From the IMG/VR virus record IMGVR_UViG_3300043021_000113: a stretch of 64,000 bases of DNA; one strand, 5' to 3'. Each line of letters begins with the position of its first letter. Within the stretch, counting starts at the first letter, position 1. The notes below the pieces were generated by a model, which was given only the letters and a program-made list of their open reading frames with translations, was not told the origin of the DNA and made no database searches. The translations under genes and the position numbers were made by a program. Shown here one piece after another: positions 1 through 64,000 of the stretch. Origin of the DNA: a virus. Its lineage: Duplodnaviria; Caudoviricetes.

Positions 1-431
1 TTATACTTGAAATCTGCGGTATTAAGAAATACTTTAAGTCAATTTATAATATGGAAGGCCCAGAACGTGCAAGTATTGCAGAAGAAATGCAGGAAATCAT
101 GCACCAAGAAATGAAACATTGTCGCAAACTCGCAGATAGAATCTGCGAGCTAGGCGGCGAAGTTGATTGGGAGCATGACATGGTAGAAAAAATCCCATGT
201 CCTGAGAATAACTGTACTTATAAGCACTTAGAGTGCCACATGAAAATTGAAGAGCAATTAATGGATCTTTATTATGCGATCCTTGAATATACAGAAAACA
301 AAGACAACACGACTCATTATATAATTTCAAAAATTATGAATGACGAAGAGCGTCATTATGAAGAGCTAGAGAGTTTCAAAGAAGACATAGACCATATGAA
401 CAAACATGCTGCCGAACATTTAAAAAAGTAA
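1..431 (+). CDS. Ferritin-like / Dps-like (DPSL/bacterioferritin-type) diiron protein, probably 5'-truncated by the window edge
   Basis: Two ExxH motifs (QEMKH, DEERH) and LADRICELGG. The frame is open from base 3 (ILEICGIKKYFKSIYN) into M51, so the true start is likely upstream of the window. Confidence 0.8.
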   Translation, partial: ILEICGIKKYFKSIYNMEGPERASIAEEMQEIMHQEMKHCRKLADRICELGGEVDWEHDMVEKIPCPENNCTYKHLECHMKIEEQLMDLYYAILEYTENKDNTTHYIISKIMNDEERHYEELESFKEDIDHMNKHAAEHLKK

Positions 432-443
432 AACTTTTTAAAA

Positions 444-451
444 TATCTTTG
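444..451 (+). promoter_or_regulatory. Possible Bacteroidota -7 promoter element (TATCTTTG)
   Basis: Matches TAnnTTTG just upstream of ATG 458; no clean -33 TTTG. Confidence 0.35.
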
Positions 452-457
452 CAAATT

Positions 458-637
458 ATGAAAAATTATATTCAGGATTACACAGACGATGAGTTGTTCA
501 TGATTGATTTTTTGGTTAATTCACCAAAAAGCAGGGACAACAAAGAGCTTTGCCAAATTTTGAAAGATGCAAAGAAGGATATGCAAGCATTTTGCGAAAA
601 AGTAAATGATATACGCGATTTTTACGAATCAGTATAA
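458..637 (+). CDS. Small hypothetical protein (~59 aa)
   Basis: ORF 449..637; ATG at 458 preferred over TTG 449, which lies inside the -7 element; followed by a terminator. Confidence 0.6.
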   Translation: MKNYIQDYTDDELFMIDFLVNSPKSRDNKELCQILKDAKKDMQAFCEKVNDIRDFYESV

Positions 638-641
638 AATA

Positions 642-668
642 AAAAGGGAGCTAATGCTCCCTTTTCTT
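642..668 (+). terminator. Rho-independent terminator
   Basis: AAAAGGGAGC-TAAT-GCTCCCTTTT hairpin followed by T-rich tract. Confidence 0.85.
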
Positions 669-692
669 GTTTATTAAATAGTTAAAAGAAAA

Positions 693-724
693 TTTGCTTT
701 TTCGATTTTTATTTTCTACATTTG
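693..724 (+). promoter_or_regulatory. Bacteroidota sigma70-type promoter for the capsid operon
   Basis: TTTG (693-696) - N20 - TACATTTG (717-724), matching the -33/-7 consensus TTTG N19-21 TAnnTTTG. Confidence 0.75.
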
Positions 725-757
725 CAAAAAATAATAGGTTTTAAAAAGTAAAAGAAA

Positions 758-1741
758 ATGAATGATGATTTACTAAATGGTGTTGAAGATCAACAACAAA
801 TAGAGGATCAGTATTACGATCCTATGGAAGATTTTGATTCTTATTTGAAAGAATCGGGAAATTCTCATGAAATACAAGATCCCAACACAAATTCAAATGT
901 TGATGATTTGCTAGATTCTGATTCTAAGAATATATCTTACAATGAAGATCTAGTAAATGAAGTTTTAAAGTCAAAAGGTTTTGATCCAAACGCGATTAGA
1001 ATTGAAGATGAAGAAACAGGAGAAGAAACAACTGTCAAATTTGCTGATTTACCAATAGAAGAACAAAGGGAAATTCTAGGCTATGAAAACGACAATTCTC
1101 CTTATTATTCGGACGATGAGATAAGCGCTATTGATTATTTAAGAAAAAATAACATGTCGCTTGCTGATTTAGTCGAATATGTAAAGGAAGAAACAATCCG
1201 TGAAATGCAAAATCAATCTGAAAATCAAATTTTTTCTGTAGATGATGCAAGCGATGATGAGTTGTTTATATACGATTATATGGAAAAATACGAAGACGAT
1301 TATTCCGAACAAGAATTGTTGGATATATTAGAAAGAGCAAAAGCTGATGAGCAATTGTTCAATCGTCAAGTTGCGAAACTTCGTGAAAATTACAAACAAA
1401 GAGAAATCGAACAAAATAATTACAAGCAACAACAAGAAGCCGAAGCAACAAAACAAAGAGAAGAGCAATATTTCAATTCAGTTAGAGAATTTGCTTCTCA
1501 AGTAAACGAAATGCACGGTACAGTTGAACTTGACAACAAAGACAAAAACGAGATTCTCGATTACATGTTCAAAAAGAACATGGCTGGAAAATCAGGATTT
1601 GAAAAAGATTTTGAAGATCCACGCAATAAATATATGGCGGCATGGTATTTTAAACATGGTGACGAAGCTTTCCAAAGCCTACATAAATATTACAGAAGCG
1701 AAATAGCAAAACTTCAAAGACAGTTGAAATTAAGAAAATAA
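758..1741 (+). CDS. Acidic helical protein upstream of MCP (putative scaffolding/head-assembly protein)
   Basis: 327 aa, D/E-rich with a coiled-coil segment; position immediately before the MCP as in crAss-like capsid modules. Confidence 0.6.
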   Translation: MNDDLLNGVEDQQQIEDQYYDPMEDFDSYLKESGNSHEIQDPNTNSNVDDLLDSDSKNISYNEDLVNEVLKSKGFDPNAIRIEDEETGEETTVKFADLPIEEQREILGYENDNSPYYSDDEISAIDYLRKNNMSLADLVEYVKEETIREMQNQSENQIFSVDDASDDELFIYDYMEKYEDDYSEQELLDILERAKADEQLFNRQVAKLRENYKQREIEQNNYKQQQEAEATKQREEQYFNSVREFASQVNEMHGTVELDNKDKNEILDYMFKKNMAGKSGFEKDFEDPRNKYMAAWYFKHGDEAFQSLHKYYRSEIAKLQRQLKLRK

Positions 1742-1820
1742 CTCACACTCACAAATACTAATACCACTCAACAATTAATCTAAAACTTGATAAAACAAGT
1801 TTAAAATTTAATTTGAATTT

Positions 1821-2369
1821 ATGTTAATTGCTAATTTCACGACAGAAAAAGCAAACATGTCCGCTACGAGAACGTATGAAGATTTTTCAACATTCTTGGG
1901 TGTTCGCCCAGAACGTATCGGTCTTGCTGCTTCTCTGTACAAAGACCTTACTGCATCAGCATTAACTGAGCAGCTAATGAATGTTTATTACAACAAAAAA
2001 GAGGGAACGAAATTTCAGCCTATTAATTCTTTAATGTTCGAATGGGAAATTGACACTTCTTATATTGAAAGAATAAAATTTACTGAAGTTCCAGAAAAAA
2101 TCGCAGGGCAAGAGTACCTATGCCACTTTGAAAAACGCTATTATGAAAGAATGGATACGTTCATTATTGAGTATAGCCGCCAAACAATGATTGTGCTTTC
2201 TGTTCCTACTAGATGTTCGGATGGTTCTTGGGAATATCATTGCCAATTGATCTCTTCTGATTATCACCAAGAGCTTGATACTAAGTATACACAGCCAGGA
2301 TGCGATACTCGTTGGATGTCTAACTACCACCCAGAACTTTCTAAAGAAGGTTACACGAAGTTCCAGAGT
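1821..2369 (+). CDS. Major capsid protein exon 1; join(1821..2369,3668..3949,4215..4764,5033..5061) = 469 aa
   Basis: crAss-like MCP N-terminus (TRTYEDF..FLG..P); exon ends GYTKFQS at U2369, which pairs with intron G2381 in P1. Confidence 0.85.
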
Positions 2370-3667
2370 AAAGAAATATTGCTCCTTGTAGCCTAAAGGC
2401 TACCCGAAAAAGCTATTAAATTGCTGGGAAACACGCATGATTGAGCGTGCAATCAGCAGCAAAGATTGGGATTGTGCAAGAGTTTTTACTAAGCACCCAA
2501 TAATGTTCAACGACTAGGGCGGGAGCCCGTACATATTAATTTATGGAAAAAGTAGCTAACTTTAAATTCATTGTATATCAAACAATGAATATTGTTAATG
2601 GTAAAATTTATATAGGCGTTCATAAAACAATTAATCCAGATATATTCGATGGTTACATTGGAAATGGAATTATTGTTACTTGCCCGTCATCTTATAATAA
2701 ACCAAAAACAGCGCTGCAATATGCAGTTAATAAATATGGAACCAAAAATTTTAAAAGATCAACTTTAAAAATTTTTAATACTCCTGAAGAAGCTTATGAA
2801 TTAGAAAGTCAATTAGTAACTCAAGAATTCATAAATCGACCTGACACATACAATATGAAAATTGGTGGAACAGGTGGTTGTTCTTATTATGTAAAAGTTT
2901 ATCAGTTCGAAGAATCTGGCAAATTAATTAAAGAATGGCCAAGTATTTCTGATGCTGCAAATTTTATGAGAGTTACAGATTCATCAATTAGACGAGCTTT
3001 TGAAACCAAGGGTTCTTGTAAAGGTTATTTTTGGAGTCTTAATGACAAGATAAAACCAGAAGAACACATAATGTATAAAGGTCAGTATTGTTATCAATAT
3101 GATAAAAACGGCAAGCTTGTAGATGCTTTTGAAAGTATACATAAAGCCGCTAATATCACAGGAATTCATAAATCTGTAATACAACGAGCCGTAAAAGCTG
3201 GATATAAAGTTAAAGATTATTATTTCGATATTAAGCTTCATGAAAATTATCAAGGCCAAAAAAAAATATCACTTAAAAAGAAAAGTATTTTTATATACAA
3301 TCTTCAAGGTGAATATTTAACAGAGTTAAAAAATGCTGATGAAATCTGTAAGTATTTTAATATTAAAAGCACTTGGCCAATAACTTCTTCAATAAGATGC
3401 AAGAGACCTTATAAAGACTGGCAGATTTCTTTAGAAAAAGTTGATAAATTACTTCCTATATTTAGTAAAAGAAATATTAGCAAGCCAATCTTGCAATATG
3501 ACAACAAGGGAGTATTTATTAGAGAATTTAAAAGCACTACTGAAGCTGTTAATCTTTATGGTACTGGAGTTCAAAAAGTTTTAAAAGGTCAACAAAAAGA
3601 GACAAAAGGTTACATATTTAAATACAAAGAAGTTAATGATATAGTCTGAAAATCATTATGATTTTTG
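2370..3667 (+). mobile_element. Group I intron 1 in MCP (1298 nt, IA2-like) carrying a homing endonuclease
   Basis: P AATTGCTGGGAA (~2419), Q AATCAGCAGC (2451), R GTTCAACGACTA (~2505), S GATATAGTCT (~3638); P1 GAGU/GCUC with U.G; terminal G3667; splicing gives in-frame FQS|NLERHRNYI. Confidence 0.9.
2543..3649 (+). CDS. Intron-encoded GIY-YIG homing endonuclease with ~4 NUMOD1-type repeats
   Basis: IVYQTMNIVNGKIYIGVH, AYELE..LV, YNMKIGG; repeats VYQF..GKLIKEWPSISDAA, CYQYDKNGKLVDAFESIHKAA, IFIYNLQGEYL, ILQYDNKGVFIREFKS. Confidence 0.9.
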   Translation: MEKVANFKFIVYQTMNIVNGKIYIGVHKTINPDIFDGYIGNGIIVTCPSSYNKPKTALQYAVNKYGTKNFKRSTLKIFNTPEEAYELESQLVTQEFINRPDTYNMKIGGTGGCSYYVKVYQFEESGKLIKEWPSISDAANFMRVTDSSIRRAFETKGSCKGYFWSLNDKIKPEEHIMYKGQYCYQYDKNGKLVDAFESIHKAANITGIHKSVIQRAVKAGYKVKDYYFDIKLHENYQGQKKISLKKKSIFIYNLQGEYLTELKNADEICKYFNIKSTWPITSSIRCKRPYKDWQISLEKVDKLLPIFSKRNISKPILQYDNKGVFIREFKSTTEAVNLYGTGVQKVLKGQQKETKGYIFKYKEVNDIV

Positions 3668-3949
3668 AATTTAGAACGTCATCGAAATTACATTTCCAAA
3701 CATCGTGCAGATGCTAGTCGTTCTGCTCTTTATGGTGCAATGGAAGACACTTTCGTTTCTATTTCTAAGAAAGACGGAACAGGTAATGATAAACAAGCAA
3801 TCTTTAGATTCCCACAACAAGAGAAATTAGTTCTTGATACATTCATGCAGGCACGCAATAATTCATTATTATTTGGTAAATGCAATTTTGACAAGAACGG
3901 AAAATGTATGGTACACGACCCAGAAGATGGTCAACCAATTCCAATGGGT
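3668..3949 (+). CDS. Major capsid protein exon 2
   Basis: NLERHRNYI...GQPIPMG; begins after omega-G3667 and ends at U3949. Confidence 0.85.
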
Positions 3950-4214
3950 AAATTTTTCATTGCCCACCTCAGCTGTAAAGCTGTTGCTTAAATCTGGTGA
4001 ATTGCTGGAAGGCCTTCATAAATTCGGTTAATCAGCAGCCAAGCCATTTAGGAATAAATGGAAGGTTCAACGCATAGGTTATACGATCCAGAACGGATCA
4101 TGAAAACCCACGAGTGCCAGACCCTTTAATTTAAAGGTGATGATATATGCTAAACTTACAGGATGACAAACTGTAAGATGTATAAGATAAAAAGCTTATA
4201 CGATAATATAATTG
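3950..4214 (+). ncRNA. Group I intron 2 in MCP (265 nt, ORF-less)
   Basis: P1 UGGGU/GCCCA (U3949.G3962); P10 GAUGGAA/UUUCAUU; P AATTGCTGGAA; Q AATCAGCAGCC; P7 GCAUA(4072)/UAUGC(4146); terminal G4214; splice gives PMG|DGIISQVERF. Confidence 0.9.
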
Positions 4215-4764
4215 GATGGAATAATTTCTCAAGTTGAAAGATTCGCTAATCAAACGGTTTATTCTAAACTAACAACTGATATTTTCGATCGTTTAATGGA
4301 TCAGATGTCAGAGAAGGCAGAGAAGATGTTTGGGAATAAATTCATTTTTGTGGTCAACAAGACCCTTTGGTATCAAATCCAGAGTACTTTACGCGAATAT
4401 TTGAGAGATTGGCAGACAGTAGGAACATTCTTATTCTCTCAAAAAGCAGGTGGTGACGTTGAAGTTGGCACCAAATATGATACATATTCATTCGCTGGTA
4501 ATACAATAACATTTATGGTTGATAAAGCACTTTCTATTGAATATCCTACTAAAGGTTATGGATTGTGCTTGGATTTATCAGCTGATGCAACAACTGGAAG
4601 ACCTGCAATCTCTATGATGACTCTAAAAGGCCAAGAGTTCATAACTGCATTCCAAAAAGGAATCGGTGGAAAATCTGGTAAAGAATCAGGAGAAGTGTCT
4701 AGCTGGTCTGAAGCTTCAAGATGGACTAACCTAGGATGGTCAGGCGTATTGGTTGCGTGTCCGT
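4215..4764 (+). CDS. Major capsid protein exon 3
   Basis: DGIISQVERFAN...GWSGVLVACP plus one base (U4764). Confidence 0.85.
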
Positions 4765-5032
4765 AAAATAAATGCGGCTATAAATAACAATATTTATAGA
4801 AAACTCGGTGAAAACGGGGAAAATCTGGAGACAGACAATCCCGTCGAAAGCGCTGGAAGTGCAAAAGTACAGCGAATCGCTAACGACTAATAGGTGAGCA
4901 GCACAAGCAATAATCCTAACACGAGTGCCGAGCAACTTTATTAAAAGTTGATGATATAGTCTGAACTGTAGAAATAATCTAAAATGAAACTACAGAAGTT
5001 AAGAATAAATAATCTTAACGATAACAAAATTG
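4765..5032 (+). ncRNA. Group I intron 3 in MCP (268 nt, ORF-less)
   Basis: P1 CCGU/GCGG (U4764.G4774); P3 CUCGGU/GCCGAG; P4 ACGGG/CCCGU; R TAACGACTA; S GATGATATAGTCT; terminal G5032; splice gives ACP-Y(T|AT)-RSHIIREA*. Confidence 0.88.
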
Positions 5033-5061
5033 ATCGCAGCCACATTATACGTGAAGCTTAA
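5033..5061 (+). CDS. Major capsid protein exon 4 (29 nt, C-terminus YRSHIIREA*)
   Basis: Restores a crAss-MCP-like C-terminal PYRS motif; TAA at 5059-5061, followed by a hairpin. Confidence 0.8.
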
Positions 5062-5087
5062 TATTGAGATATAATAAAAATTTATAT

Positions 5088-5122
5088 GGCAGAGTAACTT
5101 TGAAATTACTCTGCCTTAATTT
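5088..5122 (+). terminator. Hairpin / weak terminator after MCP
   Basis: GGCAGAGTAA-N8-TTACTCTGCC perfect 10-bp stem, short T-rich tail. Confidence 0.6.
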
Positions 5123-5127
5123 GGACA

Positions 5128-6060
5128 ATGACAATGAATATTGATGATAAAATAATTATAAGGTCAGTGTTTAAGATTACTAAAGCATCTTTGACACCAT
5201 GTAAAATTCCTGGAACTAATAATTATGATCCATGTGTTCGAAAAGTTGACAAGAACAATAACATGATTCTTTCTAGAGAAGACAAAGATTCAGGAAAAAC
5301 TTTTATTAGTGAAACGGAACTTATAGAAATATATGATGGCAAAGTTTTTGACCTTTCAATTGAAGAAGATGCTAACAAATGGAATGCTATTAAATACCAC
5401 AAATGCATTGCTAAAGATCGTGACGAGCGCGACGAAGAGGGCAATTTAATTATTGATGGTAACCAATATAAATACGGCACCGCTAATTGGTACATTGAAG
5501 TTCCCGGTCGTGAGACTAGTAACAAAAATAAATCAAGAAGGCTTAAAATTGAAGCTCAGAATTACATTATAAATGACAGTCCACATGATCGCTTACAAAA
5601 AGCCAAAGTTCTTGGAAAACCAACTAGACATGCCCACGATTCAGACATTGAAGATTTTTTGATGTCTGAAGCAGAGAAAGACCCTAAAAAAATAATTAAT
5701 CTTTACACATCAGGAGATATGGCTTTAAGGCTATTGTTAATTGAACTTAAAGACAAGCACATTATCAAGTTTATTGATAAAATGTGGATGTATGGTGATA
5801 TTATTTTAGGGACAAATGATGAATCAGTAATAAGTTACATGAAACAACCAGCAAATAAACGTTCTGTTGATTTAATGAAACGTGAAGCGTTTCCTGAGTA
5901 TTTCATGCAAAAAGAAATAATGAAGGCAGAAATGGAAAGAAGAGGTGTTAAACCGAAGATTGAATCTGAATCTGAATCTAAGGTTGAACCTGAACCTGAG
6001 CCTGAAAATGAAACTGTAGAAATTACAGTTGAAAAACCAAAAACTAAACCTAAAAAATAA
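5128..6060 (+). CDS. Conserved crAss-like protein downstream of MCP
   Basis: 310 aa; position in capsid module; low-complexity ES/EP C-terminal tail. Confidence 0.6.
   Translation: MTMNIDDKIIIRSVFKITKASLTPCKIPGTNNYDPCVRKVDKNNNMILSREDKDSGKTFISETELIEIYDGKVFDLSIEEDANKWNAIKYHKCIAKDRDERDEEGNLIIDGNQYKYGTANWYIEVPGRETSNKNKSRRLKIEAQNYIINDSPHDRLQKAKVLGKPTRHAHDSDIEDFLMSEAEKDPKKIINLYTSGDMALRLLLIELKDKHIIKFIDKMWMYGDIILGTNDESVISYMKQPANKRSVDLMKREAFPEYFMQKEIMKAEMERRGVKPKIESESESKVEPEPEPENETVEITVEKPKTKPKK
5962..6006 (+). repeat. Hexamer tandem repeats (GAATCT)3 and (GAACCT)-like encoding ESESES/EPEPEP
   Basis: Seen directly in sequence. Confidence 0.7.
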
Positions 6061-6069
6061 TAATTCAAA

Positions 6070-6963
6070 ATGACAGCAAGGCAAATTTTTGAAGCCATTT
6101 TGGTGGAAATGAACAAGGCGGAAGCGCCAAGCTTACTTCTTGAAGATTTTGTTTATTTTTTAAATAAAACAATAAATAATTATATAAACAAAAGATACGC
6201 AGTTTATGATCGTACACAGCAAACAACGGATGATTTAAGAGTGTTGAAAGCAACAGCTATTCTTTCCGTATATAAACAGGAAAACAAAACTAATAATTCT
6301 CCTCTTTATAAAGCTATTTATACTGCGAATTTGCCCTCTGATTATCTCCATCTTATAAATTGTGTGTGTGAATATAAAGCTAAAAAAACGATTAATTGTA
6401 ATGAAAATTCAAATGTTTTTTATGCTGCACAACGTTTAACTGGTGATCTATGGAGTCAAATTTTAAATAATTATTATATGCGCCCAACTTATAAGCGCCC
6501 TTATTTTTATATAAATAATACTAATACTTCGGAAACTTTACCTACTAACCCTTACACTGGGGAAACTGGAACTGATCCAACATTAGAAAAAGCTTTTAAT
6601 AGAACAGTTCAATTTGAATCTTCCGAAGTGTCGATAGTAAAACATGAAAAAGGTGTAAGATATGGTAACGTTTCTCCTGTAATAATTGAGATTCGTTATG
6701 GTGCAGATGATAAAGCTTTTGAGTTGTTAAATATACATATTGATTACATAAAAACTCCTCAATATGTAACATTAACTCAAAATGAAATTGACGAATTAGA
6801 AGATAATAGCCAAATTTTAGAATTTCCAGATAATGTTTGTTATGAAATTATCCGAGAGTTAACGGCTATTCTTTTAGAAAACACAAGTGATCCAAGACTT
6901 CAAACTCACATACCAATTAATCAGTCGATAATTGATCTTCAAACTCAACAATCGGCGAGATAA
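6070..6963 (+). CDS. Putative head-tail ring/connector protein
   Basis: 297 aa; LPSDYLH, IDYIKTP, LEFPDNVCYEI motifs typical of crAss ring proteins; synteny. Confidence 0.6.
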   Translation: MTARQIFEAILVEMNKAEAPSLLLEDFVYFLNKTINNYINKRYAVYDRTQQTTDDLRVLKATAILSVYKQENKTNNSPLYKAIYTANLPSDYLHLINCVCEYKAKKTINCNENSNVFYAAQRLTGDLWSQILNNYYMRPTYKRPYFYINNTNTSETLPTNPYTGETGTDPTLEKAFNRTVQFESSEVSIVKHEKGVRYGNVSPVIIEIRYGADDKAFELLNIHIDYIKTPQYVTLTQNEIDELEDNSQILEFPDNVCYEIIRELTAILLENTSDPRLQTHIPINQSIIDLQTQQSAR

Positions 6964-6987
6964 ATTAATTTTAAAAATTTTTAAAAA

Positions 6988-7863
6988 ATGCTTGAATATA
7001 TAAGAAATTTTGTGATCAATGAGGATGTTGAAGCAGAATTCAACGAAGAAAAAGGCCTTATTGATGTAAAAGGTGTTGCTGTTTATAAAGTAGGCAAAGA
7101 CAAGACAGGTCTTGATCATATTTGCAATTTTGAAACAGAAAGTTACAGAGAAGGAAAAGCTCCTGAACTAGAAGTTGGTTTTGCTTCTGGAGATGGTGAC
7201 AAATTGCTTGAGATCCGCGTTGGTCTTCATAGAGACGTTGAGGCTTCTTACGCAAATTATTTCCAAATGCGCCTAGAACGTCCATTTGTATTTGAATTTC
7301 CTGCAGCTTATACTACACAGGAAATGGTGGATCTTATAAATGAAATTATGAGTATTTCTGACCACAAAGTATTTAATGCTTCTGTTTCTGGTGATAAGAT
7401 CAAAATTTCTGGAGTTCTTGGTACTCAAACTTTGAAAGCTAAAACAGCAATAAATAATGGTGAAATTTTCTCTCATGAAAGACAATGGGTAAACATGGAA
7501 GAGTTCGGCTTGGTTCTTGGAGAAAGACCATTTGGAACTTATGAGAATTTGCTTCATGATTTGAGACTTCCAACAATTGAGAATTTCAATTATTTTTCAC
7601 CTAATAAGTATGAAATGCCAATTCCAGGTAAGAAATATGATCTATACGTGTTTGACTATAATTCAGGTCTAACGCATCGTTCAGCTGGAATTGTTGGTTC
7701 AAGATTTAATATTTTTGCAACTCATAAATTCTGGGTAGCAAATGATCTTGGCGAAGATTCAACAATTAAAAAGGTATTAAATGCCCTTAAAGCTAATACA
7801 GCAAACTTTACTAATGCTGTATCTACTCATGCAGAAACTGAGCATGAAGAGGTAGAAGATTAA
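6988..7863 (+). CDS. Virion structural protein (possibly auxiliary capsid protein)
   Basis: 291 aa; sits between ring genes and is followed by a terminator; assignment by synteny only. Confidence 0.45.
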   Translation: MLEYIRNFVINEDVEAEFNEEKGLIDVKGVAVYKVGKDKTGLDHICNFETESYREGKAPELEVGFASGDGDKLLEIRVGLHRDVEASYANYFQMRLERPFVFEFPAAYTTQEMVDLINEIMSISDHKVFNASVSGDKIKISGVLGTQTLKAKTAINNGEIFSHERQWVNMEEFGLVLGERPFGTYENLLHDLRLPTIENFNYFSPNKYEMPIPGKKYDLYVFDYNSGLTHRSAGIVGSRFNIFATHKFWVANDLGEDSTIKKVLNALKANTANFTNAVSTHAETEHEEVED

Positions 7864-7881
7864 AAAATTAATTATTCAATA

Positions 7882-7922
7882 AAAGGCGATTGGCAGCTTT
7901 TGCCTTTCGCCTTTATTTATTT
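7882..7922 (+). terminator. Rho-independent terminator
   Basis: AAAGGCGA..GGCA/TGCC..TCGCCTTT stem followed by ATTTATTT. Confidence 0.7.
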
Positions 7923-7930
7923 AAACATAA

Positions 7931-8590
7931 ATGACACTTGAACAATTAACAAGCGCAATTTATAATAACTTAGTTGCTGGACAACAAGGAAGCAAATTTC
8001 TTCCTCTAATTTCTCTTGAACAAATAGAAGATGATATAATAGATGAACGATTGCTTATATTAAAAGAATATGGAGCAAAGAACATGCTTCCTAAAAGAGA
8101 TTTATTAATGAGCATTAATTGTATAGAGCTTGATTGTAAAAGTCTTGATAAATGCCCTTGTGATAAATCTTACACAAAACCATTACAACATTTCGAAATT
8201 CCACAGTTATTAAATGATTTTGGAGAAGACGCAATCGAATTTATAGGATCAGTTGATCGTGAGGTTCAATTTGTAACTTACACTTCTACTAGCTATCAAA
8301 TGCATAAATACAAGCGCAGAGGAGCTAATAAACCTTATGTTTACATAGACACAACACCCAACGAAAACAACTTCTATGATTGCTGGGTGTTTAATTCTCC
8401 ATTATTAAAGCGCCTTTCGGTAATAGCTATCTTTAAAGATCCACGACAGCTCTTACAATATAACTGTTGCAATGACGAACACACAATAAATTTTAATTTT
8501 ATAGATAATGAAATAAAACGTAGATTATCTGAAAAATATTTAAGATATTATAGCAGAGTTCCTGTTCAAGCACAAATAGAAACTAAATAA
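7931..8590 (+). CDS. Putative ring/tail structural protein
   Basis: 219 aa; AIFKDP motif near the C-terminus; synteny in the crAss tail module. Confidence 0.55.
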   Translation: MTLEQLTSAIYNNLVAGQQGSKFLPLISLEQIEDDIIDERLLILKEYGAKNMLPKRDLLMSINCIELDCKSLDKCPCDKSYTKPLQHFEIPQLLNDFGEDAIEFIGSVDREVQFVTYTSTSYQMHKYKRRGANKPYVYIDTTPNENNFYDCWVFNSPLLKRLSVIAIFKDPRQLLQYNCCNDEHTINFNFIDNEIKRRLSEKYLRYYSRVPVQAQIETK

Positions 8591-8592
8591 TA

Positions 8593-9288
8593 ATGGAAAT
8601 GTTCAATTTCTATACAGCATATACTCAAATGGAGTTATTATACGGTGTTTCAATGACTCCAGATCAATTTGAGAATATAGCCATAATTGGTTATGATAAG
8701 ATAGGAAACAAAGCAACTGAAATTAAACAAGGAGTTTTTGATGTAGAAGACCACAGATTAAAATTACCTTGTGACATAAGCAGTATTGAAGCTGTAACTA
8801 CAAATAAAGTTGATTATCAAAAGACGAGTTCAATTTATGACTCTTATAATAATATATACAGCAATACTGCTGAACAATACATAGAGCATTTGAAAAAAAA
8901 TTCTGATCCTTTATATACTAAAGGAGAATTTGTAAAATATAAACAAATAGACAATAGGACATTATATATTCCGGAAAATTACAAAAAAGTTTTTGTAATG
9001 TATACTGTACCTGTAGTTGGTGATGATGAGTTACCAATGCTTAACCAAAAAGAAGTTGACGCTTTAGCTTGTTATTGTGCATATATTGATACTTTCAAAA
9101 AAGGAATGTCAACACGTGATGCTAACATGATAAATCTTGCTGGAGCTTTAGAACAAAAATGGTTGAGATTATGTGATTATGCAAGAACTCCTGTTTCAAT
9201 GAGTCAAAATGACTTTGACATAATAGGAGATGTTAAAACTTCATGGGATAGAAAAACTTATGGTAAAAGTTACAAAGGTTTTAAGTAG
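8593..9288 (+). CDS. Putative tail tubular/ring protein
   Basis: 231 aa; LKLPCD..IEAV and DDELPML motifs; synteny. Confidence 0.55.
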   Translation: MEMFNFYTAYTQMELLYGVSMTPDQFENIAIIGYDKIGNKATEIKQGVFDVEDHRLKLPCDISSIEAVTTNKVDYQKTSSIYDSYNNIYSNTAEQYIEHLKKNSDPLYTKGEFVKYKQIDNRTLYIPENYKKVFVMYTVPVVGDDELPMLNQKEVDALACYCAYIDTFKKGMSTRDANMINLAGALEQKWLRLCDYARTPVSMSQNDFDIIGDVKTSWDRKTYGKSYKGFK

Positions 9289-10348
9289 TGATAAAATAGT
9301 AGAAAGTCGCAGTAGATATATAGCATTTCAACACCTTTTCGAGCATTTAGACGTTGAAAAAATAAAGCCAAACTGCACAATGGCTGAAATTAAAAAGAAA
9401 TATGGATCAAGAGAAAAGAAAGAGCTTGCAGTTAGAATGGCCCATATAATGCTTCAAAAAATAGTTGATGATGTGGTATTACGTGCTTATACTTATAGTT
9501 TTACACATCACAAAAAAAATAGTAAAAAATACACTTTAGAAGTAGTAAAATTTACTTGTAAACAAGGACCACATTTTGGAAATGAGTTTTTAAGATTTAA
9601 ATTTTGTATTGATGGTAGAATTACAAAACCAATTAGATTATCCAGAAAATATGAAGATTTACTTTGGGATTATAAACTTAAAGTTTCAAATCCTAATAAA
9701 GTAAAAACATATAAAGATTATGTAAATATTGTTAATGAACAATTCCCAGAATTTAAACGTTCTGATATATCAAGGATTTTAAGATGTTTTGACACTAAAC
9801 TTAGATATTGTTTAGATAAAGACATAAGAATTAAAACTACACATATAAAAGGTTTTTTCTTTTATAATGATTATTCGCTTATTAATGATTCAGAATCAAG
9901 ACATGATCTTTTCAATTTAAAGCTTGATGATCAATGGGTTGTTAGTATATGTCCAGATAGAGTAAGGCGTGATAATTTAATTTATCGTCAAAATTTAAAA
10001 TCAAAAAGTCCTTTTGCTAGAAAATACGACACAACGACTGCTTATTTTAATATGAGTAAAAAAAATTTTGAAAAAAATTTCATTCCTCAAAAAGACGAGG
10101 ACGTTTTAATATTTGAAAATGTATATTTATATAGAAAATATAATTACGGTTTGAGGTCTTGTGTTTATTTTAGAATAAAAAACTTTAACTTTGATCCAAA
10201 AAGAGTTAGAATGTTTTTTAGTTATTTAGAAGTTAAAAAAGAAGATTTAGAAATAACAAAATATGAGAAAAGCAGCAGTAAATACATTTACAGATGGTTT
10301 GATGATGGATGCGAATCCTCTGATAACGGCGCAGAGTTGTCTGACTGA
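9230..10348 (+). CDS. Basic hypothetical protein, possibly a fusion of two HU/IHF-like crAss domains
   Basis: 372 aa K/R-rich; segments KKELA..IVDDVV and KTYKDYVNIVNEQFPEFKRSDISRIL resemble crAss IHF-like proteins from memory; start uncertain (9230 or 9260). Confidence 0.4.
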   Translation: MLKLHGIEKLMVKVTKVLSSDKIVESRSRYIAFQHLFEHLDVEKIKPNCTMAEIKKKYGSREKKELAVRMAHIMLQKIVDDVVLRAYTYSFTHHKKNSKKYTLEVVKFTCKQGPHFGNEFLRFKFCIDGRITKPIRLSRKYEDLLWDYKLKVSNPNKVKTYKDYVNIVNEQFPEFKRSDISRILRCFDTKLRYCLDKDIRIKTTHIKGFFFYNDYSLINDSESRHDLFNLKLDDQWVVSICPDRVRRDNLIYRQNLKSKSPFARKYDTTTAYFNMSKKNFEKNFIPQKDEDVLIFENVYLYRKYNYGLRSCVYFRIKNFNFDPKRVRMFFSYLEVKKEDLEITKYEKSSSKYIYRWFDDGCESSDNGAELSD

Positions 10349-13292
10349 TTGCTTAAATGGCACATTGATTACTTATAATGGAAATGAGTTTACATTACAA
10401 AATGACATGGGAAATGTTAAGCTTGAAAAAGCAAAACTTCCTGATGGTTTCGTTCCAATTGGAATGAAAGAATATGGAGGCATAATTTATATGGCCCTTC
10501 TTAATCCTGTAACTAATGAGTGTGAGATTGGTTCTATGCCTTCTCCTAGTTATGAAGTAGAACCAACAAAAAGGGATAATGACAATGATTCTGTAAATCT
10601 TGTTTCGTCTAAAATGATAGATAAAGAAACTGGGATTTTTAATGATTATTTCGTTAAGTTATTTGAATTTGAACAATTAACATTAAATCCTGGTGATATG
10701 TACGGCATAGCTTATAAAGTAAAAAGTGGAAAAGATCCAATATTAAATAAAAATGTTTATAATGTAGAGCTTTACGCTGTAGATAAAGACAACAAACAAC
10801 ATTTAATAAATGATCCGCAGTTTTTAGATAAAACAAACAAAGGTTTTGCTGTTGGTAATGAAGAGTTCGTTTATATGGATAAAGCAGTAAGTGCTGTTTT
10901 AGGACTCAAAATTTCTATTCAAGAAATAAATTGGTTTGAATCTGTAATTTATGAAAAAGATAAAGATTTAATACTTAAGCTTTATTGGGCTAATAAATTA
11001 CAAGATGAAAGCACAGATGAAGACGACATTTTCGTTTCTGGAATTAAGCTTAAAGCTAACAATAATGATGTTTTTTATTTAAATACAGATGATCAAAAAA
11101 GCGAAAAAGTAAAAGAAACTTTAATTATTAGTCAACAAGAATTCCCGGAAGTTTACGAAAAACTTTATAAAGAAGGAGAAACTTTAGAATTAGAGCTTAC
11201 ACCTTATGATCAATTCCATTTTATCGATTCTTTAACTAGAAAATTAACAATTACTATTGGCAAAGATTACGTTTACGATAGTAGCAATTCAACTTATAAA
11301 TTTAAATATTCAAAGCTTAATAAATCCTTAAGACTTGATTTTACAATGGACACAATAAATATGGTTGATCCTTATTTATACGTTGAGTTTTACGATGTTT
11401 GGAGTGATTATTCAGTTATAATTCCAATTGAGGATATAAACCCAGCAGGTCTTAACACTTTATTTGTTGATACAATAAACGAACCAGTAGAAGATGAATG
11501 GATAAATACACAAGGAGGAGTTGATCGTGATTTATTAGCTGAATTTTCAATTAATAAAGAAGAATTAACAACTACTAATATATATCAACCTATATTATCA
11601 AATACTGTTAGAATTAAACAAATATTAAGAGAAAACAACTTATATCTTGTTAGAATAGCAGCAATTGATAAAAATAGAAATGATTTGGGAGTTTGTCCAG
11701 AAGCTAAACAATATTCTTCAAACTATAAATTATTAATTATTAATGAAAATTACAATTCGTGGTATGATAAGTTAATAGATACAGGAAAAACAACAGGAGT
11801 TGATTTTAATTCTAAAAATTTAAATTCTGATTATAATTTTAATTTTGAAGTTAGTCTTGTAGGTTCAAATGAAAATACAACAAAAACTGTTGATGATAAT
11901 TTAACTTGTAAGACAATAAAAAATGATGTTACTTATTATTACGATTATAACTTAGAAAGAAAAAATTTTAATGCTCAAAGTTACACAGAAAAATTCAATC
12001 GTAAAGGTAGATATTTATTAGATACAGAATTAAAAAATGCAACTGTTCCTTTTGGATTAGCAACTGAAATTATAACTGGATTAAAAGATGTTGATTTTAG
12101 CAAAAGTTATATTACAGAAACAGACGATGAAGTGACTTCAAGTTATACTATTAACAAAATAAATGGAGAAGATAACGAAGGAATAGAAATTGAGCTTAAC
12201 ACTGAAAGAGTAATTAAAGCTAACGTAGAAGAAGAAGAAAAAGACAATAGAGTTGAGGCTGCAACTTATCAATTTAAAACTAAATGGTCTGAAAATGACC
12301 CAACAGCTTTACCTGCACTTTATGCTTGGCGTTATCCTGGCCAATATTACGTGCAACGTGTAGGTAAATATTATCCACAAAATGAAGAAAAACACTTAAC
12401 AGAAGATCCTGATTTATATTTTGAAGTTGGCGGTGATTGTCCAAATGGAGAAAATATGGGAAAGGTTCTTAATAACCAAATAAACAAAAACTTTTTTGGA
12501 GAAGAAGTCGACGCTTTTAGTATCAACATGGTTGAAAAAGTGGATTATGGAAATATAAATGTAAAATTACAATATAAGAGCGATAGCGATTCTGTTTGGT
12601 CTGGTGAACCTTGGGGACTAATATTAAGAACCAATACTGATTCTTGTTTAGTTAAATTTGACAATACAGCTGAAGTTATAAATTCTCTTAAAGATATTTA
12701 CGCTTCAAAAGTTGTTGAAAACACAAATTATCTTTATACATACGACAACGTCGAAAGTTCGGCTACAAGTACAACTGAGCTTGTGGGTTCTTTAAAATTA
12801 GATCTTAAAACATCAGCAAAAATTATTCAAAAAATGGGATCTGAAAATACTTATAGAACCAATGACGAACTTTTAACTGCTCTTAATAATAAAATAACGA
12901 ATGTTGAAGGAGTAAATAAAACAGCTTTAAGTCGTGAATATTTAAATATCAATGCTCCTGATATTAAAAATTCAATAACTGTTAATACTCCAGAAATAAG
13001 CATTACTGCTTCTTCTGATAAAACAATATATAATGCAGTTCTTAAATCTTCTTCTGATATTAAAAAGCAAGAACCAGAACTGTTCGTATCTTGCCCTTAT
13101 GAAGATATGGTGCCATATTCTAAGAGTGGAAATTATAATAACCAAGCAAAACGTTTTACGTTTAAACTTGTAGACAATAAACCAAGGTTTACATATAAGC
13201 CTAGCAACTTAGCAAACACTAAATGGAATGTTCCAAAAACTAGTGACAAGCCAGGCCCTCAAATTGATAAAACGTTATTTGATCAATTATGA
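10263..13292 (+). CDS. Tail stabilization / muzzle-type protein (N-terminal part)
   Basis: 1009 aa; NTFTDGLMMD..LTDCLNGTLITYNGNEFTLQNDMGN N-terminus characteristic of crAss tail stabilization proteins; beta-rich. Confidence 0.65.
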   Translation: MRKAAVNTFTDGLMMDANPLITAQSCLTDCLNGTLITYNGNEFTLQNDMGNVKLEKAKLPDGFVPIGMKEYGGIIYMALLNPVTNECEIGSMPSPSYEVEPTKRDNDNDSVNLVSSKMIDKETGIFNDYFVKLFEFEQLTLNPGDMYGIAYKVKSGKDPILNKNVYNVELYAVDKDNKQHLINDPQFLDKTNKGFAVGNEEFVYMDKAVSAVLGLKISIQEINWFESVIYEKDKDLILKLYWANKLQDESTDEDDIFVSGIKLKANNNDVFYLNTDDQKSEKVKETLIISQQEFPEVYEKLYKEGETLELELTPYDQFHFIDSLTRKLTITIGKDYVYDSSNSTYKFKYSKLNKSLRLDFTMDTINMVDPYLYVEFYDVWSDYSVIIPIEDINPAGLNTLFVDTINEPVEDEWINTQGGVDRDLLAEFSINKEELTTTNIYQPILSNTVRIKQILRENNLYLVRIAAIDKNRNDLGVCPEAKQYSSNYKLLIINENYNSWYDKLIDTGKTTGVDFNSKNLNSDYNFNFEVSLVGSNENTTKTVDDNLTCKTIKNDVTYYYDYNLERKNFNAQSYTEKFNRKGRYLLDTELKNATVPFGLATEIITGLKDVDFSKSYITETDDEVTSSYTINKINGEDNEGIEIELNTERVIKANVEEEEKDNRVEAATYQFKTKWSENDPTALPALYAWRYPGQYYVQRVGKYYPQNEEKHLTEDPDLYFEVGGDCPNGENMGKVLNNQINKNFFGEEVDAFSINMVEKVDYGNINVKLQYKSDSDSVWSGEPWGLILRTNTDSCLVKFDNTAEVINSLKDIYASKVVENTNYLYTYDNVESSATSTTELVGSLKLDLKTSAKIIQKMGSENTYRTNDELLTALNNKITNVEGVNKTALSREYLNINAPDIKNSITVNTPEISITASSDKTIYNAVLKSSSDIKKQEPELFVSCPYEDMVPYSKSGNYNNQAKRFTFKLVDNKPRFTYKPSNLANTKWNVPKTSDKPGPQIDKTLFDQL

Positions 13293-16200
13293 TTAGCATT
13301 TCAAAAACAGCTCCTAAATTTCTAGATTATCCAGAATTTGATTTAGAAGTTAAAGTTGTAGCTAAAACTTACAAACAAGAAGGAGATTTAGATTATATTT
13401 ACCAACCGTTCCGAAATATTCAAATATCCAAAGATTATGAAGCTAACGGTTTAAAATATAAAAAAGGTCAATTAGTGGATTTTAGAACTGATCAATTAAA
13501 CTTTAGTCTTGAAAATCCAATTGATATGCAGATACAACCTAGTTATGATGGAACAGTAAATTTAATTTTAAATGATGATTTAAACCCACCAAGAATTATT
13601 AATTCAAGATTTACGGTAACAGAAGATAAGACTTTTAAAATTATAGATCGCAAAGGCGAGAATGACACGAACATTTATGAACAAGACAACGTAGATTTAG
13701 AAACAAGATTATTTAAAAACTACAATGTCGTTCCTTATGTAGAATTTAACGGCTTACAAGAAGGAGGAGCTTTAAAAGCTGGTAATTATTGTTTTTTCTT
13801 TAAATATACAGACGCAGACAATAACGAAAGTGACATTATTTGTGAAACTGGAGTAATACCTGTGCATGATGGAAAAGTAAATGATCCTTTTTCAATTACA
13901 GGTGGTCTTGAAGACACAAATTGTAATAAGTTAATAAAACTTACAATTAACAATATAGACACAGCGTATGATTATTTAAACATATATTATACTAGAAGTT
14001 CGGGTGAAAATAGTTTTACAAATTACACAAAATTTGTTAAAATATTAGATCGTAAGATTATATCTTCCGATACTTTAGAAATAACCATTACTGGTTTTGA
14101 AAATGAGCAAGAAATAGACCATAACTTATTAAATGTTGAATACAACATGGTTGATAGAGTAAAGACTCAAGCTCAAATTCAAAATATGTTGTTTTTTGCT
14201 AATGTAGACAAACCAACTACACCTTATGCTGATTTGGAAGATTTAAGTTTAAGAATTCTTCCAAGTGTTAGTAATTCAAACACTATTGGGTGTTTAAACC
14301 ATAATTACGAACCAACAGATGGAAACGTTGAACATATAGAATATTACAATATGAAAAACGTTTATAATTTTACTGGTTATTGGAACGGTGAAATTTACAG
14401 GTTCGGTGTTGTTTATATATTAAAAGATGATAGTTTAAGTCCAGTTTTCAATGTTCGTGGTTGTGATAATTTAGGAGAAACAACAAAACTTAAAAATCCT
14501 CCTTTATATATAACAAAGTATGATGATAACGGCAATCCTTATCAATCAACAGAAAGAAATTATATTCCAATATCTGAAGATGGTTTTTATCAAAACCCAA
14601 CAACAAGTCTTGAAAATATAAAAGGAGTTGTTAAATTAAACTTTAAAGGATCAATAATAGAAACAGAAGATGTCCCCGAAGTTTACCCGTTAGCAATAAA
14701 TTTTAATATAGAAAACGAGGTTTTGGATGAAATAAGAAAATTTGCAAAAGGCTTTTTCTTTGTAAGACAAAAACGAATCGCAACTATACTTGGCCAAGGT
14801 TTAACTATTGGTGTTGATAGTGAAAGTTATTTGCCAGTATTAAAGCGTAAAGATGGTTTCGTTGCAGAGTCTTTTTTAGATGATAACCGAGTTTTAACTA
14901 GTGATTTTTCAAGGCATTTATTAGTAAGTGAAGAAGAAGGATTAATTGCTTTTAATGGTTTATATTCTCCAGAGTTAACAAATAATAAAATAATATCTAA
15001 TGGATTATTTAATAACTCAGAGTTTACACTTTCAAATTCTTTTATAAACAACAGTCTTGATTATTTAAACCAAGATTCAAGGCATTTTTACATTGATAGT
15101 TACAAAAACCAAGGTTTTTTAAATTCTGTTTATAAGTCAAAACTAATGTATGTTCAAGATTCCGCACCATTAAAGGTTCTTGATGGAAAATTTTTCTCAG
15201 CATTAGCAGGACAAGCAGAAGAAGCTTTCAGGATTAAATATTTTGAAAAAGCAGATAAAACAACAGGTGCTCGTAGAATATTAAGAGGTCAATTTGGACC
15301 TTATATAGGAGCAAGTGCAGTTCTTCCAGAAACTAAAATATTAAATATCCATACGCCAGGTTATGATGAAACATTAATGCTTGAATATTTTAAGACGCGT
15401 TTTTATAATATGCAAACTTACCGGGCAATATCTAATAGATATGATCTTAACAAGTTATATTTATATAATAACATAAAAGAAGATCAAAACATAAAGTCTT
15501 TTGTAGAATATAGGGGAGATTGTTTCATTAATACCGTAACAGTAAGAGTTAATCGTAACTTCTTAGATCCAGAAACACCAATTAATGATGAAATATTACA
15601 AAATACAACTTGGCGTGATAATTATTTATACCCAACAGATCAAGACGACAAGAAAGATTCGGGAAAAATTAATAGATCTGATGTTAACGCTGTAGGTCTT
15701 GGACATTGGGTGACATTTAAGGTGTTTTCTAATATTAATTTGTGTCTTAGATCTTTAGATGACAAACACCCAGAAGAAGAAGCTTTACAAGGTCAAAAAA
15801 GAGGTTATTTCCCGGTTCAATCGATGAGTTATAAATGTAACGCTAAGATGGAAGAAAGCGAAATCTTCAATTCTGGTTATAAATCAACAGTTCCAGAAAA
15901 AGAATATAGCATATTACCAGATGTTCCTTATATTAAAAACATTTTCGAGAATCGCATTATGTTTTCTTTAAGAAATGTTACAGATTCTTTCCAAAATGGC
16001 TATAGGATATTTCAAGGTTTAACTTATCAAGACGTAACGAAACAATACGGAGCAATAGTAAAGATTTTTAATTGGAAAGATAATATATTATGCGTTTTTG
16101 AAAATGGAGTTGCTTTATTTGCCGTTAACGAACGAGCATTAATTCAAACTGAAACAGGAGCAAGTATCCACATGTACGGAGCAGGTGTTCTTCCAGAAAA

Positions 16201-17407
16201 AGAATTAGCAATAAGTCCAGATTTTGGTTCTAGATGGCCAGATAGTATAATAAAAACTCCAATTGGCATTTATGGTGTAGATTCTGAAGCTAAAAAAATA
16301 TGGCGTTATAGTGAAAACGGTTTTGAAATATTAAGTGATTTTAAGATTCAAAAATTTTTAAATGAAAACTTAATAATGGATGCTGACGAATACAAACCAA
16401 TTGTTGGCCTTAGAAATGTAAAAACACATTATGACAATTTCAAAGGAGATGTTATGTTTACATTTTACAATTGCACAAGAGATGAAGACAAAGTTTGGAG
16501 TTTAGTTTATAATGAACGTTTGGGTAAATGGATAACAAGGACAAGTTGGGTTCCTTTGGCTTCCGAAAATATAAATAACATTTTTGTTTCTTTTGATAGA
16601 GACACAGCAAAAGATACATCTTTAAATGCTTATAGTTTAGAATCTTGCAATGTTTCTTCCGGAATAGTATTGGATAATAACATAATAATTCCAGAAGGAG
16701 GTTTAATTGGAACTTTAAAAATAAAAGGTTATGATTATTACGAAAAATACGATAAAAATTATTATTTAGTAGATAATCAAGATTTATTTTATATTGAAGG
16801 AGACAAGTTATTTGCAAGAGAAAACAACATAAATTCAACTATAATTACAGTTGGCGTTAAACTTACAAATGGGTTAGTTAATGCTCCAGATTTTGTGGAT
16901 TATATACTAATAAAAAAAGACAATAATTCACTAAGGAGTAATTATTTATATAAACACGGACAAGCTAATTTATTTTATAATGACGAAGTAGGAATTATTA
17001 AACCTTCCACTTGGTATGAAAAAATACATCCTTTCGAATATGAGTTTATTTTAAACGATAATTTCCAAGTTCAAAAAATATTTAATAACTTACGGATAAT
17101 TTCAAATAAAGTTAAACCAGAACAATTTACAATTTCTGTTTTAGATGACGCATATTCGTTTAGCAATGATTTTTCAAAAGAAATTAGCAGAATAATTGAT
17201 ATTAAAGACATATCAACAGTTGGAAGATTAAGAGGAAATATTCAATACAAAGAAGGAGTTTGGGATTTAATAATTCCACCAATGGATCAAGGCAAACGAT
17301 CTGCTAGACCAAGGAATAAATATGCGAGAGTTAAATTTAAATATAATGGAGATGATTTGGCAGTTATAACGTCAATTCAAAATTTTTACACAATAAGTCA
17401 CGCATAA
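13289..17407 (+). CDS. Tail stabilization / muzzle-type protein (large, beta-propeller-like)
   Basis: 1372 aa; IYRFGVVYILKDDSLSPVF, YRGDCFI, GIYGVDSEAKKIWRY; ATGA overlap with the upstream gene. Confidence 0.65.
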   Translation: MISISKTAPKFLDYPEFDLEVKVVAKTYKQEGDLDYIYQPFRNIQISKDYEANGLKYKKGQLVDFRTDQLNFSLENPIDMQIQPSYDGTVNLILNDDLNPPRIINSRFTVTEDKTFKIIDRKGENDTNIYEQDNVDLETRLFKNYNVVPYVEFNGLQEGGALKAGNYCFFFKYTDADNNESDIICETGVIPVHDGKVNDPFSITGGLEDTNCNKLIKLTINNIDTAYDYLNIYYTRSSGENSFTNYTKFVKILDRKIISSDTLEITITGFENEQEIDHNLLNVEYNMVDRVKTQAQIQNMLFFANVDKPTTPYADLEDLSLRILPSVSNSNTIGCLNHNYEPTDGNVEHIEYYNMKNVYNFTGYWNGEIYRFGVVYILKDDSLSPVFNVRGCDNLGETTKLKNPPLYITKYDDNGNPYQSTERNYIPISEDGFYQNPTTSLENIKGVVKLNFKGSIIETEDVPEVYPLAINFNIENEVLDEIRKFAKGFFFVRQKRIATILGQGLTIGVDSESYLPVLKRKDGFVAESFLDDNRVLTSDFSRHLLVSEEEGLIAFNGLYSPELTNNKIISNGLFNNSEFTLSNSFINNSLDYLNQDSRHFYIDSYKNQGFLNSVYKSKLMYVQDSAPLKVLDGKFFSALAGQAEEAFRIKYFEKADKTTGARRILRGQFGPYIGASAVLPETKILNIHTPGYDETLMLEYFKTRFYNMQTYRAISNRYDLNKLYLYNNIKEDQNIKSFVEYRGDCFINTVTVRVNRNFLDPETPINDEILQNTTWRDNYLYPTDQDDKKDSGKINRSDVNAVGLGHWVTFKVFSNINLCLRSLDDKHPEEEALQGQKRGYFPVQSMSYKCNAKMEESEIFNSGYKSTVPEKEYSILPDVPYIKNIFENRIMFSLRNVTDSFQNGYRIFQGLTYQDVTKQYGAIVKIFNWKDNILCVFENGVALFAVNERALIQTETGASIHMYGAGVLPEKELAISPDFGSRWPDSIIKTPIGIYGVDSEAKKIWRYSENGFEILSDFKIQKFLNENLIMDADEYKPIVGLRNVKTHYDNFKGDVMFTFYNCTRDEDKVWSLVYNERLGKWITRTSWVPLASENINNIFVSFDRDTAKDTSLNAYSLESCNVSSGIVLDNNIIIPEGGLIGTLKIKGYDYYEKYDKNYYLVDNQDLFYIEGDKLFARENNINSTIITVGVKLTNGLVNAPDFVDYILIKKDNNSLRSNYLYKHGQANLFYNDEVGIIKPSTWYEKIHPFEYEFILNDNFQVQKIFNNLRIISNKVKPEQFTISVLDDAYSFSNDFSKEISRIIDIKDISTVGRLRGNIQYKEGVWDLIIPPMDQGKRSARPRNKYARVKFKYNGDDLAVITSIQNFYTISHA

Positions 17408-17408
17408 A

Positions 17409-18533
17409 ATGGCAAATATTTTTAATTTACCAAGCAGCTTAGATTATGGGATAGATTGGTTGAATGCTAGTTCTCTTTCTCAAGCTCAAGCTGCACATAA
17501 AAAGTCAGATAACTTACAAAAATTTTTTAATTCTAGAACTTCTGATTCATCAGCAAAAACTGGATTAGGTCTTAATGACTTAATGAAAAATGTTGGATCG
17601 TCTAATATAGCCTCTGGTGTTATAGGAGCAGTTGGTAATGTAGCTCAAGGATTAAGAAATAGAGAAGGAGCGGTTAGTTCTCAAAATAAAATTAAAGATG
17701 GCATAAATTCTGCAATGGATGTTGTAGGAGATGTTGCAAGTGCATTTGGTCCAATAGGATCTGCAATTGGTGGAGCAGCCAAAATGCTTACTAAAATAGG
17801 CACAGCTATTAATTATGGAAAAAAACTTCATGATTACTCAGTAAGTGAACAATTAGAAAATGCAAGTGGATTTACTGGATTAGCTAGTGATGCAGCAGAT
17901 GCTGCAGATATAGCAGGAAAAAGAAAAGTTTTTGGACGAGGAAAAGCAAATGCACAAATTGACGAAATGAAACGTCTTAATGACAAAGTCGATCAAATGA
18001 CAGATCTTAACAAACAACTTCAAGCATCAATAGGTACAGTTGCAAATAACAATGCACAAAATAACAGAATAGCAAGAGCTGGTGGTTTTTCTTCAATTTA
18101 CATGGGTAAAAATGGATTAAAATTAAGTAAAGCTAAAAAAGCTGCTAGAAATAGCAAAAAACGTGAAAGACGATTAGAAGAAGTGATGATGTTTAAAGAT
18201 GGGGGAATAATAAATAAAAGAAAAGGACAATATAACATTATTCCAGGAGGAAAGCTTCATGGAAGGCTTCATAATATAAAAGACACTAACCCAGAATTAG
18301 CGAAACAAATAACACGTAAAGGTGTTCCAGTAGTAGAATTTGGAGCTTTAGGGGAAGTGACACAACATGCAGAAATAGAAACAGGAGAGCTAACTTTAAG
18401 ATTAAAAGCTGTTGAAAAAATAGAAAAATTGATAGCTGATGGTTCAGATGAAGCTTTAATTAAAGCTGGAAAATTTCTAACTGATGAAATAATAAATAAG
18501 ACAATAGACAATAGCAATGAGGCTGAAAATTAA
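17409..18533 (+). CDS. Putative internal virion (cargo) protein
   Basis: 374 aa; Gly/Ala-rich amphipathic segment (AFGPIGSAIGGAA); C-terminal IIPGGKLH..KGVPV..HAEIE domain. Confidence 0.55.
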   Translation: MANIFNLPSSLDYGIDWLNASSLSQAQAAHKKSDNLQKFFNSRTSDSSAKTGLGLNDLMKNVGSSNIASGVIGAVGNVAQGLRNREGAVSSQNKIKDGINSAMDVVGDVASAFGPIGSAIGGAAKMLTKIGTAINYGKKLHDYSVSEQLENASGFTGLASDAADAADIAGKRKVFGRGKANAQIDEMKRLNDKVDQMTDLNKQLQASIGTVANNNAQNNRIARAGGFSSIYMGKNGLKLSKAKKAARNSKKRERRLEEVMMFKDGGIINKRKGQYNIIPGGKLHGRLHNIKDTNPELAKQITRKGVPVVEFGALGEVTQHAEIETGELTLRLKAVEKIEKLIADGSDEALIKAGKFLTDEIINKTIDNSNEAEN

Positions 18534-19065
18534 TAATAAGACATATAATGTTAAAGTTGTAACGACTGATGAGGAAATGGAAAGAGGTTTAAGAGGGATT
18601 AAAAATCTTCCTGATAATGAAGGCATGTGGTTTGAATTTGAAAAACCGCAAAGCGTAGATTTTGAAATGGACGGAACTTTAATTGACCTTTTAATTGTCT
18701 TTATAGATGAAAATTTAAAAGTAATTAGCACAGAAGAAGGAAAAGCGGGTGATACAGAAGATTTCTTAAGTGAAGATAACGTAAAATATGTTTTAGAAGT
18801 AAACCCAACTGATAATATAAAGCCAGGAGATAAAGTAGAGCTTTTGGATGGAACAATGCATATTTTAGATGAAAACGGAAAGAAAATTTATGCTATGCAA
18901 GGAGGAGAAAGAGTATTTAGTAGACCAAACACTCAAAAACTCTTAAAACTGGCAAGAATAGCTAATGACAGCAAAAGTGATGAAGATTACTTAAAGTTAG
19001 GAAAAACTATTAAGAAATACATTGAAATTCAAAACGAACGTCCTTCTGAATATGTCGAGAAATAA
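18517..19065 (+). CDS. DUF192-family protein with C-terminal extension
   Basis: EEMERGL..LPDNEGMWF..FEMDGTLIDL.IVFID..YVLEVN..IKPGD is the DUF192 pattern. Confidence 0.75.
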   Translation: MRLKINNKTYNVKVVTTDEEMERGLRGIKNLPDNEGMWFEFEKPQSVDFEMDGTLIDLLIVFIDENLKVISTEEGKAGDTEDFLSEDNVKYVLEVNPTDNIKPGDKVELLDGTMHILDENGKKIYAMQGGERVFSRPNTQKLLKLARIANDSKSDEDYLKLGKTIKKYIEIQNERPSEYVEK

Positions 19066-19093
19066 AAAAAGGAGAGTTTTTAGCTCTCCTTTA
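19064..19093. terminator. Bidirectional terminator
   Basis: AAAAAAAGGAGAG-TTTTTAG-CTCTCCTTT; the long U tract is on the minus strand. Confidence 0.75.
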
Positions 19094-19151
19094 TATGTTT
19101 GAATTAAAAATTCAAAAGATTACCGATGTGTTATATACTTACATTTAAGTT

Positions 19152-19208
19152 TGGTTGCGGATTCAGAGAATCGGCAACTCACAACTTCGCCACCATTTCT
19201 CCATCAGC
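19152..19208 (-). ncRNA. Putative tRNA-like small RNA / tRNA remnant lacking an anticodon arm
   Basis: Minus-strand GCTGATGGAGAAATGGTGGCGAAGTTGTGAGTTGCCGATTCTCTGAATCCGCAACCA, GC-rich in an AT-rich spacer, ending in ACCA, directly downstream of a promoter. Confidence 0.35.
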
Positions 19209-19215
19209 TCTGGTA

Positions 19216-19246
19216 CAAAGATAAATAAAAAAAATTAAAATCCAAA
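19216..19246 (-). promoter_or_regulatory. Bacteroidota promoter, antisense to the late operon
   Basis: Minus strand TTTG (19246-19243) - N19 - TATCTTTG (19223-19216). Confidence 0.65.
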
Positions 19247-19251
19247 AAAAA

Positions 19252-19671
19252 ATGGGAAAATATTTTACAATCGCAGAATTGACAAATTCAGCAACTGCTA
19301 AGGCTAAAAAAATTGATAATACGCCAAATGCAGAACAAACAAAAAATCTGGAAGAACTAATAAAGACTCTTGACATTATAAGAGAGCATTTCGGTTCTCC
19401 AATTACTATTACATCCGGTTTTAGAAGCTGGCAATTAAACAGCGCTGTTGGAGGAAGTAAGACAAGCCATCACGCGCGAGGCATGGCAAGCGATATGGTT
19501 TGTAAAGATAACAAAGCTCTTTTTGACTTAATAATTAAACTTAAAGATCAAAAAATAATTGCTTTTACTCAATTAATAAACGAGAAACCACTTAAAGATG
19601 GAACGCCAAGTTGGGTTCATTTAGGAGTTGATCCTAAAGATTTAAAGAACCAGATTTTAACTATAAAATAA
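19252..19671 (+). CDS. Peptidase M15 family endolysin (Zn peptidoglycan peptidase)
   Basis: ITSGFRS..LNSAVGGSKTSHH..G.ASD and WVH motifs. Confidence 0.88.
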   Translation: MGKYFTIAELTNSATAKAKKIDNTPNAEQTKNLEELIKTLDIIREHFGSPITITSGFRSWQLNSAVGGSKTSHHARGMASDMVCKDNKALFDLIIKLKDQKIIAFTQLINEKPLKDGTPSWVHLGVDPKDLKNQILTIK

Positions 19672-19703
19672 TTTGGTAATATCAAAAAAAATTTTTAATT
19701 TTG
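19672..19703 (+). promoter_or_regulatory. Bacteroidota-type promoter overlapping the TTG start of the next gene
   Basis: TTTG (19672-19675) - N20 - TAATTTTG (19696-19703). Confidence 0.5.
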
Positions 19704-20024
19704 AAAGTCATTTATAATAAATTAATTCCTTTTGGGAGCTTTAAAGCAATAAATCTTTTTGGAATTGTTTTCGCTAAAAACAAAATGTCAAATAAAGACC
19801 TAAACCATGAAGCGATACATACCGCACAAATGAAAGAAACTTTGTTTATTTTATTTTATATTTTGTATCTTATAGAGTGGATGGTTAAATTATGCTTTAA
19901 AGGTAATGCTTATCAAAATTTAAGCTTTGAAAAAGAAGCTTACAAATTCCAAGATAATTTAAATTATCTTGAAAACAGAAAACCCTATTCTTGGGTTAAG
20001 TATTTATTAATTAATAAACAATAA
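19701..20024 (+). CDS. Small HExxH (zincin-like) membrane-associated protein
   Basis: LNHEAIHTAQ, hydrophobic FILFYILYLIEW, AYQNLSFEKEAY; TTG start. Confidence 0.7.
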   Translation: MKVIYNKLIPFGSFKAINLFGIVFAKNKMSNKDLNHEAIHTAQMKETLFILFYILYLIEWMVKLCFKGNAYQNLSFEKEAYKFQDNLNYLENRKPYSWVKYLLINKQ

Positions 20025-20032
20025 AACACAGA

Positions 20033-20356
20033 ATGAAAATCAAAAAATTTCAAATGGGCGGAGCTGTAGATCCTGCAATGGCTGGCGCCGAAATGGGCGC
20101 TGAAGCTGGAGCTGTAGCTGGTGCTGAAGCAGGAGCTGAAATGGGAGCAGAAGCTGGTGGTGATCCTATAATGGAACTTGTACAAATGGCAGCTGAAGCT
20201 TTACAAGCTCAAGATCCAAACATAGCTATGGCAGTATGCGAGGGCTTAATTGCTTTGGTGCAAGGTGGCGCACCTGCTCCCGGAGGTGAAGAGCCTGTAA
20301 TGATGCGTCGTGGTGGTAAAATGTGCGGAGCTAAGAAAAAAGCTAAAAAATGTTAA
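20033..20356 (+). CDS. Small Ala/Gly-rich putative virion protein with AGAE repeats
   Basis: 107 aa; MKIKKFQMGG N-terminus, (A/M)GA(E/V) repeats, basic C-terminus; followed by a terminator. Confidence 0.65.
   Translation: MKIKKFQMGGAVDPAMAGAEMGAEAGAVAGAEAGAEMGAEAGGDPIMELVQMAAEALQAQDPNIAMAVCEGLIALVQGGAPAPGGEEPVMMRRGGKMCGAKKKAKKC
20081..20160 (+). repeat. Degenerate 12-nt tandem repeat encoding (A/M)GA(E/V) x6
   Basis: GCTGGCGCCGAA/ATGGGCGCTGAA/GCTGGAGCTGTA/GCTGGTGCTGAA/GCAGGAGCTGAA/ATGGGAGCAGAA. Confidence 0.75.
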
Positions 20357-20364
20357 AACTTTTT

Positions 20365-20398
20365 AAAGGGAGGTATTTTCTAATATCTCCCTTTTTCT
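20365..20398 (+). terminator. Rho-independent terminator
   Basis: AAAGGGAGGTATT..AATATCTCCCTTTTT. Confidence 0.8.
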
Positions 20399-20427
20399 AT
20401 ATATAGCAATTTTTAAAAAAATATATA

Positions 20428-23400
20428 ATGGCAAGAAGAAAAAAGGAAACTGTAATTAAAGCTGAAACTGGCGTTAAAACTATAAAGCCAGAAGATAAAG
20501 AGCTTTTAGATGCATACAAAAACGTTCCAAGAGAAGAAGAAATAGAAGAAAAAAAACTTCCAGAAGTTACAATTACACCAGAAACAAAAGCTAATAAAAG
20601 ATATTTTAACGTAGGTGGAACTAACGTTGAAATGACCGAAGATTGGCTAAATAAACTTAAAGATACAGCGAGCACTTCTGGTCTTAAAGATTGGGGGGAA
20701 ATTTTCGAAAATATAAGAAACGGTAATATAACAGGAGTTAGTGCTAGCGGAAATTTAATAGGTAACAATTTATCCAAAAAATGGACAAGAAACACTAATT
20801 GGGCAAGAGCTTTTGGTATTAATAATCGTTCGGTTAGAGAACAAGACGCAGGACAGAGTTTAGGTAATATTATAGTAGATCTTGAAAGAAACGAAAGAAA
20901 CGCAGCTGCTCAAAAAGTAAAAGATGCAGAAGCAGAAAAAGCAGCAGCAAGTGTTTTTGACTTTGGAAGTTCTGATTATTTAAATAAGCTTAATCCTGCT
21001 TTAGCTAAAGCTGGTTATTGGGATACGTTAACCCATAAAGACAGGACAGCTTATGAGGACCAGTATTATAATAAAATGCTTGATGTTATCAAAAACAATG
21101 ATTTTAACGAAAAATACCATACAGGCATTTCTAAAGATTTTTACGATAAAATAAAAGCTAATCCAGAACAATTCTTATCGGATATTAGAGCAGCAAGAGA
21201 AAAAGCCTTAATAGACGGTGTGATTGAAGGATCGGAAATGAACAATATTGTTCGTGATTGGGGAATAAACCCAATGACTTTTTATGGGAAAAGAATTATT
21301 CCTCAAGAAGAAATAGACGCTCAAAATGCAGCAGTAGAAAAAGCTTTAAAAGATCGTGAGGATTTAATAGCAAGAAAACAAGCTGCTTTAGGTAAAAATA
21401 GAAGACCTCTTGAAGGCTTAGAAGAAAATTGGGATGTTAACAATGAAAGCAATTGGGGTTATACTGACGATGAAGGAAATTTTTTAAATGGAGCTTTGGT
21501 TGAATGGCACAAAGGACTTGGTCCAGAAGGGATTTATTATAAAGGTAAAAAATTAGAAGAAAACAAAAATCCATTTTTAGAATCCGAAGATAAAACCGCT
21601 TATGATTGGTACGAAGAACAAAACGCAAAATTAAATAATAATTTAAGAAATCTTTTTAATGATGGAACAGTTGCTAATATTGGAGAATATGCAAAAAATC
21701 AAGCTTTTTTGAGAGCTTCTGGAATAAGTCCTTATGATACTAATTGGGCGAATATTACAAATTCTTTGTCCGAAAATGCAGCAGGACGTCAATTGTTTAT
21801 GTTTGGAGATAAAAACGATCCTAGAAAAAAAACTTATAGATTATGGGATCCAATAACTAAGACTTACAAGCCAGTTAATTTTGAAGTAAGAAATGGTGAA
21901 GCATTTATTGATAATGAATCTTACGGGCCATATAATAGAGTAGGAGTTGGTGGTTATAATAGAAGTGTTCCTAATGAGTTAACAGATAAAACAATAACTA
22001 ATAATACAGGAACACAAACTTTAAATTTAGGACGTAAAGGTCAAGTAGAAGGTCAATATGTAGACGATAGCACATTTATTGCTAAAGATGGGACAACATA
22101 TAAAAAATCTGCATCTGTTGGTGTTCCAACTTGGAGAATTGTTAGAGCTAAACATGGTTCAAAAATAAATATTCAAAAGATAAAAAAATTCCAGCGTGGA
22201 GGTCAAGCTGAATATATAACAAGAGATCAAATAGACGCTGCGAATAATTACGCACAACACGAAAACATAAGAACAGCTAATACAGGAGAAATCGCAACTG
22301 CTCTTACAGGTAATGGTGGAATTGAGCTTTCAAAGCTTGATAAATGGAAGCTTGGAACATTAGCAACTGAGCTTGCAGGTTTGACTGCTTCTGTTACTGG
22401 TTTAGGATCTGGAGTAGCAGGAACATTAGGTGTTGGTGCTACATTATCCAATTTAGGAACAGATATAGCAGATGAAAAAGTCAGTGGATGGCAAGCAGCA
22501 AAAAATGCGGCTTTAGGCCTAGGACTTGATGCTTTGACTTTTTTACCAGGTTTTGGAGTTGGAGCTAAAGCAGCCAAAATCGGAAAACTAGCTAAAGGAG
22601 CTTCAAGGGCATTAGGTGCTTATTTCGCAGCAAAAGGAATGGGTGCTGGAATGGAAGCTATAAGAAAGCTTAATAGTGACGAGAAAATGACTCTTGATGA
22701 TTACCGAATGCTTTTAGCTGGTGTTCAAGGAGTACTTGGTGCTGGACATTTAGGAGCACAAATGGGAGCTCAAAAGAAAGGAGCTATAAAAGGAGCAACA
22801 CTTGATGTTAACGGAAAAACAGTAAAATTTGAAGATGTCAACAAAGCTCAAGACTACGTAAAGAAACAAAAAGCTTTTTCTAAGAAATATGAAGAAGTAA
22901 AAAATATGGATAAAACAGCTGAAGGATACGGAAAGAAAGTTCGTGAATTAGCAGCTGAAAGATCAAAATTAGCTAAAGAATACGGAAAAGAAAATATAGG
23001 ACCAAATGCTCAAATTGAAACTAAATTTGGTTTGAATTTTGGTTTACAAACACCATTGGGTAGAAATGAAGCTGGAAAATTAAGACCAAGACTTCCTTTT
23101 GGTTCGGTAGAAAAAGCAGCTAAAATTAAACCAATATACGAAAAAGGAACATTTGCTATGAAAGGCGATGCTTCAAATAATATGATACAAGAAGCATCCG
23201 CACGTTGGAATGATTGGTTTAATAGGAACCACTGGGGACCAAAAGCTTTGGATAAAACCGTAATTTGGAAGCCATATAATGACGCTGGAATGAATTTAAC
23301 TGGAAAAGAGCGTATGGCTTGGGTTCAAGGACAACGTAAAGAAATAGCAGCTAAAAATACAGCAAATGCAGTGGCAGCAGCAGAAGCTAAGAAAACAAGA

Positions 23401-25425
23401 CTTGCTAATCTTTTAGATATTAGAAAAAGACAAAGATTAATTGATAATGACAGGTTGATTTCTGGTTCTGCTGATGAAACAGCAAGAAAAGCTAATCTTG
23501 ACAATATAGTTAACAAAGCAAGAAGAAGTGCGAGTCTTAATGGATCAAGTGTTGAGGACAATTTGGCTAAATATTTATCGGGAGAAAATCTAGAAAGAGC
23601 AATTGATGTCCACAATGGCGGAATGGGACACACTGCACCTGAAAAATCTTTAAATGCAACTAAAGCATTAAGTGATCAAAGGAAACAATCTTATTTAAAC
23701 GCTCTTAGAAATAGAAGAACAGCTGGTAATAAAACTTTATCAAATGATCAACAAAACAGTTTAAATTATCTTGAAAACGACTGGATCGCTGAAATGAGAA
23801 GAAAAAAACATGTTAATTCTGGAGATATTAACAACATAAAAAATCTTCCTGATGCAGACAAAAAAGCAATGCTTGATAGTTTAAACAATAAAAGCAAGCT
23901 TACTAAGAAAGAAAAAGAACAAAAAAGAGTTTTAGAGTATTTAACTAAAACTGGTTCTGGAACAGTTAAGCAATCTTACAATAAAGGACAAAAAACCCTT
24001 AAAAATGCTTATGGAAAATCTGAAGACACAGGAAATAGGCAATTAAGAAATCTTGCTGTAGAAGCTAGAAATGCAGCTAAGAAATCGGGAAAAAGTCTTG
24101 AACAAGAAATGACAAGACGCGGTATTTCTAAGGATAAATTACAAAAAGCAAAAGATCTTTTAAATAACAAAGGTCCAGCTTCTGGTTCGTCAAGAGCTAA
24201 AGCAGGAATAAGAGAAGAAATAAAAGATATTAGAAGTCAAAGAAGAAGTATGACAACATCTGAAAAGAATGATGCTAAAGATGCATTAAAACGTAAACTT
24301 GAATCTAAAAAATCTTCTTTTAGTGATGCAAGATATAAAAGCCTTTTACGTGATATCAACAAACTTCAAAAAGGAGGTGTTGTTAAAATGCAAGCAGGAG
24401 GTCAAAACTTTTTTACACCTGGAGTTAATAATTTAGGACTTAATAATATAGGGAAAAAAATTGGTTCTTCAATAAACAATGTTTTTGGTGATCCAGACAA
24501 ATTGAGATTAGCAACAACTCTTATTGGAAACAAAAAACAAGCAGATCTAGCCAAAAAGACCCCTAAACCAACATTAAGTGCTCCAATATATTTACAAAGG
24601 CAATCCAACGTTGGCATTAGTTCAATAGCACCTCAACTTAACAATATAAATGCAAGTGTTAATTCTACATTACCTCAATATTCAGACGCTAAATTAAACT
24701 CTGTTGTTAATCTAGGAATGAATGCAAATGCTAATGCAGCAACTGGTCAATTGTATAATAATATTGGAGAAACTAACAGAGGAATTGATGCTAACAATGT
24801 AGAGTTAGCAAATAAAGAACGAATGATGAATGCTGAGATTGCAAATACTAATGCAGCAAAACTGGATGCTTACCGTGACATGTTACACAAAAACAAACAA
24901 ACAAGGCTTGCGTCTGATGTTAGCAGTATTTCTGGTTATTTATTAGGAAAGAGTCAAGAAAAAGCACAAGCTAAACGTTACGCTGACGCAATAGCACTTG
25001 AAGAATTAAGCGGAGTTGCAGCTAAAGATTATGAAAATAATTTAAAAGCTAATTTAGCTCCTTATAAGAAATTAGCAACTGATGCTGGAGTAGATTTTGA
25101 CAATTATTATCTAAACGCTGATGCAACAACAAAAGCAGCAATAGATGAAGCATACACAAATACACAAAGAGCTTATAAAGACCAAATATTAGCTGGAAGA
25201 AAAAAGCTTTTAACTAATTTCAAGCTTTTTAAATCTGGTGGTAAAGTTTCTTTAGAAGAGAAAAAGCAATTAGCAGCTTATAATGCAGAAATGAAAGCTA
25301 ATCAAAAATTAGCTGATAATTACAACAAATTTTCGCTTGAACACGCAAAAGATCAGCAAAAAATGCTTAACTTTATGCTTGGACAATTGAACGCATCACA
25401 AGCAAGAATATTGAAAAAGAAATGA
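20428..25425 (+). CDS. Large internal virion/ejection protein
   Basis: 1665 aa; Gly/Ala hydrophobic membrane-insertion-like region (~22330-22800), very basic region (~23300-24350), KxQxGG motifs at segment borders. Confidence 0.6.
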   Translation: MARRKKETVIKAETGVKTIKPEDKELLDAYKNVPREEEIEEKKLPEVTITPETKANKRYFNVGGTNVEMTEDWLNKLKDTASTSGLKDWGEIFENIRNGNITGVSASGNLIGNNLSKKWTRNTNWARAFGINNRSVREQDAGQSLGNIIVDLERNERNAAAQKVKDAEAEKAAASVFDFGSSDYLNKLNPALAKAGYWDTLTHKDRTAYEDQYYNKMLDVIKNNDFNEKYHTGISKDFYDKIKANPEQFLSDIRAAREKALIDGVIEGSEMNNIVRDWGINPMTFYGKRIIPQEEIDAQNAAVEKALKDREDLIARKQAALGKNRRPLEGLEENWDVNNESNWGYTDDEGNFLNGALVEWHKGLGPEGIYYKGKKLEENKNPFLESEDKTAYDWYEEQNAKLNNNLRNLFNDGTVANIGEYAKNQAFLRASGISPYDTNWANITNSLSENAAGRQLFMFGDKNDPRKKTYRLWDPITKTYKPVNFEVRNGEAFIDNESYGPYNRVGVGGYNRSVPNELTDKTITNNTGTQTLNLGRKGQVEGQYVDDSTFIAKDGTTYKKSASVGVPTWRIVRAKHGSKINIQKIKKFQRGGQAEYITRDQIDAANNYAQHENIRTANTGEIATALTGNGGIELSKLDKWKLGTLATELAGLTASVTGLGSGVAGTLGVGATLSNLGTDIADEKVSGWQAAKNAALGLGLDALTFLPGFGVGAKAAKIGKLAKGASRALGAYFAAKGMGAGMEAIRKLNSDEKMTLDDYRMLLAGVQGVLGAGHLGAQMGAQKKGAIKGATLDVNGKTVKFEDVNKAQDYVKKQKAFSKKYEEVKNMDKTAEGYGKKVRELAAERSKLAKEYGKENIGPNAQIETKFGLNFGLQTPLGRNEAGKLRPRLPFGSVEKAAKIKPIYEKGTFAMKGDASNNMIQEASARWNDWFNRNHWGPKALDKTVIWKPYNDAGMNLTGKERMAWVQGQRKEIAAKNTANAVAAAEAKKTRLANLLDIRKRQRLIDNDRLISGSADETARKANLDNIVNKARRSASLNGSSVEDNLAKYLSGENLERAIDVHNGGMGHTAPEKSLNATKALSDQRKQSYLNALRNRRTAGNKTLSNDQQNSLNYLENDWIAEMRRKKHVNSGDINNIKNLPDADKKAMLDSLNNKSKLTKKEKEQKRVLEYLTKTGSGTVKQSYNKGQKTLKNAYGKSEDTGNRQLRNLAVEARNAAKKSGKSLEQEMTRRGISKDKLQKAKDLLNNKGPASGSSRAKAGIREEIKDIRSQRRSMTTSEKNDAKDALKRKLESKKSSFSDARYKSLLRDINKLQKGGVVKMQAGGQNFFTPGVNNLGLNNIGKKIGSSINNVFGDPDKLRLATTLIGNKKQADLAKKTPKPTLSAPIYLQRQSNVGISSIAPQLNNINASVNSTLPQYSDAKLNSVVNLGMNANANAATGQLYNNIGETNRGIDANNVELANKERMMNAEIANTNAAKLDAYRDMLHKNKQTRLASDVSSISGYLLGKSQEKAQAKRYADAIALEELSGVAAKDYENNLKANLAPYKKLATDAGVDFDNYYLNADATTKAAIDEAYTNTQRAYKDQILAGRKKLLTNFKLFKSGGKVSLEEKKQLAAYNAEMKANQKLADNYNKFSLEHAKDQQKMLNFMLGQLNASQARILKKK

Positions 25426-27332
25426 GAATTAAAAAGTTACAAACTGGAGGTATAGCGCCATATTCTGTTTATTCTCCAGCTCCAATAGCAGCTGCTTCAA
25501 CTCCTGGAGCAGCTGAAATGGAAGCTGCAACACCAACAGCAGAAGGAGCTTCTGGAGAATTGTTAGACGAAAAAATGATTAAACTTTTAATGGAAAATGG
25601 GATTCCATCGGATGTTGACAACTTTCTTGAAGAAGTAAACCAACTTCAAAAAATGATAGCAAGAGGTGGCCCTATAGATTCAACAAGCATTATGTATAGA
25701 AAAATTCTGCCTAAAATAAACAGGATTAAATATGACAACGACAGATTAAATGAAGTTACCAATCAACTTGTTTCTAATGGTGGATTAACAGAAGTTGCAA
25801 TGACAGATACAGGTTTAATCTTTGTTTCTGACGAAGAAGGAAACATTAAACCAGTAACAGTTAGCGAATACAAAGAAAATAGAGATAATTTAAGGGTAAT
25901 TTCTAATAATGAAATAAAAAGCATTAGAAGTCAAAGTCCTTCTGCAGCTTTTAACAATAACTATATAAGCGTAATGGCCAATGGCAAGGGACTTCCTGCT
26001 GTTACAGAAGAATTGTTAAAAGTTATAAATACAATGAAGGAAAATAAGGAATCAAAAGATAGTTTTATTCCTGGGTCTTCTCTTGCTGCACTTGAAGCTT
26101 TCGCTGATATTGAAAAAATGTCAAATGAACAACAAGCGCAATTATACAATGCACTTGGAATGGATAATGACGTAATGTTGAAAAAAACCACAGAATACAG
26201 TACTAATGTAAAAAATTATAAAAACGCGATTAATTATATACTTACAACATTACCTAAAAATTCTCTTACATTATTAAATACTAAAGCAGCGCAGACAGAC
26301 CAAACAGTTAGTCAAATAGTGTTAGATTTAATTATGACAGGCGAAAAGTCAAGTCAAGATATAAAATGGGAAATTAAAGAAAACCAAATTGAAAAAGCCA
26401 AGAATGATTCTAAAAATTCTTCTGGTGAAACTAATTTAACTTTCCAAAATGCTTTAGTAAATGATAGTTTTTCTGACCATGGTTTAAGTGACATTACATT
26501 TAGATTCTCACCTAAACATCAATTCAAAACTGCAGGAGCAATTATTCCTGGAAATGTTTTAGTTGATACAGACGGAAAACCTTTACCAGCTAATGCGTCT
26601 TTATCAACTGTTATGAGTGAAAGCTTAAGCTCTATTGCTTCAAATGATAATGTCTTTTTAGGTGATAAGAAAATAAACTTTAGTGATCTTGACCGTGTAA
26701 TGACAACTGGTAATAATCAAGCCAAAGTTTATATGCCATTAGATCAAGAAGCAATGATGAGAGGAGAAATTAAACCTGATTTAGAAATTGCACAAAGATT
26801 CGAAGAATTAGACAAAGAACGTAGAAATAACCATATAAAGAAAGGTTCTGCTGAAGAAAAAGCTTTATTTGATAAATACAACATGAGCGAATATTGGAAC
26901 GTCGATCCAACTGATCCAAGAGCTGCTGGTATATTTGCACCTTTTGTTGCACTTAATGTTATAGCACAAGGTGACGATTTAGTTTCTGATATGAACAAGT
27001 ATTTTATGGAAAAAGTCGAAGAATCAGACGAATTGGTAAATCAATTTAACATAGCTTATCATAAAGGAAAAACAGGCAAAGAATACGACAAAGGTTATAA
27101 ATCTTCTTTCTTTAAATTCTGGGAAGATGACGAGTTTTACAGAGGAACTGCTTTTATAGCAATAACTAATGATAAAACCGGTGCTTCTTTTGCTGGTAAG
27201 AGTAACAACTTATCAATTCCTAAATATGTAAAAGATGCAAACAGAGTGCGTCAAATGGAAGCTGACCAAATACACGAAAGAATAAATAAAGAGATAAACA
27301 ATAATAACAAAACAAGTTTACTGGATGAGTGA
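25422..27332 (+). CDS. Putative internal virion protein
   Basis: 636 aa; MRIKKLQTGG start; ATGA coupling to the upstream gene. Confidence 0.6.
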   Translation: MRIKKLQTGGIAPYSVYSPAPIAAASTPGAAEMEAATPTAEGASGELLDEKMIKLLMENGIPSDVDNFLEEVNQLQKMIARGGPIDSTSIMYRKILPKINRIKYDNDRLNEVTNQLVSNGGLTEVAMTDTGLIFVSDEEGNIKPVTVSEYKENRDNLRVISNNEIKSIRSQSPSAAFNNNYISVMANGKGLPAVTEELLKVINTMKENKESKDSFIPGSSLAALEAFADIEKMSNEQQAQLYNALGMDNDVMLKKTTEYSTNVKNYKNAINYILTTLPKNSLTLLNTKAAQTDQTVSQIVLDLIMTGEKSSQDIKWEIKENQIEKAKNDSKNSSGETNLTFQNALVNDSFSDHGLSDITFRFSPKHQFKTAGAIIPGNVLVDTDGKPLPANASLSTVMSESLSSIASNDNVFLGDKKINFSDLDRVMTTGNNQAKVYMPLDQEAMMRGEIKPDLEIAQRFEELDKERRNNHIKKGSAEEKALFDKYNMSEYWNVDPTDPRAAGIFAPFVALNVIAQGDDLVSDMNKYFMEKVEESDELVNQFNIAYHKGKTGKEYDKGYKSSFFKFWEDDEFYRGTAFIAITNDKTGASFAGKSNNLSIPKYVKDANRVRQMEADQIHERINKEINNNNKTSLLDE

Positions 27333-30300
27333 AAATGTAAAAGAAAATGACTGGATCGTAACATCCTTTACGTCATCAGACAGATCCCTTGATGAGTTGA
27401 GGGATTCGGGAATGAATGCCGAAAATACCCAACTAAAAAGTGCGGATTATTACAAAAACAAAAAATTTATAAAAGAAAATTTCGCTGATGATAAAGGCAA
27501 TTTTAATGAAGCGAAATTTGATAATTTTTATTCAGCAGCTGCTGAACGATACAATCAATTTGCAGCTGGTTTTTCAGATAAAGACGAGTTTTCAAAATTT
27601 CGTCTTATAGAGCAAGAGTATAATAACGCCATGCGTTATGGTGAGTCGACAAAATTTAAACAACACAAATTCGAAGTTGAAAAAGCAAGAAATCCTTTTC
27701 AAACATTAATTGGTGTTCAAGGAGTAGGAACAATTACTGAAAGCAATTTATCAACAGCTGAAATTGCGCAACAAGGAAGAGTAATTGATTATGAAACGGG
27801 AAAAACTCTTGATTGGTCAGCTAATGATAAAGGAGGATTTCTTAAAGGCTTAATAAGAGAACCATTAGTTCTTGCACAATGGGACGAAGACGGAGAACAT
27901 GAAGAAGACGGCAGAATGGTTCAACATAAAGCAGGTCAATTTAAATTAAACGAAGATGGCGAAATATGTTATGAAACATTAGGCAACCGTGACGCTTCAA
28001 GAAAGCATTTCTTGTCTTATTTTGATACAATAACGGTTGATGGTTCTTTTGCCAATAAATTTGACTTTTTAGATGCTGACGATAAAGAACAAAGCATAAA
28101 AGGAGCAATTGCAAGAGCTGCTTTAAAATATGCACCAGTAGCATTAGGAGCAATGGCAACTGGTGGTATTCTTCCTTTAATGTCTAATATATATTTAGGA
28201 GCAACAGCTGCTATTAGTTTAGCGGAAGCTTTACCTTCGCATATGAAAGCAATTGAAGGTATATTAGACGGTAAAGACTCAGGAATTGCTGATGTAGAAA
28301 ACAAGTCTGGAATCTGGAAAGCAATGAATAGACTTCAAGCTTACACAAAACCGTTTACTTTTGGAACTTCTGAGTTTTCACAAAAAGAAATGTTCACTTG
28401 GGAAAATATAATTAAAACCATAGGTGATGTTTCAATTCAACTTGGACAACAACAGTTAGTAGCTAAAATTCCACAATATTTAGGTTTAGATAAAAAAGCT
28501 CTTAAAGGTGTAACTGATGCTAGAGAAATAGCACAGAAACGAGCTAAGTTTGGTCAATTCCAAAGAGACCTTGGTTCTTTTTATATGACTTTAACTTCAA
28601 CTGCTGATGCTTACGGAGCAGCTAAAGATTATGGACATACAGACAGAATGGCAGGTTTAATTGCACTTGGAACACTGATAGGCACTCATAAAATCGTAAA
28701 ATCAGAAATTGGACAATATCCTTTAAGAGGCATTGGTCTTGATGAAACAAGTTTAGCTATGCGTCCTTCTATTCAAAGAATAGTTAGGGAAGTTTCAGAA
28801 AAAGCAGGAGAAGGTTTCAGCAAACAGACAAATAAACAAGTAATAAAAGATATTTACAAAAGAGTTTCTGGATTAGCTGGAAAAATAATGGAGAGTCCTA
28901 ATTCTTTAGCTGCTGCAGCTGCTAATGAAGCAATCGAAGAGTTAGGAGAAGAAATGGTAGCAGATTTCTTCCAAGCATTAGGTGCTGGAGCTTCTGCTCT
29001 TGGATTAACAAAAGAAGTTAATTATCAATACGACATAGGACAAGCTACCGATAGATATTTAATGGCAATGCTTGGTGGTGCGATTGGTGGTGGAATACAT
29101 AAACTCCGTTTTCCTTGGCAACAAACACACAAAGCACTTGATAGTTACGATTTAGCAGATCTAACTTATTTTTACGATGCGGACACTGTAAAGAAAATTA
29201 TTAGAAAAACAGAAATTCCAGGAAGTAAAACTCTTTCTGCTTCTAAGATAGATCTTAAGAGTAATTCGTTTTTAGATGCAGAAAACGAAGCAGACACACA
29301 ACAAAATTTTATTCGTGAAAGGCTCTGTGATGTAGTAGATGCTTACGAACATATATACAAAAACGTTGGAATTGAAAACTTTGATTTAGAAACTCGAAAA
29401 GCTCTTTTAAATGAAAGTGACCCAGTTTTAAAATCTTTGAAAGATTTTGGTTTAGAGAATAGAGTTGGAAATGATCTTGCAGATTATAACCACAAAATAA
29501 TTTCTCTTTGGTCTAAAAAAAGCGATGAAGAAGGAAACGAAGATTTAAACGCTAAATTAGACGAACAAATAAACCAGCTTATGGCCGAAAGAACAAATAT
29601 TACAAAAGGCCTTAAAGCTGACAATTACGTTCAGCAAACGATGCTTTATCTTGATAAACCGTTTGCTGAAATATTTATGACTGTTGATAAGAAAGATTTT
29701 GCAAGAAAAATGTTTAATGTGGATTATGACACATTAGGAGAATTGGACAAAGCCCTTATGGACAGTCGTTATGCAGATTATAACGGAGAAGCAGGAGGCA
29801 AAATAAGACAATATGAGTTCGCCGTAAAAATGATGGAAGAAGCGAACAAAAAGCTTGGAAAATACGCAGAGAAATACCCTAATTATAAGCCAATAAAAGA
29901 TAAAGTAAAAGAGGTTTTCAAAACAGAACTTGAAAATATGTATGGAAACCTTGAAACTTTAAATAATGGTCAACAACAAATAACATTTGGTCAAGTTGAT
30001 TTGATAGATGCTAACGGAGAACAAAACTTAACTGTAAGAAATGATATATTAACAAATAATGAAGGCATCTTTCAATTTTTAAACTTAGACATGCAAAATT
30101 TGGAGAATTCAAAATTAAAAATTCTTCAAACACTAAACGATCTCTCACAAGGAGGATTACCTATAGATGGAGAAATAATGGCAGAAATTAAACCTGTTTT
30201 GAATTTATATAGAGATAATCAATTAAAAAGGGTTAAATCTTTAAACTCTCCATTTTTAACATTAACAATGGATCCATCTTTTAAACCAATTCAAAGTTTA

Positions 30301-33300
30301 ACTGATCAAGGAATAAGAGATGCAGAAAAAGCCATTAAAGAATATACGGATAATTTATCAGGAGATGAAGATTTCATAACTGATCCAGAAGGTGTTTTTT
30401 CTACTTTACCAGTTGATGCGACAACTAAAGAGATTCAAAAGGCAGTTTATGATTATATGGTAAATTATCTTAATAAGATAACTGATCTTGACAAATCAAA
30501 TGCAAATTTTATTGAGAATTTACAGGTTGCAATTGAGAGTTCAGTTAAAAATCCAATTTATGAATATTTGGAAGATATAACAGGTCTTACCAATTCAAAC
30601 AATAATGGAATAATTGAGCTTTTAGCAGAAGAAAGCATAAAAGCTAAAGAATCAAAGCTTGATGATTATTTCTTAAACGATCCTGAAAAATACGATGCTA
30701 TAAAAAAGGATATTAAAATAGCAAGTGCACTTCTTGATAGCTTACAAGACAACGGGCGTGGATATTATCCAGTTTTAAATAAATTTAGAGAAAAATTCAA
30801 AACTGGTGATATAGTAAATCTTATTGAAGCAAACAATGCTCAAAGCATGAAACGAAATTTAAACGAACTTGAACAAAAAATAGATTTTTTCTATGGATTA
30901 AGTTTATATAATCAAGGAGACAGATTTAGAGAACAGAAAAATATTAAATTAAAATTCTTTGAATTATTCACTGGAGAATTAGACCCAGACGAAAATTCTT
31001 TAAGCATTTTGTCTAAAGCAAGAATATTTAAAGGTGTTGATCTATTAGATGGAGTGCCTCAACTCCACGAACAATTAGCCAATATAAACCAACAAATAAA
31101 AGTTGCTAAAGAAAGCGGACAATCAACAGATCAATTATCAATTAAGCAAGAAGCTTTATTAACTGAAATTGAGTCTTTGATTTACAATAATTTTACGAAA
31201 TTATCGGAAGAAGACAGGATAAGATATCTTGAATTTATATTAGACGAGAAAAACGGTATTATAAATCTTGATGAAGTAGCAAATCTTAGAACTTCCGATT
31301 TATCGTCTCGTGATGATAACACGTTAACAAACTATGATAAAGTCGTTTATTTAATAAGTGTTCTTTCGGCAGATGCAAAAGACTTTAAATTTTATTTAAG
31401 AGAAGCCTTAAATGAAAAAGACGGTGAAGGTAATTTAACTTATAATTACTCTCCAACTTTTGCTCAAGAATACCCAATTAAAATAGCTTATGCTGGAATA
31501 AAGAATAATTCTTTATTTAATAAATTTGTTGATGTTTTACAAAGTAAAAACACTTCTGCTAATACAGCCAGAAGTACAATTTTTATAGAAGGTTACCATG
31601 GGGTGGGTAAAACTTCCGCAACAGCTAATTTGTTAAATAAAATTATAAAATTAGATACTGGAAGCGATGTATTAGCTACTAGTATAAAAGAACGTCAATC
31701 AAGAAATATTGCCAATTCTCTTGGATTAACTGATTTTAAAACTAAAGATCAATTATGGAGTTTGATTTTTGGTGATACAAAAGTTGATGATTTAGTAAAT
31801 AAAGATGGAAGCATTAAAACAAGTGAGATTGATAAATTCGTTAATGATGAATTAGCAAACGTTGTTTTTATTGATGAAGTAACTTGGTACGATTCTCAAG
31901 AACTTTCCGTTTTGTCTAAATGGATTGAAAATACAGGAAGAAATTTAGTTGTTCTTGGTGATAGCTTACAAGAAGGAGCACCTAAAAATATTTCTGCAAT
32001 GAATGTTATTAAATCTCCAATTATTGAATATTCGATGCGTTCTGGATCGTTAGTTCAAAAGCACAATGCAGACACTGTTCGTGCTTTATCAAAAACTATG
32101 CATTATTTACAGGTTGGAGATGTAAGTTCGCAAATTAGAAATATTCTTGCAGAAGCTAAAAAATGGAATCAAGACATAGTTCTTAAAAATATACAAACAG
32201 AGAATTTGTTTAGGGGTTGTAAAATGGGTCAAACAGCCGATGATGTAAAAGCTTTTATTGATTTTTTAAAGAAAAATGGAACAGATATGAAATCTGTTGC
32301 TATTATATATGATGAAGAAAGCGATTATTTATTCGACCAAATAAAAGATTACAATCCGGATATTATAAAAATAAAACGTGATGAAGTTCAAGGTTCGGAA
32401 TTTGATTATGTAATTTGTACTAGTGACATAAAAAATCCAAGTACAGATTTAAGAGCTGATAATGGTTTAACTTCTGCACGTGAGTTTTTATCTTATACTA
32501 AGAAAATAAATACTCTTTTAAGTAGAGCTAAATTTGGAACGATATTTACAGGTAAAAATGATTTTACAGTTCAACAAGTAGAACGTGACACTAACCTTGT
32601 ATTTGATAAAGACAAATCCCAAGAATTCCGAGATGTTAGAATAAAAGCTCTTGATGAATCTTTAGGTGAATATAAACCAGAAAAAGCAGAAGTTAAAACT
32701 GAAGAAACAACAACTGAAGATAGAAAAGGAGAAGGCAAAGAAAGACTGCCTAATAAAACAGAACTTGAAGTTTCAAATGAATTGGGAGAAACTAAAGGAG
32801 TAACTCTTGATCAACCAATAGAAGCTCAAGAAAGGGGAGCTTGCACTTTTAACAAGAAAGCGCATGGTTACACTCAATTTTCAAACTTTGGTTTTAAGCA
32901 TAACATAACTTATGATGAAAACGGACAGCTTGTTTTAAATATTACCAAACAGCCGTCAAAATCTCAAATAAACAAGAAATTTTATCTTGACTTATCAAAT
33001 TATCTTGATAAAACAGTTTATACAGGAAACGAAGCAGAAACAATGCGTCTTAAAATGAAAGATTATGAAGCTAAAAGAAAATTTATAATCGATCAAATGA
33101 TAAACTCAGATATGAAACAATCTGAACTTGACGCGTTTTTAAAAGAACAAATAAAAGAAATTAAAGATTTAAAATTAGGAGATAGTTTTGACGGTGTTTA
33201 TGATGGCGTAGAAGTTCTTTTAACTGACAAAACAGATGCTGATTTAAATTGTGAAGCAGGAAGTCAAGATACAGTAAAAGTTGGTGATAAAATGATAAGG

Positions 33301-36015
33301 ATTGCAATTAAACTTAAAAATGGCAATTTTAATCCATCAACTGGTAAAACAGTAGAAACTAAACCAACTTATATAGTATTAGCAACAGTTAATCAAGAAG
33401 AGTTCAAAAATCAAAATTCAACAATGTTTGCTTCAATGGAACAAGATTTAAAGAAAAATGGTTTTGCAACTCGTAAGGTTTCAGCTGATGCTTTCAGACC
33501 AGCAGGTATTCATACTTACATAATGCCAAAAACAGGAGCTAGGGTTTCTTTAAGAGAATATATGGATTCTCCAGAATATAAGGTTATATCTAAACCTTAT
33601 ATTTTTACAGGAAAAGATGACCATTTAAAATCAATTACTGAATCTGGATCTTTTGCTGAAATAAGAGAAAAACTAGAAGCTTACCAAGGCTTAAATGGTC
33701 GTCCAGTTGTTTTTATTTCTAAGAGAGCAAAAGGAAATGAAGCTTCGGAAATGGACATTGACAAAATGGCTCTTGACTTTATAAATGACAGAATAGATAA
33801 TAAAACCAACACTGAGGTTAACATGGTTGTTCTTCAACCTAATTCTTACAAGAAATTTTCTGATTTTAGGAATGCTTATATGAAAGAAATTGTAAGTATT
33901 CGTGCTTTTGATAATAAAGCAGAAAAAGCAAAACGTCTTGACTCTTTCGCTAGTAAGTACATGGGACTTTCTATTCTTGAAGAAATTTACGCTTTTAAAG
34001 CAGCAATGGATCAATTCGGAGCTAAGACTTTAAGATATGCTAAGAAAGAATCTATGAGTTGGGAACAAAAAGTCAAAACTCTTAAAGATACATTAAATAA
34101 TGCTGGAATAAATGTTACAGAAGCAGAGGCTAAACAATTAATGTTTGATTATAACACAATTGATGATATATGTTCTTTTATGTCTAAAATTTATTTCTTA
34201 GATTATAAGAACATAAATGGCAATTATGTTGTTACTTATAAGGGAGAAGATAGAACAGCGGAAATGGTAATTAACGGAGAGTTAGACAAAAACAAAAAAG
34301 AAAGAAGCGTTTTATATGATAAATATTATTCGGCGGAAAACTGTTATGGTTTCGATTTTGTTTCGATTTTATCTACTCTTTGTTCAATTGCTAGACCATC
34401 AAAAGCTGACCATGCAAACCAACAATGCTTCGAATCTTACGTAGCAGCTATTAAAAAGAGAATTGATGAAACAGGAGAAACTATAATTAAAGAAAATTTC
34501 TTTGATGAAGCAAAGAATTTGCAATATTGGTTACCAGCACTTGATAGGGTTTTATCAACTGATAATAAAGTAAGAACAAGTAGATTTTATGGAGAAGGAA
34601 AAGGTTTTCAATATAGACCAACCTTTAAAGGTAAAGGTAATTCGGACACAAATTATGTTGAATTTGCGGATGAAAACGGAGGTTTAATTTATGATAATTT
34701 ATACATAAACGATGCTATCGTATGTTCTCAAAGATTCCATTTAGACTTAGAAAATGGAGTTTTAACTGATGTTCAATATGCAGAGAAAAAAGCAAATGAA
34801 AATAAAATTCTTGAACAAAAGAAAGAACAATTAAGAAATAGTATTTTATTACAATTGCCTTTATTATCTGAAGCAGACAATAAAAATATTGAAAATTCTT
34901 TTCAAACTAAACCTTACGAAGAGTTTGTAAAGGATGTTGAAAAAATAATCAAAAATTCTGCTAATATTAAAAACGATCTTTCAATATATAAAGCAGAAGT
35001 TAAAAATGGAACATTAGTTATTGAATCAATGGTTCAACATTTAACAAATACAGGTTTAATTGATCCGCAAATTAACTTTGCAAACAAAAAAGTTGTTTAT
35101 AAAGACTCGGAAGGTAACGAATATTCGGCAGATTTAAATTCTAATGGTAAAATATCAAACGCTGTTATTACTAAGCCAAAAGACACAGAAGAAAAGAAAC
35201 CAGTTGTTGATGAGAAAAAAGAAGTAGATTTTGATAATAAAGAAGCTTTAAATATATTTAACAATGTTTATAAAACATCTGATTTTGAAGAAGTAATATA
35301 CAATAGAATTGATGATTTATATTTAAATTCTGAATATAACATCGAACAATTAACAGATGATTTGTTAAAACAAACAAAAATTGATCTTAGAGATGAGATA
35401 ATTTCTGAAATGAGAGAAGAAATAAACCGTAAAGGATTAAGTCAAGATTTAATAAACAGTGATGTTATAAATAAAATTGATGAATTTATTAATAATTCTG
35501 TTGATGATTTATTAAATAATTTTAAATCTGAAAAAGCAAGACATAAACGACTTGGAGACGAAACAGAACAACACATTTTAAATAAATATTCTGGCTTTAT
35601 AAATGCAGCTATTGATCAAGCTTTAGGTGATGCAACATTAGATGAAAATTTCCTAAAAAACATTGATAAAATAACTGAAACAATAACTAATGAAATATTA
35701 GAAACTAAATTTTCTGCGGAAGATTCAAGAACATTAGGAAAAGTTATAACTGATGAAATGATCGCAATTTCTAAAAATTATCAAGACGACACATATGTTC
35801 TCGATGAAGCAATATATGATAGCGTTTATGCATTTATACATACCAACCTTGAAAACAAAACAGAAAGAGGCAAGATGTATCAAAATATTTTAGTAAATTT
35901 GCAAAATGCAAAGACATTTAACGATGTTAAATCGCTTTATGAAGAAGCATTAAGAATCGGAAAAGAAAATGACTTTGAAATTGAAGTTGAAAATAAATTA
36001 AAAGAATTATGTTGA
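27325..36015 (+). CDS. Giant ejection-type protein with hydrophobic segments and an SF1 helicase-like P-loop domain
   Basis: 2896 aa; Walker A GYHGVGKT (31591), Walker B VVFIDE (31861), LGDSLQ, VQGSEFDYV, TLLSRAK; N-terminal hydrophobic Gly/Ala helices. Confidence 0.75.
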   Translation: MSENVKENDWIVTSFTSSDRSLDELRDSGMNAENTQLKSADYYKNKKFIKENFADDKGNFNEAKFDNFYSAAAERYNQFAAGFSDKDEFSKFRLIEQEYNNAMRYGESTKFKQHKFEVEKARNPFQTLIGVQGVGTITESNLSTAEIAQQGRVIDYETGKTLDWSANDKGGFLKGLIREPLVLAQWDEDGEHEEDGRMVQHKAGQFKLNEDGEICYETLGNRDASRKHFLSYFDTITVDGSFANKFDFLDADDKEQSIKGAIARAALKYAPVALGAMATGGILPLMSNIYLGATAAISLAEALPSHMKAIEGILDGKDSGIADVENKSGIWKAMNRLQAYTKPFTFGTSEFSQKEMFTWENIIKTIGDVSIQLGQQQLVAKIPQYLGLDKKALKGVTDAREIAQKRAKFGQFQRDLGSFYMTLTSTADAYGAAKDYGHTDRMAGLIALGTLIGTHKIVKSEIGQYPLRGIGLDETSLAMRPSIQRIVREVSEKAGEGFSKQTNKQVIKDIYKRVSGLAGKIMESPNSLAAAAANEAIEELGEEMVADFFQALGAGASALGLTKEVNYQYDIGQATDRYLMAMLGGAIGGGIHKLRFPWQQTHKALDSYDLADLTYFYDADTVKKIIRKTEIPGSKTLSASKIDLKSNSFLDAENEADTQQNFIRERLCDVVDAYEHIYKNVGIENFDLETRKALLNESDPVLKSLKDFGLENRVGNDLADYNHKIISLWSKKSDEEGNEDLNAKLDEQINQLMAERTNITKGLKADNYVQQTMLYLDKPFAEIFMTVDKKDFARKMFNVDYDTLGELDKALMDSRYADYNGEAGGKIRQYEFAVKMMEEANKKLGKYAEKYPNYKPIKDKVKEVFKTELENMYGNLETLNNGQQQITFGQVDLIDANGEQNLTVRNDILTNNEGIFQFLNLDMQNLENSKLKILQTLNDLSQGGLPIDGEIMAEIKPVLNLYRDNQLKRVKSLNSPFLTLTMDPSFKPIQSLTDQGIRDAEKAIKEYTDNLSGDEDFITDPEGVFSTLPVDATTKEIQKAVYDYMVNYLNKITDLDKSNANFIENLQVAIESSVKNPIYEYLEDITGLTNSNNNGIIELLAEESIKAKESKLDDYFLNDPEKYDAIKKDIKIASALLDSLQDNGRGYYPVLNKFREKFKTGDIVNLIEANNAQSMKRNLNELEQKIDFFYGLSLYNQGDRFREQKNIKLKFFELFTGELDPDENSLSILSKARIFKGVDLLDGVPQLHEQLANINQQIKVAKESGQSTDQLSIKQEALLTEIESLIYNNFTKLSEEDRIRYLEFILDEKNGIINLDEVANLRTSDLSSRDDNTLTNYDKVVYLISVLSADAKDFKFYLREALNEKDGEGNLTYNYSPTFAQEYPIKIAYAGIKNNSLFNKFVDVLQSKNTSANTARSTIFIEGYHGVGKTSATANLLNKIIKLDTGSDVLATSIKERQSRNIANSLGLTDFKTKDQLWSLIFGDTKVDDLVNKDGSIKTSEIDKFVNDELANVVFIDEVTWYDSQELSVLSKWIENTGRNLVVLGDSLQEGAPKNISAMNVIKSPIIEYSMRSGSLVQKHNADTVRALSKTMHYLQVGDVSSQIRNILAEAKKWNQDIVLKNIQTENLFRGCKMGQTADDVKAFIDFLKKNGTDMKSVAIIYDEESDYLFDQIKDYNPDIIKIKRDEVQGSEFDYVICTSDIKNPSTDLRADNGLTSAREFLSYTKKINTLLSRAKFGTIFTGKNDFTVQQVERDTNLVFDKDKSQEFRDVRIKALDESLGEYKPEKAEVKTEETTTEDRKGEGKERLPNKTELEVSNELGETKGVTLDQPIEAQERGACTFNKKAHGYTQFSNFGFKHNITYDENGQLVLNITKQPSKSQINKKFYLDLSNYLDKTVYTGNEAETMRLKMKDYEAKRKFIIDQMINSDMKQSELDAFLKEQIKEIKDLKLGDSFDGVYDGVEVLLTDKTDADLNCEAGSQDTVKVGDKMIRIAIKLKNGNFNPSTGKTVETKPTYIVLATVNQEEFKNQNSTMFASMEQDLKKNGFATRKVSADAFRPAGIHTYIMPKTGARVSLREYMDSPEYKVISKPYIFTGKDDHLKSITESGSFAEIREKLEAYQGLNGRPVVFISKRAKGNEASEMDIDKMALDFINDRIDNKTNTEVNMVVLQPNSYKKFSDFRNAYMKEIVSIRAFDNKAEKAKRLDSFASKYMGLSILEEIYAFKAAMDQFGAKTLRYAKKESMSWEQKVKTLKDTLNNAGINVTEAEAKQLMFDYNTIDDICSFMSKIYFLDYKNINGNYVVTYKGEDRTAEMVINGELDKNKKERSVLYDKYYSAENCYGFDFVSILSTLCSIARPSKADHANQQCFESYVAAIKKRIDETGETIIKENFFDEAKNLQYWLPALDRVLSTDNKVRTSRFYGEGKGFQYRPTFKGKGNSDTNYVEFADENGGLIYDNLYINDAIVCSQRFHLDLENGVLTDVQYAEKKANENKILEQKKEQLRNSILLQLPLLSEADNKNIENSFQTKPYEEFVKDVEKIIKNSANIKNDLSIYKAEVKNGTLVIESMVQHLTNTGLIDPQINFANKKVVYKDSEGNEYSADLNSNGKISNAVITKPKDTEEKKPVVDEKKEVDFDNKEALNIFNNVYKTSDFEEVIYNRIDDLYLNSEYNIEQLTDDLLKQTKIDLRDEIISEMREEINRKGLSQDLINSDVINKIDEFINNSVDDLLNNFKSEKARHKRLGDETEQHILNKYSGFINAAIDQALGDATLDENFLKNIDKITETITNEILETKFSAEDSRTLGKVITDEMIAISKNYQDDTYVLDEAIYDSVYAFIHTNLENKTERGKMYQNILVNLQNAKTFNDVKSLYEEALRIGKENDFEIEVENKLKELC

Positions 36016-36016
36016 T

Positions 36017-39000
36017 ATGATTTGCGAAGGATTAAACCCTTTTATGGCTTTACGTTTAGATAAGTTCGTAAAAGAAAATAATTTACAAGACAAACCAAGT
36101 AGAGAGATTTTCCAATCTCTCTCTGGTTTTATAAAAACACAATTTGGTTATGACGTAGATTTAAGCAACGATTTTTCGGAGCTTAACAGTCTAGTTGGAA
36201 ATATAATGAATTTGTCTGAATTAATAGAAACAGAAGATAAAACAGACGAAGAAGACGATTTCGTAATAACTGATGAAAAATTAAAAGATGAAGGAATAGA
36301 AGGTGACGCTATAGAAGGCACAAAAAATGAAGATTCCGAAGAATTAAACAAAAAGAAAACTCTTATTATTAAACCAGCACGCGTAGTGACAGTGTCAATA
36401 AATGATGATATAGAAACGCCACAAGATATTTTAAGAGTTTATTTTGGCGATAATACGACTCAGTATAATATTTTTAAAAATGGTTTTATAAGAGATATTA
36501 TCCAGCGTTCAATAATTAATTTTAAAACTGGAAACGAAGGTGTGATAAAGTCAAGTGATGACATACAAAGCAACATTGAACGTTATTATGGAGAAAATAT
36601 AAAAATACTTACTGATACTTTAGGGATAACTTATAGTGAAAGAAGAGATCTTATCCCTTATTTATTAGGAAACACAGATCTTGCCAATTCTTCGAATTAC
36701 GAAGTTAGAGGAGCTTATATTAAAGTAAAATATTTTAATAAGCTTATTTCTTCCATTTATAGGGATTATCTCCCAATTTCGGAAAAAAACGGTAATTATG
36801 AGCTTTTAAGAAAACATAAACAAAAAAACAATTATTCTGATTCTTTGGTAAATTTGTTTGATGAAGTCCCAAAAATTGTTAATTCAGTAATTAATAGTAT
36901 AAACATAATTGATCGTAACGGAAAGTTAATTGATACAAAATACATGAATACCGTTACCGCTTCAATGACAATGACTAATATTAAGGAAGCGGACATTTTA
37001 AAAACAAATTCAAGAGAAGATATAGAAGAAACAATGCGAGAATCAATGGTTGCTATATTAACAAGTGACCATTTAAGAGGTAAATTTGTAAGCGATCTTG
37101 ACAATATAGTTACACTTTACAATTATTTTTTTAAGCTTGACAATGACACTATAGATCTTAAATATAAAAACCCAGAAGTTACCTCTCTATTACAAATTAA
37201 ACTTAGAGATTATCAAGGTTCAAATATTCAAGACAACATAATTCATAACGCATTTAATGCTTTAGTTAACAAATCAGTTAGTCAATCATACGTTAGCTTA
37301 GAAAAAAACATTGAAGGATTATATGACCGAATAGAAATAAAAGCGAGAATAGTTGATAATTACATGTTTCAATTGAAAAAATCACTTGACGGTTACATTT
37401 TCAATGCTAATTTTGACAATGAATATCAAGCTAAAGTTGGAGATTATAATTTTTCGGTTGATGGTCCAAATGGTAATATAAGAGTAAATAGTGGACACGT
37501 TACACCATCAAAAGCCATGTTTTCTAAAGCAGAATTCCCAACTGGTGAATGGTGGAATAATCCAGAAGCGTTACCATCTAATCAACGCATGGTTTATGAA
37601 ATGTTAAAAGTTGTTAAAGATCTAACACAAATCGACACTATAGGTTATGAAGGAGAAATTTTCAAAAACCTTAGAATAACTGATCTTAGCGAATTTTTAT
37701 ATTCGGCTTTTGAAGTGGCAAGCGCAACATCTATGTATACCAAAAAGCAAAAGGCTTTAAATGACATGGACGAAATAAACAAAAATAAAATTCTAAACAA
37801 CGAAGCTGTAAGAAAAGTTACTTCTGGTTATAAATACGTTCCATTTTCTAAAGGATCTTTGGATAAAAAATACATGCCGTTTATTTCTAAGTTATCTGAC
37901 GCTCAAATGATAGCAAACGGAGAACAATTCAAATCTATTTCTAGAGATTTAGCGGGAAATGGACAACCGAATTCTTCTATTATTAATTTAATAGGTGATA
38001 TTCAAAATGCCATTAAAGATGCATCAAAAACTAATAATAGAAATTTAATAGCAGAAAATCAACAACTCATAAAATCTGTTACTTATAGAGCAGATGTTAT
38101 GGATGAAAACGGAAAAGTAAAATCTCACAAGAAATTTAACGCTGGAGAAATTACTTATCAAGCTATATTTCATGATTTTATAATGAATCTTAAAAATGGC
38201 TTCGTTGAAATGGAGCCTACCGTTTATGCTGATAAATTCGGTCAAGCAATGTTAAGAATTGACATAAATTCTGACTTAAGAGTTAATGGTATAAATAGAG
38301 GTTCAATTAAAAAGCTTTTAGCTGATCCACACGCAATGTCTCAAATATATTTTGAAACAATGCAAGCTCAATATAAAGCAATTTATGATAGGCTAATAAA
38401 TGACTATTCAATAATAATGGAGCGTCCAGTTAATAGCTTACAGGCTATCGATCAATTTTTAGCTGGACTTGATGTAAGCCTTTATGATTACGTAAAGAAT
38501 AAAAACATAAATATTGATATTCAATCTTTATTCCATTTTCAAGGGAGACCTGGAAATCAAAGCTTAAATAGACTTATTCTTCAAAAAATGGTTGAATATG
38601 GAGTTATTGGTGAAAGAGACAATAAAGCGTTTTTATCTAAAATGAAAAGAGAAGATAAAAAGTTTGCTTATATGTTCGACAAATACGCTCCAAAAATAAC
38701 CGTTGTTGATGAAGTAGGAGAAATTACAGCTGAGTTTAACGCTATAGTTGACAATTATTTTGAAGCTGTTTTTGGAGAAAAAAGCAAGAAAAAACTTACT
38801 GAAGAATATTTGAACGATTGGATAAATGAAGCTGGACAATTAGTACCTTATAAATTAAAAGCAGGGAATAATAAAGCTCTTGATAGAGAAATAAATTATT
38901 ATGATATATTCAAAGAAGGAACAACTGTTGAGCTTAACCCTTTATTTAGAGCTGTTCAAGATACACATAGGCTAGTAATAAATAACTTTAATCAATTAAT

Positions 39001-42000
39001 AAATGGAGGAGCTTTTGCTCATGCAATAAAAACCGATTTTATAAAAGAAGAAAAAGGTTTTAAAAATGACCATAACGCTTCTCAATATATAAAAACAAAT
39101 GATGAATTAGAAGATTACATAAATAATGCTTCTTCTGATTCTATAGAGTCAGCACATGTGTCAGCCATGTTTAAACGTATGGTTAACATGCAAGCAAAAA
39201 TACATACGTTCACGCAAGGATTAATAACTGGTATTCCAAAACACGCAAAAATGATGGTTATGAAAGACTTTAGCAAGAAAGTTTGGAATGCAGCAGGAGT
39301 TATTAAAAATCTAGACACAGACGATGGTTCTGGTTATTCTCCAGGTGTTGCTAATGTTCTTTATCAATATAGCTTAGGAGATTTTAGAAATGACACCTCA
39401 AGCTTAAAATTAATTAGACACGCAACAGATGCAGACACACAAGTTGCAGAACTTGACAAATACGCCGTACAAATAGCAACTAATCAAGCTTGCAGACAAT
39501 CGGAAGCTTCAAAAAGGCCATTTTCTGAACTTCAAAATGCGATGTTATCTGCAATTAAATTTAATGAAGTTTTCCCAGAAGGAACAACAAATTTAAATAT
39601 TCTTGATTATTTATACGAAGGAGACGGAAGACATTTAAAAGTTGAAAACTTACAAGAAGCAATACTTAATTATACAGATTTTGCAGAAGACAACGAAGCA
39701 GAAAATAACCCAGAAGTTGAAAAATTACTACCTAATGTTTTAAGAAATAGAAACATAGCTTACAGTAGAAATGGAGAAAATGTTTATAACCATTTAATGG
39801 GTATTACTTATTTACAAGAAACCGGAGGTTATGCTTTATTATATAAAGCAACCGATATTGCAGGAAAAGATGTTGACACTTTTGAATCAAACACTGTTCA
39901 ATTACCCAATGGTTATTTTGTTAAAGTAATAAATGGTGACACATTGCTTGATTGGTTCAATGCTTTTGGTGGTATTTACTCAGTAGATGCTAAAACAAAA
40001 GAATTTAACGATAACAGCAATTATGCTTTAGCTGATCTTATAAATAACGTTATAATTAAAAAGTCAAATTTTAATATTGCAGCAATTCAAGCTGTTTCTC
40101 CTTGGGAAACAATGCCTAATAAAAACTTAGGAATAATTAATCAAGCCAATTATTATCAACCTTTAAAACATGCTCTAATTTATCAAGTTAACAATACAAC
40201 TGGAATGAAAAATGGAGCAAAGAATATTAATAACAATTGGCTTAAAGGTAACAATCGTTGGTTTGTAACTGATACTTCTTATTTTGGAGTACAAGGAAAT
40301 TTTGACCATAAATTCGATGATGAGGATGAAGCAAGAAGTACTGAATCTTCGCAGATGATCCTTGCAGCTCAAATTAACGGTTATAAATTTAACAATGTAG
40401 ATAAGCTTTACAAAGCACTTAGTAAAGTAATACAATATACAGCTAAAAATGAAATTGAAGCATCAATGGATGGAAAATCAGCTGAATTTTTAGCTAGAAA
40501 AGTAACTGAACTTATCGGTGAAAAAGAAAGAATAGGACTTGCTCAATCTTGGAATGATAAAGTAATTCGTGAGTGGGAAGCTGAAGGCTTAGAAGTTAAT
40601 TATAAAAATTTAGCAAGTAAACAAGCTTTCAGCGATCCAAATTTCTTTAATGTTATTGTTTCTTCTTTATCTTCTGCTATTAATAGAGGAGCAATTAGAA
40701 GAGACATGTCCGGTATAGCAGCAATTCTTGCTCCTGGTGAAGATTTAATAACTGTTGTTGACACAATAGATGATAACGGAAAACCGAGAATTTCTATGTC
40801 AAATGATATGTTAGCAACACTTAGAGCTAAAATAAACAAAGATCCAGAATATAAAGATAACATAGCCAGAGATCTTGCTTATCAAGACGCTTTACAAGCT
40901 TTTCGAGAAGGACGAAATCCTTTATCTGAAAAAACACCAGTTCCAAGAATAACTGCTTATGGTATTTATCAAGCAAATATAATGCTTGAAGATGGAAGAG
41001 CTATTTCAAAGCAATTTGAAGTAACAGATCCTAACATGTATTATAATATACAAAGAGGAAATTTAAATGCTGCTTTTAGTGATATATTAGCAATTGATGA
41101 TAAAGTAGCAAGTGTTGAGTATTTCAAATTATCAAGAACACCTAGAAATTTATTAAGTCGTCATTGGGTGTTTAACGCTGAAAATGGCGCTACTTATTGC
41201 GATTTAGATTTAAGCAGTGCTTATGATTTATTATTAAAACGTAAAGAATTAGGCAATAAAAACTCACCAGAGGATGAACAAAGAATAAAAAGTGAAATTG
41301 CCAGTCTTGAACAAGAACAACAAAGACAACTTGACGAAATAGAAAAAACAGGAATTTTAACTCTTCCTGATGGAACACAACTTAGAGGAACTCTTGAACG
41401 TAACGCAGGAGAAATTATAATGCCTGCTTATATGGCTACCAAATATGGCTTAAAAGAAGGAATGAGCCTAAATGACGTTAACAGAGAATTTTTCAAAAAT
41501 AGATATGAAAAATTCAATAATAAAGTTGCAAGAGGTGCAGAATATGCGTTTTTATCTGGAGAAGGTAAACATGTAAACGTTGTTGAAAGTTTGGATAATG
41601 TAAATTACAAAAAAGCAACTAAACTTGAAAATGTAAATGGTTACTTTGTAAATAAGAATGGATCTAGACTTTACGAAGCAATAAACAACAATCAAGAAAT
41701 GTTCATTGTTGATGGTCAAGTATTTTTAGTTTCAGATGTAAGAGATGCTTACAAATTTTTTAATAATAACAATTTTGCAGAAGTAAGAGCAGTTAATGAC
41801 ACACCAGCTACTCAATCTTACATGCAAACTTACGCTAAGCGTTCTTATTATTATTTTAAAAATAATCGTAGAAATTATCTTGAATTATTGTTTAATGATT
41901 ATTTAGATAAGGTCGAAGCCTCTTTTAATCAATCATTAAAAGTAATGGGTGTTCGTATTCCATGTCAAGCTTTGCAGTCAATAATGGCTATGAAAGTTGT

Positions 42001-42073
42001 TGGGTTTATTGAAGAACATTCAAACAGAGCTTATGTTCCAATTAAAAAGAATTGGATCGATGGAAGTGACTTT
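36017..42073 (+). CDS. Virion RNA polymerase exon 1; join(36017..42073,42365..45736) = 3142 aa
   Basis: GVRIPCQALQS..MKVVGF..NWIDGSDF motifs of the crAss two-barrel RNAP leading up to the catalytic loop. Confidence 0.85.
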
Positions 42074-42364
42074 TGTATAAATAAAAAATAATGGAAGTCG
42101 TAAAATCGCGTGAACTGCGGGAAACTCCTTAGAGCTTTTTTATACTAACTTATGGTAGAAATATACATAAGGGCTGAACTAATCACTCAGAGATAGTAAA
42201 AAGTAAAAAAGATTGGACAATCCGCAACCAAGCGTCCAGTAATGGATGAAGGCTCACAGACTATCCTTTTATGGAGTAGGGGCGAAAGCTTCGAAGTGCG
42301 CGACACTAATTAAAAATTAGTGATGATATAGTCGAGCTTTACGTGAAAACGTAGAGGGTAACTG
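42074..42364 (+). ncRNA. Group I intron 4 (291 nt, ORF-less) inside the RNAP catalytic motif
   Basis: P1 GACUUU/GAAGUC (U42073.G42094); P GAACTGCGGGAAA; Q CAATCCGCAACC; P7 C(A)GACUA/UAGUCG; terminal G42364; splice gives GSDF|DIDK. Confidence 0.9.
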
Positions 42365-45300
42365 GATATTGACAAAATCTACTTAACAGGCTTCAATGCC
42401 TCTAAAAATGGCATAATGGATGTTCACACATCTTGGTTTGATTATCGCTTTATGGACCAATCGTTCCAATTGCCATTTGCCGATGGAAAAGAAAAGAAAG
42501 TTGCTGAAAGACCAATTGCTCATAATTTTTCAGAACAGCAATTTTTAAATTTCCAAAGATATTTAGAAATGAACGAAGTTTTAACTCCTGAAGAATATCA
42601 AGACTTCGTCGATATAATGAACTTTATTTCTGAATATGAAATAATACCTAATGAATTAAAAGCTTTTGAAGGAGACATTAACGATTACTTCATGGATTCT
42701 TCAACAGAAGGAGAAAAGCTAACAGAAGCAACCAAAAATATTGTTTCTTATTATTTACACGATATTTCAAATTCTGTGGTAAATTCTATGGCTTCGGATA
42801 CACCGGTAACATCTGATACAACAGCAGCTGTTGCTTCTAAATCTGAAAAAGCTAGAGATGCTAAGCTTTTTTCAATGGATAATTACATGACGCTTCCAGC
42901 CATGAAACAAGCTAATTCTTATGGTAAAGATTGCATCGGTATTTCTGCTGTAGGCTTAAAATGTTTTAACACTTTAAGCTTTATGTATTCAAAAAAAATG
43001 TCTAATTTAGAAAAAGAATTAATACAAAAAGGAATAACTCCAGATGCAAGAGTTGAAGATTTAGACCAAGAATTAGTAAATCAAATTTGGCACGATTTAA
43101 ATATTAAAAAAGTAAATTTAGGTAAAAGAGATTATAACAAGTTAACACGACTTAAAGATAGAGCAGGAGTTTTAACTAATGAAGCAATAAATAAAGAATT
43201 AAAAAACTTCTTTACTGGCTTAGAAATAAACGGAGATGATATAGTATCAATTAATAATGTAAATTATAGATTAAACATTGTTGATGGTTACAAATATCTT
43301 TCCCCTTTATATGAAAACGCAAAAAGCATTGATCTTAGCAAGAGAAATGATGATTTATCGGCAATTGTTGAAGAAGCAGCTTTATTTATTGAACTTTTAA
43401 ATCAAACGGGAGTTAATCCAGCAGAATTAGCTTTAAGTAAAATTGAAGAAGAAACGGGAGTTTCTAACTTTATAAGAACTCAAGCAATAAATATCGCTGA
43501 TTATACAGGAGATCAAAATTTATTAATTGAAAAATACAAGTTATCTTCTGCAATTATTAATGCAAATTTAGTTGCTAACGTTAACTTTACAAATACTCCA
43601 ATATTAAATAATATTTACGGTCAATTCGTAAAAAATAATAATATAATTGATGTTAGATTAACAGCTGATAAAAGCTTAGATATGTCCGAGCTTGTGACAA
43701 TTTCAACAGATAATGCAAAAGAGCTTATCCTTGAAAAAATCAATGCAAGTCCTGCACTAATAGGTGTTTATTCTTATTTAACTTCTATTGGGTTACCTCT
43801 TGATGTTATAGCTGATTATATGATATCAAAAGAAGTTAACACAATTGCTAGTTTAGCAGAAAGCAACGTTTTTACTGGAGACAACATGAACGTTGATAAA
43901 GCAATTGCTAAAATAACTGGTATTCCTTATTATAGAAATTATCTTAAAGGTTGGGAAGCAATAAAACTTCTTCGTGGACCAAAGAAAAGTAATTCTAAAA
44001 CAAGCATGTTATATCGTGCTTTAGAAGCTTACAAAAAACATAGATCAACAAGTATTCAAGATGCAAAAATAGCTACAAGCATTCAAAATAATTTAGGAGA
44101 TTATGAAAAAGTAAAGCTTGGACAGTTATTCAGTGAATTTAACAAATTAGGTCCTAATGCTTTAAAAGCTCTTGCTGATGTAATAAAAGATGATTACCCA
44201 AAATTGGATAGCAAAATAAAACATGGAATGAAGCGTTATGAGAACGCAATTCGTGAATCTGTAAGCTATAAAGAAGATCTAGACATGGATTTTATAAATG
44301 CTTTTGCTGAGTTATATTTAGGAGCTGATGAATTAAAGCTTTTTGGATCAAGACTTAATATTAATCAAGGAATGAAAACAACTGCATTTGAGCTTATAAG
44401 TGGTTATAATCGATACAATAATACAGTTGCAAGATTTGCTAAGAAAAGAGATTTAGATTTAATGGAACTTTCATCAAAAGTAAATTTAGATGGAAGCCAA
44501 TTTGACATAAGCAATATTTATACCGGTAAACAAACAAAAGAACTTACGGATTTATACGATGCTTTAAAAATTCATCATAACATAGTTGAAGCTGAAATAA
44601 TGTCTCCTAGCTTTTCTTCAATGCATCTTGCCAAAGATTCCGCGGTAAATATTCTTAGGAATTCTTCAGCTAAATTTAAAGCTCTTGAACTAATGTATAA
44701 AACATTTGGTCAATATGCAAACGAAGATAACTTCAAGGATCTTATGGATTTTTTAAATAAAGACATAACGAATCTTTATCTTTCAAATCTTGATCTTGAT
44801 TATAACGTTAAAAAAGACTCTGAGATTTACAAAGACGAGGACGATAAAAAAATAAAAACAGAACGTGATTCTGTAATTTCCATTAAAAGCAAAAATGGAG
44901 TTGTAAACTTTAAAATATTAATGGAAAAAAGACTTCAAGATTTAAAGAAATTGTATCCTGAAAATCAATTTTTATCTAACATTGGTTACGATTCAATAGC
45001 TGATAAATTAACCAGGGCTGAATATACAATAATGAAGCCTAATAACTTAAACATGAATAGCATTTTAAGTGATACGGACATTTACAGATATTCTCAAATG
45101 GTAAATGGCTTCAAAGAGCTTACAAGTATAAAATCAGATTTTATCGATGGAATGAATATTTCTGATGAATTCATGCTTTATAATTTAATAATAAATAATA
45201 ATGGCTACAGTAAATCTTCTTTTTCAAGATTTTTTGATGAAGCGATAGATTCTGATTCTGAAAATATAATTTCTGATTATATGCGATTTGTTGGTAATTT

Positions 45301-45736
45301 GGATTATTCTTCGCATTTATCAAATAAAGGAGAAAGTGAATTTGAATGGGCGAATGAATCAAATTATAAAACTTATGTTTCAGATGATAAAGAAATAGTT
45401 TATAATTCAACAATAAATAGTACTTATTTAAATTTACTTCATGCTCAAAAAGTAGGAAAAGAATTTAAGCTTGATTTTAAATCTAATGGAGATTTTGTCA
45501 AGAAATGGAATAATACTTCAAAATCGTTTGATTTTTACCGATGGATAGGAACAGGAAATAATGGTGCTTATGAAAAAATAAAAAACCTTGGTTCTCTTAA
45601 AAATGCTCCTTCTTTTTTAACGGTTATTAAAAACGATTCAAACAACGTTATTAATAATTCAAGGAGTAGATCAATAGCTAAAGAGCTTCAAAGGGATATT
45701 GACAATAACAAAATAACATTAATTTTTAATTGTTAA
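42365..45736 (+). CDS. Virion RNA polymerase exon 2
   Basis: Frame open from GAT 42365 (DIDKIYLTGF...), in frame with ORF 42416; GKDCIGISA and STDNAKELIL motifs. Confidence 0.85.
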   Translation, partial: DIDKIYLTGFNASKNGIMDVHTSWFDYRFMDQSFQLPFADGKEKKVAERPIAHNFSEQQFLNFQRYLEMNEVLTPEEYQDFVDIMNFISEYEIIPNELKAFEGDINDYFMDSSTEGEKLTEATKNIVSYYLHDISNSVVNSMASDTPVTSDTTAAVASKSEKARDAKLFSMDNYMTLPAMKQANSYGKDCIGISAVGLKCFNTLSFMYSKKMSNLEKELIQKGITPDARVEDLDQELVNQIWHDLNIKKVNLGKRDYNKLTRLKDRAGVLTNEAINKELKNFFTGLEINGDDIVSINNVNYRLNIVDGYKYLSPLYENAKSIDLSKRNDDLSAIVEEAALFIELLNQTGVNPAELALSKIEEETGVSNFIRTQAINIADYTGDQNLLIEKYKLSSAIINANLVANVNFTNTPILNNIYGQFVKNNNIIDVRLTADKSLDMSELVTISTDNAKELILEKINASPALIGVYSYLTSIGLPLDVIADYMISKEVNTIASLAESNVFTGDNMNVDKAIAKITGIPYYRNYLKGWEAIKLLRGPKKSNSKTSMLYRALEAYKKHRSTSIQDAKIATSIQNNLGDYEKVKLGQLFSEFNKLGPNALKALADVIKDDYPKLDSKIKHGMKRYENAIRESVSYKEDLDMDFINAFAELYLGADELKLFGSRLNINQGMKTTAFELISGYNRYNNTVARFAKKRDLDLMELSSKVNLDGSQFDISNIYTGKQTKELTDLYDALKIHHNIVEAEIMSPSFSSMHLAKDSAVNILRNSSAKFKALELMYKTFGQYANEDNFKDLMDFLNKDITNLYLSNLDLDYNVKKDSEIYKDEDDKKIKTERDSVISIKSKNGVVNFKILMEKRLQDLKKLYPENQFLSNIGYDSIADKLTRAEYTIMKPNNLNMNSILSDTDIYRYSQMVNGFKELTSIKSDFIDGMNISDEFMLYNLIINNNGYSKSSFSRFFDEAIDSDSENIISDYMRFVGNLDYSSHLSNKGESEFEWANESNYKTYVSDDKEIVYNSTINSTYLNLLHAQKVGKEFKLDFKSNGDFVKKWNNTSKSFDFYRWIGTGNNGAYEKIKNLGSLKNAPSFLTVIKNDSNNVINNSRSRSIAKELQRDIDNNKITLIFNC

Positions 45737-48700
45737 TGGCAAATTGTGAAATAATAATGATGGCTGGTGGAGATGTAACAGCTGTCATTTCACCAGAAGA
45801 AAACACCGGAAATTTGACCCCAAGAACATTCTTGGGGCAAATTGTAGGTGATAAAGTGATTCAAGATAAATACGAATCAATAAGAAACAATATGAATAAC
45901 AGAGCCGTTGATTTGTCAGTGGTTCTAAATAATGAGAGAGCAACACTTATGGGTTATTCTCCATTAAGTTTTGATAGAAAATATGGAAGAATATTTCCAA
46001 CAGATATAAGAGAAATGTTAAATGTAATTTCTAATACAGAAAATGGAAAGAAATTAAAAATAGCATTTGCTCCTAAGTTTAAAATGAATGGCCAGTCAAC
46101 AGCTGGTGTTTATATGCATACAAAAGATTTAATAATTGTTGCTGATTCGGAAAGTAAAGCTTCAACTATTAATTCTTTAAGACATGAATTGGTTCATTAT
46201 TTATACGATAACGTTTTAGAAATTGGACTTAATAATAGAAACAATCCTGACTTAACAGAAGGAGACAAAATAAGTGTTCAAATTTTCAATGATCTTTTAA
46301 GTGTACATCAAGATTTATTAACAAAACTTCCAGAAATTGAACGCTTGTCAAGTTCAACTGGTACTGAATATATGTCTAGACTTTCAAATATCCTTAAAAA
46401 CTATAAAGATTTTAAAAATATTAATGATGTAAAAGAATTTGCAGCTTATATGTTGGAAGATCTAAGAGTTGTTAATTGGATAAGAGAAAATTTAGATAAT
46501 AAATTAGCAGATGCTTTCGATACATTCGCTGGAGCTTCTGGTATAAAATCTGGAATTGTTAAATATGAAGCCCACGCTTCAATTGAAAGCTCGATTAAAG
46601 AATTAAGAAATAAACACAAATTATTTAATGTTAAACCTTACACTGGCCCAATAAATAATTTTAACTATATAGGTTGGGGTTCTTATTTTGAAGGAGAAAT
46701 AAACAATACTCCAGGACGCTTTATATATGAAACAGCAGGACTTGTTAGATCAATAGATACTAACGAGTATTTTGATATAACACAAAGAGCAAAAGATATT
46801 TCAAAGTCAATGCCTATTGAAACAGCAGCAAGAATGCTTGCTGATATGAACGAAAATTTAAATAAAAACAAAATAGCAATTATTACATTAGAAGACTACG
46901 TAAACGATGCTGAATATTCCAACTTGTATGGAGCATTTACACAAGTAGGAAATACACCAATAACTATTAATTTAGAACAAGGAAAAGCTATTTTATCAAG
47001 AAATGAAGATGGAGTAGTTGTTCTTGGTTTTGAGAACCATCCTGCACTTGGTAATATGCAAAACATCTCAACTGATGACTTTTTAACACATGCTATAAAA
47101 GTTGGTGATAGTTTAATAGCTAAAGATCAAAGCGAAGCAAGAAATGAAGATTTAGAAGTTGACGGAAGCGATGCTGACCCTGAAACATTTGAAAGAAACA
47201 CGGGGATGTCTTTTAGGCTTTTAAATAATGATGTAAAAATTGATAAATCGGACAAGTTAGGTAGATTTTGGAGTAAAGAGAAAAACGAGAATAAAAAAGC
47301 AGAAAAAAACGCTGTTGAATTTTACAATTACTTTTTAGAAAGAAAAGATAATCAATTTCAATATTGGTCCCGCTTAAAACCTATTAACAATGACTTTCAA
47401 ATGAGACAAGTTTCTTCTGGAGATTTGATATTGTGTAATCCTATTGCTTACATGTCAGTTGATGAAGCGCATTCTTTAGGCTTTAAATATAACAAAGGTG
47501 TTATTTTACAACAATTCATCGATGAAACAAACAATTTATCTGATGATAACAAATACAAAAAAGCTCGTTTAGCTTGGGCTAAAAAGCAAGAAGAATTCAA
47601 AAGTTACGATACTAATTACATATCTAATGGTTCTTTTTATGATGCTAACGAAGGCAAATGGTATGCTTACATAATGTACCCATTCGGTAAAGGAGGAGAA
47701 AAAGGAGTTGCAGCTTTAAGAGTAAATCTAGAGAGTAAATATGTAAAAGGTTTTAAAAGCCTTGGTAGTGAATATAAGATGATTTATGACAGAAACGGTG
47801 ATCTTATAGAAAAAGACACTTATAGTCGATTAAATCTTGATGGAATGAGTGAAGGTGAAATTGAATTAGTAAATACTGTTGTAAATAATCTTAACTCTGA
47901 AGGTGTAAAATTATATGAAAACCAAACAACAATAAAAATGGATGATGACGACACGGACATTCAACTTTCGGAAGATGAAAACATTTTTAGTGTTAGAATT
48001 TCTGGATTTGCAGGAGATGAAGCCGTAATAAATATGGCTGATCAAGCAAGCGTTGGTGACGTGATCGTTTTTAATAAATGGGTAAAAGGTAAGAAAAAAC
48101 CAGTTCAACAATACGCTGTTAAAATTCAAAACTCAGAAGGCGGAATTGTAGCAAAAACAACTGATGGTGACATTGTAATTGTAAACCCAGAAATGATAAC
48201 TAGGGTTTATTTACACGCTAACAATGACCATAAATTACTTGATGAACTAAACCAAACAGAAGCAGCTTTTGCTTCTGGATATGATAATATACAAAGTGGA
48301 GACAATTTATATAGTATCTTTCCTTTCTTTAACCATGATCAAGCAGTAGATAAAGAAGGCAATTTAGTTTATGAAACAAGAAAGGATAAAAACGGCAATG
48401 AAGAATTCAAGCTTGATGATAACGGAAATCAAATTCCAGTTTTAGCTAAGAATCGCCAAAACATGGCTAATAATTTAAAACGTGGTGATATAATAAAAGT
48501 TCAATATGTAAGCGATGGTAAAATTAGAGATTCTTTATTTGAATTTCAATTTGCAACATCAACTAGGGCTTATTATAAAACTAGGGATGTTTACGATGAT
48601 AACGGAAAATTAATTAAAAAAGGATTTTTAAACCACGTTTCAATTAATCAATATTCGGACGCTAAATGGAAAAAGGATGACAATGGCAATTGGTATAATA

Positions 48701-50751
48701 TAGGAGATCCTTCAACTTATAAGCCAGAAATTATTGCTGCTTATTCTTTAGGATCAAAAGCTGATGGTGTCCTTTATGATTACGTACAAGAAAGAAAAGC
48801 TTTTCAAAGTGAACTTTTCAATCAAAAGAAAAGAATTAAGAAAGATGTTGCCACTGAGTCAATGGAAGATGCTTTATTAGCTCTTGCTGGTCAAGAAGAA
48901 ACAATAAACATGACAATTGATAGCAACGGAGAAGTTGAAATTTTCCAACATGAAAACGGTTTAGATCAAGAATGGAATATGGAAAGCTTGGATGGTTTAA
49001 AATATGAAGAAAAACTCGATGCTTTATGTGATCTTTCAAGAGGTGACTTAGTAGAAGTTAATTTTGAAAAAGACGGAGAAGCTAGAAAATACTTAGCGGT
49101 TTTTAAAGGTTATTCTAAAGATGGAGACATTAAGGTTATTTATAGAAAAAAAGACGGTAATAACACCGCTTTTGACGATATAGTACAACCTACGAATATT
49201 TCAAGAGTTGGTAAAAGAATAAAACCTTTGGTTTATTATCAAAGAGAAAATGAAAATGGAGAACGTATGACTTATTATTCTAGTTTAACGGAACAAGAAG
49301 TAAAATCACGTTTTGATGATATAAAAGTAATTCATACATTAGCAGATGGTCACACGGCAGATCTTAAATTTTTAAAAGATCGTTTAAATTGGCTTTATGA
49401 TTCAGGGAAAAAATCTGCTCAATTTACAGAAGCTCAAAAAAGAAAATTTGAAAATAAACATCCTGATTTAATGGATTATTTAAAGAAAAGAGGAATTTTT
49501 GTTAAAAACGCAGAATTTGCAAAGTTCTTTGTTTATAAAGATAACTCAGGAAATGTAAAATATAAAATGGAAGAATCCGAAATTGACGGATTCAAGCTTA
49601 CTGATGAAGTAAAATATTATATAAAGGTTGAAAGATACTTTAAAAATAAAAAAGGAGAAAGTGCAGTTAATGCTTTATCTGCTCTTGAATTACAAGAAGA
49701 CGAAAGAGGGCGTGGTTATACAAAACAATTTGGACTTGATAATGAAAGCTTCAATGATATTTTAAAGGTAACTGATATTGGAGATGCTATACAAGTTTAT
49801 TTTCCAAGTAAGGATAATCCAGACAAAAACGAATATAGAACAGGAATTGTTACCAAAAAAACAAATTCTATGATGTCTGTTGCTTATATTGTTAAATCAA
49901 ATGATGATACATTTTATCCTTGTAGTATTAACCTTTATGGGAATAAATATGATGACGGCAGTTTAAGGGTAAAAGAACTTTACACAATGTATCGTAAAGA
50001 AAAGCAAGAAGCGTTTTCAAATATGAAACGTAATATTAAGCAATCAAAAGAAACTGAAATTATTAAAAAGTCCCATGATTCAAAAGAAGCTGTAAGTTTA
50101 ATTACAAGAAACCTTAAAAATATATATAATGCTAATGTTGAGGTAATGAGTAATGAGCAAATGGTAAAAATGGGTTCTGATAGAGGAATAAACTTAGAAG
50201 GCACGAGAGCTTGCGTTATTGATGGCAAAATATATATAAATATTGATAGAGCCTCAACAGCTGATGTTTTACATGAATTTACGCATATATTACTTCCTGG
50301 TTTGAAAGCAAGAAATCCTGAAGCTTACGAAGCCATATTATCTAAAGTTCAAGAACACCCAGCTTTTGAACAGGTAAAAGCAGAATATAAAAATTTAAAT
50401 GATGCAGATTTGGCAGAAGAAACTTTTTGTACTATCTTTGGAGAATATTTCAGAAAACAATTAATGTCAAAAGATGAACAAGCATGGTTTGATGGAAACT
50501 TTATGGATATTGCAAGTTCAGTTGCTGATGTTGTCAAAGATGTTGTACAAGTTGATTTTGATTTTATAAGTTCTTATGACTTAATGAACATGTCTCTTGA
50601 TGAAATAATGGATCAATTCGGTTCTGATTTGATAACTGGAAAGTTTGACAGGGTTTATGAAATAGGTTATCAAATAGAGTCAAATAATAATGATGTTTCC
50701 AGGGTTTATCAAAGCCTGATTGATTTTGGAGATTTATTAATAATATGTTAA
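45736..50751 (+). CDS. Giant protein with two zincin HExxH motifs and repeated GD-x-hydrophobic beta modules
   Basis: LRHELVHY and VLHEFTHI..LAEE; ATG 45736 overlaps the upstream TAA (TAATG). Confidence 0.7.
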   Translation: MANCEIIMMAGGDVTAVISPEENTGNLTPRTFLGQIVGDKVIQDKYESIRNNMNNRAVDLSVVLNNERATLMGYSPLSFDRKYGRIFPTDIREMLNVISNTENGKKLKIAFAPKFKMNGQSTAGVYMHTKDLIIVADSESKASTINSLRHELVHYLYDNVLEIGLNNRNNPDLTEGDKISVQIFNDLLSVHQDLLTKLPEIERLSSSTGTEYMSRLSNILKNYKDFKNINDVKEFAAYMLEDLRVVNWIRENLDNKLADAFDTFAGASGIKSGIVKYEAHASIESSIKELRNKHKLFNVKPYTGPINNFNYIGWGSYFEGEINNTPGRFIYETAGLVRSIDTNEYFDITQRAKDISKSMPIETAARMLADMNENLNKNKIAIITLEDYVNDAEYSNLYGAFTQVGNTPITINLEQGKAILSRNEDGVVVLGFENHPALGNMQNISTDDFLTHAIKVGDSLIAKDQSEARNEDLEVDGSDADPETFERNTGMSFRLLNNDVKIDKSDKLGRFWSKEKNENKKAEKNAVEFYNYFLERKDNQFQYWSRLKPINNDFQMRQVSSGDLILCNPIAYMSVDEAHSLGFKYNKGVILQQFIDETNNLSDDNKYKKARLAWAKKQEEFKSYDTNYISNGSFYDANEGKWYAYIMYPFGKGGEKGVAALRVNLESKYVKGFKSLGSEYKMIYDRNGDLIEKDTYSRLNLDGMSEGEIELVNTVVNNLNSEGVKLYENQTTIKMDDDDTDIQLSEDENIFSVRISGFAGDEAVINMADQASVGDVIVFNKWVKGKKKPVQQYAVKIQNSEGGIVAKTTDGDIVIVNPEMITRVYLHANNDHKLLDELNQTEAAFASGYDNIQSGDNLYSIFPFFNHDQAVDKEGNLVYETRKDKNGNEEFKLDDNGNQIPVLAKNRQNMANNLKRGDIIKVQYVSDGKIRDSLFEFQFATSTRAYYKTRDVYDDNGKLIKKGFLNHVSINQYSDAKWKKDDNGNWYNIGDPSTYKPEIIAAYSLGSKADGVLYDYVQERKAFQSELFNQKKRIKKDVATESMEDALLALAGQEETINMTIDSNGEVEIFQHENGLDQEWNMESLDGLKYEEKLDALCDLSRGDLVEVNFEKDGEARKYLAVFKGYSKDGDIKVIYRKKDGNNTAFDDIVQPTNISRVGKRIKPLVYYQRENENGERMTYYSSLTEQEVKSRFDDIKVIHTLADGHTADLKFLKDRLNWLYDSGKKSAQFTEAQKRKFENKHPDLMDYLKKRGIFVKNAEFAKFFVYKDNSGNVKYKMEESEIDGFKLTDEVKYYIKVERYFKNKKGESAVNALSALELQEDERGRGYTKQFGLDNESFNDILKVTDIGDAIQVYFPSKDNPDKNEYRTGIVTKKTNSMMSVAYIVKSNDDTFYPCSINLYGNKYDDGSLRVKELYTMYRKEKQEAFSNMKRNIKQSKETEIIKKSHDSKEAVSLITRNLKNIYNANVEVMSNEQMVKMGSDRGINLEGTRACVIDGKIYINIDRASTADVLHEFTHILLPGLKARNPEAYEAILSKVQEHPAFEQVKAEYKNLNDADLAEETFCTIFGEYFRKQLMSKDEQAWFDGNFMDIASSVADVVKDVVQVDFDFISSYDLMNMSLDEIMDQFGSDLITGKFDRVYEIGYQIESNNNDVSRVYQSLIDFGDLLIIC

Positions 50752-50752
50752 A

Positions 50753-53700
50753 ATGTCTTGTGATAAATACGTTTTAAATTTAGAAAAAGGCCCAATAACT
50801 TTTGAGTCTAAGGAAGAACTTTCCCGATTTATAATGGACAATCGGGAAAGGCTTCAAAGAATAAAGAAAGATAATGGAATACATTTAAGCAAAGAGTTTC
50901 GAAAACAAGCTGAAGTTTTAGCTAAGCTTAAAAACATAAGTGATGCAATAAAACTTGATGAAAACAAATTTGATGAAAAAGAACTTGACCGTAAAGTTTC
51001 AAAAAGAGGTTATATATCTGTAACAAAAGCTATTACAAAAGAAGATTTAGGAGAAAAAGGAGTTCCTTTTGTAACTGGTTTTAATTTTGAAAATTATAAA
51101 AAGGTTGTTACTAAAAAGTTAGTAGAAGAGGGAGCAGATAAAACAAAAGTAGAAGAACACATCGAAAATTTAAAATATCAATGGGCTTTATTAGCTAAAT
51201 TTGGAACATCTTTCCATAAATACGCAGAGTTATTTTTTAGTTCTGATGATTCTTTCCAAGCAAGAAAGGATTTTATGGATTATGTAAAGAAAAAAGGCTT
51301 AGGTCTTGATGTTGTCGATATTTCAAACATGGGTGATTTACTAAGTAATGTTAAAAGAGCTTTATTACAACGATACGGAGAAAATGCACAATTTATTCCT
51401 GAGTTTAAAATAACTTCTAATAATAAAGAAGGAGAAAATTTCGTTGGAGTTATTGACTTATTAGTAATTACAGAAAACGGAGATGTTCACATTTGCGACT
51501 TTAAAACTTCTCCAAAAACCCATGATGAAGCAGACCAAGCAAAACAGCTTACTTATTCTTACCAGTTAGGCTTTTATCGTCAAATGTTAGCACAGCGTGG
51601 AATTTATATGGCACCAGCTGATCTTAACATTATTCCTGTAAGACTAGTTAATGTTGATTATCAAAAACAATCTTACGAAATAAACAGTACTTTTGGAGAA
51701 AGAGACATTGACACAAGAAACAGCGCTTCTGCTAATACTAGTTACGCAAAAAGCATTTATGAACAGTTAGCTTTGGCTAATGGTAAAATTACAAAAAGAG
51801 TTGAAGGTTTAATGCCTAATACTACAATATCCTTTAAAATGGACACATCAATTGCCGATAAACTAGACGGTGCTTATAAAACACTTTTTGGCTTTGATGG
51901 TTTAAATTCTAAAGGAGTAAATAGAAAATACACCTTGGATTATATAAAGAAAACTATTAAACAAGGAACAAATGGTAAATATGGAGTAAGAAATACTCAA
52001 ACAAACAAGACTGAGTATTACAATACCCGTGAAGAAGCAGAAAAGAAAGCTATTGAAATTTACAATGCTAACATGGAAAATCCGATTTCTTATGCGTTGG
52101 AGTTTTCCAGAAAATATAATGCAGCTTTAAAATCAAAAAAGAAAAGATTTGAATTTTCGGATGTAGCACAAGCTGAACGTTACAATAAGCTTTTTGGAAC
52201 TTATTTAGCTAATGAATACACCATTAATGAAGAATTATTAGATTTTGGAATAATTGTTTTTCAAAACGACATTTACAAAACAATTGATTTCTTCACGATA
52301 ACTGGTAATATTATAAAATTAAACAATAAGAGCTTTAAATATAAAGACAATGGAGCCAAAATTACTGGTAATTTAGTTCCTGATTCGGTAGTAAATGCAG
52401 ATGTTTTAGAAGCTGTAAACGGAAACGTTGATCTTATGAAAACAATGTTAGTTATTAATGAATTTCTAGCAAATAATGATGGAGAATATAAGGTTAATGG
52501 ATTAAAAGTCTATTGTGCACATAATGGACAATCTGCGGTTCAAATGAACAATGTTCTAAGAGAAAATTTCAGGCAACTTTTAATGTATGCAAGAAAGAAA
52601 AATCCGGATTTTAAACTTACAAATAACTTTGAAAATGGAAAAATTGAAATGGTTGATCCAATAGTTAAAGTTATAAACAAAATCGATGAAATAAGAAAAA
52701 TTGATGATAAAGTAAATCCTGATCTTTTAAATAAAGTTGAAAATAGATTAAAAGCAGTTAATAATTCTCCAAGAGATCAAAAAATACAATTATTGCATGA
52801 ATTATCAAATGAAGTAACAAATGATTTAATAGGTTACGGTGGAACTTTAATTGATCCTTTACATATTGACAACATGGCTTCTATGCTTTATGGTATGATT
52901 TATGAAGCAATGGCTGAAGAAGGAGGAATTTTAGCACAAATTGAATATAACGATACCCCAAAATATGCTTCTTTTAATTCTCAAATGTACACTTCTAACC
53001 AACAAACAAACAATAGAATTGTAAATGAATTTGAAATTAAAGTATTATCTAAATATAGAAACGACTTAAAAGAACATTTAACTTCTGAGTTAACACCAAT
53101 TGAAAAAGTTTGTTCTAATTATTTAATAAAACAAGGAAAAATTGATTCTTCTTTCAATGCTTTTAAATCTCTTGTTATTATGCAAGATGGAGACACTCCA
53201 ATTTTAAGAGTTCTTAATCCAGACACAGCAAATATAACACAAGAAGAAAAAGACTTTTTAAATTACTTTTTAAGAAAGATTAATGCTATAAGATATCCAA
53301 TTACTAAAGGAGACAAGAACAGCGAAGAAGCCAAACAATATATAGCAACTGGTGAATGGTTCGATATTCCTTTAATGGAAGCTGGTTTATTTTCTAAAAC
53401 AGCAAATGCTGGAGTAAAAGGATTTAAAAAGTGGATTAGCGATAAATGGGAACTTATGAAAAATCCTAACTCACTTTTTGAAACAAACAAAATTGAGAAA
53501 ATAGACGAAGAAAAAAATAAATTCTTAAAATATGTTAATAGTATGAAAATGAAGCGGGAAGACCGCGACAATTTTATTAGAAGCAGAGGTGTTGATTGGT
53601 TCTCAATAAATCTTGCAGAAGTATTAGCAGAATATACATATAAAAACATAGTTGAAGAAGAAACAAACAAAGTTCTTCCTTGGATTAGAACTTCAATTAT

Positions 53701-55222
53701 TCTTCAACATTGGTCAGCTTTAATGACTAACTCAGAAGTCAAAGAAGCTTGCGAAGTTTCAATGAAAAAATATCAATCGGACGTTTACAATGTTAATCAA
53801 ATATCAAAAGGAGAAGAACCAATTTATGGTGCATTTCAAGTTATAGATAACTTAATAAGCACAATGACCATTCCTTTTAACCCAAAAATGTTTGCACGAG
53901 AACTTATGACTGGACGATATAATAATTATTTAAGAACAGTCACTAAGTTTGGAGGTAGTTTATCTCCAAGTGTTCAAAATCTAACTAAAGCTTATGGATT
54001 CGTTGATCTTTACGCTGTTAAAGCATTAAGCGGAAATCAAAACAAGCTTTTTTATATGAATAAAAAATGGAATATTGGTGGTCGTGCAATGCGAGAAATG
54101 TTAGAATCACACAGAGCCAATACAGGAGAAGTTGCAAATATACTTGGAAGATCTGCTCCTAGTTATATATTAGCACAAATGACAGATTATGAACACCGAA
54201 TGGCTTTATTTTCTGCTTTTATGATGGAAGATGGAAGTTTTGATGCTTACGTTGAAGATAACGACAACAAAACTCTTGTTTATGATTTTAGCAAAGACAA
54301 ACGTTTTGATTTTATCAAAGAATGTGCAAAAACAGGAAAAGTTCCTGAAGGAAGAGCTAGAGATTTAGCAAAATATAATATGCTTTTAGCAGAATTTAAC
54401 GAACATCTACCAGATGATAAAAAATTAAAATTTGGAGATGATTTACCAGAAGGACTAACAGAAAAACAAATTTCAACATTTTTGAATATATCTAACCAGA
54501 TACACGGAAACATGGATGCAGACACACAGATGTTCTGGAAGCGTTATTTAGTGGGAAAAGTGTTTACTAAATTTCAAACGCACGTTTCAGCTAAAGCTAC
54601 AAACTTATTTTTAAAACCGGGTAAATATCAACGTTACGAAGAAATTTACATGGACGATCCAAACACTGGTCAACCATTATGGGTTAAAGTATCCAAAGAT
54701 CCTGAAACTGGAGAGTTTATAACCACTTATACCACAGATTATAACGACCCTGATTGTATAAAACAACGTGCAATTAAACTTGACATTGTAGGTGAAGCTG
54801 GGACTTTTTATGCTCTTAAGGATGCTTTCAAGCTGCTTTCTTCTGAAAATAGAGCTGAAGACTGGGAAACATTAAAAAATGATGAAGCAAAAATGCGTGG
54901 TTTACGTTTCTTGGTTTCTGATTTATTCTGTTTTCTTACTATGGGCTTATTTGCTAGTCTTGCTGGTTTAAAAGCTATGAGAAAAGAAGATAGGTTCAAG
55001 TATGATATTATGAAAGAAATGTTGGTTACTCCAACAACTGAAAATAACCCATTATTACTTGCAATGGGTGTTATTAATACCATAAATGCTCCAATAACGA
55101 GTATCTCTAAGAAATGGGCAACAAATACAATGGACTTTATAACAAGTGAGAATTATCAACTAAAAAATTATGTTTATAATACTTACGGATTCGGTAAGTT
55201 TGTTGGACCATTTCTTAATTAA
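50753..55222 (+). CDS. Giant protein with N-terminal PD-(D/E)xK nuclease domain
   Basis: 1489 aa; GTSFHKYAE, IPEF, GVIDLL, ICDFKT, YSYQLGFY; C-terminal hydrophobic segment. Confidence 0.75.
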   Translation: MSCDKYVLNLEKGPITFESKEELSRFIMDNRERLQRIKKDNGIHLSKEFRKQAEVLAKLKNISDAIKLDENKFDEKELDRKVSKRGYISVTKAITKEDLGEKGVPFVTGFNFENYKKVVTKKLVEEGADKTKVEEHIENLKYQWALLAKFGTSFHKYAELFFSSDDSFQARKDFMDYVKKKGLGLDVVDISNMGDLLSNVKRALLQRYGENAQFIPEFKITSNNKEGENFVGVIDLLVITENGDVHICDFKTSPKTHDEADQAKQLTYSYQLGFYRQMLAQRGIYMAPADLNIIPVRLVNVDYQKQSYEINSTFGERDIDTRNSASANTSYAKSIYEQLALANGKITKRVEGLMPNTTISFKMDTSIADKLDGAYKTLFGFDGLNSKGVNRKYTLDYIKKTIKQGTNGKYGVRNTQTNKTEYYNTREEAEKKAIEIYNANMENPISYALEFSRKYNAALKSKKKRFEFSDVAQAERYNKLFGTYLANEYTINEELLDFGIIVFQNDIYKTIDFFTITGNIIKLNNKSFKYKDNGAKITGNLVPDSVVNADVLEAVNGNVDLMKTMLVINEFLANNDGEYKVNGLKVYCAHNGQSAVQMNNVLRENFRQLLMYARKKNPDFKLTNNFENGKIEMVDPIVKVINKIDEIRKIDDKVNPDLLNKVENRLKAVNNSPRDQKIQLLHELSNEVTNDLIGYGGTLIDPLHIDNMASMLYGMIYEAMAEEGGILAQIEYNDTPKYASFNSQMYTSNQQTNNRIVNEFEIKVLSKYRNDLKEHLTSELTPIEKVCSNYLIKQGKIDSSFNAFKSLVIMQDGDTPILRVLNPDTANITQEEKDFLNYFLRKINAIRYPITKGDKNSEEAKQYIATGEWFDIPLMEAGLFSKTANAGVKGFKKWISDKWELMKNPNSLFETNKIEKIDEEKNKFLKYVNSMKMKREDRDNFIRSRGVDWFSINLAEVLAEYTYKNIVEEETNKVLPWIRTSIILQHWSALMTNSEVKEACEVSMKKYQSDVYNVNQISKGEEPIYGAFQVIDNLISTMTIPFNPKMFARELMTGRYNNYLRTVTKFGGSLSPSVQNLTKAYGFVDLYAVKALSGNQNKLFYMNKKWNIGGRAMREMLESHRANTGEVANILGRSAPSYILAQMTDYEHRMALFSAFMMEDGSFDAYVEDNDNKTLVYDFSKDKRFDFIKECAKTGKVPEGRARDLAKYNMLLAEFNEHLPDDKKLKFGDDLPEGLTEKQISTFLNISNQIHGNMDADTQMFWKRYLVGKVFTKFQTHVSAKATNLFLKPGKYQRYEEIYMDDPNTGQPLWVKVSKDPETGEFITTYTTDYNDPDCIKQRAIKLDIVGEAGTFYALKDAFKLLSSENRAEDWETLKNDEAKMRGLRFLVSDLFCFLTMGLFASLAGLKAMRKEDRFKYDIMKEMLVTPTTENNPLLLAMGVINTINAPITSISKKWATNTMDFITSENYQLKNYVYNTYGFGKFVGPFLN

Positions 55223-55224
55223 AG

Positions 55225-55286
55225 AAAAAAAATAGCCCCTTATACAGAAAAATTGCTTTCTCTGCATAAGGGGCTAAAATCTTTTT
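55225..55286. terminator. Bidirectional terminator at the convergence of the two transcription units
   Basis: TAGCCCCTTAT.CAGA...TCTGCATAAGGGGCTA stem flanked by A and T tracts. Confidence 0.8.
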
Positions 55287-55292
55287 AAAGGG

Positions 55293-56087
55293 TTAATCAA
55301 AATTAAATTCGCGCATTCGTGTTAAAACTGTTGTTCCTGTTTTTCCATCTTTACTCCATCCTTTATCGTCAAGGTCAACACCAGCAAGCGCTTTTCTTAC
55401 TCCACCATTTCCTCCTAACCATGCACCAGCTAAAATTGCATTATCAGTGTAACCTTGTTCTTTTGCTTTTTTTCTGTCATCTTCTGACATTCCAGCTAAA
55501 AATGAATCTGCAAGTTTATTTGCAGCTAAAATTTGAATTTTAGGATTATTTCTGAACTCATCAATGCTTACTCCTGCGTATTTATCAATATTGTTCCAAG
55601 ATCTACCTTTAGCGGAACCTTGCATAAATTGAAATAATCCATAAGCAGGGGCACCTTGCTTATTTTGTATTGTATGGTTAAATCCGGATTCTGCAGCTGC
55701 AATTCTAGTTAAAAATTCTCTACGTTTTGCAATTTCTGGGTTTTCTTTTATTGCCTCATCCATTGCTGCATCAAAAGCTGCTTTATTCTTATATTTTGAA
55801 AAGTCTTTTGTTGAAGTAGTTTTACTTACTATTGGTTTAATTAAATTTACTTTTTTATCATCAATTACTTTAGGAGTTTTTATTTCTTCTTTGGTTGTTA
55901 TATTTTGTTTTTCTTCTTTCTTTTCTAATGGTGTATAATCAAAAGTTACATTATAACTTTTGGCTTGTGGTTTTGTATAATCAGAAAATGTGTTAATTTC
56001 TGGATTACTTACCCTTTGATAATTGAAAAAATCATCGTCTAATTCTGACAAATTAATTGGTTTATATGTGCTATAATTGTTCTTCAT
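55293..56087 (-). CDS. Lysozyme-like / SLT-domain transglycosylase
   Basis: IAAAESGFN..QN..AYGLFQFM; ATG 56087 preferred (the upstream extension overlaps the promoter). Confidence 0.8.
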   Translation of the reverse strand: MKNNYSTYKPINLSELDDDFFNYQRVSNPEINTFSDYTKPQAKSYNVTFDYTPLEKKEEKQNITTKEEIKTPKVIDDKKVNLIKPIVSKTTSTKDFSKYKNKAAFDAAMDEAIKENPEIAKRREFLTRIAAAESGFNHTIQNKQGAPAYGLFQFMQGSAKGRSWNNIDKYAGVSIDEFRNNPKIQILAANKLADSFLAGMSEDDRKKAKEQGYTDNAILAGAWLGGNGGVRKALAGVDLDDKGWSKDGKTGTTVLTRMREFNFD

Positions 56088-56101
56088 AAAAATTTTTTCT
56101 G

Positions 56102-56133
56102 CAAAAATAAGAAAAAAAAATGGGGGAAGCAAG
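56102..56133 (-). promoter_or_regulatory. Bacteroidota-type promoter for the SLT gene
   Basis: Minus strand CTTG - N20 - TATTTTTG, 14 nt upstream of ATG 56087. Confidence 0.55.
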
Positions 56134-56153
56134 CTTTACGCTCACTTCCCCCT
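56112..56153 (-). terminator. Rho-independent terminator
   Basis: Minus strand GGGGGAAG...CTTCCCCCA followed by T9. Confidence 0.75.
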
Positions 56154-56161
56154 AAAATCTT

Positions 56162-57151
56162 TTATTCTATGTTATAATCAAATTTAATGTTGTACAATTC
56201 GGTTTCGTTATTTTGAATCATTCTGTTTATTTCTTCTTTCATTAAATCAACAAGTATTGTTCTTGCTTCTTCTTTGTCTTCTTCATTTACTGCTTGTTCG
56301 TAAAATTTACGCATAGTTAACTTTATATTGCTAACTTCAAAATGTCCTGTGTTATAAAATCCCAATTGATCTAAAATATTTTTCCAAACTGCAGATTGTA
56401 ATTTACCATAAGCTTTATGTCTTATATCTTGAAGATTAGGCTTTATAATATTATAAATTTTTACTCTATTATTTATAATATTAAAATTTATTAACATATC
56501 AATTCCTAAGCTTATATTTTGTGCGTCTTTACTTTTTAATAAGTTAGAAATATTTTTTAAACTCTCAGCATCTGGAGTTAAATTATCATTTGCTAAATAT
56601 TTTTCTAAAACAGTTTTATCAACTAAAGGTAAAGTTGCATTTTCAACTGTTCTTATTTTATCAAGATTTTTCTTACTTTCTCTTCTAATTGGAATTCTTC
56701 CAAGACTAGCTGTTCCTTCTGGAAGAATATTTTTACTTATCAAAAAGCTTAAAATGTCACCTTCTTTTACATTCTTATTTTTTGTTATGTTTTCAATAAG
56801 TACAACATCCCAAGGCTGGAATGCATAATAAAGATCATCCGGTGTTTTAAATACATAATAACGATTCGGATAACGAGAACCTGGTTCTAAATGTTCAGTT
56901 ATTATTACTTCCGCTTTCTTTTCTGTGCAATTTTTGAATTTTTCATTATCTTTAATTTTAAATCTTGGAAAGCTAACATTCTTTCCAATATATATATTTT
57001 TAACATTGCTTAAATCATAATCTTTTAATATTTTTTTATTTAAAGCTTCAAAATCAATGTCTAATTGAACGTTTGTAAACCGTTGTTCAATTTTAAATAA
57101 ATTTGAATCATAACTTCTTACTATTTGATAATATGTCGTTAATTCTATCAT
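56162..57151 (-). CDS. Hypothetical protein (paralog of 57879..58856)
   Basis: 329 aa; IYIGKNVSFPRFKIK..KKAEVII. Confidence 0.7.
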   Translation of the reverse strand: MIELTTYYQIVRSYDSNLFKIEQRFTNVQLDIDFEALNKKILKDYDLSNVKNIYIGKNVSFPRFKIKDNEKFKNCTEKKAEVIITEHLEPGSRYPNRYYVFKTPDDLYYAFQPWDVVLIENITKNKNVKEGDILSFLISKNILPEGTASLGRIPIRRESKKNLDKIRTVENATLPLVDKTVLEKYLANDNLTPDAESLKNISNLLKSKDAQNISLGIDMLINFNIINNRVKIYNIIKPNLQDIRHKAYGKLQSAVWKNILDQLGFYNTGHFEVSNIKLTMRKFYEQAVNEEDKEEARTILVDLMKEEINRMIQNNETELYNIKFDYNIE

Positions 57152-57729
57152 TTCGTAATATTTATAACTTTTGTTTCACTTGTTCCGCAATCGTTAACAG
57201 TTGTTATTAACAATTTTCTTTTTTTAAATAACCTCCACCAAGGTTTTTTCTCATAATGCACTATATAATAACTGTTGTTTTCAGTTTCTAATTCGTGCAA
57301 GTTTACAGTAGTTGACTGATCTTTAGTTAAAGCATAAATTACCGCTTTATAACAAGCAGAATCAACAGTAAATTTTAATTTATACAATGAGTCATTTTCA
57401 ACTTTTACTTCTTCAGCAGGCATAAAAACAGTGTCTATTATACTAACAACTGTTTTATTATTTACTAATTGTTTAATATCTTTTAATTTGATATCATGTG
57501 CTTTTGTCACACTGTCTATTTCTTGCTTAAATTGTGTGTTAAGATCTCCTATATAATCTGTTAATTCTTTTTTGCTTAATTCTAACGTATAATTATCACT
57601 TTCTAACTGTTTAAAATTTGTTGTTGTTTTTTCTAATTGTTCTTTTGTTTCTGATAATTCGTTTTTAAGAACATAAACTAAGCCAGTAAGACTTGAAATA
57701 ATAAGAATTTCAATTATTAGACGTTTCAT
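57148..57729 (-). CDS. N-terminal TM + coiled-coil protein, putative spanin-like lysis protein
   Basis: Hydrophobic N-terminus, heptad region, basic/aromatic KKPWWRLFKKRK near the C-terminus. Confidence 0.5.
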   Translation of the reverse strand: MKRLIIEILIISSLTGLVYVLKNELSETKEQLEKTTTNFKQLESDNYTLELSKKELTDYIGDLNTQFKQEIDSVTKAHDIKLKDIKQLVNNKTVVSIIDTVFMPAEEVKVENDSLYKLKFTVDSACYKAVIYALTKDQSTTVNLHELETENNSYYIVHYEKKPWWRLFKKRKLLITTVNDCGTSETKVINITK

Positions 57730-57886
57730 TTTTTAAAATTTTAGTGATTTTTTCTATCTCTTCCAAATAAAAAGGAGCTCTCTTTGGTTCTTTTAAAACT
57801 TTAAGTTTGAGTTCATTTTTTACTTTCTTATAATATCTTATTATTTGTTCCTTATCATCCAGCTTGTAGTTTATTAATTCAGCCAT
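57710..57886 (-). CDS. Small hypothetical protein (58 aa), absent from the ORF track
   Basis: MAELINYKLDDKEQIIRYYKKVKNELKLKVLKEPKRAPFYLEEIEKITKILKNETSNN*; fills the gap and overlaps both neighbours. Confidence 0.6.
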   Translation of the reverse strand: MAELINYKLDDKEQIIRYYKKVKNELKLKVLKEPKRAPFYLEEIEKITKILKNETSNN

Positions 57887-58856
57887 TATTTACTATTTTA
57901 AAATCAAGTTTACAATCTATAATATCTAAGGATTCTTCTTCTATCTTTATAATTCGTTTTAATTCATTTTCTATGTATGTAATATAAGCTTTTTTTGCAA
58001 TTTCTTTGTCAAATTCAGATATTGCATTTTTAACCATCCATCGATAATTTATAGTATCATATACATCAACTTTTAAAATTTCAATTATATTCTTATAAAT
58101 TCCAAATCGTGTTCCTTGTTTGCTTAAAGTAAAATAATTCTTACTTAATAAATAATAAACACTAACTTTGTATTTTTCAACATTAATTAAATTTAAAGCA
58201 TTAAGTCCCAATTTTACTGTGTCATATTGTCTTAATAATCCATCGATATTTTCGAACATTTCCATTGTTAAATCTTCGTTTTTGTTTTCTACATAAGATC
58301 TTAGAACGGAAATATCAATTATCTTGTCCGAATCTTGAATTAATTTTAAGATTTCTAATTCATCATTACAAATAGACATTGCTTGGGTAATTTCTACTTC
58401 TGTATTATCAAAGATCCCCTCTTGCTGATAATATTTTATTATGTCTTTATCTTCAATTATGCCATGGGTGTTAGGAGTTATTTGATTAGAAGATGTTTTG
58501 AGTTTTTGACGCAAACACCATTGGCCAACATGGTTTATATATATAATGTCATTTTGCAAATAACATATAAAAAAACCTCTGTTAAATTCTTTGAAGTTTA
58601 TTACTGTATAATCAGCTTTTAGGGGATCTTTGGTTACCTTTATAAGGCCCTTTAACTTTTCTCTAGGAAAAGAAAGGCCCTTATCTAAATATATTGTTTT
58701 ATTTTCAAGATCTCTTATTTTTTTAACTTTATTTTGTAAAGTTTCGAAATCTTCTTTTACTAAAGCATGCCACTTGAAAGTATCATCATAAACTCTTATT
58801 TCATATTGGTTGTTATCCATATAATCATAAGAGATACGTTTTAATTTTTTAAACAT
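57879..58856 (-). CDS. Hypothetical protein (paralog of 56162..57151)
   Basis: 325 aa; IYLDKGLSFPREKLK..KADYTVI. Confidence 0.7.
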   Translation of the reverse strand: MFKKLKRISYDYMDNNQYEIRVYDDTFKWHALVKEDFETLQNKVKKIRDLENKTIYLDKGLSFPREKLKGLIKVTKDPLKADYTVINFKEFNRGFFICYLQNDIIYINHVGQWCLRQKLKTSSNQITPNTHGIIEDKDIIKYYQQEGIFDNTEVEITQAMSICNDELEILKLIQDSDKIIDISVLRSYVENKNEDLTMEMFENIDGLLRQYDTVKLGLNALNLINVEKYKVSVYYLLSKNYFTLSKQGTRFGIYKNIIEILKVDVYDTINYRWMVKNAISEFDKEIAKKAYITYIENELKRIIKIEEESLDIIDCKLDFKIVNNG

Positions 58857-59427
58857 TTAAAATCTGATCTATTATGTAAATAATCTGTTTTTGTTCTTTA
58901 TCATAAGAATTTTCTTTCTTATAATTTATTATTTCAAAGTCTGCTTTATAATTATTTAAAGCATTTTCGCTTATGTCTTGATCTTCTGCTGTTTCTTCTG
59001 GATTTATTATTTTAACAATAAATCCACCTTTTGACTTTATAGCCTCAACTTCATTTGGAAATCTTACATCTGTAATTAAAGCATGATCTACAATTTTATT
59101 CATTGCCAAATTTACAAAAATATTTTCTCCTAACGAAGTTTTCATTGATTGTCCGAATGTTTGCATTATTTTTCTAATGCTTATTGCATCTGGAGCTTCT
59201 TTTAAAGCCTTAACTTTACCTGAATTTATATCGAAACCGTAAAGATCTTTTGCGCTAGTATGTAAATAATACCTGGGAATCTCAAGCATTACTGCTATTC
59301 CTTCTTTTAAACTATCAGCAAATGCTATTCGTTTAGCTAATATTTTACGTTGGAATAATTCTTGTTGAAACATCCCTGCGATAAAGTCTTTTCCTGCGCC
59401 TTTTTTTCCTGCAAAACCAATAATCAT
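58849..59427 (-). CDS. Deoxynucleoside monophosphate kinase (T4 gp1-like)
   Basis: IIGFAGKKGAGKD, FADSLK, RKIMQTFG, LITDVRFPNE. Confidence 0.88.
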   Translation of the reverse strand: MIIGFAGKKGAGKDFIAGMFQQELFQRKILAKRIAFADSLKEGIAVMLEIPRYYLHTSAKDLYGFDINSGKVKALKEAPDAISIRKIMQTFGQSMKTSLGENIFVNLAMNKIVDHALITDVRFPNEVEAIKSKGGFIVKIINPEETAEDQDISENALNNYKADFEIINYKKENSYDKEQKQIIYIIDQILNV

Positions 59428-59530
59428 AAAATAAAAATTTAATATAATATGTTATTAAAAAGAGAGATCCTGCGCATAAAAGCACAAGACCTCCCAAAAC
59501 GAGAAATAAGCAATGATAAGCCGTTTTCAT
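59345..59530 (-). CDS. Possible small membrane protein
   Basis: 61 aa with a hydrophobic stretch; fills the intergenic gap but its tail overlaps the dNMP kinase gene. Confidence 0.35.
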   Translation of the reverse strand: MKTAYHCLFLVLGGLVLLCAGSLFLITYYIKFLFYDYWFCRKKRRRKRLYRRDVSTRIIPT

Positions 59531-59536
59531 GTTTGT

Positions 59537-60067
59537 TTATACTTGCTTAGCAAGCATCATTTTTCCTTTTTTAGTAAGTGAATCTATATGATAAGGGATA
59601 AAATATTTTGTATCCTCCCAAATTTTACTTGTTCTTGACCAAGCACCGTTAAATTTTAAGCTTTTTAATAAATCAAACTTGCAATTTTCATTATATGCAT
59701 AATTTAGCATCCATTCCCAATATTCTAAGCTAATATCATTTTTAAAGCCTAATTCATCTTTTCCTATTTGTACGAATTCAAAATAGAATGTTATTCTATT
59801 AAAAATGTTTATTGAAATATAAGGATTGGTTTCATGTCTAAAATCCGAATATTTAGTTTTCCATCCTAAATCTTCACATTCAAAATCAAAAATTCTAGCA
59901 TTCCAACGCCATTTCTGCCTGTAAACATCAAATTTAACTTTTGGTCTTTTAAAATATTTTCTATTACTCCACCAAAACTTCAATGGTAAACTTAGAAAAA
60001 CAAATTTAAACCATTTTGTTTCTTCTTTAGCAAAGCTCTTTTTCTGAGAATTGTTTTCTGAGTTCAT
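59537..60067 (-). CDS. Hypothetical aromatic-rich protein
   Basis: ORF 59537..60142; ATG 60067 minimises the overlap with thyX; start uncertain. Confidence 0.6.
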   Translation of the reverse strand: MNSENNSQKKSFAKEETKWFKFVFLSLPLKFWWSNRKYFKRPKVKFDVYRQKWRWNARIFDFECEDLGWKTKYSDFRHETNPYISINIFNRITFYFEFVQIGKDELGFKNDISLEYWEWMLNYAYNENCKFDLLKSLKFNGAWSRTSKIWEDTKYFIPYHIDSLTKKGKMMLAKQV

Positions 60068-60881
60068 TTGATAAGTATTTAATGTCAATGTGAGCTTTGG
60101 CAGAAGTACGTAAGTTGAAAAAATGTTGCCAATCTGACACATAAGCTGTATGCATAAATTCTGTCTTAGTATCTAAAGGCAAAATAGTTCTTGCTTCTTG
60201 AGGTTGCCATCCTGCTTGAATTAATCTTTGATAACAAAACTCGCTTGTTTTATTAGCTAATAACCAATAAGCAATAGGTACAACTTCAGGAGTGCCTAAA
60301 CAAGCTTCAAATAATTCTCTAAGCGTTGTGTCACTTCTTTTTACTAATTCCTCATCAATAAAAGTTGGAAGACTTATGCTTATTTGATTATTGAATTTGT
60401 CCTTTGTATAATCACAAAATCTGGTTGATTCTTCGCATATACTGGCTGTTCTATGACGATTTGCTTCTCTACTAACTGCAATCTGAGAGTTAAATAAAGC
60501 ACTTACTTTTAATTCGTGGTAATCTGTGGGTTTATCATTTAAGAATTCCAAACAATACAAAAGGTCTTCTTCAATTATTACACGATAATTGGTAGTAATA
60601 TATGCTAAATTTTCAATAATAACTACTCTTGAATAATTATTATTAATGAAAATGTCAACGTATACATAATCTTTGGGTATTGTTAAATAAACCGTGCCAT
60701 GTTCTAGCACTGCACCATGGTTGGCATCAACCATGCGACTAACGAATTTTTCTGCGCTATCATCTGTTATCTTATCATGTGATTTGTAACAAATGCGACC
60801 TGCAAATTCTATCTGTTTATATATACCAAGCAATCCTGGTTCTTGATCTATAATTTCAACCTTTGGTTTAACTATTAGCAT
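60027..60881 (-). CDS. thyX: FAD-dependent thymidylate synthase ThyX
   Basis: AGRICYKS, HGAVLEH, SREANRHR.AS..EESTRF, QEARTILP, FFNLR..AH. Confidence 0.92.
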   Translation of the reverse strand: MLIVKPKVEIIDQEPGLLGIYKQIEFAGRICYKSHDKITDDSAEKFVSRMVDANHGAVLEHGTVYLTIPKDYVYVDIFINNNYSRVVIIENLAYITTNYRVIIEEDLLYCLEFLNDKPTDYHELKVSALFNSQIAVSREANRHRTASICEESTRFCDYTKDKFNNQISISLPTFIDEELVKRSDTTLRELFEACLGTPEVVPIAYWLLANKTSEFCYQRLIQAGWQPQEARTILPLDTKTEFMHTAYVSDWQHFFNLRTSAKAHIDIKYLSNELRKQFSEKELC

Positions 60882-61431
60882 ATTTTAATTTTCTTTCTTT
60901 TAAGATATTTTTTATTTCTTCCCAACTCAACGGAAACATATTGTGACAATCTAAACCAACATCTAAACGTTGAGGATTGCAAAAATCCATACAATTTATT
61001 TTTCCGTGAGTGTGCGCATGCAAGCAGACTCCTCCTGCTTGTTGTTTCCACCATTCAAACAATGGATAATGGCATAAATGCACATAATAATTTATCTCTT
61101 CACGAATTTTTAAATAAAGCATATCGTAACATTCTTCAAAATATTTTTCAATTGAATTTTCGTCATGATTTCCGCTAATTAATATTTTTTTACCGTTTAG
61201 TTGATCCAATATATGTTCGCAATGTTCAAGACGTTTCCAACTTACATCACCGAGGATGTAAGTTGTACTATTTCTTGATATTTTTTTATTCCAATTTTCA
61301 ATTATTAATTCGTGCATTTCTTCAACATCTTTTACAGGCCTATTTGCAAATTTAATTACTCCAGAATGGCACAAATGCAAATCTCCAGTAAAAAATAAAT
61401 CATCTGTACATTTAATCTCTTTTATTTTCAT
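60868..61431 (-). CDS. Calcineurin-like metallophosphoesterase
   Basis: DLHLCH, LGDV, GNHD, HYP, HAHTH, DVGLD. Confidence 0.88.
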   Translation of the reverse strand: MKIKEIKCTDDLFFTGDLHLCHSGVIKFANRPVKDVEEMHELIIENWNKKISRNSTTYILGDVSWKRLEHCEHILDQLNGKKILISGNHDENSIEKYFEECYDMLYLKIREEINYYVHLCHYPLFEWWKQQAGGVCLHAHTHGKINCMDFCNPQRLDVGLDCHNMFPLSWEEIKNILKERKLKYANS

Positions 61432-61460
61432 ATCTTTTTAAAAGATTTTCTGTGTTTTGT

Positions 61461-61643
61461 TCAATAACAATTTTTTTCTATAATATTATTTAAAATTTTA
61501 TGTTCTATTGAAAAATAAGCTTCTTTTAAAATATCTTTTAATTTATTATAAAATAAATTATTTTCAGAAATACCAGAATAATTCAAAGTCATTTCTGTTG
61601 CCATAAGACATAATAATTCTTTATTTTTCAAATCAAAATCCAT
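61461..61643 (-). CDS. Small hypothetical protein
   Basis: 60 aa ORF overlapping the ligase stop, co-oriented. Confidence 0.55.
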   Translation of the reverse strand: MDFDLKNKELLCLMATEMTLNYSGISENNLFYNKLKDILKEAYFSIEHKILNNIIEKNCY

Positions 61644-62799
61644 TAGCTCTTACACTTTTAAAAACCGGTAAGAATGGGCGTCCATCATCTGTTAAGTAAA
61701 AATATTTAATGGTTGCTTTCTTACCAATTAATTTGTCAATTTCTTTAAAATATCTTTCCTTAAGCTCTCTTGAACCCATAGGTTTTGCTTGAAATGCTAA
61801 GCCATTTTTGGTTTTTAAATCAAAAACCATGTCTTCAGTTCCTCTTAAGCCTAAAGTACAGCCTGTAATTTCAAACTCTTCATCTTTAAATTCTTTAATC
61901 TTTATCCATGCAACACTTCTTCCTGATCTATAAAAGCTGTTTTCATCTCTGATAACTGCTCCTTCGTAACCTTGACTAACGAAGTTGTCATGGTTTAATT
62001 TTATTTCATCCCAGCCAAAAACTGGTTTATGTTCAACAACTTTTATTTTTGACTCATCTCTGAAATATTCTTCTAACTTTTCAAGTAAAACTAATCTTTC
62101 AGAAAATTTCTTATCAGTAAGTGCTAAATCGAAAATGTGAAATTCTAATTGTAAAGTTCTTTCATCTGGTTTCTCTAATCTTGAAAGACCAGATAAAACT
62201 TCAAGACTTACTCCGTGCGAATATAATTCACCATCTAATATTAAATATCTTCTAGCTTTTAATAATTTAACCAACTTTGGATTTGATGTTAAATGACTAA
62301 CTGATTTTTGATAAAGCTTACCTCCTCTTGACCAAGCAACCACTTTATCTAATTTATCATCCCATTTCATAAGACATCTGCAACCGTCTAGTTTGGCTGA
62401 TATTAAATATCTTCGTTGAAAAATTTCTGGTTTAAGTCTTGAACCATCTTTTGCAAGCATTGGTTTTATTAATCCTTGTTGATCCGTTACTTCATCTCCA
62501 AGAAATTTTAAACAATCATTTTCTGTTAATTTTTGAAATTCTTCTAATGTTGTATTTTCTAAGCTTTTATAACCTCTATCTTTATAACGGATAATTAAAC
62601 TGTTTTTTTCAAGTTCTACTTGTTGATCAATTGTTCTTCCTGCTTTTCCTTCTTTTATTTCTAAATCAGGTTGTAAAGTGTCTTTTTTACCTATAAATCC
62701 AGAAGCTCTTTTTAATATCTTATAATTTTTCTTATCTTCTACCCATACTTTAATAAATCTTATTTTGTCTTTTTGATCTTTAGTTATCAGAAATTCCAT
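61633..62799 (-). CDS. ATP-dependent DNA ligase
   Basis: KPMLA, AKLDGCR, LDGELY, FHIFD, EGAVIR, KIKEF, C-terminal OB-fold (GRPFLPVF); ATG 62799. Confidence 0.92.
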   Translation of the reverse strand: MEFLITKDQKDKIRFIKVWVEDKKNYKILKRASGFIGKKDTLQPDLEIKEGKAGRTIDQQVELEKNSLIIRYKDRGYKSLENTTLEEFQKLTENDCLKFLGDEVTDQQGLIKPMLAKDGSRLKPEIFQRRYLISAKLDGCRCLMKWDDKLDKVVAWSRGGKLYQKSVSHLTSNPKLVKLLKARRYLILDGELYSHGVSLEVLSGLSRLEKPDERTLQLEFHIFDLALTDKKFSERLVLLEKLEEYFRDESKIKVVEHKPVFGWDEIKLNHDNFVSQGYEGAVIRDENSFYRSGRSVAWIKIKEFKDEEFEITGCTLGLRGTEDMVFDLKTKNGLAFQAKPMGSRELKERYFKEIDKLIGKKATIKYFYLTDDGRPFLPVFKSVRANGF

Positions 62800-63151
62800 C
62801 TTTAACCTCACTTTCTTTTTCTGGCTTATAGGTAAATTTATAAACAGAATTTAAAGTTTTAAATTCTCCTGTTGTGTCACTTGTCCATTTAAAATCATTT
62901 ACTGTTGAAGTGTTAAACCATTTTGTGGCATTTTCTATACGAACACCTAATCCTTTAACTATACCATAAGAAAAACCACTAACAGTAAAACCATTTTTAA
63001 TTAATTTTTGATTTACTCCAGATTCTTTAGTTATTGTGTAAATTCCAGGTTTTCCTTCTTTATACATTTCAGCGATTGAATCTTGCATTTCATTTAATAA
63101 TTCTTGAAAATGCTCTAAATCTCCAATATTAACCTTTAAAATTTTATCCAT
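62780..63151 (-). CDS. Hypothetical protein
   Basis: ORF 62780..63178; ATG 63151 likely; WFNTSTV..FKTLNSVY. Confidence 0.65.
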   Translation of the reverse strand: MDKILKVNIGDLEHFQELLNEMQDSIAEMYKEGKPGIYTITKESGVNQKLIKNGFTVSGFSYGIVKGLGVRIENATKWFNTSTVNDFKWTSDTTGEFKTLNSVYKFTYKPEKESEVKDGISDN

Positions 63152-63897
63152 GATATAATCTTTTTTATAATTAAACACTTTTCAAATTTATTCATAATGT
63201 CTTTTTTATCATTTGTTATTCCTGACAAAAAATTTTCTAATAAATCAAGTTTCGTGAACTCTTGTTTATCTCCTAAATAATATGTGCTGTCTCTATCAAC
63301 ACAAAAATTAATATAAGTTGATATTGCATCTTTAGGAGAAACTTTAATTTTTCCAGAATCGTTCAAATAAAACTCGTTTACACATCCTCTCACCCAGGAG
63401 CCTAAATAAGTATCCATCAACTGACGCGAAAGTTTACAATCTTCAAAATTACAAATAAAATTTTTAAAATCATTTGTTTTTTCAAGTAATTTATCAACAA
63501 CCGAATAAGTCAAAATTTCGTCTTCTTCTATTTCTTGACGTTCTAAAAAACTTTCATCATGAGCAATTAAATTTCCATTGTCTTCATTATAAAAAGCCCT
63601 GTAAAATTTAGCAACTGGCTTTTTAATATCTAAAGCATAACAAAAACCCATAACTTCTTTGAAACCTTCAATTTCACTTTTTAATATAGCAAGAATGCTT
63701 ACTTTATTAAAAACAACATCCCAGTTTTCACGAGAACCTGTCAATTGATCCGGAGTTTGAACATTTATAATGAACTTTTCTGTTAGTGGCTCTAATTTCT
63801 CAATAAAAGGTTTACAATATTTTTCAGAATTGAAATATTGTTTATTTTTAATTATTGTTGCTTTACCAGTGTAAAGTTCTTTAATATTAACTATCAT
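63136..63897 (-). CDS. Conserved crAss-like protein (DUF932-like)
   Basis: GKATIIKNKQYF..Y..PF and YALDIKKPVAKFY resemble a crAss family recalled from memory. Confidence 0.45.
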   Translation of the reverse strand: MIVNIKELYTGKATIIKNKQYFNSEKYCKPFIEKLEPLTEKFIINVQTPDQLTGSRENWDVVFNKVSILAILKSEIEGFKEVMGFCYALDIKKPVAKFYRAFYNEDNGNLIAHDESFLERQEIEEDEILTYSVVDKLLEKTNDFKNFICNFEDCKLSRQLMDTYLGSWVRGCVNEFYLNDSGKIKVSPKDAISTYINFCVDRDSTYYLGDKQEFTKLDLLENFLSGITNDKKDIMNKFEKCLIIKKIISWIKF

Positions 63898-64000
63898 CTA
63901 CTAAGCATTAATAATTGTTTAACTTTTTTTTCTAATAATTCTCCTGAATTTATAACTTCAATTTTTTTTTCAAGATTTTTTACTAAATGTCTTTTTTCTA
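63894..64000 (-). CDS. 3' end of a gene starting beyond the window
   Basis: Open frame EKRHLVKNLEKKIEVINSGELLEKKVKQLLMLSR* with ATGA overlap to the next gene. Confidence 0.5.
   Translation of the reverse strand, partial: EKRHLVKNLEKKIEVINSGELLEKKVKQLLMLSR

Follow-up and report, generated by a model that had tools for sequence, protein, structure and literature searches.

A crAss-like gut phage whose major capsid protein gene is split by three predicted group I introns

Organization of the interrupted capsid gene

The window, by which we mean the whole 64,000-nt stretch of viral DNA analysed, contains near its 5′ end four coding segments of a major capsid protein (MCP) gene separated by three inserts (Table 1). 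Joining the segments (549 + 282 + 550 + 29 nt) produces a coding sequence of 1,410 nt that specifies 469 amino acids and a stop codon and is devoid of internal stops, exactly to the base as proposed in the initial annotation. The phase 0/0 that it assigned to exon 2 is correct, as is its statement that each unspliced insert brings an in-frame stop codon; we located these stops at 2394-2396, 3989-3991 and 4764-4766 for inserts 1, 2 and 3, respectively. Exon 4 codes for (Y)RSHIIREA, i.e. the nine C-terminal residues YRSHIIREA, whose tyrosine codon is split T/AT by the third insert. A terminator-like hairpin, the only one detected on the + strand between 1500 and 5400, is located past exon 4 rather than past exon 3, the position that a transcript including exon 4 would predict. 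The genes lying downstream of the MCP gene match the crAss tail ring protein 1 (E = 1e-5) and the crAss muzzle protein (E = 5.7e-36), and no second capsid gene was found among the ORFs of the window.

Table 1. Coordinates of the exons, inserts and associated features of the MCP gene
Feature	Position	Strand	Description
MCP exon 1	1821..2369	+	549 nt, residues 1-183; ATG at 1821; ends at U2369
Predicted group I intron 1	2370..3667	+	1298 nt, homing endonuclease gene inside; last base G3667
Putative homing endonuclease ORF	2543..3649	+	368 aa; GIY-YIG-like N-terminus, NUMOD1, I-HmuI NUMOD-like
MCP exon 2	3668..3949	+	282 nt, residues 184-277, phase 0/0
Predicted group I intron 2	3950..4214	+	265 nt, ORF-less; last base G4214
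MCP exon 3	4215..4764	+	550 nt, residues 278-460 and base 1 of codon 461
Alternative P1-like helix	4742..4779	+	U4747 paired with shared guide G4774; cryptic 5′ site 17 nt upstream
Predicted group I intron 3	4765..5032	+	268 nt, ORF-less; last base G5032
MCP exon 4	5033..5061	+	29 nt: bases 2 and 3 of codon 461 (Tyr), eight further codons, TAA
Terminator-like hairpin	5088..5115	+	10-bp stem then T-rich tail; 27 nt past exon 4 stop

Comparison with uninterrupted homologs supports the joined frame. The product of exon 1 shares 42-62% identity with the N-termini of intron-less relatives, and the whole joined protein aligned to 25 such relatives without a gap at any junction. The initial annotation had named gaps or frameshifts against intron-less MCPs as evidence that would speak against a split gene, and the junctions held no such gap. 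The identity reached 45.6% with the uninterrupted 473-aa gene of MT835470.1, in an alignment whose three small gaps all fall away from the junctions. Since the exons show no insertion relative to the 25 intron-less relatives, a search for a core-less mini-intron concealed within them had a negative outcome. In the 24 full-length relatives (42-62% identity), all junctions fall inside conserved ungapped blocks (GYTKYQS/NxExHR, RPIPMG/DGIISQ and FxP/YRS), and the C-termini of the relatives read PYRSFI..E. The block encoded by exon 2 is kept by all 24 and contains several invariant residues; an invariant Pro-Tyr pair straddling the site of the third insert is likewise kept in all of them. On the Pfam profile Crass_capsid (PF23898), exon 2 covers positions 200-283 and exon 3 positions 284-467, so that the two matches abut. 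Taken singly, these exons scored 17.6 and 14.9 bits against a gathering score of 27, and exon 1 gave no match; the relative L001 scored 52.2 bits, and precomputed PF23898 matches exist in most full-length relatives. No PDB match for the capsid protein was found with either the L001 sequence or a profile of 21 sequences, and an AlphaFold model of the relative P0005, built from 21 sequences, had a mean pLDDT of only 51. A search of viral contigs with exon 1 for close relatives returned none. The anatomy of the gene, its homology to crAss capsid genes and the presence or absence of each insert among relatives (see below) are matters of direct observation.

Ribozyme anatomy of the inserts

Inserts 2 and 3 both exceeded the gathering score of the Rfam family RF00028 (50 bits; E-values from a 3.6-kb search), with 56.8 bits (E = 5e-13, at 3940-4177) and 56.2 bits (E = 8e-13, at 4738-4981), respectively. 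Insert 1 remained below it (45.2 bits, E = 1.5e-9, at 2360-2615) and matched by its 5′ part only, because its 3′ half sits 1.1 kb away behind a 1,107-nt ORF that parts the 5′ strand of P8 from the 3′ strand of P8 and from P7′. Scanning the whole window with Rfam, using either the gathering score or an E-value threshold, gave no intron match because the introns were lost at the speed filters, which only short stretches passed.

All three inserts exhibit the splice-site anatomy of group I introns. The last base of each upstream exon forms a U·G pair in P1 (U2369·G2381, U3949·G3962 and U4764·G4774), and a terminal guanosine (ωG) adjoins each 3′ exon, both of which had been noticed in the initial annotation. 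The conserved core P3-P8, the P3/P7 pseudoknot and the J8/7-P7 element (GAUAUAGUC-like) could be located, with all helices present and formed by standard pairs. Insert 1 contains P1-P7.1 at 2366-2528, P3′ at 2553-2557, P7′ at 3642-3646 and P9 at 3649-3665, and P1-P9.1 were located in insert 2. In the latter, P7 is preserved by compensatory changes (GCAUA/UAUGC versus GACUA/UAGUC). Centroid folds of both ORF-less inserts recovered P2, P4-P6, P7.1, P8 and P9; the centroid of insert 3, whose fold has a z-score of −4.3, recovered P1-P9.1 including the long-range P3, which appeared for insert 2 only in the minimum-free-energy fold. Stems fitting P7.1, and also P7.2 in insert 2, lie between P7 and P3′ and, judged with the general family model, might correspond to the extra helices of the T4-like subgroup IA. 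The inserts are related to one another beyond shuffled sequences (z = 6.8 for insert 2 versus 3, z = 5.4 for the core of insert 1 versus insert 2). We thus regard the three inserts as group I introns, for which guanosine-dependent self-splicing is predicted.

Distribution of the introns among relatives

The relative L007, which shares 95% nucleotide identity with the window, lacks exactly 2370-3667 and thus provides an empty site for intron 1; its exons 1 and 2 are contiguous, as they are in 25 relatives. Only three amino-acid changes over 277 codons separate the two phages, against 57 base changes over 896 aligned bases (65 nt ahead of the ATG included). The exon differences are therefore almost all synonymous, revealing purifying selection on the joined frame. 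The mismatches are not evenly spread: 32 of the 57 lie no more than 100 nt to either side of the point where intron 1 is missing, and the divergence there amounts to 16% compared to 3.6% elsewhere (P = 3e-8). This cluster appears to be a homing footprint left by co-conversion of about 100 nt on each side, and intron 1 is by all appearances a mobile element.

The ORF of intron 1 matches the Pfam domains NUMOD1 (59.6 bits) and I-HmuI_NUMOD-like (37.8 bits) above their cut-offs, as well as PHROG 314, annotated as homing endonuclease (E = 8e-31). The GIY-YIG domain (PF01541) scored 20.7 bits, just below its cut-off of 22.6, so that the activity predicted for the endonuclease is not assured; the IVY...YIG motifs are nevertheless visible. 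From a start between P7.1 and P3′, the ORF takes up the P8 loop and ends in a stop codon at 3647-3649, immediately after the 3′ strand of P7 (3642-3646). Neither this gene, nor the evidence of mobility, nor the earlier multi-intron capsid genes of crAss-like phages figured in the finding of the initial annotation.

Homologs of intron 2 occupy the identical site in L007 and L009, both of which come from other projects. L009 lacks exactly 4765-5032, and its exons 3 and 4 are contiguous, reading ...LVACPYRSHILREA at the C-terminus followed by a stop codon. This precise absence proves the 29-nt exon which, as the initial annotation had stated, ORF callers miss along with the last nine residues. 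L010, assembled independently from a different run, matches the window with 100% identity over 4175-5157, from within intron 2 through exon 3 and intron 3 to exon 4; an identical contig is present in run SRR11794475. Spliced molecules or intron-less alleles were also sought in one metagenome collection, where no spliced junction sequence was found; the exact 29-mer across the exon 2-exon 3 junction had no match in the contigs of that collection. A degenerate pattern of the exon 3-exon 4 junction hit two metagenome loci, neither of which counts as splicing evidence: the first matches only 10 residues of the C-terminus and is perhaps the short last exon of a distant relative, and the second is a chance match.

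Taken together, these observations indicate that 1821-5061 is very probably the single MCP gene of a crAss-like gut phage, into which three self-splicing group I introns are inserted and whose full-length product would need three splicing events, as the initial annotation had it. Chimeric joins in the contig could in principle mimic such inserts. Nothing specific points to an assembly artefact beyond the metagenomic origin of the virus record, whereas L010 reproduces the arrangement independently and intron 2 recurs at the identical site in phages from other projects, making this explanation extremely unlikely. The gene could otherwise be broken, carrying non-splicing mobile DNA or decayed introns, with the capsid protein made as separate fragments or supplied by another gene. 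In-frame TTG codons do occur just before exons 2 and 3 (3665 and 4212), and intron 1 falls short of the Rfam gathering score. However, exon 4 has no start codon from which its nine residues might be produced separately, each insert retains a complete ribozyme core with correct splice-site anatomy, the differences from L007 largely spare the protein sequence, and no other capsid gene was seen among the ORFs of the window; we consider a broken gene highly improbable.

The 5′ splice site of intron 3 calls for closer attention. The Rfam alignment of this intron places P1 at U4747, 17 nt upstream of 4764. In local folding, the alternative helix reached −12.0 kcal/mol compared to −8.7 kcal/mol for the best fold keeping the productive P1, which comprises 4 bp only and thus faces a more stable competitor. 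Splicing from U4747 would yield a frame-shifted tail ending in ...GWSGVSQPHYT. We rejected U4747 as the site in productive use: the uninterrupted gene of L009 reads ...ILVACPYRSHILREA, which together with protein homology identifies 4764 as the productive site. One could still imagine intron 3 as a switch of the capsid C-terminus, with the ratio of products serving, for instance, to supply particular places in the capsid or to time its assembly. Three outcomes would be available to it: correct splicing giving the conserved ...PYRSHIIREA tail, absence of splicing, in which the TAA starting at the splice-site U ends the protein nine residues short, and cleavage at U4747, giving a frame-shifted tail of seven residues. 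If such a switch existed, capsid-protein isoforms would be set by a group I intron; we rate its chances as slim.

A broader version of this idea holds that splicing is a regulatory device, through which partial splicing, skipping of exon 2, use of U4747 or retention of intron 3 would generate functional capsid variants, or capsid synthesis would be coupled to GTP and Mg2+. Several features are compatible with it. The 282 nt of exon 2 in phase 0/0 leave an exon 1-exon 3 product in frame, the guide of intron 1 could by inspection pair over about 4 bases with the start of exon 3, retention of intron 3 costs only nine residues, and the P1 at U4747 is locally the more stable. There is also the precedent of Twort, in which a gene with three similar group I introns gives rise to transcripts missing one exon, as recounted in PMC3073962. 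Against this stand the conservation of the exon 2 block and its invariant residues, and that of the Pro-Tyr pair across the intron 3 site, in each of the 24 intron-less relatives. A product lacking exon 2 is for this reason unlikely to work as a capsid subunit. Moreover, close relatives manage without intron 1 or without intron 3, hence neither is needed for capsid production, and relatives differ widely in where their introns sit, as selfish insertions would be expected to do. We therefore view a regulatory role as improbable. Whereas the split capsid gene of the initial annotation stands, its proposals of a GTP/Mg control point and of variant capsids arising by partial splicing or exon 2 skipping found no support, since every relative shows strong conservation of the exon 2 region.

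Proposed pathway and comparison with known systems

Interruption by three group I introns, the reading that we favour, can be laid out as follows. A pre-mRNA of about 3.24 kb would begin ahead of 1821 and extend to the hairpin at 5088-5115, and each intron would form a P1-P9 ribozyme fold. Free guanosine would attack after the U of the P1 U·G pair (2369, 3949 and 4764), then the freed exon end would attack after the terminal G (3667, 4214 and 5032), thereby releasing a 1,410-nt mRNA for the 469-aa capsid protein. Ribosomes entering the unspliced introns would halt each time before P3 (at 2394, 3989 and 4764), which would keep them out of the ribozyme cores. In cells infected by more than one phage, the GIY-YIG/NUMOD endonuclease of intron 1 would cut the intron-less capsid genes of co-infecting relatives, leading to the copying of intron 1 with about 100 nt of each flanking exon. 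We infer the splicing chemistry, the endonuclease activity and the timing of these events from sequence.

The practical consequences concern annotation. Gene callers break the capsid gene into three fragments and lose the last nine residues, and whole-contig Rfam scans miss the introns entirely; without mapped splice sites, capsid genes of this abundant gut-phage lineage will thus end up wrongly annotated and wrongly clustered. The locus also offers a clean natural case of intron homing in uncultured gut phages, with an empty site in a 95%-identical strain and a footprint of about 100 nt.

The td intron of phage T4 with its endonuclease I-TevI is an example of homing, in which a GIY-YIG enzyme with C-terminal DNA-binding modules promotes co-conversion of the flanking exons; its ORF sits in P6a. 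Intron 1 shares with td an early in-frame stop and, in all likelihood, extra helices between P7 and P3, an ORF of GIY-YIG type with C-terminal DNA-binding modules and co-converted flanks. It differs in that the ORF is housed in the P8 loop, with overlaps into P3′, P8 and P7′, and in that the GIY-YIG match is just below the Pfam cut-off.

Three group I introns interrupt a gene of Staphylococcus phage Twort, for which exon-skipped transcripts were observed (Landthaler and Shub 1999, as cited in PMC3073962). In both cases a single phage protein gene harbours three group I introns of related sequence, and an in-frame middle exon makes skipping formally possible. Host, phage lineage and gene are different, and the skipped transcripts are those of Twort. 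In the Bacteroides-associated Jug jumbo gut phages, essential genes contain many group I introns that are short (~206 nt) and for the most part ORF-less (PMC12880540), yet these phages belong to another clade and the genes concerned are others (terL, nrdD and DNA polymerase).

The closest counterparts are the crAss-like phages of the Delta and Zeta groups, whose capsid genes contain group I introns (Yutin et al. 2021, PMC7886860). Typical intron sites in these phages are the MCP, PolB and primase genes, and one Zeta genome has its MCP gene in five fragments, with three of the spacers encoding intron-type endonuclease domains (PMC7886860). Multi-intron capsid genes were thus already reported for crAss-like phages in 2021 (PMC7886860), and our case opens no new question, being of the same kind of phage, gene and element. 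The present phage fits the published description of the Zeta group, to which it may belong (size implied by 111.9 kb at 63% completeness, relatives' contigs of 155-182 kb, at least five introns). The earlier introns were found through protein domains and came with no base-level splice sites (PMC7886860), whereas here the ribozymes themselves are mapped, including two ORF-less introns of 265-268 nt and a 29-nt terminal exon, and the presence or absence of introns is documented in near-identical strains.

A capsid gene divided into four exons

The interrupted major capsid protein (MCP) gene claimed in the initial annotation is real. The description given there was accurate, and the mechanism is a conventional one: from their sequence, the interruptions are predicted to splice as ordinary group I introns. 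Joining the four exons by script gave a 1410-nt reading frame of 469 codons plus the terminal stop, free of internal stops and fitting the proposed exon lengths exactly. The protein ends in ...LVACPYRSHIIREA, and a Tyr codon is divided T/AT between exons 3 and 4. Read-through into each intron leads to an in-frame stop (2394-2396, 3989-3991 and 4764-4766), as had been claimed, and the proposed requirement of three splicing events for full-length protein follows from the gene structure. All three stops precede P3, so that ribosomes would stay out of the catalytic cores. Keeping ribosomes out of the core matters for the folding of the T4 introns and, by analogy, may also matter for these capsid introns.

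Exons 2 and 3, searched singly, gave sub-threshold matches to positions 200-283 and 284-467 of the Pfam Crass_capsid profile, respectively, the two matches abutting at the junction. Two phages from human faeces with GenBank records have this capsid gene in uninterrupted form. The 473-aa protein of one, MT835470.1 (Crass_capsid, 52.2 bits), shares 45.6% identity with the joined protein; the alignment contains three small gaps, all of them away from the junctions. A longer-protein search found 24 relatives (42-62% identity), some on contigs of 155-182 kb, and 21 of them are full-length intron-less genes of ~470 aa. All three junctions fall within conserved ungapped blocks of their alignment, and an invariant Pro-Tyr spans the intron 3 site. 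From these alignments, we conclude that the joined product is the capsid protein and that the predicted junctions are correct. Genes lying downstream have matches to crAss tail ring protein 1 and the muzzle protein (muzzle E 5.7e-36), indicating that the phage, whose record spans 111.9 kb at an estimated completeness of 63%, is crAss-like.

The 29-nt last exon was settled by L009, an ENA contig coding for a ~78% identical protein, which has its intron 2 site occupied by an intron, lacks 4765-5032 and reads uninterrupted through ...ILVACPYRSHILREA to the stop where the window carries intron 3. An assembly artefact was also considered and is excluded by L010, a contig from an independent sequencing run that is 100% identical over 4175-5157.

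The capsid genes of two relatives (MT835492.1, 1658-3079; L011, 4501-5226) are open only if TGA is read as Trp, implying stop-codon recoding in these relatives; the window's own capsid gene stays open when translated with the standard code.

Features of the capsid locus and other group I introns
Feature	Position	Strand	Remarks
Capsid-like ORF pieces	1821-2396, 3665-3991, 4212-4766	+	ORF listing
MCP exons 1-4	1821-2369, 3668-3949, 4215-4764, 5033-5061	+	
Intron 1	2370-3667 (1298 nt)	+	U2369.G2381; terminal G3667
Intron 2	3950-4214 (265 nt)	+	U3949.G3962; P2 to P9.1; terminal G4214
Intron 3	4765-5032 (268 nt)	+	U4764.G4774; P2 to P9.1; terminal G5032
RF00028 match, intron 1	2360-2615	+	45.2 bits
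RF00028 match, intron 2	3940-4177	+	56.8 bits
RF00028 match, intron 3	4738-4981	+	56.2 bits
Predicted homing endonuclease ORF, 368 aa	2543-3649	+	Pfam and PHROG matches
Fourth group I intron	42030-42364		Rfam 67.2 bits, E 1.2e-16
Fifth group I intron signal, outside the window	L006 1501-1687		32.7 bits

Anatomy of the introns

The three intervening sequences are group I introns, each matching the Rfam model RF00028 when the 3.6-kb stretch was searched alone. Helices were placed by base pairing, and the centroid folds computed for the two short introns, 2 and 3, recovered most of them (z = -2.0 and -4.3). The 5' U paired to G and the terminal G reported for every junction were seen in all three introns. 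P1 of intron 1 is formed by 2366-2371/2379-2384, P2 to P7.1 extend to 2528, and the 3' elements lie at 2553-2557 (P3'), 3642-3646 (P7') and 3649-3665 (P9). P7 of intron 2 shows compensatory changes relative to introns 1 and 3.

The productive P1 of intron 3, CCGU/GCGG, has only four pairs. A longer competing helix (4742-4750/4771-4779) offers U4747 to the guide G4774 that it shares with the productive U4764, and this is the register used by the Rfam alignment. The competing helix has a local stability of -12.0 kcal/mol, compared to -8.7 for the best fold retaining the productive P1; it would lock the productive 5' splice site into a small hairpin nested inside it (4753-4766), and cleavage at U4747 would produce a frame-shifted capsid tail. 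This modelled helix could compete with P1 harmlessly, form in passing as the intron folds, or supply a cryptic site that is used.

The 368-aa ORF of intron 1 starts between P7.1 and P3', takes up the P8 loop and terminates at a stop codon immediately after the P7 3' strand. It matches NUMOD1 (59.6 bits), the I-HmuI NUMOD-like module (37.8 bits) and PHROG 314 'homing endonuclease' (E 8e-31); a GIY-YIG match (20.7 bits) falls slightly below the 22.6 cut-off.

Run on the 64-kb window as a whole, Rfam returned no group I introns in either gathering or E-value mode, owing to a filter effect; short-stretch searches detected four in the window at 45-67 bits. A search of the phage's own genome likewise missed the 67-bit intron. 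Contig-scale cmscan will thus under-report introns in AT-rich phages of this sort.

Intron-less alleles, mobility and proposed exon skipping

L007, a JGI contig that shares 95% identity with exon 1 and 92% with exon 2 and the start of intron 2, lacks exactly intron 1. Within 100 nt either side of its empty site lie 32 of its 57 differences from the window (16% divergence versus 3.6% elsewhere, binomial P = 3e-8), and only three differences alter the protein. Such clustering would be expected if homing had co-converted exon sequence on both sides, or if the reverse event had taken place. At this site the intron-bearing allele has the Ser codon AGT (2367-2369), which provides the splice-site U, and the empty one has TCA (L007, 612-614), a synonymous switch between codon families that could influence recognition by the endonuclease as well.

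Introns 2 and 3 resemble each other more closely than shuffled controls do (z = 6.8), and the same holds for the core of intron 1 compared with intron 2 (z = 5.4); judged by sequence, the three look related, like those of the Twort gene, which likewise resemble one another. That gene, with three similar introns, also provides a precedent for exon skipping, as summarised in PMC3073962. Skipping of exon 2 would indeed leave the reading frame intact, as initially proposed, but the proposed functional capsid variants, whether from skipping or partial splicing, are unlikely because every relative aligned retains the exon 2 block, invariant residues included, and because close relatives manage with intron 1 or intron 3 missing. 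A control point sensitive to GTP or Mg2+ was likewise proposed and is a speculative reading.

Introns in relatives and in known phages

Fragmentary relatives carry introns after capsid residues ~177, 189, 269, 409, 427 and 452, many with NUMOD-type endonuclease genes. A pig-gut relative has Rfam group I matches at both capsid interruptions and a last exon of ~17 codons, too short for tblastn to find. Apparent very short terminal exons (~14-17 codons) follow endonuclease-bearing introns at other sites in relatives (L011, 5224-6540; L016, 518-547), and annotations across the family may thus generally miss C-termini.

The fourth intron of the window sits between ORFs 36017-42091 and 42416-45736; at the level of primary sequence it does not significantly resemble any of the capsid introns. 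Elsewhere in the same genome (L006), the fifth intron signal is preceded by an ORF of 270 aa that has Cys-rich, HNH-like motifs, both lying at ~660-1800 between ORF pieces 3-659 and 1810-2031.

A multi-intron capsid gene is of a kind already known in crAss-like phages. Capsid-gene group I introns occur in Delta and Zeta crAss-like phages, with one capsid gene in five fragments (Yutin et al. 2021, PMC7886860). Jug gut phages carry ~18 introns per genome; of the introns predicted in three genomes, about half have metatranscriptome reads in support of splicing (PMC12880540). To these systems, the present locus adds base-level intron anatomy and population evidence of mobility.

Follow-up and report, generated by a model that had tools for sequence, protein, structure and literature searches.

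Crassvirales, more abundant in the human gut than any other phages, bring roughly one megadalton of protein through a narrow tail, among it the polymerase with which infection starts; how this is achieved is the question that a covalent tether between the cargo proteins would address. The cargo has been described in Cellulophaga phage phi14:2 and in crAss001. The phi14:2 block carries the GenBank tags gp078, gp077 and gp076, which correspond to gp67, gp66 and gp65 in Drobysheva et al.; gp66 is the virion RNA polymerase that was crystallised, having been purified and crystallised in DTT. All three proteins are structural by MS/MS (GenBank record note), and the polymerase is reported to enter the host together with the DNA (PMC7886860). 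The virion cargo of crAss001 includes gp47, gp49 and gp50, which have to unfold in part to clear constrictions under 50 Å and whose exit order is probably determined by packing and by interactions among them; the virion contains several inter-subunit disulfides, and the cargo proteins themselves are not resolved in the map (PMC10172136). The papers on the crAss-like cargo block that we consulted make no mention of cysteines or disulfides in the cargo proteins, and we found no published description of a link between these proteins, end to end, through terminal cysteines.

Here we analysed a 64,000-nt stretch of DNA (the window) from an uncultured virus (IMGVR_UViG_3300043021_000113). Like phi14:2 gp078–gp077–gp076 and crAss001 gp47–gp50–gp49, its cargo block consists of giant proteins encoded beside tail genes, with a DFDxD polymerase and a zincin member, and all three blocks share the terminal-cysteine rule set out below. 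Unlike these two blocks, that of the window belongs to a very distant phage, has four chain members rather than three, adds a terminal PD-(D/E)XK protein and has its polymerase gene split by a group I intron. Homology and synteny indicate that the four proteins are probably carried in the particle and injected. The features are as follows.

20428..27332, + strand: two large proteins (1665 and 636 aa) upstream of the chain (Cys count)
27325..36015, + strand: chain member 1, a 2896-aa helicase-like protein (direct translation, Pfam)
36017..42073, + strand: first exon of chain member 2, a virion-type RNA polymerase, start MICEG (translation, homologues, spliced frame)
42074..42364, + strand: group I intron interrupting the polymerase catalytic motif DFDID (Rfam RF00028, restored frame)
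42365..45736, + strand: second exon of chain member 2, the C-terminal portion of the polymerase, end ITLIFNC (translation, homologues)
45736..50751, + strand: chain member 3, 1671 aa, with a zincin-like HExxH domain close to the C-terminal end (translation, alignment)
50753..55222, + strand: chain member 4, the last, a 1489-aa PD-(D/E)XK nuclease-domain protein (translation, Pfam)

Translation of the four genes revealed cysteines facing each other across every junction. The helicase-like protein starts MSENVKENDW, without an N-terminal Cys, and ends KLKELC (Cys codon 36010–36012); the polymerase carries Cys3 (36023–36025) and has Cys3142 as its last residue in the spliced frame (codon 45731–45733); the zincin protein starts MANC (Cys4, 45745–45747) and ends DLLIIC (Cys 50746–50748); and the nuclease protein starts MSC (Cys3, 50759–50761) and ends GPFLN, without a C-terminal Cys. 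We formulated this as a rule, namely that at every block boundary a Cys lies in the last approximately 6 residues of one member and another within residues 3–8 of the next, and the rule holds at three of three boundaries in the window. The first-pass annotation had claimed exactly this arrangement, with Cys on both sides of all three junctions, none at the free outer ends (MSENVK and GPFLN) and few elsewhere in the giant proteins, and each part held on direct translation: the four proteins contain 35 Cys in 9186 residues (0.38%) vs 1.37% for the 109 remaining ORFs of the 112-kb genome, a 3.6-fold depletion, with 5–11 internal Cys left per protein. The 1665- and 636-aa proteins upstream contain no Cys in 2301 residues, where approximately 31 would be expected at the 1.37% of the genome, and are probably cysteine-free ejection or channel proteins ahead of the chain.

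The second junction depends on the intron in the polymerase gene, as had also been claimed at first pass. The intron matches Rfam RF00028 at 42030–42355 (67.2 bits vs a gathering score of 50), and excision of 42074–42364 yields a single open frame of 3142 aa with GSDFDIDK, the DFDxD (DxDxD) motif of two-barrel RNA polymerases, at the joint. Only once the intron is spliced out does the C-terminal Cys belong to the polymerase. The fragment ends created by the intron bear no Cys pair, and the Cys of SDFCINKK, at the end of the unspliced frame, is intron-encoded; intron-caused ORF breaks in general had no Cys pair.

Homologues of the polymerase, 2000–3500 aa long and detected with E-values down to 1e-232, carry the same tags at 25–32% identity, with a Cys at residue 3–6 and another at the C-terminal end. 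Among 146 homologues of at least 550 aa each, drawn from 1.84 billion representatives, 129 have a Cys in the last five residues vs 1.5% expected; it lies at position −1 in 53, −2 in 58 and −3 in 14, and further in there is almost none. At the other end, 27 of 29 full-length homologues have Cys at residue 3–6. Polymerases of 3021–3492 aa (L010, L039, L040, L077 and L084) contain exactly two Cys, the tags. The C-terminal part of the homologues also contains an invariant TDNAKEL motif. The window polymerase gave a weak collinear match, motif region included, to crAss001 gp50, and INPHARED contains only two relatives of its core.

We then tallied the syntenic blocks of 26 lineages, with less than 60% identity in the polymerase core and using three genetic codes. 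Of the 74 junctions between neighbouring giant ORFs, 67 have a Cys on both sides, compared with approximately 0.03% expected. Five of the seven exceptions are near misses (Cys at residue 9–11 or at position −9) and the remaining two precede the first chain member, so that within chains 67 of 72 boundaries obey the rule and the other five come close. The C-terminal tags lie within the last 1–6 residues and the N-terminal tags at residues 3–8, often second after Met removal, MA-C and MS-C being the commonest leaders; together they make up 142 of the 473 cysteines in the tally. The outer ends are free: in 21 last proteins the final 10 residues never include a Cys, and N-terminal Cys is absent from every complete first protein examined (approximately 10 genomes). 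Chains of two, three, four and five members all carry tags at their boundaries. The comparison across relatives proposed by the first-pass annotation thus found that the terminal pairs persist in very distant relatives wherever two giant cargo proteins adjoin, with few exceptions.

The rule is obeyed as well in phi14:2, crAss001, DAC15, crAss002, crAssphage and Suoliviridae. The three virion proteins of phi14:2 contain four cysteines in 5,398 residues, all at facing termini: the last residue of gp078 (1797 aa), Cys3 and Cys2179 of the RNA polymerase gp077 (2180 aa) and Cys3 of gp076 (1421 aa). Likewise, the sole Cys of crAss001 gp47 (2341 aa) is at −3 and that of gp49 (1349 aa) is Cys5, and crAss002 gp32 and DAC15 gp078 have tag cysteines only. 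In a member with a single Cys, no internal disulfide is possible.

Gene fusions and splits move the tags with the protein ends. The polymerase is fused with the third protein in crAssphage ZA, crAss002 and cr271_1, and the first protein with the polymerase in cr50_1, cr4_1 and cr1_1, and tags occur only at the real protein boundaries; near the estimated fusion joints of crAssphage ZA and cr50_1 there is no Cys, the outcome anticipated at first pass for fused genes. Conversely, where the polymerase of L015 is truly split, the break reads EENCNG then MDKGC, with a Cys pair at the split, and an extra 333-aa block protein in L080, which has no detectable homologue, bears both tags.

Residues 1412–1745 of member 1 match Pfam AAA_30 (30.8 bits; cut-off 27), with weaker, below-cut-off matches to AAA_19/AAA_12, and contain an SF1-helicase-like P-loop; its syntenic homologues start MSKEIKPNDW or MAKNDW and have Cys at the end. 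The 1671-aa protein has no Pfam match; it and its 17 syntenic homologues share a C-terminal domain with a nearly invariant HExxH. A 230-aa piece of it has a confident predicted fold at residues 10–135; the top Foldseek matches are zincin proteases at a non-significant E of about 0.25. The nuclease protein matches PF12705 (40.6 bits). In alignments of the termini (A3–A6), whose sequences were not selected for Cys and whose mean column identity is 23–29%, the tag Cys alone, besides the start Met, is invariant: the terminal Cys is the sole invariant column in the zincin-protein alignment (A5, 18 lineages), where H72, E73 and H76 are nearly invariant, and Cys3 is the sole invariant column in that of the nuclease (A6). 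The first-pass annotation had likened the termini to docking modules. For this there is modest support. AlphaFold2 predicts a beta-hairpin (6–10, 13–17) and a helix directly after Cys3 of the nuclease protein (pLDDT 70–87); the C-terminus of the zincin protein is predicted as a helix and a short tail ahead of the last Cys at low confidence.

Guided by this pattern, we propose that redox-cleavable disulfides tie the cargo proteins head to tail, which we consider the probable explanation. The C-terminal Cys of each protein would pair with the N-terminal Cys of the next, so that about 9,200 residues (about 1 MDa) would form one linear thread without branches, the covalent counterpart of the gene fusions in other crAss-like phages. 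Because the links would lie at the extreme termini, such a thread could traverse the narrow portal and tail channel unfolded, and with fewer internal cysteines there would be fewer wrong links. Each link would fix a 1:1 stoichiometry and the order of exit, and on arrival the reducing host cytoplasm would cleave the thread, setting the enzymes free. The disulfide chemistry, the pairing of the ends, the timing of formation and cleavage and the role in ejection are all inferred from sequence. Pairing in gene order is likewise read from the pattern, and other matchings of the three C-terminal with the three N-terminal tags are conceivable. The fullest form of the proposal, which we advance tentatively and rate slightly below even, is a redox-cleavable 'polyprotein after translation' in which up to five separately encoded giant enzymes, approximately 1 MDa in all, would be held at fixed stoichiometry, pass unfolded in order and be cleaved by host thiols; the enzymes freed by the thiol-reducing system of the host would include the RNA polymerase that starts infection. 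Against disulfides it may be said that virions assemble in a reducing cytoplasm and that the gut, home to many of these phages, is anoxic. Searches of the 112 kb of this genome (63% complete) for a thioredoxin, glutaredoxin or Erv1-type oxidase gave nothing. In the window phage wrong pairings would also be possible, because 5–11 internal cysteines are kept per protein.

The tag cysteines might instead act in the protein with other partners, through homotypic dimers or polymers, a tether to capsid, portal or scaffold, or a metal bridge between termini. We regard this as unlikely, although it is the strongest of the alternatives: it draws on the same evidence, a conserved single Cys at particular termini, and the many structural disulfides of the crAss001 virion could supply partners. 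It does not, however, predict the asymmetry of the chain, in which the first protein has a C-terminal tag only and the last an N-terminal tag only (0 of 21 with a C-terminal Cys), nor the L015 split with one tag of each kind, nor the Cys-free fusion joints. As for metal, the E, N or D often found at −1/−2 near the C-terminal Cys could aid binding, but a single Cys per terminus falls short of the ligands that a normal zinc site needs, and the termini alignments show no conserved His or second Cys near the tags.

Acyl transfer at the termini, intein-like or native-chemical-ligation-like, would give a polyprotein joined by peptide or thioester bonds, or autoproteolytic processing. A Cys near the N-terminus (second residue after Met removal in MA-C and MS-C) together with a C-terminal Cys does recall ligation chemistry, 16 of 67 terminal cysteines follow an Asn, FNC of the window among them, and a preprint suggests cleavage of the fused versions (bioRxiv 10.1101/2020.03.07.982082). 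Yet we consider it very improbable: Pfam finds no HINT or intein domain in the five ORF products, the preceding residue is variable (N, E, D, K, I, T), the Cys ranges over −1 to −6 and residues 3 to 8, unlike a fixed catalytic geometry, and the N-terminal Cys is not the first residue. Split inteins with protein trans-splicing, considered as a separate candidate, were rejected for the lack of a HINT domain in Pfam searches, the low share of Asn before Cys (16 of 67) and the variable Cys position.

Neither chance nor composition accounts for the pattern. At the Cys frequency of the cargo and with lenient windows (the last 6 residues and residues 2–8), the chance of three junctions with both Cys is approximately 2e-10. 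Among the other 109 ORFs, 10 have Cys at residues 2–8 and 8 in the last 6, as expected from composition. This rate covers the two non-cargo ORFs that end in Cys, a ThyX-like protein (KELC) and a 107-aa protein (AKKKAKKC), in agreement with the caution voiced at first pass that a single terminal Cys such as that of ThyX may arise by chance. Nor does a DNA-level signal: in relatives, TGT:TGC is 114:21 at terminal vs 239:64 at internal sites, and with both codons in use at the termini, the pattern cannot be traced to one codon or DNA motif. Gaps at the junctions range from −11 to +38 nt across lineages, with Cys position and codon varying too, and the rule is still obeyed in crAss001 and DAC15, where the gene of the first protein and that of its partner lie on opposite strands; because convergent gene pairs obey it, the rule operates at the level of protein, not DNA. 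Chance, composition or a junction signal such as translational coupling (TGT TAA ... ATG ... TGT), which the three tight window junctions (−1 to +1 nt, TGT directly before the stop) and the two Cys-terminated non-cargo proteins might have suggested, is therefore already contradicted by the composition-rate counts in non-cargo ORFs and by the persistence of the pattern in 26 distant lineages, both codons, three genetic codes and genes on opposite strands.

If the disulfide tether is real and conserved, it would provide a concrete mechanism for the order, stoichiometry and release of the cargo, and would account for the avoidance of Cys except at protein ends and for the differing combinations of gene fusions among lineages. 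We know of no covalent cargo train in any phage or secretion system; here it would be interchangeable with gene fusion in evolution. The rule can also serve as an annotation aid, marking true protein boundaries and start codons amid introns, recoded stops and mis-called starts, examples being crAss002 gp33, crAssphage ZA and P0007.

N4-like phages (Schitoviridae: N4 gp50–52, DEV gp71–73) likewise have a giant virion RNA polymerase with companion ejection proteins, and their ejected proteins cross the envelope unfolded and are strongly Cys-depleted (PMC11445570). Those proteins are simply cysteine-free, whereas the window chain keeps a single Cys at each facing terminus, the reverse of suppression at precisely these sites; because the N4-like proteins are essentially without cysteine, the retained cysteines need a positive reason. 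The inter-subunit disulfides of crAss001, in the portal-vertex gp57 dimer, the tail hub and the ring proteins, also join Cys to Cys between separate polypeptides (PMC10172136). They lie in folded domains and stabilise fixed assemblies, whereas the links proposed for the window would run end to end through mobile cargo. In AB-type toxins, an interchain disulfide holds the chains together during unfolded passage through a narrow channel, and the reducing cytosol frees one of them. This is a functional analogy only, with no homology to the window proteins: the toxins have two chains from one precursor joined through internal cysteines, whereas the thread would join separately encoded giants, up to five of them, at their extreme termini.

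The first-pass annotation had proposed that the giant ejection proteins of this phage are chained head-to-tail by disulfides between terminal Cys residues, and direct translation bore out all of its statements about the window. Here a Cys near the terminus that faces the next chain member is called a tag, and the occurrence of a tag pair at each protein boundary is called the rule. The large genes concerned are listed below.

Chain members, the polymerase intron and the upstream large proteins
20428-25425 and 25422-27332: two upstream large proteins, 1665 and 636 aa
27325-36015: chain member 1, helicase-like protein, 2896 aa, starting MSENVKENDW, last residue Cys
Starting one base past the end of the 27325-36015 ORF: chain member 2, RNA polymerase, starting MICEG
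42074-42364: group I intron in the polymerase ORF (RF00028, 67.2 bits against a gathering score of 50)
45736-50751: chain member 3, zincin protein, 1671 aa, starting MANC and ending in Cys
50753-55222: chain member 4, PD-(D/E)XK nuclease, 1489 aa, starting MSC and ending GPFLN

The first chain member carries a helicase-type P-loop (Pfam AAA_30, with a weaker match to AAA_12). Removal of 42074-42364 left the polymerase as one open frame of 3142 aa reading GSDFDIDK across the joint, with Cys3 and Cys as the last residue, which confirmed that its tag pattern is complete after intron removal. The HExxH motif is conserved in the C-terminal domain of the zincin protein; Foldseek found nothing significant in the PDB for the zincin-domain model, the best-placed entries being zincin proteases at E about 0.25. 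At the N terminus of the first member, the motif (K/E)NDW(I/L)V (window 27325-27360; relatives' loci L002 from 1788 and L003 from 1015) is conserved between lineages that have little else in common, and could be the leading end of a protein thread or a packaging signal.

No relatives emerged from INPHARED or IMG/VR when the last 400 aa of the helicase-like protein served as query, and a word-based search with the whole zincin protein was equally empty. Because these two proteins diverge too fast, relatives were sought through the polymerase, the sole chain member with findable ones. Almost all of 16 polymerase homologues (25-32% identity) begin M-x(1-4)-C, and the full-length ones among them end in C or C-x. 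When 1.84 billion representatives were searched exhaustively without a profile, 308 matches (E up to 0.001) were obtained; the best 150 of these 308, together with the 16 earlier homologues, gave 146 proteins of at least 550 aa, in 129 of which Cys lies within the last five residues (1.5% expected), at position -1 in 53, -2 in 58, -3 in 14 and essentially never deeper. Cys occupies residue 3-6 in 27 of 29 full-length polymerases; one of the two exceptions, record P0007, was discarded as such since its start had been mis-called and translation from the ORF's first ATG begins MSC. The alignment of polymerase C termini varied too much to be of use in finding loci, and its apparently only invariant column was set aside as evidence because its sequences had been selected for Cys; the alignment of the TDNAKEL core worked. 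This core matches only two INPHARED records, and the clade is therefore almost unrepresented among deposited phage genomes.

Using the invariant TDNAKEL core, we fetched 80 loci of 20 kb each from IMG/VR, added two Logan contigs and called ORFs under the code needed for each locus. Three genetic codes occur among these polymerase relatives: 44 loci use the standard code, 20 read TAG through as Gln and 18 read TGA through as Trp. Lineages were defined by less than 60% identity across the most conserved 400 residues, 27 clusters giving 26 lineages (the truncated locus L005 is closely related to the window), each with one representative. Among 74 junctions between neighbouring large ORFs in the 26 lineages, 67 carry Cys on both sides, within the final six residues of the upstream protein and at residues 2-8 of the downstream one, against an expected rate of 0.03% per junction. 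Five more narrowly miss these limits (Cys at residue 9-11 or position -9), and the remaining two lie just ahead of chain member 1, a place where no pair is expected under the hypothesis. The outer ends of the series are bare, as had been claimed for the window: Cys is absent from the last ten residues of all 21 complete last proteins, and also from the starts of the first proteins (MSENVKENDW, MSKEIKPNDW or MAKNDW). Terminal positions account for 142 of the 473 Cys in chain proteins (about 30%), and polymerases of 3021-3492 aa (loci L010, L039, L040, L077 and L084) contain exactly two, one per end. In the four terminal alignments not chosen for Cys, whose mean column identity is 23-29%, the tag Cys and the start Met are the only invariant columns.

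The relatives' contigs (L005-L084) span about 13 to 193 kb, many exceeding 100 kb. Within clusters of at least 60% identity, some members have and others lack an insertion of ~0.2-1.1 kb that interrupts the polymerase ORF at the catalytic DFDxD site or close to it (L017 versus L018, L038 versus L037, L054 versus L053, L064 versus L057), and the gap in L007 holds an additional 363-aa ORF; the window's counterpart of this insertion is a group I intron. ORF fragments made by the DFDID intron never form a tag pair. A polymerase-zincin fusion in L067 proved to be an artefact of reading TAG as Gln, and the standard code gives two separate tagged proteins.

Gene fusions and splits altered the number of boundaries, and the tags followed. 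The three cargo proteins are reported to be fused in some phages (phi14:2 polymerase preprint, bioRxiv 10.1101/2020.03.07.982082). CrAssphage ZA, crAss002 and cr271_1 encode the polymerase and the third protein as one fusion, which leaves a two-member chain with a single pair (SFSCM, SFVCS or KISCM at the C terminus, then MSC); these fusions have no C-terminal tag, and residues 2241 to 3126 of the ZA fusion, around the estimated joint, are free of Cys. In the Suoliviridae cr50_1, cr4_1 and cr1_1 the first protein is instead fused to the polymerase, with one pair at the sole remaining boundary; cr124_1 has the same single pair, its first protein running off the record start so that the N terminus is not visible. 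The fusion test suggested with the original claim thus came out in its favour, since fused genes keep one pair at the real boundary and the ZA joint lacks Cys. Conversely, two overlapping genes encode the L015 polymerase, a true split whose new ends read EENCNG and MDKGC. Its halves (2200-12304; 2534 and 835 aa) part about 70 residues before TDNAKEL, away from the intron site, which makes it a natural two-piece enzyme. Locus L080 has an additional 333-aa protein within the block, tagged at both ends. Tags mark the boundaries of chains with 2, 3, 4 and 5 members, and in the fused forms examined the protein order is that implied by the tags. The annotated starts of the giant fusions in crAss002 (gp33; L087 11948-12050) and ZA (L086 10032-10100) lie upstream of the ATG that gives MSC, which is codon 33 of gp33, and the annotated ZA start is non-ATG; the cysteine rule points to MSC as the true start in both.

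The rule also holds at far greater distance, the window proteins barely matching those of crAss001. In phi14:2, where gp078, gp077 and gp076 are all structural by MS/MS, the sole Cys of gp078 (1797 aa) is its last residue, the polymerase gp077 (2180 aa) contains just Cys3 and Cys2179, and gp076 (1421 aa) has only Cys3. In crAss001, the one Cys of gp47 (2341 aa) lies at -3, gp50 begins MSKRC and carries a Cys at -9, and gp49 (1349 aa) has Cys5 only; the DAC15 cargo proteins show the same tag pattern. The genes for the first protein and its partner lie on opposite strands in both crAss001 and DAC15.

The scarcity of Cys in the giant proteins was likewise upheld, with a share of 0.38% in the four chain proteins versus 1.37% in the 109 other ORFs of the same 112-kb record. 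Those 109 ORFs have 10 N-terminal and 8 C-terminal Cys, the rate predicted from composition, which accounts for ThyX ending in KELC. The two upstream large proteins contain no Cys in 2301 residues (about 31 expected), and syntenic homologues of the 636-aa protein have 0-1 Cys and a similar terminal LL(D/N)x motif; both proteins may be channel-forming ejection proteins, cysteine-free like those of N4-like phages. Further upstream, a 107-aa protein (20033-20356) starts MKIKKFQMGG, resembling the MRIKKLQTGG start of the 636-aa protein (25422-25451), and ends AKKKAKKC, a terminal Cys at the chance level for non-cargo ORFs; it falls outside the pair rule because the next gene product lacks a Cys at its N terminus. 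The sequence TAAAACTTTTTAAA occurs at 425-445 and again at 20351-20371, after the stop codons of two unrelated genes, and may be a terminator or promoter motif.

MA and MS are the commonest leaders before the N-terminal Cys, which would accordingly become the second residue once Met is removed; alternating hydrophobics follow at +2, +4 and +6, then a Gly/Asn turn at +7/+8. In an AlphaFold2 model of the nuclease (18-lineage alignment), Cys3 is followed by a hairpin (residues 6-10 and 13-17) and a helix at pLDDT 70-87. The C-terminal tag Cys is the last residue in half of cases, with a hydrophobic residue common at -4 and polar or acidic residues common at -1 and -2; the zincin protein tail was modelled, with low confidence, as a helix followed by a short tail. 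Flanks of the junction between the zincin and last proteins are conserved (G-x-[LI]-[KI]-E-x-C, then M-x-C-x-Y-x-L), which hints at cognate docking. An alignment-based complex prediction that paired the C-terminal 150 aa of the polymerase with the N-terminal 150 aa of the zincin protein, run without controls, scored 0.04, with a mark of 0.32, and is taken as neutral on whether the two bind.

A single conserved Cys at each of two facing termini, with Cys depleted elsewhere, would most simply be a disulfide pair, and we consider it probable, from the sequence patterns, that the tags form a head-to-tail, redox-cleavable tether. Links at the extreme termini would suit a thread that passes without bulky branches through a channel, which is 25-50 A wide in crAss001 (PMC10172136). 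Crassvirus particles contain inter-subunit disulfides, and crAss001 gp47, gp49 and gp50 are cargo needing partial unfolding (PMC10172136). The tags might instead make homotypic dimers, capsid anchors or metal bridges, none of which predicts bare outer ends, one C-terminal plus one N-terminal tag at a split, or Cys-free fusion joints. Head-to-tail closure of each protein on itself is ruled out for members with a single Cys, as end members and many members in other phages have. Partner genes on opposite strands in crAss001 and DAC15 show that the rule is not a gene-junction signal and rule out translational coupling at the DNA level. Chance is rejected by the junction tally.

Weak points of the tether include the source of oxidation, given cytoplasmic assembly and an often anoxic habitat, and the 5-11 internal Cys that each of the four window proteins keeps. 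No thioredoxin, glutaredoxin or Erv1-type oxidase was found in the phage's own record, which is 63% complete; the Erv1 search was blank in control genomes too, and that negative says little. Cysteines or disulfides of the cargo proteins are unmentioned in the crAss001 structure paper (PMC10172136), the phi14:2 polymerase preprint, a 2021 crAss-like genome analysis and a 2023 Crassvirales review, and full-text literature searches found no published description of the terminal-Cys rule.

N4-like phages eject proteins with essentially no Cys, which is known and is put down to the crossing of the envelope (PMC11445570). The crAss-like cargo appears to avoid Cys likewise and, in addition, keeps it at the termini; we accordingly favour the tether at odds of about two to one.
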